In this document: positions 1 to 64,000 of the stretch, one piece after another
Numbering within the stretch: position 1 is the stretch's first letter
Layout of the letters: each line of letters opens with the position of its first letter
Origin: Hypanus sabinus
Taxonomy: Eukaryota
Reading direction: 5' to 3'
Assembly: GCF_030144855.1 (NCBI RefSeq)
Contig: NC_082720.1
Location: forward strand, 66,092,001 to 66,156,000
Length of the DNA: 64,000 bases
Program-made: the position numbers and the translations under genes
Notes under the pieces: model-generated
What the model was told of the DNA's origin: nothing
The model's database searches: none
What the model saw: the letters and a program-made list of their open reading frames with translations, nothing else

Positions 1-311
1 CCAGAACAGAACACAATATTCCAAGTGAGGTCTAACCAGAGTTTTATAGAGCTACAATATTTCCTCACCTTTTGATCTCAATACCCTGACTAATAAAAGC
101 CAACACTTTATATGCCCTCTTAATTTCCCTATCAAATATAACTTTTGAAATGATTGTGAACTTGTTAAGTTCCCATTTTCAATTTCCTTCAGTTTCCTTT
201 CTCAGTCGACATTTTCACTCTGTGCTAATGATGTCTGAATCCTGAACTGGAAAGGAAGAGGATGGTGTCTGTTTGTTCAGTTTCACAAGTGGTAAATACT
301 GTGCAGAGAGC

Positions 312-399
312 ATGGGAGGCACTCAGCTTGTTATGTTTTGTTGTGCTCTGAGTTTTGCTGCTTGGTCTCTAGACTCCTTCAATGGTCTGTTTCACCAAG
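312..399 (+). CDS. Candidate signal-peptide exon of an otherwise unrecognised receptor gene (MGGTQLVMFCCALSFAAWSLDSFNGLFHQ)
   Basis: ATG in good Kozak context (gagagcATGG), hydrophobic core, phase-1 donor CAAG|GTAGGT; 88 nt, same length as the leader at 21032-21119 but no sequence similarity; no intact downstream Ig exon found. Confidence 0.35.
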
Positions 400-599
400 G
401 TAGGTGACCTCATCTAAATTGTTGGCTTTTAGACCTTTTCCTCTTATGAATTTTTCTGTTGAAATCTACCTCTCTTCAGGTTAAACTGGGGCATCATTTA
501 ATTTTGTTTCATGATCATTTCCTTAACTAGTTGATCAAGGAATATTCTCAGGTGATCTCTTCACACTACTTGATACATTTTTAATTTGGCCAGCAAAGG

Positions 600-1190
600 A
601 AGAATATCAAAGCTCACTGCAGGTTTTGGACCAACTGGGAAAATGAAATGATAAATTGCAGATGGAATTTAATGCAGGAAAGTGTGAGGTGTTATGCTTT
701 GGCAGGACAAAGCAGAATAGATCTTACCCAGTTTGCAGAGGGGCACAGAGAAGAGTGGTAGGACATAGGGTTCTGGGAATACAGGTCATTCATTCCTTGA
801 TAGTGCTTTCACAGAGGGATAGTGTCATTAAGAGATCTTTTGGCATATTGGCCTTCATAAATCCAAGTATTGAGTACAGGAGTTGGGATGTTATGTTGAA
901 GTTGAGTAAGACATTGTTGAATGCCAAATTTGGAGTATTGTATGCAGTTCTTGTCACCTACCTACAGAAAACATATCACTAGGATTAACGCTCTACGGAG
1001 AAGATTTACAAAGATGTTGCTGGGAATGGAGGACGTGAGTTATAGGGAAAGTTTGAATATGTTAAGAATTTATTCCTTGGTGTGCAGGTGAATAAGAAGA
1101 AATCTTATCAAGATATACAAATTTATGAGGGGCATTGATAGGGAAAATATATGCGTGCTGTTTCTCCTGAGGTTGGGTAAAACCAGAACA
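600..1190 (+). mobile_element. Degraded CR1 LINE 3' fragment
   Basis: ORF 656-982 has QMEFNAGKCEVLCFG and IEYRSWDVMLKL, typical of the CR1 ORF2 C-terminus. Confidence 0.85.
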
Positions 1191-1259
1191 CATTTCTAAA
1201 AGTCATGCATTTATGTGGTTGAGACCAAATGTTTCATCTAATATTAACCTAATTTTCAG

Positions 1260-1268
1260 GATTCCCAG
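1260..1268 (+). CDS. Candidate 9-nt phase 1-1 micro-exon (G-F-P) following the 312-399 leader
   Basis: aacctaattttcAG|gattcccag|GTaac; keeps frame with the leader. Confidence 0.25.
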
Positions 1269-1990
1269 GTAACACTTTGATACTGCTTGAGATTTCATTA
1301 TTCTCAGAGTTCTGCTGTCTGTTCAGTTCTTTGACTTTAGCACCACATATGATCCTGAGATTCATTTTCCTGCAAGAACTTACAGGAAAATAAAGAAATA
1401 GAACTTTGGAAGAACTCTTCATAAATAAAGACTGAGAAACAATCAATGCGCAAAAAGACAAATTGTGAAAATAAAAAAAGTAAATAATATTGATAACATG
1501 AGTTGTAAAATCCTTGAAAGTGAGTCTTTAAGTTGTGGAATTAGTTCATTGTTCAGGTGAGTGGAGCCTGATTGTTGAAGGGTAAGATCAATTTCTGTGA
1601 AAGTATCTCAAAGAGAAATGAGAAGTAAGAGTATCATAATCTAAATTCCAGAGAACTAATGAGTCAGTACGTAATATTTTAAGTAGGTTTAAGTTGGCGA
1701 CAGAGGGTTTGATGATTTCCCTGCTTTTAGTTTAGCTTCTCTGATGATTGATATGAGGAGAAAAAGAAGCAACTACAATTGAATGAACAGTCTGTGAAAA
1801 AAAGTTAGAAGCTATGCCAACTACATCTTCAGCCTTTATTATAACTGTGAGTTGTAAGAAACAGAATGTTGTCTGAGATGGTGCCATGTTCAACTTATAA
1901 AGGAACATCTGACAAACAGTCAACATAGAAAATGCACCCTAGGATAAATGTTTACACCAGTGATCAGTGAATAGATTTATTCACCATATA

Positions 1991-2543
1991 CACTCAGTAG
2001 CCTCTTTATTTGATACTTCCTGAACCTAATAAAGTGGCCTCTGAGTGTATGTTCATAGCCTTCTGCAGCTGTAACCTATTCCCTTCAAGGTTTGATGTGT
2101 TGTATGTTTAGAAATGTCCTTCAGCACTCCACTGTTGTAATATGAGGTTATTTGAGTTACTGTCACTCTCCTGTCAGCTTGAACCAGTCTGGCCATTCTC
2201 CTCTGAACTCAAGAGTTTTTGCCACTGCTGACTGGAAGTTTTTTCTGTTGTTTTTTGCACCATTCTCTGTAGGCTCTATGGACCGTTGTGTGTGAAATTT
2301 CCAGGAGGTCAGTAGTGTCTGGACAATTAAACCACCTCATCTGGCATCAACAATCATTCCACGGTCAAAGTCACTTTGATTATATTTCATCCACATTCTG
2401 ATGTTTTGTTTGAGTAACGACTGAACCTCTTGACCATGTCTGCATACTATTGTGCATTTAGTTTCTTCTTCATGATTGGCTGATTAGATATTTGCATTAA
2501 TGAGCAGGAATACAGGTGTACCTAATAAAATGGCCACTGAGTT
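1991..2543. mobile_element. Tc1-derived non-autonomous element
   Basis: Ends cactcagtagcctctttatt ... cctaataaaatggccactgag, preceded by TA; related copy at about 48170-48708. Confidence 0.7.
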
Positions 2544-3102
2544 CACATGCACATGTATTAGGGACTTGCTATGGTGTGCTGAACAGGGTATGACATGCAA
2601 CAGAAAACAGCAATATCCATCAGTTATAAAGAATTATATAAACATAATGTTAGAGGTTAAAGGATGTGTATGGAATAAAATGTGCATGAATATACACAAA
2701 CACCAACATATTTTTACAATGTATGCAATATTATAAGAAGTGGTTTAAAGAGTCTTCAGTGAAGTTCAGTGCCTAGGGTAATAGATGGAGGAGGGTGGAG
2801 GGATGCTTACTAGAATGATTGAACAGACTAACTGCTTTGGAAAAAAGTTTTGAGATTGCATGAGTTTTTCATTTTAATAGCCCTATACCGCTTTCCAGAA
2901 GGAAGCTTTTAGAAAAGGCATTTTTCAGGGTGGCTAGTCTCCGCAATGATTTTTTTTCATGATCAAATTGCAAACAAGCAGTTGAAGTTACCATATAATT
3001 TGTGAGTTAGCAGTCATTTATAACAAAGTGATGTAGAAATTTCTTCTTTCTGAGGGTAGAGAATTTTCTTCTGAAGGCTTGTAGAGGACAGAATGGTAGA
3101 TA

Positions 3103-5995
3103 CAGTGCCTATAAAAAGTATTCATCCCCTTTGGAAGTTTTCATGTTTTATTGTTTTACAACACTGAATCACAGTGGATATAATCTGGCTTTTTTGACAC
3201 TGATTAACAAAAGACCTTTATGGCAAAGTGAAAACAAATGGCTACAAATTGATCTAAATTTATTACAATTATTAAACACAAAATAGTTCATTGCCTAATT
3301 ACTCATTCCCTTCAAATCAATATTTAGTTGATGCACCTTTAGCAACAATTACAGCCTTGAGTCTGTGAGGATAGGTCTCTATCAGTTTTGCACATCTGGA
3401 CACTGCACTTCAATTTTCCCCATTCTTCTTCACAAAACAGCTCAAGCTGTGTCTAATTGCATGGGAATTGTGAGTAAGCAGCCTTTTTTTCGAGTCCAGA
3501 AACAAATTTTCAATTGGATTCAGGTCAGGACTCTGACTTGGCCACCTCAGGACATTAACCTGGTTGTTTTTAATCAATTCCTGAGCAGCTTTGGCTTAAT
3601 GTTTAGGGTCACTGTATTGCTGGAAACAAATCTTCCCCCAAGTCACAATTCTCTTGCAGATTACATCAGGTTTTCCTTCAGGATTTTGCCGTATTTTTCT
3701 ACATTAATTTTACCCCCTACATTCACAAGCTTGCTGCAGTGAATCCTCCCCACAGCACGATGCAGCCACCACCATGCTTCATTGTAGGAATGGTGTGTTT
3801 TTGATCATGTGCAGTGTTTGGTTTACGCCAAACGTAACATCTAGTCTGATGGCCAAAAAGCTCAATTTTGGCTTCAACAGACCATAGAACCTTCTTCCAG
3901 CTGGCTTCAGAATCTCCCACGTCTTCTGGCAAACTCTAGCCAAGACTTCATGTGTGCTTTTTCAACAGTGGCTTTTTCTTTGCCACTGTCCCATAAAGCT
4001 GTGACTGGTGAAGCATCCGGGCAACAGTTGTGCAGTCTCGCTCATCACAGTCACTGAAGCTTGTAACTCTTCCAGAGTTGTCATAGGTCTCTCAATGACT
4101 TCCCTCACTAGACTTTTTTCTTGCACAGTCACTCAGTTTTTGAGGATGGCCTGCTATAGGCAGATTTACAGCTGTGCTATATACTTTACATCTTTTTGAT
4201 TATTGATGTTAGGCCAAGGGATATTCAGTGATGGAAATCTTCTTGTATTTATATCCTGACTTGTGCTTTCAATAACATTTTTGAGGAGTTGGTTTGAGTG
4301 TTCCTTTGTCTTCATGGTATTGTTTTTGCCGGGATACTGACTCATCATCAGTTGAACCTTCCAGATACAGGAGTATTTTTACTACAATCATTTGAAACAC
4401 CTTGACTCCACACAGGTGATCTCCATTTAATTAATTTTGTAACTTATGAAACCAATTGGCAACACCAGTGACGACTTGATGTCTCATATTAAGGGGGGGG
4501 GGAATACTTAAGCAATCAATTATTTTGTGTTTTATATTTGTAATTAATTTTAGATCACTTTGTAGAGATCTGTTTTCACTTTGACACAAGTCTTTTATTT
4601 GGAGAGGCATAATATCATTAGGAATAGTCAGCATGGCTTTGTCAAAGGCAGGTCCTGCCATATGAACCAAAATGAATTTTATGAGAATGCGACTAAACAC
4701 ATTGATGTAGTATATATGGATTTCAGCAAGTCATTTGATAAGGTACCCTATGCAAGGCTTATTAAGAAAATAAGGAGGCATGGGATCCAAGGGGACATTG
4801 CTTTGTAGACCCAGAACTGGCTTGCTCAAGAAGGAAAAATGTGGTTGCAGACAGGTCATATTCTGCATGGAGGTCGGTGACCAGTGGATTACCTCAGGGA
4901 TCTGTTCTGGGACCCTTACTCTTCATGATTTTTATAAATGTCCTGAATGAGGAAGTGGAGGGATTGGTTAGTAAATTTGCTGATGACACATATGTTGAGA
5001 GTGTTGTGGATAGTGTGGAGGGCTGTCAGAGGTTAAAGCGGGACATCAATAGAATGCAAAACTGGGCTGAGAAATGGCAGATGGAGTTCAACACAGATAG
5101 GTGTGAAGTGGTTCATTTGGGTTGGTCAAGTATGATGGCAGACTATAGTATTAATAGTAAGACTCTAGGCAGTGTGGAGGATCAGAGGGATCTTGGGGTC
5201 TGAGTCCATAGTACACTCAAAGCTGTTGTGCAGGTTGACACTGTGGTTAAGAATGCATACCATGCATTGCCCTTCATCAACCGTAGGATTGAGTTTAAGA
5301 GCCAAGAGGTAATGTTGCAGAGATGTAGGACCTTGGGCAGGCCCCACTTGGAGTACTGTGCTCAGTTCTGGTCACCTCATGACAGGAAAAATGTGGAAAC
5401 TATAGAAAGGGTACAGAGGAGATTTACAAGGATGCTGCCTGGATTGGGGAGCATGCCTTATGAGAATAGGTCGAGTGAACTTGGGCCTTTTCTCCTTGGA
5501 GTGATGGAGGATGAAAGGTGACCTGATAGAGGTGTACAAGATGCTGAGAGCAATTGATCGTGTGGAGAGTCAGAGGCTTTTTTCCAGGGCTGAAATGGCT
5601 AACACAAGAGGGCACAGTTTTAAGGTGCTTGGAAGCAGGTGCAGAGGGGATGTCAGGGTAGGTTTTTTACACAGAGAGTGATGAGTGAGTGGAATTGGCT
5701 GCCAGCAATGGTGGTAGAGGCAGATAGGATAGGGTCTTTTAAGAGACTCCTGGATAGGTACATGGAGTTCAGAAAAATAGATGGCTATGTATAACCCTAC
5801 GTAATTTATAAGCTAAGGACATGTTCAGCACAACATTGTGGGCCAGAGGGCCTGTATTGTGCTATAGGTTTTCTATGTTACTTTGTTTCTATGAACGGGG
5901 TAAAAAAAAAGCCAAATTAAATCCACTGAGATTCAATGTTGTTAGCAATAAAAATGAACTCTTCCAAGGAGGGTGTATACTTTTTATAGGCACTG
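3103..5995 (-). mobile_element. Tc1/mariner DNA transposon (degenerate transposase, long TIRs) with a CR1 inserted in its right TIR
   Basis: TA|cagtgcctataaaaagtat ... atactttttataggcactg|TA; minus ORF 3723-3932 WKKVLWSVEAKIELFG..YVWRKPNT..KHGGGCIVLWG matches the Tc1 DDE region. Confidence 0.92.
4587..5860 (+). mobile_element. 5'-truncated CR1 LINE nested in the Tc1 element
   Basis: RT motifs VYMDFSKSFDKVP, PQGSVLGP, KFADD in ORFs 4581-5521. Confidence 0.92.
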
Positions 5996-6562
5996 TATAT
6001 TTAAGTTGGAAATAGATGAATATTTAAAAGATCAGGGAATTTAGGCTTCTCGAGAAAAGGACATATAAACGGAGATAAGTCAGCATTAATCAGCGATGGT
6101 CATAACCATCGCTTTTGGGGCAGGTTGGAGAGGCCTGTTGACCTGCTCCTGCTCCCCTTTCCTGGTGTTCTTGTGTATATTTATAAATCAGAGAATTAAA
6201 GTTTCAAAGGTTAATTTTGTTATCAAAGTATGCATGCAGAATACAACTCTGAGACTTGTCTTCTCCAGATACCCATAGAACTCAGAAAACCATATAAATA
6301 GTTGAAAGAAATTCATCAATCCCCCCCAACACAAAAAGAAAGAGAAACAAAAGCTCACAAATCCCAAACACCCCCAACCCCTCCCTTGCACAAAAACTAG
6401 CAGATCACCCAAACCCAAACCCACAGCTCACCAATCTGTAACAAGAAAGAATGGGTGAGAACACAAAAAAAACTTAGAACTGAAAGAGCCCAATATGAAC
6501 TACAGTCCAATCTATAAATCTCAGAATTTCTATAACATCTCTGAGAGCATCAGGACTCAGAT

Positions 6563-6675
6563 ACTCAAACTAGTGGCCCCTCTGAGGGCAAAAACTCAAA
6601 CCGGCAGCCCCTCTGATAGCAACGACTCAAACTAGCTGCCCCTCCAACGACAGTGACTTGAAGCAGCTGCCCCTT
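6563..6675. repeat. 31-bp minisatellite, about 3.6 units
   Basis: actcaaac...gcccctc units start at 6563, 6594, 6625, 6656. Confidence 0.8.
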
Positions 6676-6794
6676 TTAAATCTGGTGAAAAGTTCTTTGG
6701 ATGTTTACATGTAGTCTAACTGGTCCTGAGATCTTGTGAATTATTCAGAACAACAGAAGTTATGTATAATGTATGTGACGGGTTTCAATCAATC

Positions 6795-6948
6795 ATTGGT
6801 CATTGTCTTATATGATCAAAACCTTATTCAAATGAACTACATACACATCATGCAACCTGATTGGTCATAGTCTCATATGAGCTCCATACACATCCTGCAA
6901 ACAGATTGCAGGATGTACGTATGTGGTTAATATGAAACACTGACCAAT
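6795..6948. repeat. Nested direct plus inverted repeat (fold-back)
   Basis: Perfect 11-bp stem acatcctgcaa (6890-6900)/ttgcaggatgt (6906-6916); outer arms attggtca (6860)/tgaccaat (6941); direct repeat at 6795 and 6860. Confidence 0.7.
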
Positions 6949-7924
6949 GGGGCAACCGTTTCCTTTTTCAGGTAACTTATGAGGCTCTGTCAACCTCAGT
7001 TAAGTAAGTTTTGTGGTGATTCTGATCAACATTTTAAAGAGCCTTAAGAATAATTTAGCTTATGATTCTTAACTGTTTATATTCAGTATATTAGCCCAGG
7101 ATTTTTTTTGGTCTCAAAAGCATGTTAGACTGGTGTATAGGGCTAATGTGCGTTTGATGTGTGTGTCTTATTGAAGACAATGTATTGTCATTAATAGAGT
7201 GTAGTTTAAGAGAAATAGGGTTACAAGGAGTGTGTGGTTTCAACGTTTGTTGTAGAGGGATGAGAAAGGTCCTGTGGTGTGTTGTTGGTGAAATGAGGTT
7301 ATCGCAACTGGTAATATTAGGAAATAAGCAATGAGGAAAGACCTTAAAGTTGCAGCTCTATAAAACTGTGTTCAATTCTTGTTGCTCCATTATAGGAAGA
7401 ACATGGAAGATTTAGATAGAAGCAGAGAAGGTTTACCAGAATGCTGCCTTGATTAGAGATCATGTCTTATGGGGAGAGGTTGAGGGCTTTTCACTTTGTA
7501 CCAATGAAGAATGAAATGAAGGAGTGGACAGCCAATGGTTTGACCCCAGGATGAAAATGGCTAATACCAGAGGTATTTCTTTTGAATTGAGTGGAGGAAA
7601 GTTTAGGAGAGATGGCAGAGATAGGTTTGTTACACAGAGTGACAAGTTCATGGTAAAGTTAAGTACATTAAGAAGATTTAACAGACTCTTCAATTGGCTC
7701 ATGGTTGAAAGAAAAATGGAGGCCTATAGGAGGGAAGGATTAGATTGATTGAGGAGTAAAAGGTTGGCACAACAATGTTGGCTAAAGAGCCCGTACTGTT
7801 CTGTGTTCCATGTAAAAGGAGATATTCATGTAAAAGGATAAAAGTTCCAGATTCAGTGGCTGTAATTCTGTGGTTTAAGACTTTAGCAAAAATATATCTT
7901 CTAAAAGACTGCCAGACTGTATCT

Positions 7925-10223
7925 AGTATTAGGTAATGAACCAGGTCAGGTCACAGATCTGTCAGTGGGTGAGCATCTGGGGGACAGTGATCACTGCTCC
8001 CTGACCTTTAGCATTATCATGGAAAAGGATAGAATCAGAGAGGACACGAAAATTTTTAATTGGGGAAGGGCAAATTATGAGTCTATAAGGCTAGAACTTG
8101 CGGGTGTGAATTGGGATGATGTTTCTGCAGGGAAATGTACTATGGACATGTGATCGATGTTTAAGGATCTCTTGCAGGATGTTAGTGATAGATTAGTCCC
8201 AGTGAGGAAGATGAAGAATGGTAGGGTGAAAGAACCATGGGTGACAAGTGAAGTGAAAAATCTAGTCAGGTGGAAGAAGGCAGCATACACGAGGTTTAGG
8301 AAGCAATGATCAGATGGGTCTATTGAGGAATATAGACCAAAAAAGGAGCTTAAGCAGGGGCTGAGAAGAGCAAGAAGGGGGCATGAGAAGGTCTTGGCGA
8401 GTAGGGTAAAGGAAAACCCCAAAGCATTCTTCAATTATGTGAAGAACAAAAAGATAACAGGAGTGAAGGTAGGACCGATTAGAGATAAAAGTGGGAAGAT
8501 GTGCTTGGAGGCTGTGGAAGTGAGCGAGGTCCTCAATGAATACTTCTCTTCAGTATTCACCACTGAGAGGGAACCTGATGATGGTGAGGACAAATATGAG
8601 TGAGGCTGATTTTCTGGAGCATGTTAATATTAAGGGAGAGGAGGTGTTGGAGATGTTAATATACATTAGGACGGATAAGTCCCCGTGGCCTGACAGAACA
8701 TTCCCCAGGCTGCTCCACGAGGGGAGGGAAGAGATTGCTGAGCATCTGGCTAGGATCTTTAAGTCTTAGTTGTCCACGGGAATGGTACCAGAGGATTGGA
8801 GGGAGGCGAATGTTGTCCCCTTGTTCAAAAAAGGTAGCAGGGTTAGTCCAGGTAATTATAGACCAGTGAGCCTTATGTCTGTGGTGAGAAAGCTGTTGGA
8901 AAAGATTCTTAGAGATAGGATCTATGGGCATTTAGAGAATCATGCTCTGATCAGGGACAGTTAGCATGGCTTTCTGAAGGGCAGATCATGCCTAACAAGC
9001 CTGATAGAGTTATTTGAGGAGGTGACCAGGCATATAGATGAGGGTAGTGCAGTGGATGTGATCTACATGGATTATAGTAAGGTGTTTGACAAGGTTCTAC
9101 ATGGTAGGCTTATTCAGAAAGTCAGAAGGCATGGGATCCAGGGAAGTTTGGCCAGGTGGGTTCAGAATTGGCTTGCCTGCAGAAGGCAGAGGGTCATGGT
9201 GGAGGGAGTGCATTCAGATTAGTTGTGACTAGTGGTGCCCCACAAGAATCTGTTCTGGGAACTCCACCTTTTATGATTTTTATTAACAACCTGGATGTGG
9301 GGGTAGAAGGGTGAGTTGGCAAGTTTGCAGATGACACAAAGGTTGGTGGTGTTGTAGATAGTGTAGAGGATTGTCGAAGATTGCAGAGAGACATTGATAG
9401 GATGCAGATGTGGGCTGAGAAATGGCAGATGGAGTTCAACCCAGAGAAGTGTGAAGTGGTACACTTTGGAAGTACAAACTCCAAGGCAGAGTACAACGTA
9501 AATGGCAGGAAACTTGGTGGTGTGGTGGAGCAGAGGGATCTGGGGGTACATGTCCACAGATCCCTGAAAGTCACCTCACAGGTAGATAGGGTAGTTAAGA
9601 AAGCTTATGGTGTTTTAGCTTTCATAAGTCAAGGGATAGAGTTTAAGAGTTGTGATGTAATGATGCAGCTCTATAAAACTCTAATTAGGTCACACTTGGA
9701 GTACTGTGTCCAGTTCTGGTCGCCTCACTATAGGAAGGATGTGAAAGCATTGGAAAGGGTACAGAGGAGATTTACCAGGATGCTGCTTGGTTTAGAGAGT
9801 ATGGATTATGATCAGAGATTAAGTAGGAGCTAGGGCTTTACTCTTTGGAGAGAAGGAGGATGAGAGGAGACATAATAGAGGTGTACAAGATATTAAGAGG
9901 AATAGACAGAGTGGACAGCCACCGCCTCTTCCCCAGGGTGTCACTGCTCAGTACAAGAGGACATGGCTTTAAGGTAAGGGGTGGGAAGTTCAAGGGGGAT
10001 ATTAGAGGAAGGTTTTTTTACTCAGAGAGTGGTTGGTGCGTGGAATGCACTGCCTGAGTCAGTGGTGGAGGCAGATACACTAGTGAAGTTTAAGAGACTA
10101 CTAGACAGGTATATGGAGGAATTTAAGGTGGGGGGTTATATGGGAGGCAGGGTTTGCAGTTCGGCACAACATTGTGGGCCAAAGGGCCTGTAATGTGTTG
10201 TACAATTCTATGTTCTATGTTCT
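7925..10223 (+). mobile_element. CR1 LINE, long degraded ORF2 copy
   Basis: Fragmented ORFs with LGDSDH, PGNYRPVSL, YMDYSKVFDKV, WQMEFNPEKCEV; (ttctatg)n tail. Confidence 0.93.
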
Positions 10224-10919
10224 AAAACCTGAAACAAATTTAGCACACCCAGCAATTCACATAGCATGTATTCAGTCACATTTAGTCACAACATAACATG
10301 CAACAGCCTGTGCCAAGAAATTGATCTGCCTTTTTTTTTGGAACCCGGATGCTGTGAACATAGATGGGTCATCTGTGGCTTCATGTTAGTCTCTCAGATA
10401 AGTGTAGTTCTGAGTTAATACTACTGTAGTATCGATTGTGCTGGATGAGAAGATATGTGTCTGCCTCTTGGTAATGTAATGAACTAGATCAGCAAATTTA
10501 CAGATGATACCAAGATTAGGGACAGTAATGGACAGCAAATAAAGATGTCAAAGCTTGCAGCAACTTTGGACCGACTGACAAAATGGGTTGAAAAATGGTA
10601 GATAGAATTTAATGCAGACAAATGTGTGGTGTTTCACTTTGGCAGGAGAAACCACGGTAGGTCTTTATCAGTAAACTGTAGAACAGAGGAATCTGGAACA
10701 GGTTTAACATCAGATTTAATTCATATATTGTCTCTCATGCAGCACTTCCTTCAATAAGCATCTTTGCAGGTTTCTCCAAGGGTAGACACTCAACATAACT
10801 GAGTTTCAACTTTTCCATTACAGCTGACACTCAGCATAAACTGCCACAACATGAGTAATTCATACTATTGGTTGTCACTGCAAAATCATGTCTGTTAGTC
10901 TAGGTAACAGCTTTTTCCA

Positions 10920-11745
10920 GTAGTGAAATATCCCACTACCATCTTTCCATCTCCTCTGCTTGCAGTTATTTGCAGGGATCACTCCCCATGCCACTCCCTT
11001 GTCCACTTGTCCCTCCCCATTGATCTCCTTCCTGCACTTATCCTTGCAAGTGGAACAAATGCTACACCTGCCCCGACACCACCTCTCTCACTACCATCCA
11101 GGTCCCTAAACAGTCTTTCCAGGAGAGGCGACACTTTATCTGTGAGTCTGTTGAGATCATATACTGTTTGGTGCTACCGGTGTGGCCTCCTGTATATTGG
11201 TGAGAGCTGGCATAGACTGGGAGACTGCTTCGCCAAGCATCTACACTCCATCCACTAGAACAAGTGGGATCTCCCAGTGGCCACTCATTTTAATTCCACT
11301 TCCCATTCTGTTATGTCCATCCATGGCTTCCTCCTCTGGCGGGATAAGGCCACCTTTAGGTTGGAGGAACAACACATTATATTCCGTTTGGGTAGCCGCC
11401 AGCCTGTTGACATGAACATTGATTTCTGAAACTTCCAGAAATGCCACCCCCAACCTCCCCCCTCAATATCTCATTCCCTTTTTCCTCTCTCACCTCATTT
11501 CTCCAATCAACTTCCTAGCTACTTCATCCCTCCCCCTTCAGGTTTCATCTATCACCTGGTGCTTCTTTCCGCTCCCCCACCTTTTAAAACTACTCCTCAG
11601 CTTTTTCTTCTCTGGCCCTGCTGAAGGGTTTCGACCCAGAACATCGACTGTACTTTTTTCCATAGATGCTGCCTGGCCTGCTGAGTTGCTCCAGCATTTT
11701 GTGTGTGTTGCTCGGATCTCCAGCATCTGCAGATTTTCTCTTGTT
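10920..11745 (+). mobile_element. Penelope-like element 3' part (GIY-YIG endonuclease remnant plus terminal repeat)
   Basis: VWCYRCGLLYIGESWHRLGDCFAKHLHSI in ORF 10923-11258 resembles the Penelope GIY-YIG; terminal repeat recurs many times in the window. Confidence 0.8.
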
Positions 11746-11769
11746 TGCAGGAGGGAATTGACAAGTCTT

Positions 11770-12340
11770 TGAACATGAAGATATAATCACTTATGGTATC
11801 TCCCAGTGTTAGAGAAATTTATAGCTTACTGCTGTCTCAAATAACCATGGGCTGATGCACTCAACTAATGACCACCACTTCTCAATGGATCTGTTCAACT
11901 TTCTGAAGAGACAGCAGATTAGTGAGACACATCTCAATGCCAAATATTGTGAGTAATATCACTTTCTTTCATTTCCTCAATGTTGTAATCAATGTCTGTG
12001 CACTTTCTGCCAATTCAGTCTTTCCCTTGTAACCAGGATATTTTCTTGGCATCCACAATAAGCCTGATTCAGCAGACATCCCTTGGAGTTGCATTTACCA
12101 TTTTATTCTTTAACATTCTTCCAGCACTGATCCACATTAAAAATTAAGTCTCTTCTTAACACCAATGGCTGGCATTTTTTTTGTGGACTGTGCACTCTGC
12201 TGGGGTTGCTAGAAGACTTTACCCACAATAATGGCTAGAGGTCAACAGGACATGGTTAAAAGATGGGTGTGCTTATTAGTCTAGTCAAGGTTTGTTGATG
12301 CTCGGTGCTTATATCATATGTCTACATAATGATGTTATAC
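11770..12340. repeat. Copy 1 of an unexplained duplicated segment of about 550 bp (copy 2 at about 17650-18230)
   Basis: Shared colinear blocks: gagtaatatcactttctttcatt, ttcccttgtaa, attttat.cttt, ctgctgggg.tgct. Confidence 0.75.
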
Positions 12341-12721
12341 ATACAGTATAATATTATTGTGAGGAGTTTAGGTAGGGTAATTGCAAGTAGGCCTTTTCCA
12401 TTGAGGTTGATCAAGGTTAAAACTAGAGTCTAAGGGTAAAAGGTGAAATATTTAAAGGGGACTTGAGACAGAATTTCATCAGAGGATATTGAGAGTGTAG
12501 AATAAGCCACCAGAGGAAGTGGTGAATGTGGGTTTGATTTCAACAAGTATGAGAAATTTAGATAGGGACATGGTTGGGAGGGGTATGGAGGGCTATGATC
12601 CCGGCGCAGGTTAATGTGACAGGAAAATTAACAGTTTGGCATGGACTAGATAGGCTTAAAGACCTGTTCCTGTGTTGTAGTGCTCTATGACACTATGACT
12701 GTATGTCATCACATTCTATAC

Positions 12722-13770
12722 CAGGCATGGGCAAACTACTGCCCGGGGGCCATATGCGGCCCGTTAAGCTTTTTAATCTGGCCCACAGAACTTGATGAAA
12801 TTATATTAATAAACCTTGTTAATGTTTTTTCCCCGCAATTCTGGCGTTTTCCCAATAGATGACGCACTCTATATACATTGACCTTTGTTGAGGTGCAGCG
12901 TATTACTCCACATTTGCGCTTTACTCTTTGTTCGGCTTGACCTATTTGTGCGAACAGGCGTTCAGCGTCATGAACATCAACAAAGCCAGCCACAGATCCA
13001 AGTTAACTGACCAACACCTCAGATCCATCCTGAGAATCACCACAACAAAACTAAATCCAGACTTTGATGCGCTGGCTAAAAAGGGAGACCAACAACACTG
13101 TTCCCACTGAAATTAAAAATAAGTTTCTTCGTTGTGTTATGTAAAAAATGCATTTGAAAATATTTTTTTCAATAAGCCTTACATGTTACATGTCATTTCT
13201 GTTAAGTGATGGACATGAGTAGTGCGCAGATGCACGTACGTTCTCAAAATAAAAAAATGCACTCCAGATCAAATAACGCACTCCGCATACTGGCACGCTT
13301 TCACTGTTCTGTCCTTGTGCTGGTCGTTGTTGAGTTTTGGCACAGGGGACAATTGAGTAAGAAGGAGCAGGACAAGTAGACCAGCATCTCCTACCGTTTT
13401 TGAAATAAAGACAGTCAGGAGGAGAGTGATGATGATAATATCTTGAAGGATAACAGAATTTTCAGTGCTTTAAAATAATAACTGTTACTATTAAAAAAGC
13501 TGTATTTTATTCATTTAATTTTCAGTGTTTTAAAAGTCATTGCAATAAATAGCTAAATACCATGGGACTTCAAAGACAGATATTTTGTTGTAATGCATTT
13601 GTTCATTTTCAATTGAAATTAAAGCACGTTTTCTACATATCCCATGATATTTTATTTTCTCTTATGAGGTGTATTACCAAAACACTCCATCCATCTGCTC
13701 CTGGTCCGGCCCCCCTGTCAAATTTTAGAACCCTTTGTGGCCCACAAGTCAAAAAGTTTGCCCACCCCTG
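12722..13770 (+). mobile_element. hAT (Charlie/Buster/SPIN-like) internally deleted element retaining the transposase C-terminal dimerisation domain
   Basis: TIRs caggcatgggcaaact / agtttgcccacccctg; perfect 8-bp TSD ttctatac (12714-12721, 13771-13778); ORF 12928-13110 FGLTYLCEQAFSVMNINKASHRSKLTDQHLRSILRI. Confidence 0.93.
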
Positions 13771-14789
13771 TTCTATACCATGTGAATTATTTACATGATA
13801 TGTATAAATACATCCAAGAGCTAAACCTGGAGGCACATTTTTATAACAGCACAGTGCAAGAGGCAATGTAAGAGGAATTGTTGCCAAAACAAACACAACA
13901 GCAACTCATGCAGAGCGAATATTAACCCCAATGCAGAGCCATGTGGTACTGAGCACTGAAGTGCTGTGCACCAGAAAATCACACTTTCAGAGTGGATTAC
14001 AGGTTACCTCAGAGCAAACCAAAATTACCAGTGGGCACTTCCTATCAGGAATCCCTGATTCCTATGGCAGACACACTTCGGAAAATAAGACCCCCGTGTC
14101 AGAAGAATGACTATCAATGGGTAATCCTAGAGCAAATGGATCGCTACAACAGACTGGGGGACTGATAGTCAATCCAAGCAAGGTACAGCCCTTCTTTATA
14201 CTCCTCCCAATGCTCACAATGGTAACAATATACCTATTAATCAACACTCAACCTCTGCATCAATCCAGTCCAAAATCTCCAAAGACATTATCACCATATC
14301 ATGAAAACAAGATTTTTACAGATGCTGGAAATTCATTGTAAAGCATCCACAAAATGCTGGAGGAACTCAGCAAGTCAGGTAGCTTCTATATTGTAGAATA
14401 AATAGTCAATGCTTTGAGCCAAGATGCTTCATTAGGCCTGAAAAGTAAGGGGGAAGAAGCAAGAATAAGAACAGACGTGAAGGTGGCTACAAGGTGGCTT
14501 TTGAGAGGTGAAATGAGGTGAGGGGTCAATGTGGGAGCTTGGGGGAGAGGAGGTAGGTAGAAGAAGGAAAAGTATGAAGCAGAAAGAATTTTGATAGAGA
14601 GAACAGAGAACCATGGGGATAAAGGAAGGGAGATGAGTACCAGAGGTAGGAAATAGGCTAGTGAGGAGAAGAGAAGGGATAAGAAAGGAGCTAGAATGAG
14701 GAATGGAAAAAATAGAGAAGTGGGAGAAGAGAGAAATTATTCCCACCCTGATAGTCCTGGTCCCAAATTAAACTGGACCCTAATCCCAC

Positions 14790-16262
14790 TAATGTATCTC
14801 TTACCAACTTTTCAAAAGATGTGCACGTCACAACAGCAGGTGCGTTTTCAGACATTTTACATCTCTCCCTCTCCCAGTGTAGAGTGTCCTCCTGTTTCAA
14901 ACCATCCATCATTGTTCCTGTACATAAGACCAAGGTAACATGTCTGAATGACTGACGTCCTGTTGCACTCACCTCAATAATAAGCAATTTTTTTTGAGAG
15001 GCTGGTCAAGGACTACAGCTACAGCATGCTATGACCTACACTGGACCCCCTCAGTTCACCTACCAACACAACCAAATGACAGATGACACAATAAACACAG
15101 CTCTACACACTGTCCTTATACAGTTGGAGAAGAGGGATGCTTATGTGAGAATGCTGTTCTTGGATTATAGTTCAGCATTCAACAACATAATTCCTTCTAG
15201 GCTCGGCAAGAAGCTCAGAGACCTCAGCCTTCAGTCTACCTTATGCAGCTGGATCCTGGACTTTCTGTCAGATCGCCAACAGGTGGTAAGAGCAGGCTCC
15301 TCCACCTCTGCTCCTCTAACTCTGAACACAGGAGCCCCTCAGGGTTGTGTCCTAAGCCCCCTTCCTTACTCTTTGTGTTCTCATGACTTTGTCACCACCT
15401 ATAGCTCCAATCTGCTAATTAAATTTGCTGATGATACTACACTGACTGGCCTTATCTCAATTAATAATAAGGCGGCCAGCAGAGATGAACTCATTACCAT
15501 GACACAGTGATATCAAGAAAACAACTTCTCCCTCAATGTCGTAAAAACATAAGAGCTGGTTGTGGATTACAGGAGGAATGGAGACAGGCTAACCCCTATT
15601 GGCATTAATGGATCTGGGGTTGAGAGGGTGAACAGCTTTGAGTTCCTTGACATACACATCACCGAGAATGTCACTTGGTGTGTACATATTAGCTGTATGG
15701 TGAAAAAAAGCACACAGCGCCTTTCACCTCAGATGGTTGAAGAAATTTGGCATGCATCCCCAAATACTAAGGACTTTCTACAGGAGCACAATTGAGAGCA
15801 TCCTGATTGGCTGCATCGCTGCTTGTTATGGGAACTTTACTTCCCTCAATCACAGAACTCTACAGAGAGTGGTGTAGACAGCCCAGTGCATCTGTACATG
15901 TGAACTTACCACTATTCAGGACATTTACAAAGACAGGTGTGTAAAAAGGGCTCAGAGGATCATTGGGGATCTGATTCACCCCAAATACAAACTGTTCAAG
16001 CTGGTACCATCCAGGAAACGGTACTACAGCATAAAAGCCAGGACCAACAATTTTCAGGACAGCTTGTTTCAACAGACATCAGTCTGACTAATTCACACTG
16101 ATACAATTGTATTACTATGCTATACTGGCTGTACCTTTGTACATATTATTTATTACAAATTACTATAAATTGAACATTGTATGTTTAGACAGAGATGTAA
16201 AGATTTTTTCTCCTCATGTATATGAAGGATGTAAGAAACAAAGTCAATTCAAATCAATTCAA
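14790..16262 (+). mobile_element. Rex1/Babar-type LINE fragment
   Basis: ORF 15031-15510 YVRMLFLDYSSAFN..TGAPQGCVLSP..KFADD; (aattc)n tail. Confidence 0.88.
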
Positions 16263-16544
16263 TTCCTATAATTCCATTGCAATCACCCTCCATAACTTTC
16301 TTCTCTTCCTCTCCCTGTCCAACTTGTCAACCATAATCTTCACCTCTCAATCATTGGCCACTTATCTCAACCTCAATCTTACCTCAAGATACAAGCCTCA
16401 TGCCACTGATTTGATGTGATCTATATCCATGGGCACTCTGAGTGCCCACATAAGCTTGGTTACCAGTGGCACTTTACAAACCCATACCCAATGGACCACC
16501 ACAAACACTTCTGGCATGGCATACCCATGGCCAACCTGCATGGT

Positions 16545-16810
16545 AACATGTGGATAGTGCACTATCAGGGTTCAAATCCTACTGCTGTCTGTAGGGGGTT
16601 GGTACATTCTCCCTGTGACCACATGGGTTTCTCCAGGTGCAGTTTTCTCCCATTTTCCAAAGTCGTAACAGTTAGGGTTAGTAAATTGTGCCATGCTACA
16701 ATGGCATCAGAAACATGCCAGCACATCATCAAATGTTTTGGTTGTTGCCAAAAAACACATTTCACTTCAAGCTTTGATGTACATGTGAAAAATAAAGCTA
16801 ATTTTTAGCC
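16545..16810 (+). mobile_element. tRNA-derived SINE-like repeat (related copies about 22305-22605 and 60175-60465)
   Basis: ggttcaaatcc B-box-like segment followed by the shared core ttctccc..tgaccacatgggtttctcc..gggttagtaagttgt. Confidence 0.7.
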
Positions 16811-17649
16811 TTAAAGCAAGCACAGTATTGTTGGCCAAGTGTTGTGATGGTCATCTGCCCCATTACTGGAGCTACCAGATTATGGTTTCTTCAACTTTAA
16901 TCTGATGTAATGAAGGCATAAGAGACTGAAGATGCTGGAATCAATCTGACATGGGTTTTCAACCAGAAATGCCAACAGTTCATTTCCTTCCATAGCTGCT
17001 GCTTGACCAATTGAGATTCTCCAGCAGATTGTTTGTTGTTCAACAAAACTTAATCTGAATGAAACCATATGTAGTAGAAAGGAAGTATTTTAATTTACAA
17101 TTCAAAATACAAGGTATTTTTTTAGGTGTTGTAAATGCAGAGGAACACATACAAAATGCTGGAGGAACTCAGCAGGTCAGCCAGTGTCTATGGAGAGGAA
17201 TAAATTGTTGATGTTACATGCCATGACCCTTCATCAGGACTGGAAAGGAAGCCAGAATAAGAAGGGAGAGAGCACGAAAGGAGTGCAAGCTAGCAAGTGA
17301 TAGATGAAACTAGGTGAAGGGGAAGATAGATGAGTGAAGTGAGTGGGGGGAGCTGGATGAAGTGAGAAGCTGTTAGGTGATAGGTGAAAAAGGTCAAGGG
17401 CTGAAGAAGAATTCAAGATTCAAGATTGTTAATTGCCTTTCTTTAATACATGAGTCTGAAGGCAAACTCGATCCCACTCCATGTTGACAAATACAGTACT
17501 GTGTAAAAGTCATCTGCACCTTATCTCTAGATATGTGTCTACAAACATTGCACAGTACTGTACATAGACTTATTCTATTACATATTGTGCTTGGGGGTCT
17601 GAAGTGCACTGAGGAAATGCTCTTACAAGCATTTGATTATGTAAACTTG

Positions 17650-18230
17650 CAACAGTATGTAGATATAACCACTCACAGTTTTGCTCAGCTCCTGTGTATA
17701 TAGGCTGAATTTATAAGTCATTGCTACTCAAGTGAGCATGTATTGATGCTTAGTACTGGGCAGCTTCTGCAAACCAATTATTTCTAGCTTTCTGGCCAGG
17801 CAGTATGTTACGATGGTTCTGAGTAATATCACTTTCTTTCATTCCCCCACACCAATGATCTATTTCTGTACACATACAGCAAGTTCTGCTTTCCCTTGTA
17901 AGCTCAATGCTTACCCAACACCCACAATGAGCTAGAATGATCCTTTGTGGAGTGTGAAGTTACAATAAACATTTTATACTTTGACTTATCCCACCAGTAG
18001 TGGCTTCACTTGAAAACCAAAGACTATTCTTGTCACCCAAGGTAAAGTATTTTGGGTGGAACCTCCATTCTGCTGGGGTGCTGGTAAATATTAACCACAG
18101 TAAGAGCCAAAGGTCATCCTGAGCTTCACAACAAAGGTGTATATTTTATTTGAGCATACACAACCTTAATATTGGCATCATAAATAATGTCATCATCTTC
18201 AATACTACGTAAATTATTATAGATAAACAC
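17650..18230. repeat. Copy 2 of the duplicated segment (see 11770-12340)
   Basis: Colinear similarity to copy 1. Confidence 0.75.
18126..18204 (-). pseudogene. Candidate orphan terminal cytoplasmic exon IEDDDIIYDANIKVVYAQIKYTPLL* with an ITIM-like VVYAQI
   Basis: acgtAG acceptor; near-identity to the VIYAQI motif of the + gene; upstream exons not found. Confidence 0.4.
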
Positions 18231-18269
18231 ATTTGAGAATCTAGATGGTAGGCCATCAGGTTCTACCTG

Positions 18270-19560
18270 TTCTTGTTCCCTTTATCTCCTAATGCCTTGC
18301 CCTATTTTACTCGGTGCTTGCCCAATCCCATCCCACTTATGTCCAGGACACCTTGCATGCTCTCCATCATTTTTCCAATTTTCTGACCCACACCTCTTCA
18401 TCTTTAACATGGAGGTACATTCTCTGCACACTTCCATTCCCCATCAGGAAGGCTCTCGGGTTTTCCATTTCTTTCTAGAATATAGATTCAACTGGTCCTC
18501 TTCCACTAATGCTTTCCTCCATGTGGTGGAACTTGTTCTTCTTCTGAACAAATTTGCTTTTATTTCTTTCATTTTCTATAAATCAAAGGTATACCCATAG
18601 GTATTTGCATAGGTCCTTGCTATGTCTGCCATTTTGTTGGCTACATGGAGCAGCATTTGTTGTAAAATTTATTTTGCATCACTTGGCAACTCTTTCTCTC
18701 CTATATCAACAACTCTTCCTGAAACTGTGTGAAACTTATCAATTTCATCAGCTACTGACTTTCACCTACTCTCATATTCACTTGGACTAATTCCAACAAC
18801 TCTCTCCCCTTTCCTTATCTCTGTCTCCATCTCAGGACATTTACTATAAATCCACTGACTCCCATAGTTGCCAATTACATCTCCTCCCCTTCCTTCAGTT
18901 TCACCATCTCTGCTGAATCTGCTCTTGAGATGAGCCTTCAACTCCAGGACATTTGAGATTTTCTCCTTTTTGAAGAAATGTTACTTCCCCCTCACTCAGA
19001 CAGTTGCATCATCTCCTCCATTTACCACACTTCTGCTCTCACTTTCTCTCCCACAACAGGACATTGATAGAGTTCTCTTCATCATTAATTTTCACCCAGC
19101 CCATATCCACAACCAGGACATTATTGTTTGACAATTCCACCAGGTACAGCATGATCCCACCACCAGTCATAACTTCCTTTTTCCTATCATTTCTGTTTTT
19201 GCTCAGAGCCATTCTCTCCCTGATCAGCTCATAACTTCTCTCCCTACACCTCCTCTGTCACCTCCACTCAAGGACTTTAACAACTCCTAGAGTCAGTCAG
19301 AGATTCATACGCATTCCTTTCAACCTCATCTTTTGTATTGGGAACTTTTGATGTGAACTCCCCTATATCATTGAGACCAAGCACAGACTAAGGAACCACT
19401 TTTCTGAGCACCCGTGTTCGGTCAACAATGGTCACTGTGAGCTTGCAGATGCAAGTTATTTTAATTCTCCCTCCCATTCCCTTATGGTCCTCTCTGTCCT
19501 CAACCTCTTGCGCAGCCAAGGCGAGGTCAAATGTGAACTGGAAGATCAGCACATCATATT
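18270..19560 (+). mobile_element. Degraded Penelope-like element (RT plus GIY-YIG relics)
   Basis: ORF 18292-18600 FIFNMEVHSLHTSIPHQEG..VELVLLLNKFAF resembles Penelope RT. Confidence 0.7.
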
Positions 19561-21031
19561 TCATCAGGATGGTCTACTGCCAATGTCATGAACATTGTGT
19601 CAACATCTCTGAAGATCTATCCTGGGTCCAATATATTGATACACTCCTGACGAAGGCTCACCAAGAATTATATTCCATTTGGAGTTTGTGAAGATTTAGT
19701 GTGTTACCAAAGGCTCTAGGAAATGTCTACAGATGTATCATGGAGAGCATTCTAACTGGTTGCATAAATGTCTGGTTTGAGGAGCCACTGCACAGAATTG
19801 GAAAAAGAGTTGCAGACGGTTGTAAGCTCAGCCAGCCCTATCATAGACACTAGCCCACCATCAAGAACATCTTCAAAAGGGGATGCCTCAAAAAAGGTGG
19901 TGTCTATTATTAAGACCCTCAACATTATTTGAAACAGCTTTTATCCTTCTACCATCAGATTTCATAAACCCATTCATAAACCCATAAACAGTACCTCATG
20001 ACTTCTGCTCTCATTTTGCACGGCTGATTTAATTTTTTAATATACTCTATATATTTCTTATTGTAATTTTTAGGATATTTTATGTAATGCATTATACTGC
20101 TGCCGCAAAGTAAGAACTTTCACGACAGATGTCAGAGATAATAAACCTGATTCTAGGACCAAAGAGCACAGCCTCAGAATACAAGGACATCCCTTTTGAA
20201 CAGAAATGAAGATGAATATCTTTAGCCAGAGGATGTTGAATCCGTGGAATTAATTACCACAGGTTTCTATGGAGGCTAAGTCAGTGGGTGTATTTGAAGC
20301 AGAGGTTGGTAGCTTTTTGGTTCATCAGGATATCAAATGTTATGAGGAGAAAGCAAAAGATTGGGGTCAAGAGGGATAATAAATCAGACATGATGGAATG
20401 GTAGAGCACGCATTGAGCTGAATGGCTTAATTCTGTTTCTATGTATTATGGACTTACAGTCTTACAAATTTCTCTGATTTCAGGCAACTAACTCCAGGTC
20501 TGTTACTTCCTTTGTCTGATCTACTAAGTTCCACTCAAAATGGCCTCCTGCTTTCCAACATCCCATGCCCCCTATCATTCAGCTTCTTTACTCTTCCCCA
20601 CTTAGTCCATCTGCCTGTCACTGACACCTCCCCACACTATCCCTAATGCCAGGCCCCATCCCTCCCTTTCTTTCTCATTGGATAACAGGGTCTGATGTAT
20701 TAGTTATCTCCTCGTCTGGCTTCTGTCAGTTTTCTGAGGATCTGATGTTGAAGTCTTGGAACACCACAGCAGTTCTGCCTTCACATGGATCCCACTGCAG
20801 CCATGCTACTCCTGCGTGAAGAAAGGCTGGAGTAATTCATTGTTGCTTGATCCTCCGTGGAGCTGAGATTCTGGAGATGGTCCCTCGTAGTTTGTCAATT
20901 TGCAGGAGGTGTATATTTTGCATGGGGCGGCCTGGAACCAAGTCTGATGCAGGATTGAAACAGGCACAAAGAATAATCTGCCTCTGAAATTATTTATGTA
21001 TTTTTGCAGGGTAAAGGGCTGAATTTGCGAA

Positions 21032-21119
21032 ATGTGTCTGCAATTGCTCCACAGCAAAATACCCATTGGTTTGATGTTCAGTTTCCTTGTTGTTCTACTT
21101 CCATCTGTTACCCCAGGAA
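21032..21119 (+). CDS. Signal-peptide exon MCLQLLHSKIPIGLMFSFLVVLLPSVTPG
   Basis: Hydrophobic core LMFSFLVVLL; phase-1 donor GGAA|GTAAGT; upstream acceptor tttttgcAG at 21009. Confidence 0.75.
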
Positions 21120-23288
21120 GTAAGTGTCATGTTTCTACTAATCAAAATGACCTTCTTTGACTGCACCAGAGTCTTTCATGAAATCACCTTCTAGTGTCCC
21201 ACATGTCAGTAAGACTTTAAATCCATCTTACTCCTCCTTTAAATGGGAAGTGTATGTTCCCATTCAGAGTGTAGCCTTCAGTAATGTAAGATGGTTTAAG
21301 ATCTATCTTTAAGAATGTGCTTTATTTGTCATCCATACATTAAAACATAGAGTGCAATGCATCGTTTTGTGTCAACAACCAACACAGTCCAATGATTGTG
21401 CTAGGGGCTGCCTGCAAGTGTCGCCACAATTCCAAAGCCACCGTAGCATTCTCACAACTCACTAACCATAACAATATGTCCTTGGAATGTGGGACAAAAC
21501 CAGAGCACTAGGTGAAAATCCACACGGTCTCAGGGAAAGCATACAAACTCCATACAGATAAGCAAACTCCAAATGGAGATCTCTGGAGTGGTAAAGTGAT
21601 TGTGCTAATCATTATGCTTCTGTGTTGTTCAGTTACTCCAATTTGCTGCCCAAAACATCTTGATCCCAATTAAGCATCAGCTCAACTCCTAAATCTATGG
21701 CTTTGTCTCTGGAAGCATCCACCTGTCTTATGATTCTTGAATAAAATAATGTTCTTTCCAACAAAGGGATGACACATGTTGAATAATCACATTTGCTCAA
21801 AAGAGCGTAAGAAAATGGGATCAGGTGGAAACCATTTATTTCCTCAAGCTGCTATACCATTTAATGATCATGACTAATCCAGAATTATTCAATTCCACCT
21901 ATCCGTCCTTGCCTTTCCTCCAAGAGGACCACAAACTTCTTCTAGTTCTTGGAGGCTTGTGTGCCTCAATGACCCGGACAGCTATGTAGGCCAGTGTCAG
22001 GGCTTTATGCTTTGGCTTTTGGTAGATTCATCCATGGATGAATGATTTATGTTTCATGAATGATTCAGCCATTTAGGTCAAAGGAACCCTGAACACTTCC
22101 CGAGACAGAGGACCTTCATTGCTGCCCTAAAAGCTAGCAGCCTAATGGACTCTAGAGTAGAGAGAGCTCTTGCCTTATATCACTTGATTGCTGGATTGAT
22201 TAAATATCTATTCATCACTTCCAAAATATGTGCCAGGTGTCAGCCCTTACAGCATCCTGGGAAAAGAAATTCGAAAGTCTCCGATACTTGTATTTTCTAA
22301 GTTTGGGACAGCTTTTAACGGTTAGCACAGTACGTTACAGCACCAGGTGTACAACTGATTCTGGTGAAGTCCACTCTGCTGTCTGTATGGAGTTTGCCCC
22401 TGTGGCCGCATACATTTCCTACTGATGCACTGGTTTCCCCCCACATTCCCCAAAGACATATAGGTTAGGGTTAGTAAGTTGTAGGCATGTTATGTTGGTG
22501 ACATTTGCACGCTCCCCTGCAGCATATCCCCGATGCAAGCTATGTGTTTCACTATACGTTTCAATGTACACGTGACAAGGAAAGTTAATATTTAAATCTT
22601 AGCGTGAGTCACAGATAAGGCAATTTATCCAAAACATTAAATCTCAAAAAAAACAATTTAAATGGCTTCTATACTTGTATTGAAGTTACCTGATAATTCG
22701 GATCTAAAAGAACCATCCAATGAAAGGCAGCAATGGCCAACTGACTGACTGAGGCCACTCACCAGAGGCCACTTTGACTTATCCAACTCCATCAGTGTAA
22801 AAGGCATTTGTTACCTTCACAGATAAAGCAAAGTGACCTTCATGAGAGACTGTGTAAAGGTCCCTTGAACTTGTTTTTGTCTGTCATGTATCTTCAAATG
22901 AGGTCAGCAGACTGATCATCACCCATTTCATAAATTCTCAGCTGGCAACAATATGCTCCAAATCCAGCCTCACTGTGTCCTGCACCAATCCTCTGGCTAG
23001 TTTCTGGTCATCGTAGACCAGGAGTCACCAGAATATGTGGAACCTATAGCTTTGTGTCCCAGAATAAAATTATCTCTGTTTTTTTTTAAATTAATATTTT
23101 GTCACAATGACAAACATAATAGGGGTTCTAAAATTAGACATATGATCATTTAGTTTATAACAAGTCACCACTAAACTGGAGCCAAAATGATTAGCTGACT
23201 ATAATAAGAACATAGTATTAAATTCTAATATTATTCATCATATTGTGGATTTGTGATACCATTTTAATATTGTTACTAATTTTGACAG

Positions 23289-23620
23289 GAAGCCCCGATC
23301 ATATCTACTTCTCAAATTCTGCTAATGAAATTAAGGACCAGACAATCCTGAAAATGGTGTTCATGTGTTGAAATGGAAGCCACACTCAGGGCAACATACT
23401 CAGAAGCTGGTAACTTTCTCCAGAAGTAAATTGGGCAGGTGGACAGCAGACTGCAATGATCACTTAGAAAACATTCACTTATACAGGGCCATACGTACTT
23501 ATCGTTCCATAAGTACAAGAATATTACATCTCAGATTTGGCTTTGCGGGATTGTACACCTTGTTTCAGCTGCAACCACTGAAGAAAATTGTGAAAGAATA
23601 TGAAGTATTTGGACTCAAAG
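23289..23620 (+). pseudogene. Ig domain D1 exon (Cys-less V-type), net -1 frameshift near 23330-23337
   Basis: tttgacAG / AAAG|GTGAGT; 332 nt (not a multiple of 3); IYF../KGPDNP..LKWKPHSGQ..FAGLYTL..EVFGLK; clear paralogue of 39014-39355; uncorrected stop at 23369-23371. Confidence 0.85.
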
Positions 23621-23713
23621 GTGAGTGAGAAGGTGTCTGGGCAAAATGTGGCAGTGCGATTGAATGCAAATAAGTAAATCAGAGAAGTTACCTGGATCAT
23701 GTAATTTTTACAT

Positions 23714-24585
23714 TGCTACAGATTCAGGCAACAATAAATATATGAGTTAGGCAAGTGTTTTTATAACAAATAACACATTTATTAAACACTGAAAACAAAC
23801 CCCCCAAAAATAAACAAATCACTAACATAACCGGAAATCAGCTGCTGTGTGGCAGCTTAAACAGTTCTTAAAGCAAGGAAGCTTAACCAGTTCTTAAAGC
23901 GACGTTGCGAAAACAGTTCTTTAAAGTAGTATTGCCAAAAGTTCAAAATGCTCACAGTCCATTTAAGGGAGAGACTTTTTAAGATGATTTAAATTCTCTT
24001 TCATGTTGTGTTGCTTCAGTTCCCAAATCAAACTTTTTCCCACGAAGAATTCACGAAACGAAACGGCTTAAAGGCACTGACCTTTCCTTTACCACACTAT
24101 CCTCAATCCTTTCTGCTATTTTGCAGGGATTAACATGAGAACAGTCAACGAATTCCTTCCGAATAAGGATCAAACATGGTCGAACCGGTTTCACCGTCGA
24201 AATCGATTCTCCTCGATCTTTAACTCCCGAACTCCGATCTTCACTCTCCACTGATTCTCAACTAGCAGTATTGTAAAGAAACTGCTGGCAATGACCTTTT
24301 AAACTTTAGGCATTAGATAAAACTTCATCTTTCAACTAAACTGCATCATCACATTAAATCATGCAGTGGCATGAAGTCAACATGGCAAATCCAGCCACGA
24401 ACTGCCCCTCCTCACAGGGAGGGGTCTTCCTTGTATACCCTGTAAAAAAAACCTGTCACATGACCTCTACTGGTGGGAAAATGACGTCACTCCACCCTCA
24501 CAAGACCATTACCTCAAGTCCAGTATAGCTTTAACCTCAGTCACGTGACAAGTACACTACTGTCACGTGTCACGAGTACATAACA
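23714..24585 (-). mobile_element. Solo LTR-like element, antisense in the intron after D1
   Basis: TG...CA termini flanked by a CAT direct repeat, AATAAA on the minus strand (23778-23783), internal short repeats, no coding remnant. Confidence 0.6.
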
Positions 24586-25719
24586 CATCAACTGCTGCAG
24601 AATGAAAATCTCATAAAAAATCTCATATTTTCCATCCTCTTACTCAACTGGTTCTATCAGCCCATCATCCCCTCCCCATGTGGTTCCACCTGTCACCTAC
24701 CAGACTCTTTCCCAGCATAACCAAATTCCACTCTCCTCATCTACACCCATCAGTTTAAGATAGCAAAGCTTGAGAGAAAATACTGCAAGGCTTAATGACA
24801 TCTTTTAACCCACTGTTATTAGATTCTTGACCAGATCTTTTTTTTATTCACTCATAGATACATTCTTGAACTCCTAATCTACCTTTGTTTTTGTTTATTT
24901 AGTGATACAACATGGAACAGGCCCACCCAACTCAGCGAGCTGCACCACCTAGCAATAACCCTACCCTAATCACAGAACAATTTACGATGACCAATTAACC
25001 TACTAATCTGTACACCTTTGTACTGTGGGAGAAAACTAACATGTATCACAGAAAGAATGTACAAGCTCCTTACAAATGGTGTCAGAATTGAACTCTGAAC
25101 TCTGGCGACCTGAGCCATAATAGCATTCCACTAACTGATAGCCAGAGGGACCATTACTTTTACACAGTACTGTATTTGTCAAGTGGGACAGAGAGGGAAT
25201 TTGTAAATCTGGTGGGAGCAAAGAATGTTGAGAATGGTGAGGGTGGAGCACCACGGGAGGGGTGTTTGACAGTTAGCAGAGAAGAAATGCCAAGGGTGGG
25301 GTGGTAGCATGGTTGTCTATGAACACTCAGGGGGATACCTGAGGCACCAGACAAGGTATTTTGATTCCTGATAATTGGTATATTGATCATTACAGAATAT
25401 CTCTCTGGTGCTTCACGCTCACTCCCCTCTCCATTCTCATTTTCTCAACCATGATTCCCTTCTCCCTGCCCCTTTCCCACACTCTGTCCATAATCAAGAT
25501 CTACATCAGAAACAGGTTTATCATCACTCATATATGTCATGATTTTTTTCCACAGTAGCAGTAGATGCAATATAGAAAATTACTGACGTACTCTACAAAT
25601 GTCTTAGGCACCCTAGCTATATAAATGTGCCTAAGACTTCTGTGCAGTGCTGTAGCATTTTTATGCATTGCACTATACTGCTACTATAAAAAAACATAAA
25701 TGTCATGATATAATTTTAT

Positions 25720-27572
25720 GAAAAACTAAAAGGAGATATGCGGTTGCTTTGGTAAGTCAGGTGACAATAAATCCAAAGGGGTTCTACAGTTATATTAATA
25801 GCAAAAGGATAGCAAGGGATCAAATTTGTCCCTTAGAGAATCAGAGTGGCCAGCTATTTATGGGGCCAAAATAGCTCCAGAAATAGCTGGGGGAGATTTT
25901 GAACAATTTCCTTACTTTGGTATTCACTAAGGAGAAGGATATTGAATTGTGTAAGGTAAGGGAATCAAGTAGGGTAGTTATGGAAACTATGATGATTAAC
26001 AAAGAGGAAGTACTGGCGCTTTTAAAGAATATAATAGTGGATAAGTCTCCAGGTCCTGACAGGATATTCCCTAGGACTTTGAGGGAACTTAATGTAGAAA
26101 TAGCAGGGGCTCTGACAGAAATATTTCAAATGTCATTAGAAATGGGGATGGTGCTGGAGGATTGGCATACCGCTCATGTAGATCCATTGTTTAAAAAGGG
26201 TTCTAAGAGTAAACCTAGCAATTATCTTTGAAGTCAGTGGTGGGTAAATGAATGGAAAGTATTCTTAGAAATGATATATATAATTATCTGGATAGACAAG
26301 GTCTCATTAGGAACAGTCAACATGGATTTGTGTGTGGTAGGTCATGTTTGACAAATCTTATTGAATTTTTTGAAGAGGTTACTAGGAAAGTCGATGAGGG
26401 TAAAGCAGTGGATGTTGTCTATATAGACTTTAGTAAGGCCTTTGATAAGGTTCCACATGGAAGGTTAGTTAGGAAAGTTTAATCTTTAGCTATTAATATT
26501 GAAGTAGTAAAATTGATTCAACAGTGGCTGGATGGGAGATGACAGAGAGTAGTGGTGGATAACTGTCAGGTTGGAGGCCGGTGACTAGTGGTGTGCCTCA
26601 GGGATCTATACTGGGTCCAATGTTGTTTGTCATATACATTAATGATCTGGATAATGGGGTGGTAAATTGGATTAGTAAGTATGCAGATGATACTAAGATA
26701 GGTGGCGCTGTGGATAATGAAGTAGGTTTTCAAATCTTGCAGAGAGATTTATGCCAGTTAGAAGAATGGGCTAAAAGATGGCAGATGGTATTTAATGCTG
26801 ATAAGTGTGAGGTGCTACATTTTGGTAGGACTAATCAAAATAGGACATACATGGTAAATGGTAGGGCACTGAGGAATGCAGTAGAACAGAGTGATCTAGG
26901 AATAATGGTGCATAGTTCCCTGAAGGTGGAATCTCATGTGGATAGGCTGGTGAAGAAAGCTTTTGTTATGCTGGCCTTTATAAATCAGAGCATTGAGTAT
27001 AGGTGTTGGGATGTAATGTTAAAATTGTACAAGGCAAATTTGGAGTATTGTGTACAGTTCTGGTCAATGAATTATAGGAAGGATGTCAACAAAATAGAGA
27101 GAGTACAGAGGAGATTTACTAGAATGTTACCTGGGTTTCAGCACCTAAGTTACAAAGAAAGGTTGAACAAGTTAGGTCTTTATTCTTTGGAGCGTAGAAG
27201 ATTCGGGGGGGGGACTTGATGGAGGTATTTGAAATTATGAAGGGGATAGATAGAGTTGACATGGATAGGCTTTTTTCCATTGAGGGGAGATTCAAACAAT
27301 AGGACATGAGTTGAGAGTTAGGGGTAACACGAGGGGGAACTTCTTTACTCAGAGAGTGGTAGCTGTGTGGAATGAGCTTCCAGTAGAAGTTTTAGAGGCA
27401 GGTTTGATTTTGTCATTTAAAAAAAAAATTGGATTGGTATATGGACAGGAAAGGAATGGAGGGTTATGGGCTGAGTGCAGGTCAGTGGGACTAGGTGAGA
27501 GTAAGCGTTTGGCACGGACTACAAGGGCCGAGATGGCCTGTTTCTGTACTGTAATTGTTATATGGTTATATA
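25720..27572 (+). mobile_element. CR1 LINE, same subfamily as 52404-54530
   Basis: ORFs 25899-27219 with YIDFSKAFDKVP, PQGSILGP, KYADD; ttatatgg tail. Confidence 0.93.
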
Positions 27573-28197
27573 CGTGAGTGATGATAAACCTGCTTCTGAT
27601 ATGGGTCTCTATCATGGACTGAGAGTGGGAAGAAGGCAGGGAGAGAGGAATCATGGCTGGGAAAAGGGGAAGAGAGAGAGAGGAAGGATCGGGAAGCACC
27701 AGAGAAACATTCTGTAATGATCAATAAACCAATTGTTTGGAAGCAAATGACCTTGCCTGGTATAGACAGGTTATTTAGTAGGGATCACTTCCCATGGTAG
27801 AAGAGTCTAAGACCAAAGGACATAGACCAATTGATAATTGGTCAATTATTATGTGAAAACTATGTTTACATGCCATCCCTACTGATAACTTCACCACATC
27901 AGAGCATCGAGGCAGCATGAAGAGTAAAGTAATATCAGGTTGCAGAACGTATTGATATCTTTACAGAGAAGGCCATTGACCAATTCTTCCATTCAGCCCA
28001 TGGTAGAGCACGATGAAGAATTTTCAGGCCTACTGTATTATATTCTGTATTAGGTGCTCTCATCCAATTTGGCATGATTCCCTTTAGCAGAAGATATATA
28101 TGCAGACAATGGTGACCTTGTGAGTTGAGTTTGTACCCAATATTTGGTCTGTGCACATCACCACTCACTCTGAATCTCACTGGTCTGTTTCCCACAG

Positions 28198-28467
28198 TTG
28201 AGGTAAGCCCAGAACAGCCTGTGGTGGGCAGTGACGTCACCCTCAGCTGTACCATCTCCAGACTCCCGGATACCGTCAGTCTCAGCTGGAAGCCAGTGGG
28301 CTCATCCCAGCAGAACAGGAGAAACACTGATCAGATCCAGCTGAATAACACCGTCTATCTGATAATCCAACACGTTACTGTGGAGGATGGAAAGTTATAT
28401 CAGTGTGAAGTGCGGGAAGACGGAAATGTTGTTTTCACAAGCAAAGCAGATTTTGCTGTGAAGGATG
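28198..28467 (+). CDS. Ig domain D2 exon (C2-type, intact, 90 codons)
   Basis: cccacAG / GATG|GTAAGT; VEVSPEQPVVGSDVTLSC..LSW..LIIQHVTVEDGKLYQC; phase 1-1. Confidence 0.93.
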
Positions 28468-30059
28468 GTAAGTGTTAATACTTGCTATTAGATACTGAAG
28501 AGGCATGTTACAACATCATCATAGTCGGGCAAAACATGACTCTCTGCCTGAAGGGTACATAAAGTGAGATTGTGATATCTTGGCTAGCGAAATGTGGTCA
28601 AAATCATTCAAAAGAGTAGATTCTGAACTTTATCCCATAAAGGCTGCACCCTAATTCACAGGAATTATGTCACTGAGTGATTGGAGCATGGGAATCGTAC
28701 TATCTGACAAAGTACTACAGTAGTGAATGGCAATAATACCTGTGAAGGGACTGAAAATAGGATCATTTCAGTCCAGATTTCTCATAACTTCATATATTGC
28801 TGCCACAAAAAAAATTCAGAACATATGTGAGTGATGATAAACCTGATTCTGAAATGGGTCTCTGTTGTGGCCTGAGAGTGGGAAGGGGGCAGAGAGAGAG
28901 CAACATCATGGTTGGGAAAAGGGGATGGAGCAGGATGCACCAGAGAGACTTTCTGCCATGATCAAAAAACCAGTTGTTTATAATCAAAGGATCTTGTCTG
29001 GTGTTTTAGGGCTGTGTGTGCCTGCACCCATGCCACTCCCTGCTCCTAGCATTCCTTCTCGGCCACCTGCCGCAGCTCTAATGGTGCTTATCATAGTGCT
29101 CGCAGCTGGGCAAATCCTAACTGAGCTATAGGGTATGTTTGAATATGTTAGGACTTTATTCCCTAGATTTTTGGAAAAAGAAGATGATCTTTTCAGGGGT
29201 ATTGATAGGGTAAATACATTCTGACTTTTTTCCCTTCAGGCTTGGTGTGATTAGAACAAGAGGTCATAGGTTTTGGATGAACGATGAAAATTTTAAAGTT
29301 AATCTGAGGGGAAACTTCTTCATTCAGAGAATGGTGCAGGTCTGGAATGTGCTGCCAGTGGAGGTGCTGGATGCAGGTTCAACTGCAACATTTAAGAAAA
29401 GTGTGGGTGGGTACATGGATGAGAGATATGGATGAATTTCTTTGGCTGGAGAGTGGTTAATCTGTGAAGTTTATTGCCCAGCCAAGTTATCGGGTATAGT
29501 TAAAGCAAAGGTTGATGCAGTGGTATTTTGATTAGAAAGTTACAGGGAAAAGGTAGGAGAGTGGGACTGAGAGAGATAATAAATTAGCCATGAAAGAATG
29601 GTGGAGCAGATTCATTGGGCTGAATTACCTAATTTTGCTCTGATGCAATATGATCTGATGGAAATGGGTATGATCCTGGTGTGGGTACACGGGACTAAGC
29701 AGGAAAATAGGTCACCCAGGGCTAAATGGGCCAAGTGGCCTGCTTTTGTGCTGTAGTGCTCTATGACTTTATAACTCTGCAATGCTGACTGACGAGGGAG
29801 GTCCACACAAGAAAAGTTGCAAATTTCGGATTGGCTCACCAGGCACCCTAGCGGTTGACCACAGTTACAGTGCATTCTACTGGCCCAGCAACAGGCTCAT
29901 TGCTTCTTGCCAGATGGTCATGACTTAAAGGTAGGGGCTATGACGAGAAATTTGCTGATGATTTCAACATTATCACCGTTAATTGCGAGATTGGAAATTG
30001 TAGGCTACAGGAATTTATCATTGGACTGGGCAAGTGTGTTAAACATGGCAAATGAAGCT

Positions 30060-30680
30060 GATTCCAGAGGTCAGAATCAGGTTTATTATCACTAGCATGT
30101 AATGTGAAATTTGTTAACTTAGCAGCAGCAGCACTTCAATACAATACATAATTTAGCAGAGAAAAAAATATAAATAAACAAGTAAATCAACTGCATATAT
30201 TGAATAGATCTTTTTTTTAATTGTGCAAAACAGAAATACTGTATATTAAAAAAAATGAGGTAGTGTCCAGAGATTCAATGTCCATTTAGGAATCAGATGG
30301 CACGAGGAAGAAGTTGTTCCTGAATCACTGAGTGTTTGCCTTCAGGCTTCTGAATCTCCTACCTGATGGTAACAGTGAGAAAAGTGCATGCCCTGGGTGC
30401 TGGAGGTCCTTAGTAATGGATGCTGCCTTTCTGAGATACTGCTCTTTAAAGATGTCCTGAGTAATTTGTAGGCTAGTACCCAAGATGGAGCTGACTAGAT
30501 TTACAACCTCCTGCAGCTTTTCTCGGTCTTGTGCAGTAGCCCCTCCATAACAGACAGTGATGCAGCCTGTCAGAATGCTCTCCACAGTACAACTATAGAA
30601 GCTTTTGAATGTATTAGTTGACATACCAAATCTCTTCAAATCCTAGTAAAGTATAGCTGCTGTCTTGCCTTCAGGTAAGG
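30060..30680 (-). mobile_element. Rex1/Babar-type LINE 3' fragment
   Basis: ORF 30325-30639 FYSCTVESILTGCITVCYG. Confidence 0.8.
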
Positions 30681-32221
30681 CTGAGGGTGCATGATTAATG
30701 GTGGGTTACTGTGCAGAGGAACAGAGGGATTGTGGATTTCATATGCTCAGACATCCGAGGTATCAGGGTAAGTAGACAAGATGCTTCTTGAGGCGAATTG
30801 AATACGTGGCTTTATTAGTTGAGAAAAGGCCTGTAAGAGCACACAGGACATGCATGAAACACTAGTTGAGGTATAACCATATGGTTCTGGTGAGCTGACA
30901 ACAGGAAGGAAGCAGTTGCACCTGACAAGAGAGGGAATGTATGCATATATGGGCCAACGGGGGAAATGGAAACATGATCTATGGTCGATTCCTGAAGTAA
31001 AGGAAGTTGAGGTGATATTTAATCGAGGTGTCCAAAACCATTGCAGGTCCACACGAAGAATCCCTTTCTTTCAGCAGAGACAGAAATAACTTGGCAACGG
31101 ATCTGAGGGGATTGGTAGGAGGATTAGAAGAGATTTGGGGAAGCTTTTCTTTACACACAGAGTGTTGAGCATGTGGAGCTCACTATCTGAAGATAGTGAA
31201 GGCAGAGCCCCTCATCTTATTACAAAGCACCCGAATGAGCACAAAGTTCCATTGCCCATAGCGTTCCACACTTGGAGGATTGGCAGAAGGATTTCCTGTC
31301 TGCCAACAGTATTGTCATGGGCTAGTTATGTCACCGGCACTGGCCTACCGGCCATTAACACTTATATACAGAATGGTGCCAGGAAAACACCAGAAATATG
31401 AAGGATCTCACCAACCCTCATGGATTGTTTCCCATGTCCATCAGGGAAGAGGCTATGCAACATCCATGCCATTCAAAAACATCCATTATCCCACCCCACC
31501 ACCCCTACATACAGTATGGGTAGGGGAGGACATTGAACAAAGAAATAGCCATTCACAATTAAAAGACCCATAAGTTATCTCCAACTCAAACAGTGACATT
31601 GTTTGATGGAAACCTATGGGACTGCCCATTTACTCAGTGAGGTGAGCTCTGGAGTAAAAATTTTGCTAAAAGAAGGCTCAAATTACCAAGCCCATGACAT
31701 CACAGCACAAAATAACCAAACTTTATCGAGAAAAGATACTGCTAAAACTTCTCTCTTTTGACTTCAGGCCTGTATAGATTTCAAATTGTTCAGAACACAC
31801 AATTATACAAGGTCAACCCTTCAGAAGCTAGATACGGAGGAATTTCTTCAGCCAGAGGGTTGTGAATCAGTGGAGTTGCTGGCCACAGACAACTGTGGAA
31901 GCTAAGCCTTGGGTTTATTTAAAGTAGAGGTTGATAGGTGCTTGATTAATAAGGATGTCAAACTTTGTGGGGAGAAGGCAGCAGGTTGGAGTTAAGAAGG
32001 AGATTAAATCAGTCATAATGGAATGGCGGAGCAATTCAAGGAGTTGAATGGTCTAATTCTGCCCCTATGTTTTATGAACTATAAATTGATCAATATAAAT
32101 CTGTAGATCAAAACATAAAGAGTTTTTAGAAATTGGTGGTCAATAATTTTCTGCTATTTTCTCTTTATCTGAGAAATCATTGAAATGTGTTCTAACATAG
32201 TATTCTCCATGTCCATTGCAG

Positions 32222-32559
32222 AATTATATCAAAGCCAAAAAACCATATATCGTTCAGGCACAGGTAACAGTGAACTCAAACTGATCTGTTTCCAGAGAAC
32301 TGATTACTGGAATGGTGCTAAATGGATTTGGAATGCACATCTTCACCAAATCCAGAACAGAGAAGTAGTGACTGCCTCAAGATCACAGTCCAAGCTGACA
32401 CGACTTACTTCAGGAATCAAATGGTGACCACAGAGCTCAAATTTGATGGCAATAATTTCAGTGCAAGCATTGTCCCAGTGCTGTCTGAAGATGCAGGAGT
32501 TTACAAATGTTACATGGAGTCAGTTCTCATTGTGACTATTGAACTAATCACAGTGAAAG
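32222..32559 (+). pseudogene. Ig domain D3 exon (V-type with disulfide), -1 frameshift near 32374-32378
   Basis: cattgcAG / AAAG|GTAGGA; 338 nt; LKLIC..AKWIW in one frame and GNNFSASIVPVLSEDAGVYKC..IELITVK in the next; uncorrected stop at 32425-32427. Confidence 0.9.
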
Positions 32560-32654
32560 GTAGGAGAGTAAAGCTCAGTCATTAATCTACAATAACTTTC
32601 TGGCATTAGAAAGTTTTAGCAACACTCCTTTTAAAAAGAAAGGTCACAGAAGCC

Positions 32655-32790
32655 AATCACAAACAAGATAAAATCTGCAGATGCTGGAAATCCGAGCAGC
32701 ACACACAAAATGCTGGAGGAACTCAGCAAGCCAGGCAGCATCTGTGGAAAAGAGTACAGTCGATGTTTTGGCTGAAACCCTTCAGCAGGA
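32655..32790 (-). mobile_element. Penelope terminal-repeat-derived short repeat (other copies about 14330, 17130, 34060, 43560, 57760, 59070-59590)
   Basis: Same gatgctgcctggcctgctgagttcctccagcattttgtgtg segment as the 3' end of the Penelope copy at 11600-11745. Confidence 0.75.
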
Positions 32791-34015
32791 CAAGTGCTGC
32801 CAGCTCCCTCAAATAATTGTCCCTGTTTCAGGACTAATACTGAACAAATGTGTAGTTCCAGAAGGATGTTTCCTCACAGTTCTGAGCTCAGGAAGTGGAG
32901 CTGAAAGGATTTTTGCAACACCAATGGCCAGCAAAATTTCAACATCCCAAAGCATGTATAAGTTAGTGTTAGTTAGCTGTAAGTAAGGATTCATTATGGT
33001 GTTAAGCTACAATCTCAGTCAAGATCATGGATCAAGTTTAGTTAAGTTTTATTTAGGTTCATAGGGAGACCAGGGTCCAGACTAAAGCCAGAAGGTTGAT
33101 CAGGTTTGGTGACAAAGAGGGGAGTTAAAAGTCATGTACAGGGACATGGGGGAATTGGAGGACAGGATGAAGAATAAGTCTAAGTTTCAGATTCCACACC
33201 AAGTTTGAAGGCCAGGGGCATGGCCTGACAAAAGTTCAAGGCCTAGTTTTCAAGGTCCCGTCTTCCGAGAGTGTGGTGTTGGAGGCCGGAGTTTCAAGCC
33301 CTTATCCAGGTTCCTCATTCATCATCATCTGCAAGTCCTGGGTCAATACCAAAGATCAACCCCGAAGATTGACTAGAGATCTGGATTGGAACCTAATGGT
33401 CAATCAAAAGTCCAGAATAAAACTTGAAGGTCTATCAGGAGTCCAGCTGAAGCCCCATGGTCAGAGCACCAAGGCCGTTAGGGAAGTCGGGATCCAGTGT
33501 CTGTAAATCCATGAGGCAAAAAAATGAAGGCAGTCTGCCCTAGGGTTAAAGGACTGTGTGTCTGTGCGTGAGTGCACATGTGTGTGTGTGAGAAAGGGAA
33601 CAGGCTTGTTTCACTGTTGTTGTTTTGTTGCTTGGTATGTTCTGTTTTATTGTGTTTTGTGTTGTTCTGTTGAGCATTGTGGTGCCAGCATAGGTGAAAA
33701 GATGATATATGCTACATCTGACAATTTGGTCACTACTGCATTGCAGGTGTCCAACAAGATAAACCTCTAAAGACAGAAGTCTTCCATTTTTAGAACGAAT
33801 GTAATGTGGAGCTTCCAAAGAGCAAACAATCAAAGATGTCAGCTTTAGCACTGTGGACCCTGTTTAGCAATTTCCTGCCTTAAGTGCCCTTTGAACATGG
33901 AAATTTCCTTGCCTTACGCACACCTCTGGTAAACATAGTCATCATTGCTTGCATTTTAGTGCACACATTCATTCCCCAGCAACATAGCCCAGTAGTTGGA
34001 ACAGTCCTAAAGTAA

Positions 34016-34017
<2 letters not shown>

Positions 34018-34055
<38 letters not shown>
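34018..34055. repeat. (CA)19 microsatellite
   Basis: Direct reading. Confidence 0.95.
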
Positions 34056-34056
<1 letters not shown>

Positions 34057-35256
34057 GGCTGAAGGAATTCAGCAGGTCAGGCAGTACTTAAGTATTTATG
34101 GCAAGGAATAAAGAGTCAAAGTTTTAGATGAAACTTCATCAGGACTGGAAAGGTAGGAAGGATGCGAAGGAGTACAAGCTGACAGATGATTAGGTGAGGG
34201 AGGAGGATGATGTTGAAGCTAGGAGGTGATAGGTGGAAAAGATAGAGGGCTGAAGAAAAAGAAATCTGATAGGAGAGGAGAGTAAACAATGGGAGAGAGG
34301 GAATGAAAAGGGATACCAGAGGGAGGTGATAGGCAGGTGAGAAGAAGAGAAAGGGTAAGAGGGGAGCTGGAATGAAATTGAAAAAAAGAGAAAAGGGAGT
34401 GGGGAGAAGAAATTTCCTTAAGTTAGAGAAATTGATACTCTAGTTGTTTGTAGTATAACCCTTTCAAGTCTGTTTCCTGTGGTGACAGCTGTGAGAAAAG
34501 ATGGATTTGTTATTGTCTTGGTATCACAACTTTAATCATGTTTTGCCACTTATTTTTGACTGGATGAACTGCAGACATTTCTCTTTGTGCAACGTGTCAG
34601 CTGGCCTCTTTATTTTTAGGAGGACCTCCAAAGATCATCAGGTGGTAGCTGGTTTTAGACAGTTTACTTACAGTTTCTTGAGCTAGCTATGAGTGCAAGG
34701 GAAATGTATCTGACACCTTTCATCAGACTCCTTTGCAGCCTTCAGTATTACTGAGACCTGTGGTTTTAACAAAAGTGAACAGTGCCAGTCTTATGAACAG
34801 CAATTTTGTACAAAATTTTAACCACAGCTATCTGTAACTTGCTCCAAACAAAAATTGCTGGAAACACTCAACAGCTCAGACAGTATTTGTGGAAAGAGAA
34901 AGAGGGTTAATGTTGTCAAAGGGTCTCAGGGCTGAAAGGCTATTTTTGCTCCACTTTCTACAGATGTTGTTTAATCCGCTCAGTGTTGTTGACATTTTCT
35001 CTATATTATTTCAGATTTCCATCATCTGCAGCATATAATTAAAAAAACAATAGAATTTGTTTACTCTGGGCAAAAGAAAAGCAATATTGGAACACATAAA
35101 TTTCTCATATTACAAAGATTTATGTTAATGACAGCCATTAATTCCCAAAATTGCCATTATCTAAATCACAATGCTTCATCTTAACTTTGTAAAGATTTCT
35201 GGGACAGAATGTCAGCGATGTTATTCAAAATCTTAATTATGTTCTTATGTCCACAG

Positions 35257-35515
35257 TGACAGCTGAACCATCTGATTCAGTGACTCAGGGAGACACCATT
35301 ATCTTGTCCTGTTCTGTGTCGAAGGTCACTGAATCAGTGAGACTGTTTTGGATCAATGATCATGGCAACTGTTCTCGAAAAGACACTGAAAGGGGAAGAG
35401 AAATCTATGAGTTTGATGATTAAGAAATTTGATAAAGACAGATGGAGTTGGACGTGTGGTTTATTCCATCAAGGCAGGCTCCAGCTTTTAGTCCCTTACT
35501 ACTTGGACCCCAGCG
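35257..35515 (+). pseudogene. Ig domain D4 exon (C2-type with WxC), frameshift near 35365-35370
   Basis: gtccacAG / AGCG|GTAAGT; 259 nt; VTAEPSDSVTQGDTIILSC..LFW then TVLEKTLKGEEKSMSLMIKKFDKDRWSWTCGLF in another frame; uncorrected stop at 35421-35423. Confidence 0.9.
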
Positions 35516-38500
35516 GTAAGTGACGTAGTGTTTGTTTTTTATACAGTACAGTCTCAGGTTATAGAGGGATTATGTTCCTGGTGAGCCGCCTATATCACTA
35601 TTTTCTATAATGTGAATTATAGACAAAAATTAACATGTGTTGCTTCTTTCACATTTTGTGTTTACCCTATAAATTCTGTGAGAGTGAATTTTTATTCTAT
35701 ATCTCAAATGCTTTGGTTGTGACTTGAGAATTGTCATTACTCAAATGTGCTTAGAATTCTTATCCAAGGATCGCTTCCATTGTGGAGCAGCTTGCGAGTT
35801 CCTGAGATCCCATGAGTGATGCCGTCTGGAGCTTAGCCTGATCCTGGTGATAAGTTCAAGGGGGTGATTCCAAACAAAGAGTGATCCAACACCTCAATGG
35901 TGGAATTAATAGAAGATGATGATACATCACAATAGCAGTGAAGGTGGAGAAAGGTTGCAGTAGTGAAGGGTCTTGATTGCCATGCCACTGGACCCTGACC
36001 TCTAACTGTCAAGGACTATGTGGTGGTTGCAAGAGCAACAGCCTCCACACATTGAACAAAGTCACACAAGGGGATTTGCCATTAAGAGAATATCTCACAG
36101 GAGAAAATCATACTTGACTCAAGTGATTGGACGACTAATCAGAATCCTCTAATCATCTAAATATTCCTGTACTCCCTCCTGTAGATTCAATGCTGGAACC
36201 CCCATGTTAATGATCAATGCTTAGAATTATATTATATTTACTTCAGGACTATTTGTGTTACTTATAAAGCTAGTAATTTTCACTGTGAAGATGCTGACTT
36301 CTTGAACCACTCCAATTCAAATGCCGTTGGAAGACACAAGAGACTGCAGATGTGTTGTAAAGCAATGTTCAAAGTACTGGAGGAAGTCTGCAGGTCAGGA
36401 AACATCAATGGAGGAAAAAAAACAGTTAACATTTTGGATCGAGGCCCTTTGTCTGGACCGCTACACAAGTCTGCAATGCTGCCAGTCCAGACTCGAAACA
36501 TTTCACTATACAACTTAGAATGGAACTCCACCAGTACTGAAGGAGTTCCCATGGATTTCATCAACATCAAAAGGCAGGCAAAGTGCTTCTAAGTCAAAAT
36601 GAGTGTGAAGTGTGGGTGGTAATAGAGGCAACTACAATTAGGAGTCATAGATCAGCACATGAATGTAAGCAAATTGGATAATTACTGACTGTGTAGGAGT
36701 GACAAATTTGATTGATCATGGAATATGTATGTGTAGGTTGGCACATCATGGGCTGTACTGTTCTATCTTATACCATATGTTCTAAGATGTAATCTTCAGC
36801 CTGCTCTCATAATACAGTTTTCATCTGGCCAGTCAAGTTAAAGTCAGTCGGGAGTGACATTTTGTTGTTGATGGTGAAGTACTCTGTGTTGCAGGAGACA
36901 TTGAATAAACTTGATCTTTGTTTAAAAAGTATTTGGCAACAAGGACATCACTCACCACTAAATTGGCCAGGCCTCATTATCATGAGGCCTCATGGGCCAG
37001 GCCAGGCCCATGCTATATGCACACATGGACTATTCTATTCCCTGCAGCTGTCACTGGATATGACCAGTGCAAGCCTCAGCAGAAATCTCTGTTTCTGGCC
37101 TTTGGATGGCCATTGCTAAGGCAGTTGGAGATGGTTGGGTCTATGATATTGCTCTGAGGAATTCCTGTGCTGCAGGGGCTGATATACCGGCTTCCAAACC
37201 CCATAACCAACTTTAGCTGTTCCACACACAGGAGCAACTTCATTTTGACTCTCATTAACTTTACTTTTTAAACCGCTCTTTTCACTATGCCCCTTAATTG
37301 CTGCACTTGGACAAATTCTGCTCAGAAGAGGGAGAAAATACTCATAATGTTGGATCAGGTGATGATTAAGCTACTGGCTTTGTTCTGGAAGCTTCTGGCA
37401 GAGTCTTTTGGAGCATTTTGGAGATACACTCATAAAACCATATCACTACACCTGTGGAATTTACCTTCAAATTAATCAGAAATTGTTCAGGGATCAAAAT
37501 TGTAATTTTTCTGCCCCGGTAAATGCAGCCACCTCTCATTGTCACTTCAGAGTTTGCTGTAACCCCTGAAATCAGATTCAGATTCACATTTATATATCAC
37601 TGTATATCAAATGCACTGTTCGTGTCAACCACCATTTACATGGAGCAGTCCACAATTTTTCTGCACATTCTGGTGCCAACGTAGCATACCCACAATGCAC
37701 AGTAGATCTTCACAGAATGCAACAAGTGACAAAACAACAACAGCAAAACAAGTCCTGCTTTTCCCTACACAGATACACAGTCCTCCAAACACAGAACAGA
37801 ACGCCTTCAGCCTCTAACCTCCAGAGTCTGCTCACATGGAATTCTGACCTTTAACTGACTTGGTTCTCACTGTTTCTTGATTGGTGATGATTGGTATTAA
37901 TGCAGAAAGCGAGATCAAGCATCCATTATCTTTGAATCTTTATAAGCATCATTTCACACCAGTTAATGTTGTTGTTTGCCCCAGTAATTGAGAGAAATAA
38001 ATAGAACATTATTGTGTGTATGTTTGGAATCTGAGAATCCAGCACATTTATAATCAGAGTCTTTATGAGAAAAGGACTGTTCCTCTTCCAGCTGGATAGT
38101 ATGTCATAAGACCATAAGACATAGGAGCAGAATTTAGCCATTCAGCCCATTGAGTTTGCTCCGCCATTCCATCACGGCTGATTTATTATTCCTCTCAACC
38201 CCCTTCGGCTGCCTTCTCCCCATAACATATGATGCCCTGATTAATAAAAAATACCAACAATGTCCACCTTAAGTATACCATATGATGTGGCCTGCACAGC
38301 CATCTGTGGCAATGAATTCCATAGATTCACCACCACCTGGCTGCAGAAATGTTTTCTCTTCTCTGTTACAAATGGACAACCGTCAGTTCTGAGGGTGTGC
38401 CCTCTGTCCTGGACTCCCCCACTACAGGAAACATCCTCTCTAGATCCACTTTATTGCCTCCAAAGTAACCAATAAGTTTCAAGACTTTGGCCTCAATACT

Positions 38501-39013
38501 CTTTATCTCAGCTTCTTGATATTTATTATTTTTAAAAAATTTCTTGTTGTACTTGCACAGTTTGCTATCTTTTGCACATTTGTTGAGCACCCATGTTGGT
38601 GTGTTATTTCACAGATTCTGTTATGGTTGTTGCTCTATTATGGACTTATTGAGTAGACCCACAAGAAAATGTATCACAGGGTTGTATATCGTGACATATA
38701 TGTACGTTGATAATAAATTTACTTTGAACTTTGAACCTTTTAACTGGTTCAACATTCAAAGTTTAATAGGTTGCAATCAGATCTTCTAAACTGCAGTGAC
38801 TACAGAGCCAGAGCCTAAAAAACTTCTTACCTGATATTTCCTTTGATACGTTCAACACTGCCACCCTGATTCTGTACATTGTTCAATATCTATTGAAGAT
38901 AAATTTTCTACAATAATGCTAATTGTACATTTAGATTGAGAAGTTATTATCTGACTTAAAAATATGTTTTCTCCACACACCTCCCCACCCCCCCCGCCCA
39001 ACTCTTCTTGCAG

Positions 39014-39355
39014 GAAACAGAACTTCTATTTACTTTTTCCACAAGGAAGGAAACTTTGTACTGAAAGGGCCAGATAATCCTGGGAATAGTTCAATTGATT
39101 TGGAATGGAGTCCACACACAGGGCAACAAACCACAAAGCGATTGGCCACTTTTCACAGAGAAGATCAGTGGTGGGTCGTACAATGGAGTGATGAGTACAG
39201 TAAAACAAACATTTCCCGGAGGTTACATGCTGAGTGGGGTACTCATAATCTGAGAATCCAGAAACCCATCTTTGAAATTGCAGGACTGTTCATCTGGAAT
39301 CAGACACAGTCTGATGGGAGCATCCTCAGACAGTGCGAAATATTTGGGGTCAAAG
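39014..39355 (+). CDS. Ig domain D5 exon (Cys-less V-type, intact, 114 codons)
   Basis: tcttgcAG / AAAG|GTAAGT; GNRTSIYF..LKGPDNP..LEWSPHTGQ..NLRIQKPIFEIAGLFIW..EIFGVK. Confidence 0.92.
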
Positions 39356-41686
39356 GTAAGTCCTTCAGAAAGGAAGAAATATTCCAAACACAACACTGAC
39401 ACTTTGTCGTGATCTTCTACTTCCAATACCCCAGAGCTCCCCCCACCTCCCCGCCCACAAAGTCACCTGAACCATTTGTTACTAAATAGTTTGAGCTCTT
39501 GAGGATGCAGCTTGAGAGTGGTGGCCACGTCTCTGGATGACACAATTGGAACCTCACTCCCTATAACACCCTGGTTCTCTCTGACAACTCTTCCATTGTA
39601 TTCGACTCTCTCTGTAGCATCAGACTCCTCAGCCAGCTCGGATAACTTCACGCTCCTCAACACTGAACTGATCCCACAACCTATAGGTTCACTTTCAAGG
39701 ACTCTACAACTCATGTTCTCAGTTTTACTTATTTATCTATCTGTCTATTTACATCTTATACTTGTAAAGTTTGTCTTCTTTTAAGCATTGGTTGTTGCCA
39801 ATCTTTGTTTCTGTGTAGTTCTTTTCATTGAGTCTTCTGTATTTATTTTATCTACTGTGAAGGCCCACAAGAAAATGAATCCCCAGGTGGTAAATAGTGA
39901 CATCTATGTACTTTGATATTGAATTTATCTTGAGTTCAGAGCTTTTAAACAGGTGAAGTCAGTATAAGTAACCATAGAATGATAACATTATTTCAGAAGA
40001 TACAAAATTAAAATAATTTCTGAGAATGCAGGAGAATTTACAAGAATGTTCAAAGTTCAAAGTAAATTTATTATCAAAGTGCAAATATGTCACCATACAC
40101 AACCCAGAGATACACTTTCTTCAGGCATATTCTATATATATATATACACACACACATACACACACACATACATACAACAAATCAGAAAGGTTCATTCCTT
40201 CTCAAATTGACCAGCAATCCAAGAGTCAAGGTCACATTGACTTGGGTTCTAAAAAGGAATATTTTTTTTTAATGTTGGACACTTCTGGTGATTATAGTAG
40301 GATGTCACAAAATAATGAAATGAGTATATTCAGAGGAATACTTTAAAAGATTTGACCTTCTCACAGAGATAATCCCATTAATATTTAATGAAAATTCATC
40401 TCATTCATTTCCCATCAAATAAATAAATTACTATTTTGTTGTTAAATTTTGATTTTCTCCTTCAAAATGCTGTATACCTCACAATCTACCAGATGCTTTT
40501 GTGAACGGTATTAAATGAGGCTAACAACTCAAACGAAATTAGATTATGGTAACCAATGAACATAAGGCAATGCAAATGATCAACACTACAGTTTTTGGAA
40601 TGTCTTTTAATTTTAGCAAAAATATTTCAGGCAATCAGCATAGTGAAGAGCAAGCTATGTTTTGCACACAACTTATAACTTCAATGCATGACATTCAATT
40701 TAACAATTTAAATTTGGCCACCATCTCAAAGAACAATCTGCATGTGCATCTGTGTAATAAAACTTCCCATCCACTTTTACTGGAGTTCTGGCTCATGTGA
40801 AGCTGTAAGATCTTGACATAATATTTTGACTTTATATTATTGGTAATATAACTTTCAGTATTTAACTTAGACAAAGAATATTACTGAAATACTAAGTACA
40901 CAGCATATTACTAATACATTAAAATATGGAAAAAAGTTCAAACAGCTAACCTTATTTTTCAATGAAGATTGGGAAACTACATTTGAGTGAGCTGGGTTGG
41001 CTTAACTGAGAGGTCAAGTACAAAGAATATCTATTCTCAAAATTCAAAGTAATTTTTTTTTATCAACTTACATGTATGTCACCATATATAACCAAAATTG
41101 AGTTTATAATGGAAGACTCAGACTCCAGGTGTGTCCATGTCTGCTGGTTCTTTTTAATCCGTTACAGCGTATGTAACAAATGTCACACAACAGAGTTAAT
41201 CTTGCAAGACCCTTTGCTTTGGAAATAGAAAGCTTTGGTTTCAATTCCCCATTATGACCTTGAATGTGTAATTCAGACCAATGCTTCATGGAGGCCATAA
41301 AAGTTGAGACCAGTTTTGCTGGTAAATTGAAAACATTTTGAAGGACACAGGGAGCTGGCTTGGTGAAAATTCAAGTTCAAGATCAATTTTATTGGCATTC
41401 AACTATACACGTGTATACAGCAAAATGTAACAACATTCCCCTGGGACCATGGTGCATAACACCGTACATTTATCATAAACAGCATGAAAATTAATATTAA
41501 TACAAGTAGATTAAGAGACAATAAGAAAAATCTTCCCTAAGCTATTAGCAACATAACTAATAAGCTATTTTATTTAAATTTCAAACCTTGGTAATGTTAC
41601 TCACCTTAGACTTAATCCATTATCTTTGCTTTGTTAAGGCCTCTGTATTTAAAATCAAATTCTTAATTTCTATCTCATCTCTGCAG

Positions 41687-41740
41687 ATACAGAGGAAGAT
41701 ATTCATTATGGGTCCATCTCCTTCTGGACGAATGCACCAG
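41687..41740 (+). CDS. Cytoplasmic exon with ITIM: DTEEDIHYGSISFWTNAP
   Basis: ctcatctctgcAG / CCAG|GTAGT; 54 nt, phase 1-1; homologous to - strand exons 52133-52237 and 62303-62389. Confidence 0.85.
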
Positions 41741-42194
41741 GTAGTAAAAAGACATAGTTTTCCAACTCTTCTTTAGGTTCTGATTTCTTTTAATTAGCTG
41801 AGTTTTATTAGCACTGGGTCTGAAACCCTGTTGACTTTGGAAAACATATAACAGCATCAGACAGTCCTGGGATAAAGTACTTCACTCTGTCCATTAATAC
41901 ACTGTGGGTCAGACAACTGAGCCTTGGGTGGTAGCACAGCCTTGCCTGAGTGGAGTCAACAAGCCTCCAGAGATCTGGGCCGACATTGCAACTCAGTAGT
42001 ACATTATTGGTAGTGCTGTCTTTCTGGTCAGAGGTTAAACCTTGACACTTGTTGTGTAAGGGACAACAAGTCCCTAGCTAAGTTATGAAGTAATGAAAGG
42101 AATTTTAAGTCTAATGTCCAATAGCAATTAACATAATTAAGAAAAGGGCCTAAAAATTTGTTTCAGGAAAATCCATTTATACATGTTATGTGTT

Positions 42195-43425
42195 AAAGAG
42201 CACGTGTTAAAAAGCGTTCGGATGCTGTTCATAGACTTTAGTTCAGCATTCAACACAATCATCCCTCAGAAACTGATTGGAAAGCTGAGCCTATTGGGCC
42301 TGAACACTTCCCTCTGCAACTGGATCCTAGACTTCCTGACTGGGAGATCTCAGTCAGTCCGGATCGGAAGCAGCATCTCCAACACCATCACACTGAGCAC
42401 GGGGGCTCCCCAGGGTTGTTTGCTCAGTCCACTGCTATTCAGTCTGCTGACCCATGACTGTGCTGCAACACACAGCTTGAACCATATCATCAAGTTCACC
42501 GATGATACGACCGTCGTGGGTCTCATCAGCAAGAACGATGAGTCAGCTACAGAGACTAACGGACTGGTGCAGAGCCAACAACCTGTCTCTTAATGTGAAC
42601 AAAACAAAAAAGTTGGTTGTTGACATCAGGAGGGCACGGAGCGACCACTCCCCGCTGAACATCGATGGCTCCTCAATAGAGATCGTAAACAGCACCAAAT
42701 TTCTTGGTGTTTACCTGGCGGAGAATCTCACCTGGTCCCTCAACACCAGCTCCATAGCAAAGAAAGCCCAGCAGCGTCTCTACTTTTTGCGAAGGCTGAG
42801 GAAAGTCCATCTCCCACCCCTCATCCTCATCACATTCTACAGGGGTTGTATTGAGAGCGTCCTGAGCAACTGCATCACTGCCTGGTTTGGAAATTGTACC
42901 ATCTCGGATCACAAGACCCTGCAGCAGATAGTGAGATCAGCTGAGAAGATCATCGGGGTCTCTCTTCCTGCCATCACGGACATTTACACTACACGCTGCA
43001 TCCGCAAAGGAAACATCATTATGAAGGGCCCCATGCACCCCGCGTACAATCTCTTCTCCCTCCTGCCGTCTGGTAAGAGGCTCCGAAGCATTCAGGCTCT
43101 TACGACCAGACTATATAACAGTTTCTTCCCCCAAGCTATCAGACTCCTCAATACCCGAAGCCTGGACTGACACCTTGCCCTATGGTCCTGTTTATTATTT
43201 ATTGTAATGCCTGCACTGTTTTGGTGCACTTTAGGTAGTCCAGTGTGGGTCTGTTGTCTAGTATAGCTTTCTCTGTGTTTTTTTTTTACGTAGTTCAGTC
43301 TAATTTTTGTACTGTGTCATGTGAGCCATGGTCCTGAAAAACATTGTCTCATTTTTACTATGCACTGTACCAGCAGTTATGGTCGAAATGACAATAAAAC
43401 TTGACTTGACTGGACTTGACTTGAC
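42195..43425 (+). mobile_element. Rex1/Babar-type LINE, relatively well preserved 3' part
   Basis: ORFs 42183-42593 and 42502-43170 ([26 protein letters not shown]); (gactt)n tail. Confidence 0.9.
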
Positions 43426-44140
43426 ATAGTGAGTATTTGTTCTCATGTTTTTTCAGTACTTATATTCTTGCCAGAACAGTTTTTGTCATAAATCACACTA
43501 ACACCATTTTCTTTTCCCTGAGAAAATTTATACATGTAATATTAATATCAAAATATTTATTTTCTGGCTTCCTACCCTTTCCTTTCCAGTCCTGATGAAG
43601 AGCCTCATCCCAAAATGTTGGCTCTTTATTCCACTCCATTAATTTTGCTTGATCTTTTGAGTTCCTCCATCATTTTGTGTGTGTTAATTAAAATATGTAT
43701 ATTGTTTACATATCAGATAATTTGGATCAAAAGCCATAATCATTTACAGTCTGTGTTATTAAGACACATTTCAACGAGGAGAGCCATCATCTTGAAACCA
43801 GTGGAATCTGACTAACCTAAGCTGTCCCAAGATTCTATTTTATGTGTATAAAAACATTTTCAGTTTCTTTTTTTTTTCTGTACATTTTTCATCCCAAGAA
43901 CTTGCTGTACACATTTTAGGCTTCTGTGAACCATTCTTAGCTCAAGAGGCAAACTGCCCACTCCATACTCTGGAGCTTTTCCCTCGGGAGGTCCGTGCAC
44001 CATTAAATTAATTTCCTCATATCCTCCCTCCTACACAACCCTCCCCACCCCAAGATCAGTGATCTCCCGGCAAATGTTTTTTTTGCATCTTTCTGAACCC
44101 CCCCCCCCCCCACCCCACTTGTTTTGCTCCATCTCCACAG

Positions 44141-44152
44141 GTCAGCAGATAG
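44141..44152 (+). CDS. Candidate 12-nt phase 1-1 cytoplasmic micro-exon (GQQI)
   Basis: ttgttttgctccatctccacAG|gtcagcagatag|GTaac; keeps frame between 41740 and 46373. Confidence 0.4.
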   Translation, partial: VSR

Positions 44153-45100
44153 GTAACATTGCACGTGTTCCTGATTATGACAGTATGCTCATGTGAGAGT
44201 GGTACTTCTTTTCAAAATATACTTTATTCAACATATTGTAAAAGCAAAGGTCAATCATTTTCTTAAAGCAAGGATGTCCTGATTTCACAGTTTATGTGAT
44301 GACATATAATCTGATGTTACAGCATTGAATCAAGTTGGATATAGACCAATTTTTGGACTAGAGTACACGATCATTCTCATATAACTTTGTGGAAGCTTGC
44401 TTTGCCAACTAGATTACTGGGCTTCTTTCATTGCAAAAAATTATCACAATCCAGAAGCACTTAATCACTGTGGAGGATATTCTGAGATTCTAAAAGCCTC
44501 TGCCTTAACTCACATTAGTTAGTTATTCAAGAACTTCAAATAAAAAATTACGTCATGAGCAAAAAGAAAGCATTCTGCCTCTGTATCCAGATACGTGCAA
44601 TTTACAGAGCAACCCAAGATTACTGTTGTACTTTGAAGGAAAATTCTTAAGTTCATGGAAAATCCAGATGTCTAGGTTAGCAAATATGCAATTGGAGACC
44701 TTTATTTTCTTAACTGGATCTGAGAACGCAGGCACTGAATAACGAATAAAGATCAGATGTTTGAGCCACATTTTGCAAAATGAAATGCTTAGCAACTTCA
44801 TTTAGACCGTGAAAGAGATTTATACTTTTTACTTTGTTCATTTCATTTTTCCACCAACCTCAGAATATCCACATGAGATTCCCAATTTAAAAAAACTTGA
44901 GAAAATATCATGAACAATGTCTGACCAAAACTGTATAGTGTTAAAAGCGAATAGTAGAAAAACGCTGCAATGCAGCAAGCAGAAAATGCAGTGACTACGG
45001 TCCCCCTTTGAGAATCACAGAGATGTCGCACAGGGAAATAGGACACTGGTGAGAACTCCAAGGAGGTAGCAGTTCAGTTTATGATCTGCACTGCAAAATA

Positions 45101-46246
45101 CAGTGGATTCTGGTTAATTGGGATGCGTCAGGACCAGTACATTTTGGCCCGATAATTGGCTGCCCCTATTAACTGAAGTTTCATGGAGATAATTTAAAAG
45201 GTATCAAAAAAGACAAAGTTTAATTTAACTGAGTATCAACTTATGTATTTAAATCTAGGGTTCCCAGCCTGGGGCCCACAGACCCCTTGCTTAATGTTAG
45301 GGGTCCATGGCACAAAAATGAAATATGGATAAAATAAGCACACTATCAGTACTCTGGTGGCTGTCCATCATATCCACTGATGTCAGGAAATCTGTACAGG
45401 AGAGTTTTTAAAGTTAAAAAGCTGTTGCACAGGGGAAGTTCCACTCTCTTAACTGCAGAGGTCTAGATCCAGAAAGACGAGTAGTTGTCACAAGGGTCTT
45501 CCCTGTATACAGTGGAGAACTATGATTTCATCTGTGCCTTGTCATGCCCTTTGCTCTCCAAGATGTGTTGCAGAACCACCTTCCTGGCCATTGAATCTCA
45601 CTGTAGATCTCGTCTATCCAGTCTATCAGAGCTAACTTTGCATGCTAGGACAAGCTTGTCCCTATCTCACTGGCATTTGAGACCCACTGGCTACTCTCAC
45701 CTGGTTTACCCTGCCATTCAAAGCAGTATGTCAAGGTGTGGTCACCATCACATACAAACAGCTACTTGGAGGCACAGGTGAGAGCTGAATGTCTGGTGGG
45801 GACTAACAGCAACATTCAATCGTTTTTGTAGTTTCTGACTTGTTAAAGTAGTGGAACTGTTCCATTTTCACTCCCGGCCATTCCAAGCCTGAATGCATGA
45901 AACTACAGTGAGCAAAACAGTTCTGAATTGTCTTACTGCTTATTTCTCACCAACGATCAGTGACACAAAACAGTGCTTTTTAAACACAAACACACATAAC
46001 TGATGCTTTTCAAAAACTGTTGCTCCTAGCATGCTGTAGTGTCTAACAACCACATAATATGCACACGACTGACACTAGTTTGAAAATGTTTGGCAACAGT
46101 CTTCTGCACAAATTAAGCAGCATATTGCCCCCAAATAAATGAAGAGAATCCCTGCTATTTTCTTGATTTATTTTTGTTCTTTAAGATTTGTCCAAAATAA
46201 GCAGCTGCCCTGATTAACCATTGGCCCAATTAAACAGGACCCACTG
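45101..46246. mobile_element. pogo/Tigger-like non-autonomous DNA transposon
   Basis: TA|cagtggattctggttaattggg ... cccaattaaacaggacccactg|TA. Confidence 0.8.
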
Positions 46247-46372
46247 TATTCAGTTTCACTGTTTTCTGTGACTCTGGTGTGTTCAGGATATTTGTACCTT
46301 ATTTTGTTAATTCTGCTATCAGAATATATGGCAGTGTAAATTTTTAATTGTGATTCTTTTTATTCATCACAG

Positions 46373-46416
46373 GACACAGACAAAGTCTACAATCTGCTAA
46401 CCAACCTTCAAAAACT
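46373..46416 (+). CDS. 44-nt cytoplasmic exon GHRQSLQSANQPSKT (phase 1-0)
   Basis: tattcatcacAG / AACT|GTAAGT; same length and phases as 52005-52048. Confidence 0.85.
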
Positions 46417-46547
46417 GTAAGTACATCGGGTCTTGTTGGAGACTTCCCATATCTGTCAATATTTATAAAGGTGTTTACTGATGTGCAGGGATACAACAAC
46501 AAATAATTTCCAATTCATTTTTATTTTTTGATTTTTTGATTTGTCAG

Positions 46548-46616
46548 AACCTGGTCTCTTCAAAGGAAGATCATTCATCTGTCATCTATGCGCAGATAGC
46601 ACAAACAAATATTTGA
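46548..46616 (+). CDS. Terminal exon NLVSSKEDHSSVIYAQIAQTNI* with a second ITIM
   Basis: ttttttgatttgtcAG acceptor, phase 0, stop TGA 46614-46616. Confidence 0.85.
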   Translation, partial: NLVSSKEDHSSVIYAQIAQTNI

Positions 46617-46922
46617 ATAATCTCCCAAAAAAAAGATGGAGTTTGATGCAGGGAATGAAGCAATTTTGTGAACTGTTCTTTGAGTACTTGCTATGAATTA
46701 ACATAATCAATTATCAGGCTTTTTAATTACCAATGTAACTTTTGAATAATGGGTTGGAAGTCGAATCTCTTAATATTGTTTTATTATTTCCTCTTCATTT
46801 CTGCAGATGCTATGTAAAATGGAAGTAGATATGTATATTGTGCAAACAAAATTGACCATTTTAGGTAACTTTGCTAAAGAATTCAACTAGCATTTGAGAA
46901 TTGCAATATGTATCAATAGTTG

Positions 46923-46928
46923 AATAAA
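46923..46928 (+). promoter_or_regulatory. Candidate polyadenylation signal of the + gene
   Basis: AATAAA about 300 nt downstream of the stop. Confidence 0.35.
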
Positions 46929-48169
46929 GTACAGAATTCAACTTAAACCAGGGAGCTTCCTTTTATGCATCTTGCATAGATAATTGGAAATACCTTAAGT
47001 TGTTGAAAAAGTAAAAAAAAATCACCATATAATCTACATAATATTTAAAGATATGTCTTTAGGAATCAAACTGCTGACCGTGTTTGATATTGATGTCCTC
47101 TGAAAACCCTTGCACATAAGATCATGAAGCACCATGCAAATTCTTCTTGCTATACTATGTTCAAACAATAAGATTTCATCATAAGACCTTAAGACAGTGG
47201 AGCAGATGGTCATTTGGTCCATAATGACTTCTCTGCTGTTTAATCATAGTTAATTTATTATCCCCCTCAACCCCATTCACCTGCCTTTTCCCTGTAACCT
47301 TTGACACACTTACTAATCAAGAACCTATCAACCTTTGCTTTAAGTAGCCTCTTCTTCAGATCTATCTTTAGAATTTGCTCAACTGGTGAGTTTCCAGTGT
47401 TTCCTTCTAATCTAACAAGAGAAAACAGCATACGATTGAAGAATGATTCATCCTTCATTATTATACCAATTCCAAAAATTTCTTGTGAAAATTGGATAAA
47501 AAAGGATGGAGAAATCATAATCCCATTATTCTAATACAGCTACCTTTTACTCTGCAGGCCTTAACAAATTTACAGGGTCCAGTTTAGCCAATTGTTTAAA
47601 ATGATCCTGACTTCAAGTATATTGAAGCTAGTTGGTGTCACTGCAAGAGTTAAATTTTAAATGACTACTTTCTTATTTCTTATATAAACTAGTACCAGAA
47701 TAACTATCCAAACTATATTAAGTACAGAAATGGGACAGGCCATTTTAACTGGTCTATTTAGCCAGGACTCTCTTATTTTCTTAAAGTACTGTTTGTTACT
47801 CCTCCTAAGCATTCATTATGTATAAGAATCAGTGGGCAAGCATACATTATTTTCAGGTACTAAACCTAATAGCCAAGTATATTTTATTGCAGGATGGGGC
47901 ATAAATTGCTGATTTTAGTTGATATTCAGATCTAAAGATTCAAAAAATAAGACTAAGAAATCAAATTTTATACTTAATAAATCAAGTATCAGAAATTTTC
48001 ATGAAATTCAGCTTTTCCTTTTAATGCAGAATAATAATTCGGGGTTGCTCTGTGAATTGCAAATGTCTATAACTTGCACAAATGGCTACAGTCTGCTTTC
48101 TTTTTGCTAATGACAGCAATTTTTTTTAAGTTCTTGAATGACTTTCTGTAAGATGCAGCAACTGGTTTA

Positions 48170-48708
48170 CCCTCAGTTGCCATTTTATTTCGTACCTCTT
48201 GTACCCGGTAAGGTGGCCACTGTGTGTATCCTTGTGGTCTTCTGCCATGGTAGCCCATCAGCTTTAAGGTTTGATGTGCTGTGCCAATTCAGAGATATAG
48301 ATCTGCACACCACTTTGTAACATGTGGTTACTTGACTCACTGTTGCCTCTCTGTCAGGCTGAAACGTTCTGGCCATTCTCCTCTGACCTCTCTTATTAAC
48401 AAGGCATTTTTGCCCATAGAGCTGTTGCTCACTGGATGTTTATTGTTCTTCACACCATTCTCTGCAAACTCTAGAGACTGCTGTGCATGAAAATCCCAGG
48501 AGATCAACTCAAACCACCCCGTCTGGTACCAACAATCATTCCACGATCAAAGTCACTTAGGTCACATTTCTCCTCATTCTGATGTTGGTCTGAACAACAT
48601 CTGAACCTCTTGAGCATTTTTAATGCATTAAGTTGGTATCACATGACTGGCCAGTAAGATAATTGCATTAACAAACTGTCGTACTTAATGGTGTGGCTGC
48701 TGAGTATA
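48170..48708. mobile_element. Tc1-derived non-autonomous element (copy of 1991-2543)
   Basis: Colinear similarity with 1991-2543. Confidence 0.7.
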
Positions 48709-49214
48709 TAGAAGTCATTATCAGTGCGTAGTTGAGGGATTCAGTGCACCGATGATGGCTTTTTGATCGGAGCTGAAATGTCTGCAAACATTTTGCCAAG
48801 CTCGGCGATCAACCAAACTTCCAGACAACCCAACCTACCAATATTCTGCAATATTTCAAACTGAGTGCATACCTTTGATTCAACATGTTGAGAATGTGTA
48901 TTAGTGAATGAATTAGAAGCCAAATAAGTAGCAAGGGAACAAGGTTAAAGAAAAACAGTGATCATGATTTCAACAATGTGATTGATATGGTGGGGAAGAA
49001 ATGGAAATTTGAGGTTTGAGTTGCAGTAGATATATTTTCCTATAAATAGGTTATTTTCCTAGAAATGCTGGCAAGAAAAGGAATCTCAGGGCAGTAGTCT
49101 CACATACATACTTTGAGAATAGGTTTACTTTGAATTTGAATAATTGTGGCAAGGGACATACACAATTGCTCTCAGAAAGTGCTAATACTTGATGGGCTGA
49201 ATGGCCTCCTTCAC

Positions 49215-51020
49215 TGTTGAGAGGGAGATAAGAAGATTCATCTTCTTATGGAGTATAAGAAATGGCAGACAATGCTTAAGAAAGAAATCAGGAGGGCTAA
49301 AAGAAGGCATGTAGTTGCCTTAGCTGACAAGGTGAATGAGAATCCTAAGAGATTCTACAGATATGTGAAGAGCAAAAGGATTGCAAGGGACAAAGTTGGT
49401 CCACTGTCAGATCGGAATGGTGATCTATGCCTGGAGCCAGAAGAGATTTGAGGAGATTTTAAATAGTATTTTTGCAACTGTATTTACTCAAAAGACAGAC
49501 ACAGCATCTACAGATGTGAGGCAAAGCAGCAGTGAGGTCATGGACCCTACGCAGATTGCAGGGAAGGAGGTGTTTACTGTCTTGAGGAAAATTAGGGTGG
49601 ATAAATCCCCAGAGCCTGACAAGGATTTCCCTTGGACCCTGTGGGAGGCGAGAGCAGGGACCTAAATCATCATTAGCAACAGGTGAGGTACTGGAGAATA
49701 GGCAGATAGCTAATGTTGTTCCACTGTGTATGAAAGGCAGTAAGCATAAACCAGGAAATTTTAGACTGGTGAGCCTGACGTCAGTAGTATGAAAGTTATT
49801 GGATGGTATTCTAAGGGACTAGATAGATGAGTATTTGGATAGACATGGCCTAGTTAGGGATAGTCAGCATGGCTTCATGCATGATAGGCTGTTGATCAGC
49901 AATGTTATAGAGTTTTATTATGGAAGTTAACAGGAGAGTTGATGAAGGCAAGGTAGTGGATTTTGTCCATATTAACTTTATTAAGGCATTTGATAAGCTC
50001 CAGCATGTAAGGTTGGTGAAGAAGGTTCAGTTGCTTGACATTTAGGATGGTGTAGTAAACTGGATCTGGCATTGGCTTTGTGGGAGAAGCCAGAGAGTGA
50101 TAGTAGATGGCTGCCTCTCTAACTGGAGGCCTGTGAATATTGAAGTGCCACAGGGATTGGTGCTGGGTCTGTTGTTTGTCAAAAATGATTTGAATAATAT
50201 GGTTAACTGGATCAGTAAATTTGAAGATGACACCATGATTCGGGTTGCAGTGGACAGCAAGGAAGACTGGCAGAGCTTACAGCAGGATCTGGACAGCTGG
50301 TAAGAAAGGGCTGAAAATAGCAGATAAAATTTAATGTAGACAGTTGTGGGGTGTTGCACTTCGGTGGGACCATAGGAAGGCAGGGTCGTAAAGAAAGCTT
50401 TTGACTCTTTGACATTCATAAATAAAATTATTGAGTACAGGAGATAGGATAATATATTGAAGTTGCATAAGATGTTGGCGAGGCCTAATTTGGAGTAATG
50501 TGTGCAATTCTGTTTCCCTACCTACAGAAAAGATGTAAACAATGTTGAAGAGTACAGAAAAAAGTTACAAGGATGATTCTGGGACTGGATGACAGGTTAT
50601 AAGGAAAAAATCAACAGGTTATGACTTTATTCCTTGGAAAGTAGGAGAATGAGTGGAGATTTGATAGAGCATACAAAATTTTGAGAGCTATATATAAGGT
50701 AAGTGCAAACAGGCTTTTTCCACAGAGGTTTGGTGGGACGACTAGAAGTCATGGGCTAAAAGATGAAATGTGAAAATTTTAAGGAGAACATGAGGGAAAA
50801 CTTCTGAGTGTGATGAGAGTGTGGAACAAGCTGCCAGCACAATTGGTGCATTCAAGCTTGATAGCAATATTTAAAAGTAGTTTGGATAGTTACATGGATG
50901 GTAGAAGTATGGAAGGCTATGGCCCAGATGCAGATATATGGGAGTAGGCAGTTTAATTGTTCAGCAGAAACTGTATGGGCTGAAGGGCCTGTATTCTGTT
51001 CTGTACTTGTCTATGACTCT
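49215..51020 (+). mobile_element. Degraded CR1 LINE
   Basis: EVPQGLVLG, KFEDD and CR1 3' UTR remnants. Confidence 0.85.
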
Positions 51021-51824
51021 TACTACAGCAGTAAAAATGGAGGAAGAATGCAGCTAGTCATCTTGCATTCCATGCCTCTGCACCCTGACCTGTCATGGAC
51101 TGAGTCTTGTCTACTAGTGCATTAGTGTCCTCACCTTAAACAAAGCCAAGCACAGGCTCCTCCAATAAGGGAATCCACCCTAAAATCACAGAGTATGTGT
51201 ATCCATAATTGGCTTTTACAGCCACTTTATGATCCTTCAATAGACAACCTCTTTTCTGTTGGGAGAACACCATACTCAGCTTGAGTGAATGCACACTACT
51301 ACTCTCTGCCTCATGGAGTTATTGCAGAGAAGGGTGAAGTAATGGTCATATCTGGGACTAATGTAATGTCATATTAATGATCACGATACTAAGAAGAGCA
51401 AGTGAAGGTAACATTCAAATTGGGCCATTTATTTGAATAGATATACAGGTTTGAATGACAGAACAGACCTCCTCAGTTCTTATATTCCTTTGCCATTCAT
51501 GATCTAGATGATATTTGCCACAACACTTTGATCCTTATTACCTGGAGAACACATCTTGATTTGGGAGTTATGTTTCCTTGATTGGCTTAGATATTCCATT
51601 ACTTTCTGATATGTAACACAAACTGAATTGATCGCAACAGGATTATGTAATAATTCATTCTATAGCAAAAAATGTCCTTGTTTCTTCCAACTATATTTTT
51701 CCTCAGATTATTCAAACCATAATGCAATATTTTTCCAAAGATGTGGTCTAGCTTGCTGTGTCTGTCCCACGTTTTTTGCTTTTATTTCACATTTTCATCA
51801 TCTGCAGGTTTTGCTTCTCCAAAC

Positions 51825-51892
51825 TCAGATGTTCTTTTGAGTTATGGTGCCAAAGATTGCAGATGACCCATCTCCATCTGAACATGTTGACT
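51825..51892 (-). CDS. Terminal cytoplasmic exon of the convergent paralogue: STCSDGDGSSAIFGTITQKNI*
   Basis: Aligns with SSVIYAQIAQTNI* of the + gene; homologous frame needs the second AG (start 51890) of ctcAGAG, while the first AG gives SQHVQMEMGHLQSLAP*. Confidence 0.75.
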
Positions 51893-52004
51893 CTGAGCAA
51901 GTATGAAGATGAAGTGTTAGATTTTACAGTGATCTCCATTTTCATACCATATAAAGCTAGTCAGGATGTTTAGCCAAGTTTATAAGTCAATAATTTTTAC
52001 TTAC

Positions 52005-52048
52005 TGTGTCTGCAGAATGCAGTTTGGATTGCTCATTGAGGATAAGAT
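52005..52048 (-). CDS. 44-nt cytoplasmic exon DLILNEQSKLHSADT (phase 1-0)
   Basis: cctcaaAG / CACA|GTAAGT; length and phases match 46373-46416. Confidence 0.82.
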
Positions 52049-52132
52049 CTTTGAGGATATTGAATACTGGAGTTAATACATTTGAATAAAAAGGGATTAT
52101 ATTTTTCTTATACAATATAACTTGTAAATTAC

Positions 52133-52237
52133 CTGATCTCTTTTGAAATCTGATAACAGCATAATGAATTTCATTTTGGTATGGTTCTGAGTCTGAGGTT
52201 TTCTGATAATCTTCAGGTTGCCTTTGATTTTCATTGA
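52133..52237 (-). CDS. Cytoplasmic ITIM exon VNENQRQPEDYQKTSDSEPYQNEIHYAVIRFQKRS
   Basis: ttcctcttcacAG / TCAG|GTAATT; 105 nt, phase 1-1; motif IHYAVI. Confidence 0.85.
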
Positions 52238-52403
52238 CTGTGAAGAGGAATAGAAACATAGAATCATAGAGCACTATAGAAACAACACCTTGATCCATTT
52301 AGACAGTGCCAAACTATTATTTTGCCTAGTCCCATTGACCTGCACATGGACCAAAGTCCTCTATATCTTCTGAGGTTAGAGATGAAATCAGATTCACATC
52401 AGC

Positions 52404-54530
52404 TATATAACCATATAACCATATAACAATCACAGCACGGAAACAGGCCAGCTTGGCCCTCCTAGTCCATGCCGAACCCTTAATCTCACCTAGTCCCACC
52501 TACCCGAACTCAGCCCATAACCCTCCACTCCTTTCCTGTCCATATACCTATCCAATTTTACCTTAAATGACACAACTGAACTGGCCTCTACTACTTCTAC
52601 AGGAAGCTCATTCCACACAGCTATCACTCTTTGAGTAAAGAAATACCCCCTCGTGTTTCCCTTAAACTTCTGCCCCCTAACTCTCAAATCATGTCCTCTA
52701 GTTTGAATCTCCCCTACTCTCAATGGAAACAGCCTGTTCACGTCAACTCTATCTATCCCTCTCAAAATTTTAAATACCTCGATCAAATCCCCCCTCAACC
52801 TTCTACGCTCCAATGAATAGAGACCTAACTTGTTCAACCTTTCTCTGTAATTTAATTGCTGAAACCCAGGTAACATCCTAGTAAATCGTCTCTGCACTCT
52901 CTCTAATTTATTGATATCTTTCCTATAATTCGGTGACCAGAACTGCACACAATATTCCAAATTTGGCCTTACCAATGCCTTGTACAACTTTAGCATTACA
53001 TCCCAACTTCTGTACTCAATGCTTTGATTTATAAAGGCCAGCATTCCAAAAGCCCTCTTCACCACCCTATCTACATGAGATTCCACTTTCAGTGAACTAT
53101 GCACAGTTATTCCTAGATCTCTCTGTTCCTCTGCATTCCTCAATGCCCTACCATTTACACTGTATGTTCTATTTGGATTATTGCTGCCAAAATGTAGAAC
53201 CTCACACTTCTCAGCATTAAACTCCATCTGCCAACGTTCAGCCCATTCTTCTAACCGGCATAAATCTCCCTGCAAGCTTTGAAAATCCACCTCATTATCC
53301 ACAACACCTCCTACCTTAGTATCATCGGCATACTTACTAATCCAATTTACCACCCCATCATCCAGATCATTTATGTATATTACAAACAACATCGGGCCCA
53401 AAACAGATCCCTGAGGCACCCCGCTAGTCACCGGCCTCCATCCCGATAAACAATTATCCACCACTACTCTCTGGCATCTCCCATCTAGCCACTGTTGAAT
53501 CCATTTTATTACTCCAGCATTAATACCTAACAACTGAACCTTCTTAACTAACCTTCCATGTGGAACTTTGTCAAAGGCTTTGCTGAAGTCCATATAGACT
53601 ACATCCACTGCCTTACCCTCATCAACATTCCTCGTAACTTCTTCAAAAAATTCAATAAGCTTTGTCAAACATGACCTTCCACGCACAAATCCATGCTGGC
53701 TGCTTCTAATCAGATCCCGTCTATCCAGATAATTATAAATACTATCTCTAAGAATACATTCCATTAATTTACCCACCACTGATGTCAAACTGGCAGGTCT
53801 ATAATTGCTAGGCTTCCTTCTAGAACCCTTTTTAAACAATGGAACCACATGAGCAATACGCCAATCCTCCGGCACAATCCCCGTTTCAAATGACATATTA
53901 AAGATCTCATTCAGACCTCCTGCTATTTCTACACAAACTTCCCTCAAGGTCCTGGGGAATATCCTGTCAGGACCCGGAGATTTATCCACTTTTAAATTTC
54001 TTAAAAGCGCCAGTACCTCTACCTCTTTAATTGTCATAGGATCCATAACTTCCTTACTTGTTTCCCACACCTTAGACAATTCAATATCCTTCTCCTTAGT
54101 GAATGCCGAAGAGAAGAAATCATTCAAAATCTCTCCCATCTCCTTCAGTTCCACACATAGCTGACCACTCTGATTCTCTAAGGGGCCAATTTTATCCCTC
54201 ACTATCCTCTTGCTTTTAATATAACTGTAGAAACCTTTCGGATTTACTTTCACCTTATTTGCCAAACCAACCTCGTATCTTCTTTTAGCTTTTCTAATCT
54301 CTTTCTTAAGATTCCTTTTACATTCTTTATATTCCTCGAGCAATTCCTTTACTCCATGCTGCCTATATCTATTGTAGACATCCCTCTTTTTCTGAACCAA
54401 ATTTCTAATATCCCTTGAAAACCATGGTGCTCTCAAACCTTTAAACTTTCCTTTCACCCTAACAGGAACATAAAGATTCTGTACCCTCATAATTTCACCC
54501 TTAAATGACCTCCATTTCTCTATTACATCC
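52404..54530 (-). mobile_element. Young 5'-truncated CR1 LINE in the intron of the - strand gene
   Basis: (atataacc)n tail at about 52404-52427, 3' UTR, uninterrupted ORF. Confidence 0.95.
52490..54490 (-). CDS. CR1 ORF2 fragment (RT domain open for 666 codons; endonuclease absent by 5' truncation)
   Basis: YMDFSKAFDKVP, PQGSVLGP, KYADD, WQMEFNAEKCEV. Confidence 0.92.
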   Translation of the reverse strand: MRVQNLYVPVRVKGKFKGLRAPWFSRDIRNLVQKKRDVYNRYRQHGVKELLEEYKECKRNLKKEIRKAKRRYEVGLANKVKVNPKGFYSYIKSKRIVRDKIGPLENQSGQLCVELKEMGEILNDFFSSAFTKEKDIELSKVWETSKEVMDPMTIKEVEVLALLRNLKVDKSPGPDRIFPRTLREVCVEIAGGLNEIFNMSFETGIVPEDWRIAHVVPLFKKGSRRKPSNYRPASLTSVVGKLMECILRDSIYNYLDRRDLIRSSQHGFVRGRSCLTKLIEFFEEVTRNVDEGKAVDVVYMDFSKAFDKVPHGRLVKKVQLLGINAGVIKWIQQWLDGRCQRVVVDNCLSGWRPVTSGVPQGSVLGPMLFVIYINDLDDGVVNWISKYADDTKVGGVVDNEVDFQSLQGDLCRLEEWAERWQMEFNAEKCEVLHFGSNNPNRTYSVNGRALRNAEEQRDLGITVHSSLKVESHVDRVVKRAFGMLAFINQSIEYRSWDVMLKLYKALVRPNLEYCVQFWSPNYRKDINKLERVQRRFTRMLPGFQQLNYRERLNKLGLYSLERRRLRGDLIEVFKILRGIDRVDVNRLFPLRVGEIQTRGHDLRVRGQKFKGNTRGYFFTQRVIAVWNELPVEVVEASSVVSFKVKLDRYMDRKGVEGYGLSSGRWD

Positions 54531-54544
54531 TTTTTTTATTACAT

Positions 54545-56130
54545 CCATCTATGGCAAGATTTGCAACCTAACATCATGAATGGCTGTGCTGCTGCACCTC
54601 CAGTTGAGCTCAATGCCTTTAATGCACTCTTTGAAATGGAGAATTAAACCAGATCTATGTGAAACCCTGCTGCATCTGCTGACACTGGAATCTCTGGCTC
54701 AGAGGGTGATGCCAGAATATCTTTCAAGAGGATGAAGGCCTATAGCACTGACAGTATACCTAATAGGGCTCTGAAAACCTGTGATAACCAACTGGCAGAA
54801 GTGTTCAAGGACTTCTTCTTCAATCTCTCACTGCTGCGTTTGGAGTTTCCCACCTGCTTTAAACTGGTGACAAACATACCAGTGCCCAACAAGAGCAGGA
54901 TGAGCTGCTATAATGCCTATCATCCAGTGGTACTCACATCTACTACAGTCAAGTGTTTCGTGAAGTTGGTCATGACTAGATTAAATTTCTGCCTCAGCAC
55001 ATACCTGGACCTGCTGCAATCTGCCTGCAGTAGATGCAATCTCACTGGCTCTGCACTTGCCCTTGAAGCACCTGGACATTAGTAATATTTACCTCTCACT
55101 GCATTTGGATCCTTGACTTCCTCACCAGGAGATCACAGTCTGTGTGGATCAGAAATAATATCTTCTCCCCGCTGATAATCAACATCAGCACTCTTCAAGG
55201 ATGTGTGCTTAGCCTAATGCTCTACTCTCTCTACACCCATGATTGTGTGGATGGGCACAGCCCAAACACCATCTATTAATTTGCTGATGCCACAAATATT
55301 GTTGGCAGAATTTCAGATGGTGACGAGGAAGCATAGAGGAGCAAGTTAGATCAGCTGGTTGAGTGGTGTTGCAGCAACAACATTGCATTCAGCAAAAGAA
55401 AGACCAAATAACTGATTGTGGACTTCAGGAAAGGTAAGGTGAAGGAACACACACCAGTCCTCACCGAGGGATCAGAAGTTGAAAGGGTGAGCAGTTTCAA
55501 ATTCCTGTATAGCAAAATCTCTGAGGATCTATCCTGGACCCAACATAATGATGCAACTACAAAGAAGGTAAGACAGTGCTATATTTCATTTTGAGTTTGA
55601 GGAGAATTTTGTATGTCACCAAAGACACTTGCACATTTCTACAAATGCACCATGGAGAGCATTCTAACTGGTTGCATCACTGTCTGGTATGGGGTCCACT
55701 GCACAAGGTCAGAAACAAGGTGGAGAAAATTGTAAACTCAGTCAGTTTTATCACGGGCACTAGCCTCCTTAGCATCTGGGACACCTTCAAAATGTGATGC
55801 CTCAAAAAGGCAGCATCCATCAATAAGGACCTCCATCACCCAGGACATGTCCTCTTCTCATTGTTACCATCAAGAAGAAGGTACAAGTGCCTGAAGATAC
55901 ACACTCAATATTCAGGACCAGCTTTATCTCCTCTGGCATCAGACTTCTGAATGGACTTTGAACCCATGAACACTTTCTCAGTATTTTTACCCTCTCTTTT
56001 TGCACTTCTTTTTAAATTTATTTTTTATATATTTTTATTGTAATTTCTAATATTCATTACTATGTATTGCAAAGTACTGTTGCTGCAATGCAACAAATTT
56101 CATGACATATGTACTATACATATGTTGGTG
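54545..56130 (+). mobile_element. Degraded Rex1/Babar-type LINE
   Basis: ORF 54732-55082 QLAEVFKDFFFNLSLL..PTCFK..IPVP. Confidence 0.8.
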
Positions 56131-56399
56131 ATATTAAACCTGATTCAGACACCCATCCATGTACTTATCCAAATTTCTTTTCAATGTTGAAATCAAACCT
56201 GCATCCCCCACTTCAGCCAGCAGCTTGTTCCACACTTCCAATATCCTCTGAGTGAAGACATTCCCCCTCATACTCCCTTTAAATATTTCAGCTTTCACCA
56301 TTAACCTATGATCTCTAGCTCTAATCTCACTCAACCTACCTTCAAGAAAAACCTGCTTGCATTTACCTTATTTATACCCCTCATAGTTTTGTATACCTC

Positions 56400-57215
56400 T
56401 GGTGACAGTGACATCGGGCAACGGTGGGAAATATTGTCACATGGTGCGAGCTGAATCATCTGCAGCTTAATGTGAAAAAAGACTAAGGAGCTGTTGGTGG
56501 GCCTGAGGCACCGGTGACCCCTGTTTCCATCCAAGAGGTCAATGTGGTTATGGTGGAGGATTAGAAATACCTGGGGATACAAATGGACAATAAACTGGAC
56601 TGCTCAAAGAACATTGAGGCTGTCTACAAGAAGGGTCAGAGCCGTCTCTATTTCCTGAGGAGACTGAGGTCCTTTAACATCTGCCGGACGATGCTGAGGA
56701 TGGCCTAAGAGGCTGTGGTGGCCAGTGCTATCCGGTTTGCTGTTGTGTGCTGGGGCAGCAGGCTGAGGGTAGCAGACACCAACAGAATCAACAAACTCAT
56801 TCATAAGGCCAGTGAAGTTGTGGGGGTGGAACTGGACTCTCTGACGGTGGTGTCTGACAAGAGGATGCTGTCCAAATTGCATGCCTTCTAGGACAATGAC
56901 TCCCATCCACTCCATAATGTACTGGTTAGGCACAGGAGTACATTCAGCCAGAGACTCATTCCACCAAAATGAAACACTAGGCATTATAGGAAGTCGTTCC
57001 TACCCGTGGCCATCAAACTTCACAACTCCACTCTCGGAGTGTTAGACACCCTGAGCCAATAGGCTGGTCCTGGACTTATTTCCACTTGGCATGATTAACT
57101 TATTAATTAATTATTTATGGTTTTTATATTGCTATATTTCTTTACTATTCTTGGTTGGTGCGGCTGTTACAAACCCAATTTCCCTCGGGATCAATAAAGT
57201 ATGTCTGTCTGTAAA
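56400..57215 (+). mobile_element. Rex1/Babar-type LINE 3' fragment inserted in a CR1 remnant
   Basis: C-terminal RT-associated sequence, aataaagtatgtctgtctgt tail. Confidence 0.75.
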
Positions 57216-57749
57216 TCTCCCCTCATTTTCCTTTGCTCTAGTGAATAAAATCCTAGCCTGTTCAATCCTTCCCTGTAACACTGTTCCTCGACTCCCAGAA
57301 ATATCCTTGTAAATTTTCTCTGAACTCTTATTGATATCTTTTTTATAGATTTTTCTTTCATCAGCTATTGCACATCATGAGTGTTAAGAACCTTCTGTGT
57401 TTCCCCTTTGACAAATTTATCTCACCTACACACAGAAGCAATGGATGAGTGGGGAGTTTAGCCAAGAGTGTGCAGTAGCTTCAGCAGATGAGCAAGAAAA
57501 CTGGATGAATTGATAAGCACAGGTGCACTCCTGGTAAATAACAGTTACTTAAAAGTGTAATCTGCAGAGCAAACAAACTAAAATACAGCAGACGCTGGAA
57601 ATGTGAATATTACTGAAAATTCTCAAATTTCTAATCAGACGGGTAATAATTGTTAGCACCACCTTTCGGATCAATCCCTCTTATTAGAAATGCTGGTGCA
57701 GGTTAAACTGGGACTGCAGTGTTTTGTTTGATCTGTTGTGATAGATGAG

Positions 57750-58630
57750 AGGAAGAAGCAACACACACAAAATGCTAGAGGAACTCAGCAGATCAGGCAA
57801 CATCTATGGAACAGAATAAACACTTTATGTCTCAGGCCGAGATCCTTCTTCAGGAACGGAAGGGGGGAAGATGCCAGAATAAAAATTTGGGAGGCGGAGG
57901 AGGGTATCTAGTAGGTGATGGGTGAAGCCAGGTGGGTGGGAAAGGTAAAGAGCTGGAAGAAATCTGATAGGAGAGAGGAATGGACTGTAGGAGAAAGAGA
58001 AGGAGGAGGGACCCATGGGGAAGCAATAGGCAGGTGAGAAGAATTAAGGGGCCAGAGTGAGGAACTGAAGAAAGGGGGGAAGGGAAAAACCTTTTTTTAC
58101 AGGCAGGAGAAATTGATATTCATGCCATCAGGTTGGAGGCTACCCACACAGATTGTAAGGTTTTTCTCCTCCACCCTGAGGGTGGCCTCATCTTGGCATA
58201 AGAAGAGGCAAAATATTAGAATGGAAATGGGAATCAGAATTGAAATATTTGGCCAGCAGGAAGTTCTACTGTTGGTGGATGGAGTAGAGGTTCTTGATGA
58301 AGTGGTCCCCAAGCTTATAACCAGTCTCACCAGTGTAGAGGAGGCCCCATCAGGAGCACTGTGCACAGGAGTCAACCCCAGCAGATTTGCAGGTGAAATG
58401 TTGTCTCACCTGGAAAGACTGTTAATCTGAGAGGAGGTGAATGGGCAGGTGTAGAACTTTGGGCACTTGCAGGAATAAGTGCTGAGAAGGAGATTAATGG
58501 GAATGAATGTACAGTGAGCGTACAGGGAATGTCCAAGGAGGAGCAATCCATAAAGAAAAAGGAATGGTGGCGGCGGAGGTAAAGATACGTCTGGTCATAG
58601 GAGATGTCCCTTTGGAGATGTCAGAAAGCA
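57750..58630 (-). mobile_element. Penelope-like element 3' fragment
   Basis: Minus strand reads GLLYTGETGYKLGDHF (GIY-YIG remnant) followed by the terminal repeat. Confidence 0.7.
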
Positions 58631-61600
58631 AAGGAAGAGACATTGCATAGATTGAGTCTGGAGGTTACAAAAGAGTGAACACATATTTGACAGCGACTAG
58701 TTTGGAAAATCAATACAGACAGGCAATTTTACAAGGGTAGAAATAAAGTATGTAAGCAAGGAGTGGTTGTTCAGCTTTGGAGGCAATGCATACCAATAAA
58801 TGATTTATCCACTTTCCCTGGGAAAATAAGAGGCTTGTTATCTCCATTGTGAGAGATCGCAGAAGTTCTCAGCTATAGGGGGATTTGGGTGCAGAACTGT
58901 AAAAGCCAATATTCAGGTATTTCATGTAATTACATAAGCTAAAAGATTATTATTTATTGTGAGAGCAATTGTATACCAATGTAGAGAGGCTGTGCTTCAG
59001 TTATACAGGCTATCAGTTAGACAGCATCTGGAGTACCGTGAACAGTACTTGTCTCTATAAACTCAAGAGATTCTACAGATGCTAAAAATCTGGAGCAACA
59101 CACAAAAAATACTGGAGGAAGTCAGCTGGTCAGGCAACCTCTGTGGAGAGAAATAAAGAGCTGACGTTGTGAGCTGAGACCCTTCAACAGATCTCAAAAA
59201 CTATAAACAAGAGAAAATCTGCAGATGCCGAAGGTCTAAAGCAGCTCTCACAAAGTGCTGGAGGAACTCAGCAGGCCAGGCAGCATCTATGGAAAAGAGT
59301 AAACAGCTGACATGTTGGGCCGCGACCCTTCATCCGGACTGGAAAGAAGGAGTAAGAGGGTAGGGTGAGGAGAGGAAAGAAGAGAAAGGTGGGAGAGGGG
59401 GAGGGGTGAAGTAGAGCTGGGAAGTTGAGTGGTGGAAGAGATCAAGGATTGGAGAAGGGGGAATTGGATAGCAGAGAATAGAAGATCATGAATGAAGGGT
59501 CATGGCCCAAAACTTCAACTGTTTACTCTTTTCCACGGATGCTGCCTGGTCTGCTGAGTTCCTCCAACATTTTGTGTGTGTTGCCTCAATACCTACAAAA
59601 GGACTTTACAAACAGAGTAGCAATTCAGTGAAGTGCACCAGAATAATAGCTGGAATGGGCAAGCAGCTGAATGAATGAAAAATAGATAAGCTGCGTTTAT
59701 ATCTGCAGGGAGGTAAAAGATTGAAAGGGGGCAAAATTAAAACATGCAATATCCAGTGAGTTCTTGACTGACTGACTGATTACCCCACCTAGTGGGGTAA
59801 TCTACAACTAGGAATTTTAAAATAAGCTGTTACCCATTTAAGACAGAGATAAAGTGAATTTCTGTTTCAGAAGTTCCTAAGTCTTTTACTGTATCTTTCC
59901 TGAAAGGTTAGAGGAAGCGGACCCTGAGATGACTTCCAAGGCTGATGTGGATAGGTAAATGATAAGTGGATGTATAATGTTACTTTGTGTAGTCAGGGAT
60001 GTGGGATTGCAAATATATTCAGAACAGACACAATTTTATTAAACTACAGCGTAGGCTTAAAACTTGAGTGACCAATTCTTGCACCTTATTCTTATGTTTC
60101 TAGATGCACAGAAGTCTGCATATTCATACAAATAAGGCTTTACTTAATGTGTAAATGTACATAGCAATGATAGTAGAGATAGGATGCCATGGCAGTGTAC
60201 ACTTTACAATTTCAGCTGTAAGATCACGGTTCAATTCTAGCCGCTGTCTGTAAGAAGTTTGTTCATTCTCCACGTGACCACATGAGCTTTCTCCGGCTAC
60301 TCCAGATTCCAAAGTTGTACGGTTAGTGTTAGTAAGTTGTGGGCATGCTACGTTTACACCGGAAAAGTGACAGCACTGGAGGACTGCTCGGCACATTCAT
60401 TGCTAATTTGATTTAACACAATCACATTTCACTGCATGCTTTGATCAACATGTGACAAATAATGCTAAACCTTGTATTTAATGTTAAATGCATTATTAAA
60501 TAAAATGACTAATGGTGCATATACAAAAACTTTACCTGCATCTTGGAAGACATGTGAGGGCAGACAGGGGTGATAAATCTGATTGCATTCTTTGAGAAAG
60601 TGATGAGTGCAATACATCTGTATTGGCCTTTCAAAACATTCCTAATAAAGTGCAATATAACAACCCACAAGACAAAAGAGGGTAGTGATACCGGACATGT
60701 GAAATTAAAATATTCATAGCACCAAAACTGCCTCTTGCATCATTTCCTGAGCTGAACAATAATTACAGTGATTATTCTCTTTCTCCACTCACAAAATGGT
60801 GGGATTGGAGAAAAATCACAGCATTAAATAAAGTAGTTCTGCAAATTCCAGCTGCTCTAGTGATAATAAACTTGATTCTAATTTTGATTATTTTCTTAAA
60901 TGTAACCCAAAATGAAGCTTGGGAATGTGTATCTGGTTCTACAATAGTGCATTCTCTATCCAAAGATTTCTTTGCTTTTTTCTGCCTTCTTTACACTAGA
61001 TCAGGAGTGTTAGTTTTTAGTCTGATTTCCATTTCTGTAAACGGGTGATGGACAGGAGAGTATTCACTGAGTTCTTCAATTTTTCAGATTCCTTTATTTA
61101 TTGTAACATATGATGAAATATGCTATTTGCATAAACAACCAACACAACCTAGGGATGTGCTGAGACAGTCTGTATGTGCTGCCGCACATTCTGACATCAA
61201 CATGAAGTTAGCTATTTAAAGTCTGTCCCGAGGCTCATCATAGGCTCATCAGGCCGGTGCTTATGCTGGTTTCCGTGGCGTGAAGTGACTGAGAGTACAA
61301 GACTTCCCCCCCCCCCCACCCAAGATAGGACACTGAAGTTAACCCCCAGCATTTTGCCGGTACCCATTTTCAGCTGGATGGACTGGAGCAATGTGTGGTT
61401 AAGTGCTTTGCTCAAGAGCACAACATGCTGCCTCAGTTTTTGCTCGAATTCACGACCTTCAGATTGCTAGTCCAACATCTTAACCACTTGGCCATGCACC
61501 ACACAACATCAACATAGCCTGCCCAAAGTGTTCAGATGAGAAAACACAAGCAACAGTAGAAAAACACCTAAACAAGTTTCTTTCCTTCCTCCTACCCACC

Positions 61601-62052
61601 CACTCACTCAGAGACAGAGACAGTCCTCCAATCCCAGGATAGGGCAGCTCCAGGCTTCCAGCTTCCAGTGAACTTGTTGATTTACATTATTTTATACATA
61701 TTTTGCTACTCATTGAGTATGAAGGCTGCTGGTTAAATATCTCATCAAGGACAATTTTTTGCAATTTAAACCTATCGAGACCAATCCTTCACTGTAGGGG
61801 TCATGCATCTGATTTCAATCAGCATTGCGTTCTGTGTTGTGTGTTCATTATGTGTATTATGGTAACTGATCCCATCAGTGGGCTAGTGTGGTAAAAGTGA
61901 AGGGAATAAGTAATGTATTTGTGCTTTGTTCTGGGTATTTTGGGGCTGGGGAAAGATGGATGTCATAGCTTTTCTTGATCACTTTGTTACAGCTTAATTT
62001 ATGCCTAGTACAGTTAATTGCATCACTTCAAGATTGTATGTTTTGCTATCTG

Positions 62053-62219
62053 CTAATAAAAGATCCGATACAATTCTTTGACTTTTAGAACATCAATATT
62101 GGAGTGACTTGACGGCACTACATGCAAATATAGCAATCTGTGGGGCCGCCAGCAGCGGCACTGGGTTGTTAGACTAGCCGCTACATGTCTAGTCCCACCT
62201 TCTCCCTTGTCCCCTTTAA
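62053..62219 (-). CDS. Candidate alternative terminal exon VKGDKGEGGTRHV...RLLYLHV...ELYRIFY*
   Basis: Acceptor ctcaaAG after an 83-nt intron homologous to the 84-nt intron at 52049-52132; frame open 54 codons to TAG; not similar to the other tails. Confidence 0.35.
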
Positions 62220-62302
62220 CTTTGAGCAAATTGATGTAATTAAATGTTGGGGTTACTGAGGGAAACTGATCAAAACACTATTCAATATAAGTAGCAAATT
62301 AC

Positions 62303-62389
62303 CTGGTCGGTTTTGAAAACTGACAGCAGCATATTCAATTTCTGCAGTGCATGGTTTCCTTTGAACTGGTTCCCTTTGAACGTTCTCAA
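62303..62389 (-). CDS. Cytoplasmic ITIM exon VENVQREPVQRKPCTAEIEYAAVSFQNRP
   Basis: ttaactcaccttcacAG / CCAG|GTAATT; 87 nt, phase 1-1; motif IEYAAV; paralogue of 52133-52237. Confidence 0.83.
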
Positions 62390-64000
62390 CTGTGAAGGTG
62401 AGTTAAAGCAGTTTAGTACTTGAATAACTATTGAAGAAACCTATCATGCTTTTTCCTCAGCTGCAATTTCACATTAAGAGCATTAGGAAGCATGAATTTC
62501 TGCCACATTATTTTGCTAAAGTATTTATCCTGTGAGTGATTTATCTCATGTAGAAATGGATGAGCAGGGAGTTTAGATAAGTGTCTGAAGTAGCTTCAGC
62601 AGAAGAGTCAGAAATTGAGGCGAGAAGCACAACCACATTTTTGACAGTAGTGAGACTGTGATAGAGGTAGTGGCAAGCTATCTTACAGAGGTGGAATATG
62701 CAAGCAAGAAGCAGCTGTTCAGCCTTGGAGGTTACATATACCAATAAAGGTGAAGCTGTCAACACATTTTGGCAGAAAAGAAATAATAAAAAGGAGTATG
62801 TTATCCCCATGGTGAGAGATTGCAGAGGTTTTCAGCTACAGGTGGATCTGAGTGTTATTGTGCATAATTTGTAAATGCTAATATGCAGATAGAGTCTTAG
62901 AGTCATCCAGCATTGAACAGACCTTTTGGCTCAACTTGTCCATGTTGACCAAATTGCCTACCTGAGCTAGTCCCATTGGCCCTTATCCCCCCAAATCTTT
63001 TATGTATCTACCTAAGTGTCTTTTGAACATTGTATCTACTGCTACCACCTCCTCTGGCGGCTCATTCGATTATATCCACCGTTTTGTGTGCAAAACTTCT
63101 CCCTCAGATCATCTTTGAATTTCTCCCATCTCCCCTTGAGTTTATGCCCTCTAGTTTAAAACTCTCCTACACTAGGACCATATCTATGTCCCTACTGATT
63201 TTATATTTCTCTATAAGGTCAGATATAGCATTAATTAGGAAAACTAAAACTTGTTATTAATTATTTTGAAGGGAATCGATATAAACAAAGGAACACTGTG
63301 ATTAAGTACAGTGCATTGATTATACCCCATTTTTAGTATTATGTAAAATATTGCCCCATTATTTATCAAAAGATATAGTATTACTATGTGGAAAGCAATT
63401 CCAACTGACTGGAATATCTTACACATAAAGATCAGAAAGGTGAGGCTTATATCTGCAAGGGAGTGAAAAAATAAAAGGGGCATCATTAAAACATACAACA
63501 CCCAGTCAGGTCTCAATATCTTACGATAGTGGTTCACCTAGTGGGGTAACCAAGAAATACGGGTCACTGGTAAAACATGTTGTAAGGTCAGTCATTTAAG
63601 ATGAGATAAGAAGAAATTCATTTGACTCACATTGTCTTGAGTGTTTGGTTGCAGGTTTGAAGTTGCAATCAGAGCTCACACAATTTTATTAAACAGCAGA
63701 GCAGGCTTCAGGGGCTGAATTGTCAACTCTTGCTCCTAGTTATGTTTCCAAATTGATAACTCAATAAACGTGTATTGATGTAGACATAGAAATGTGGAAG
63801 TGGTGATTTCAGGTTTAATTCCAATGTTTTGGAGAAATTTGGGTAAGTACATGGATGGGACAGATATAGCGTATTTAGCCCATTTAGACTGTTCAGCGCA
63901 GACAAAATAAGGCAAAAGGCTTCTTTCTGTGCAGTAGTGCTCGTCAACTCTATGTGGCTTTGTAAGGTTCAACTTAAAGAGCTGGATGCTGTAACTATGC

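Follow-up and report, generated by a model that had tools for sequence, protein, structure and literature searches.

A probable pseudogene of an ITIM-bearing inhibitory receptor in Hypanus sabinus, from a seemingly undescribed vertebrate multigene family

A gene copy comprising a leader exon, five Ig exons and three cytoplasmic tail exons is located at positions 21032-46616 on the + strand of the analysed window, a 64,000 nucleotide stretch of the Hypanus sabinus contig NC_082720.1 (Table 1). The junctions of all nine exons are canonical AG/GT splice sites and phase-1 introns flank each of the five Ig exons, in agreement with the first-pass annotation, which had described a leader, five phase-1 Ig exons and tail exons encoding IHYGSI and VIYAQI. 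The exons furthermore align, in order, with a single protein of Mobula birostris (76-91% identity), indicating that the exon set does not arise by chance. The gene spans 25.6 kb here, compared to 55.8 kb for the Mobula gene.

Table 1. Exons and short motifs of the gene copy at 21032-46616, with positions counted from the first nucleotide of the window
Feature	Position	Strand	Description
leader exon	21032..21119	+	ATG to phase-1 GTAAGT donor; encodes M..GLMFSFLVVLLPSVTPG; 79% identity to residues 1-29 of Mobula P0002/P0025
D1a exon	23289..23620	+	unit-1 Cys-less V-like domain, broken; 332 nt (3n+2)
EVFGLK	23602..23619	+	end of D1a
D2a exon	28198..28467	+	Ig C-like domain, intact, 270 nt; canonical LSC...W...YQC, not WxC
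D3a exon	32222..32559	+	V-like domain, broken; 338 nt (3n+2)
D4a exon	35257..35515	+	C2 domain with WSWTC (WxC motif), broken; 259 nt (3n+1)
VTAEPSDS..GDTIILSC	35256..35312	+	D4a string
WSWTC	35443..35457	+	WxC motif of D4a
D1b exon	39014..39355	+	Cys-less V-like domain, intact, 342 nt
cytA tail exon	41687..41740	+	(D)TEEDIHYGSISFWTNAP(G); proximal ITIM; both ends phase 1; 70% identity to P0025 938-960
IHYGSI	41701..41718	+	proximal ITIM
cytB tail exon	46373..46416	+	HRQSLQSANQPSKT linker; 93% identity to P0025 tail
cytC last exon	46548..46616	+	NLVSSKEDHSSVIYAQIAQTNI then stop TGA; distal ITIM; 91% identity to P0002/P0025 C-terminus
VIYAQI	46581..46598	+	distal ITIM

Two of the Ig exons are intact. 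The D2a product shares 84% amino acid identity with Hemitrygon P0009, matches the Pfam families Ig_3 (5e-11) and C1-set (3e-6), and finds Ig constant domains in PDB. By sequence comparison, D1b is the orthologue of the domain that opens the second four-domain unit of the Mobula protein, with 89% identity to P0025 437-551, 36% to the unit-1 D1 and 35% to D1a.

The remaining three Ig exons carry the frameshifts implied by the first-pass annotation, and their lengths are not multiples of three. In D1a, approximately 7 nt are deleted at about 23332/23333, such that tblastn aligns 23291-23332 in one frame and 23335-23625 in another (76-86% identity to P0025) and a reading from the leader meets a stop after ~26 codons. 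The deletion in D3a is of 1 or 4 nt near 32389, with P0025 residues 221-293 and 293-350 aligning in two frames, and that in D4a is of 2 nt near 35367, where the Mobula protein again matches two frames. In-frame stops follow every shift. The EVFGLK end of D1 and the D4 string running to WSWTC (35256-35457), which had been cited in support of a CD4/LAG-3-like receptor, are both present, with the D4 string crossing the frameshift.

The closest intact relative, Mobula birostris XP_072120627, contains eight Ig domains, and by comparison the window copy lacks three Ig exons, the exon for the transmembrane (TM) segment and those encoding the YxN part of the tail. No TM exon was found between 39356 and 46372, either by homology or by hydrophobicity scan, a lack that the first-pass annotation does not mention, and tblastn with ten family tails, the hydrophobicity scan and a permissive tblastn with P0025 residues 552-940 recovered no TM, D2b-D4b or YxN exons. 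What the copy retains is the leader, unit 1 with its D1-D4, the opening domain of unit 2 and, of the tail, the final three exons. It has lost D2-D4 of unit 2 together with the TM and YxN exons and acquired its frameshifting deletions in D1a, D3a and D4a. Its two ITIMs do not lie behind a TM segment and its ectodomain is broken, while an ITIM tail does follow a TM segment in intact relatives such as P0025, P0020 and P0021.

The locus is probably an inhibitory receptor gene that has suffered internal deletions and become a pseudogene, a reading based on the non-3n exon lengths, the stops and the missing TM, Ig and YxN exons. The copy cannot make a membrane receptor, and the first-pass description of a receptor needs correcting in that this is not a working one. 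The decay appears recent or partial, given the nine exons with canonical splice sites and the intact state of two Ig and all three tail exons. As the donor of D1b and the acceptor of cytA are both phase 1, the two exons would splice in frame, and a TM-less transcript is conceivable.

Indel errors in the assembly could also be a source of the frameshifts. A functional gene, in which all three shifts are assembly errors and a five-Ig isoform uses a TM exon that is too diverged or lies outside the searched region, would be consistent with the canonical splice sites, the intact D2a, D1b and tail exons (84-91% identity to relatives), and the five-domain D1-D4-D1 forms of other species (P0003, with a TM, P0004 and P0005). 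It would, however, require three independent indels (~7, 1 or 4, and 2 nt), none of which falls within a homopolymer, and 7 kb from D1b to cytB without a TM-like exon by homology or hydrophobicity. Furthermore, a nearby LINE open reading frame of 666 aa is unbroken, which argues against an assembly generally full of indels. We therefore regard a functional gene as decidedly unlikely and retain the pseudogene reading.

The family to which this copy belongs is large. A phmmer search with D1b against 1.84 billion representatives returned 24 matches only, a search of 5.8 billion proteins recovered family members only, and a profile search yielded at least 120 clusters, nearly all of them named 'uncharacterized'. 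With 24 clusters at 50% identity and at least 120 at 90% identity, the family is separate, expanded and distinct from CD4 and LAG-3, as first proposed. On the basis of RefSeq names and a literature search thin on subscription journals, it appears to be undescribed. Members are found in sharks, rays, skates and chimaera, but also in eels (Anguilla, Conger) and the coelacanth, and the family is thus not confined to cartilaginous fish as the first-pass annotation had supposed. Neighbouring genes are arranged tail-to-tail. Within the window itself, only family members and LINEs are observed.

The ectodomain is built from a four-domain unit, D1-D2-D3-D4, in which D1 is V-like and Cys-less, D2 is of the canonical C-like type, D3 is a V domain and D4 is a C2 domain carrying the WxC motif. 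Individual proteins carry one to four or more units and from two to 16 or more domains, and shuffled layouts, including D1-D2, D1-D2-D4 and D1-D4-D1, also occur. A WxC motif in the F strand marks the C2 domains of CD4 and LAG-3. It is present in D4, in which the W and C are invariant across 20 family domains (WSWTC in the window), but not in D2, where Y/F-x-C is found in 18 aligned units (consensus LYxCEVQENG; LYQCEV in the window).

The proposed relationship to CD4 and LAG-3 is supported by profile search and predicted structure for the D3-D4 module and is less clean for D1 and D2. The top PDB match of the D3-D4 profile is LAG-3 (4.7e-15), and the D4 profile aligns over its full length with its best PDB match, LAG-3 D2, including the WxC (WGC in LAG-3; 3.9e-7), and with CD4 D4 (8.7e-4). 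An AlphaFold model of D3-D4 (pLDDT 86.6) has CD4 D3-D4 as its top structural match (Z 15.7; rmsd 2.8 A), and CD4 occupies ranks 2-19 among its matches in the Swiss-Prot AFDB, with the exception of a CXADR-like membrane protein, CRTAM and CD48. The D1-D2 model (pLDDT 83.3) also places rat CD4 D3-D4 first among 48,161 cluster representatives (Z 15.3). For both models, AlphaFold may be biased toward CD4-like geometry it has already seen. The profile of D1-D2 can be aligned in register with that of D3-D4 (97.5% probability; E 6e-12). LAG-3 is, however, not the top PDB match for the D1-D2 or D1 profile, the D1 profile has zero sequence matches in PDB, D2 scores as and resembles C1/I-set domains, and the CD4-specific Pfam families PF05790 and PF09191 show no match. 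The YxC of D2 and the absence of a sequence relative for D1 suggest that the link lies at the level of the module or superfamily, rather than of membership in the CD4/LAG-3 family.

The features shared with the CD4/LAG-3 family, as defined by Takizawa et al. 2023 (PMC10768021), comprise V-C2 pairs resembling an ancient tandem duplication, V and C domains joined without a linker, a strand-F WxC in the C2 domain nearest the membrane, the absence of an internal intron in D1, as in shark CD4 and LAG-3, and a multi-exon tail, as in CD4, in addition to a best PDB sequence match to LAG-3 and a best structural match to CD4 D3-D4. Those receptors have four Ig-like domains in V-C2-V-C2 order; the family unit is V-like/C/V/C2, both halves of which are predicted to fold as CD4-type rods, with a D2 that scores as C1/I-set. 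In contrast to CD4 and LAG-3, its D1 is Cys-less and without sequence relative, its D2 carries YxC rather than WxC, and its units are repeated and shuffled across a large multigene family rather than present in one gene each. The tails differ as well, bearing a YxN and two canonical ITIMs on several exons, or being replaced by forms with a Lys TM.

The resemblance to CD4 and LAG-3 could alternatively reflect generic Ig similarity in a CEACAM-like or SLAM/CD2-like family. Like the CEACAM N and the CD2/SLAM V domains, D1 lacks the Ig disulfide, and on this reading the likeness would extend to the Cys-less V domain at the N terminus, the C2 domains, the ITIM tails on several exons and the paired forms. 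The contexts xxYxTLNF and xIYxQV of CEACAM1/SLAM tails appear similar to those of the family, whose IQYATLNF and VIYxQV are reminiscent of the former, and in both the tyrosine motifs are spread across several small exons. The family tails nevertheless have V/I at the -2 residue (ITIM) rather than T (ITSM). The V domain of NTB-A (SLAMF6) matches D1 structurally (Z 13.6), but over two domains the rmsd is 2.4-2.8 A to CD4 and 6 A to NTB-A and CD48. CEA is the second-scoring PDB match for the D3-D4 and D4 profiles; its score is, however, summed over repeated domains, the best of which reaches an i-E of 0.59, compared to 5e-4 for the full-length match to LAG-3 D2. CEACAM homologues have been reported from cartilaginous fish (PMC5112662), yet a 27-sequence D1 profile finds no CEACAM, SLAM, CD2 or CD48 chain in PDB at E-values up to 10, though many are deposited, and no similarity to their N or V domains was detected. 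The first-pass annotation had named a grouping with another described family, such as SLAM or DICP, as the alternative to its reading, and no SLAM, CD2 or CEACAM sequence match was found. A CEACAM-like or SLAM-like origin is thus very improbable, and the module-level relationship to CD4/LAG-3 is preferred.

The G6F/G6f-like lineage, comprising MHC-linked platelet and thrombocyte receptors with a YxN Grb2 site, offers a further point of comparison, and G6f-like is reportedly similar to CD4/LAG-3. LY6G6F is the top Swiss-Prot AFDB match of the D1-D2 model (E 2e-10; TM 0.64-0.69) and is also present among the matches of the D3-D4 model, and a conserved YxN (HLYSNx) opens the intact inhibitory tails. 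The teleost G6f-like protein has four Ig-like domains of V-C2 type, one TM segment and a Grb2-type YxN (PMC3528668). The family could hence be the counterpart or sister of this lineage in cartilaginous fish, eel and coelacanth rather than a direct CD4/LAG-3 offshoot. The comparison is, however, one of fold together with the shared YxN, and the structural matches to CD4 are equal or better. Furthermore, G6f-like is described as a single thrombocyte collagen receptor that signals via an ITAM in its own tail (PMC3528668), whereas the family forms a large cluster, with dozens of genes per genome, of receptors with ITIM tails or a Lys TM. We consider a G6F origin unlikely and continue to favour shared modules with CD4/LAG-3.

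ITIM tails are found in 37 clusters, and the two ITIMs, IHYGSI(S)F and VIYAQI, are conserved in sharks, rays and skates. The intact inhibitory tails are encoded on small exons and start with the conserved YxN, often followed by EYxxV, and then the two ITIMs. Intact tails hence carry more tyrosine motifs than the two-ITIM tail described in the first-pass annotation, the YxN having been lost from the window copy. The first-pass observation that the tail lacks the Cx(C/H) of CD4 and the (F/Y)xxL(D/E), which LAG-3 encodes on a single exon, holds for the recovered tail, in which no Cys and no (F/Y)xxL(D/E) is present, and both motifs are also absent from the 37 inhibitory family tails. A purely inhibitory family is, in turn, at odds with ~25 further clusters in which a conserved Lys lies in the TM segment (..GYL.VKL.VA.GLI..) and is followed by a short tail of 3-65 aa. 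As the same D1-D4 profile matches both forms, closely related ectodomains occur with an ITIM tail in some members and with a Lys TM and short tail in others, and on these sequence features the family looks like one of paired activating and inhibitory receptors.

The same arrangement characterises KIR, LILR, CEACAM, SIRP, CD300, the teleost NITR, LITR and DICP, and the skate MDIR, in whose gene clusters similar ectodomains are combined with an ITIM tail in some paralogues and with a charged TM residue and a short tail in others. A birth-and-death turnover that leaves pseudogenes is also shared, the window copy being an example. The domain types and sequences of these families, from KIR to MDIR, are unrelated by the searches run, the matches to NITR being limited to a generic stretch of 30 residues, and none of them has the modular four-domain CD4-like unit.

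Intact members are type I membrane proteins with one or more D1-D2-D3-D4 units outside the cell, and each V-C pair is predicted to fold into a stiff rod of the CD4 type. For the proposed working of the family, we infer signalling partners, ligand and expression. In the inhibitory form, with a plain TM segment, Src-family kinases may phosphorylate the tail tyrosines after ligand binding, whereupon the phosphorylated ITIMs would recruit SHP-1/SHP-2 and the YxN would recruit Grb2, and activation would be damped. The activating-looking form would pair with an ITAM adaptor through its Lys TM.

CD4 and LAG-3 are regarded as a family of two genes whose signalling tails oppose each other. The locus points to a far larger third lineage of V-C2(WxC) rods, present in the oldest living jawed vertebrates, in which activation and inhibition are divided among dozens of clustered genes, with ITIM tails on the one side and Lys-TM forms on the other. 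The window copy itself is of interest only in showing that the cluster undergoes birth-and-death turnover. If the ectodomain relationship is true, the family bears on the origin of the CD4/LAG-3, and possibly G6F, module, and its members are candidates for the paired innate receptors of sharks and rays, about which little is known. A more speculative scenario, which we judge quite improbable, is that these are ancient gnathostome paired receptors that derive from a V-C2 stock shared with CD4/LAG-3 and bind MHC, and that were kept in eels and the coelacanth, while other bony vertebrates lost them or retain them in a form too diverged to recognise. Were this true, cartilaginous fish would have, in this family, the long-sought functional counterpart of NK and myeloid receptors of the KIR/LILR type.

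The window is vertebrate genomic DNA of 36-45% GC, with LINE reverse-transcriptase ORFs all along its length. Nine exons of a CD4/LAG-3-like inhibitory receptor gene were placed on the + strand by splice signals, with the best intact relative, a Mobula protein, as guide; the first Ig-motif regular expression used was too strict and missed most of them. The Ig exons follow a four-domain unit of a Cys-less V-like (D1), a canonical C-like (D2), a V (D3) and a C2 domain with a WxC motif (D4), where a and b denote the first and second unit, and are succeeded by the cytoplasmic tail exons cytA, cytB and cytC. AG/GT signals are present at every junction, and all five Ig exons are flanked by phase-1 introns. 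The motifs IHYGSI (cytA) and VIYAQI (cytC) match the ITIM consensus (I/V/L/S)xYxx(L/V/I), while neither a cysteine nor a (F/Y)xxL(D/E) motif occurs in the recovered tail. Each of the strings quoted in the first-pass annotation was found on the + strand at the position it gave when the window sequence was searched. Its observation of a leader, five phase-1 Ig exons and a two-ITIM tail free of CD4 or LAG-3 motifs is therefore confirmed by the exon map.

Features located in the window
Feature	Position	Strand	Description
Leader	21032-21119	+	88 nt, intact
D1a	23289-23620	+	332 nt, frameshift
D2a	28198-28467	+	270 nt, intact
D3a	32222-32559	+	338 nt, frameshift
D4a	35257-35515	+	259 nt, frameshift
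D1b	39014-39355	+	342 nt, intact
cytA	41687-41740	+	54 nt, intact; encodes ..EEDIHYGSISF..
cytB	46373-46416	+	44 nt, intact
cytC	46548-46616	+	69 nt, intact, ends TGA; encodes ..SSVIYAQIAQTNI then stop
Second family gene, last three exons	62298-62390, 52137-52238, 51825-51899	-	Best match Mobula P0091/P0109; encode ..AEIEYAAVSFQNR.., ..NEIHYAVIRFQKR.. and terminal ..SSAIFGTITQKNI + stop
Stop-free tail-like stretch	18138-18281	-	..FIYNNL.., ..IIYDAN.., ..VVYAQIKYTPLL + stop
LINE ORF	52490-54490	-	Unbroken, 666 aa; RVT_1 4e-32 (Pfam)
Decayed LINE reverse-transcriptase fragments	25899-27219, 42183-43170, 49248-50303	+	Pseudogene introns and downstream
Decayed LINE reverse-transcriptase fragment	30325-30639	-	Pseudogene introns and downstream
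LINE-fragment ORF	26581-27216		RVT_1
LINE-fragment ORF	42502-43167		ALKBH8_N-like
LINE-fragment ORF	30328-30639		No Pfam match

When 1.84 billion representative proteins were searched by phmmer with D1b, an intact exon, only 24 matches were returned, and all those looked up are 'uncharacterized' or 'hypothetical' in RefSeq/UniProt. The best are the Mobula birostris proteins XP_072120630 and XP_072120627 (974 and 992 aa; P0002 and P0025), which comprise a leader, two tandem D1-D2-D3-D4 units, a transmembrane (TM) segment and a tail with HLYSNV (twice), EDIHYESISF and SSVIYVQIARTNI. The window exons are collinear with the Mobula protein, sharing 79% (leader), 76-86% (D1a), 69-86% (D3a), 76-78% (D4a), 89% (D1b), 70% (cytA), 93% (cytB) and 91% (cytC) identity. 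D1a is orthologous to the D1 of Mobula unit 1 and D1b to that of unit 2, and the 35% similarity between D1a and D1b ('D5') therefore reflects an old rather than a recent unit duplication. The gene spans 55.8 kb in Mobula versus 25.6 kb for the window copy.

The lengths of D1a, D3a and D4a are not multiples of three, and each is matched by the Mobula protein in two different frames. Local reading of the DNA places a deletion of ~7 nt in D1a (..NEI|KGPDNP..), of 1 or 4 nt in D3a (..SRSQ|VQADTT..) and of 2 nt in D4a (..HGN|..VLEKTL..). The frame initiated in the leader ends ~26 codons into D1a or, where D1a is skipped, in D3a. Homopolymer errors were rejected as the cause, as none of the three deletions lies in a homopolymer. 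A TM exon was not found between D1b and the tail exons, either by permissive tblastn, for which ten family TM/tail segments and the part of the Mobula protein that is missing here (residues 552-940) served as queries, or by a Kyte-Doolittle hydrophobicity scan of 39356-46372. None of the four stop-free hydrophobic stretches (at 39710, 39785, 43633 and 46259) resembles a family TM in sequence. The D1b phase-1 donor could splice in frame to the cytA phase-1 acceptor; at best, the product would lack a TM, leaving its ITIM tail without purpose. An assembly error behind these breaks is unlikely, given three indels outside homopolymers and a missing TM exon. The simplest reading of the exon map is that D2-D4 of unit 2 was lost together with the TM and YxN exons in an internal deletion, alongside three small frameshifting deletions, which would make the window copy a pseudogene. 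With three frameshifts and no TM exon found, the copy is read as dead and not as a working inhibitory receptor.

Of the three LINE-fragment ORFs scanned against Pfam, two have matches, of which the ALKBH8_N-like segment is common in such elements. The LINE element at 42.2-43.2 kb lies inside the interval lacking exons that are present in Mobula. A second family gene is oriented tail-to-tail with the pseudogene, with its last three exons inside the window; it carries Phe in place of the distal ITIM tyrosine, and the exons for its TM and Ig domains would be located past the window end. The unbroken LINE ORF in an intron of this minus-strand paralogue looks like a young element. At 18138-18281, three consecutive tail-type tyrosine motifs occur in a single stop-free stretch, unlike in the family genes, where such motifs are on separate small exons. 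The stretch weakly resembles family tails (E 0.7); candidate origins are a tail fragment that was fused or processed, or else another receptor gene whose tail lies on one exon.

Searching 5.8 billion proteins with a profile built from twelve four-domain units retrieved at least 120 clusters at 90% identity, all of them family members, with no CD4, LAG-3 or G6F among them; the separate, expanded receptor family that had been postulated is thus real. Members occur in sharks (Scyliorhinus, Heterodontus, Chiloscyllium, Rhincodon, Cetorhinus, Carcharodon, Heptranchias, Pristiophorus and Hemiscyllium), rays and skates (Mobula, Hypanus, Hemitrygon, Pristis, Narcine, Amblyraja, Leucoraja and Rhinoraja) and the chimaera Callorhinchus. 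The supposed restriction to cartilaginous fish does not hold, however, as clear members sharing 26-37% identity with the shark unit are found in the eels Anguilla (P0012, P0057 and P0079) and Conger (P0093 and P0096) and in the coelacanth Latimeria (P0117), the eel tails carrying xVYSN(V/I) and V(V/I)YAS(V/I). No members from other bony fish or from tetrapods were returned by the searches run. Domain content is modular: D1-D2, D1-D2-D4, D1-D3-D4, D1-D4, D1-D4-D1, or from two to at least four whole units.

Two tail classes can be distinguished. Thirty-seven clusters combine a plain TM with a long tail containing two strikingly conserved ITIMs, IHY(G/A/E)(S/D)I and (V/I)IYAQ(I/V), in most cases with a YxN motif (HLYSNx). 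In approximately 25 further clusters, a conserved TM with a central Lys (D.WI...GYL.VKL.VA.GLI) is followed by 3-65 residues of tail. In these activating-looking members (P0003, P0008, P0036-P0040, P0049-P0052 and others) the TM is strongly conserved and so, from sharks to skates, is the short tail (..TGNET(D)D..EAVALQTLNSD.DL..), pointing to conservation of both a partner and a tail function. Predicted partners of the family tails and TMs would be SHP-1/2, Grb2 and an ITAM adaptor. Judged by sequence, the two classes bear the signature of paired inhibitory/activating receptors, so that the proposed inhibitory character applies to the ITIM-tailed clusters but not to the family as a whole.

PDB searches with D1b, D2a or P0008 as single sequences gave generic matches or nothing informative, and profiles were required. 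With a D3-D4 profile (17 modules), LAG-3 is the top PDB match at 4.7e-15 (human 7tzg, 9bf9 and 8so3; mouse 8dgg), followed by CEA, with CD4 at ~1e-6. A D4-only profile aligns with LAG-3 D2 over its whole length, including WxC (3.9e-7), and with strands F-G of CD4 D4 (8.7e-4). The AlphaFold model of D3-D4 (pLDDT 86.6) is best matched by rat and human CD4 D3-D4 (Z 15.7 and 15.2; rmsd 2.8 A), with LAG-3 D3-D4 at Z 12.4 and 24% identity, and CD4 occupies ranks 2-19 in Swiss-Prot AFDB save for three other proteins. CD4 D3-D4 is likewise the best match of the D1-D2 model (pLDDT 83.3), both among Foldseek candidates (Z 14.8) and when 48,161 chains were scanned independently of Foldseek (Z 15.3; rmsd 2.4 A). 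D1-D2 and D3-D4 align in register (hhalign 97.5%, E 6e-12), in line with the model of a V-C2 duplication put forward for CD4/LAG-3 (PMC10768021).

The family is built from CD4/LAG-3-type V-C2 rods and probably belongs to the same superfamily. It is not, however, placed inside the CD4/LAG-3 family, because D2 has Y/F-x-C instead of WxC, a D1 profile retrieves no sequence relative from the PDB at any E of 10 or below, Pfam yields generic Ig families and no CD4-specific one, and the tail motifs differ from those of CD4 and LAG-3. By sequence D2 is C1/I-set-like, while D1, which lacks the Ig disulfide, is assignable to no family. The postulated CD4/LAG-3 relationship stands for the D3-D4 module. 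The most serious alternative affiliation is with G6F/G6f-like, since LY6G6F heads the AFDB list for the D1-D2 model, ahead of mouse LAG-3 and CD4, and the family tail begins with YxN. G6f-like is itself reportedly similar to CD4/LAG-3 (Ohashi et al. 2010). It has four Ig domains, YxN and an ITAM (PMC3528668). A CEACAM or SLAM/CD2 affiliation, to which a Cys-less first domain and a similar tail style would point, is supported neither by the D1 profile search nor by the modelled two-domain geometry.

The first-pass annotation was right in its observation and half right in its interpretation. Family members are publicly annotated as 'uncharacterized', though automatic naming has misleadingly labelled a few of them 'CD276 antigen homolog' or 'VCAM1-like', and no published description of the family was found in the literature searched, which leaves out most subscription journals. 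Clusters of paired ITIM/charged-TM Ig receptors are already known; a cluster of modular CD4/LAG-3-like units common to cartilaginous fish, eels and the coelacanth would be new.
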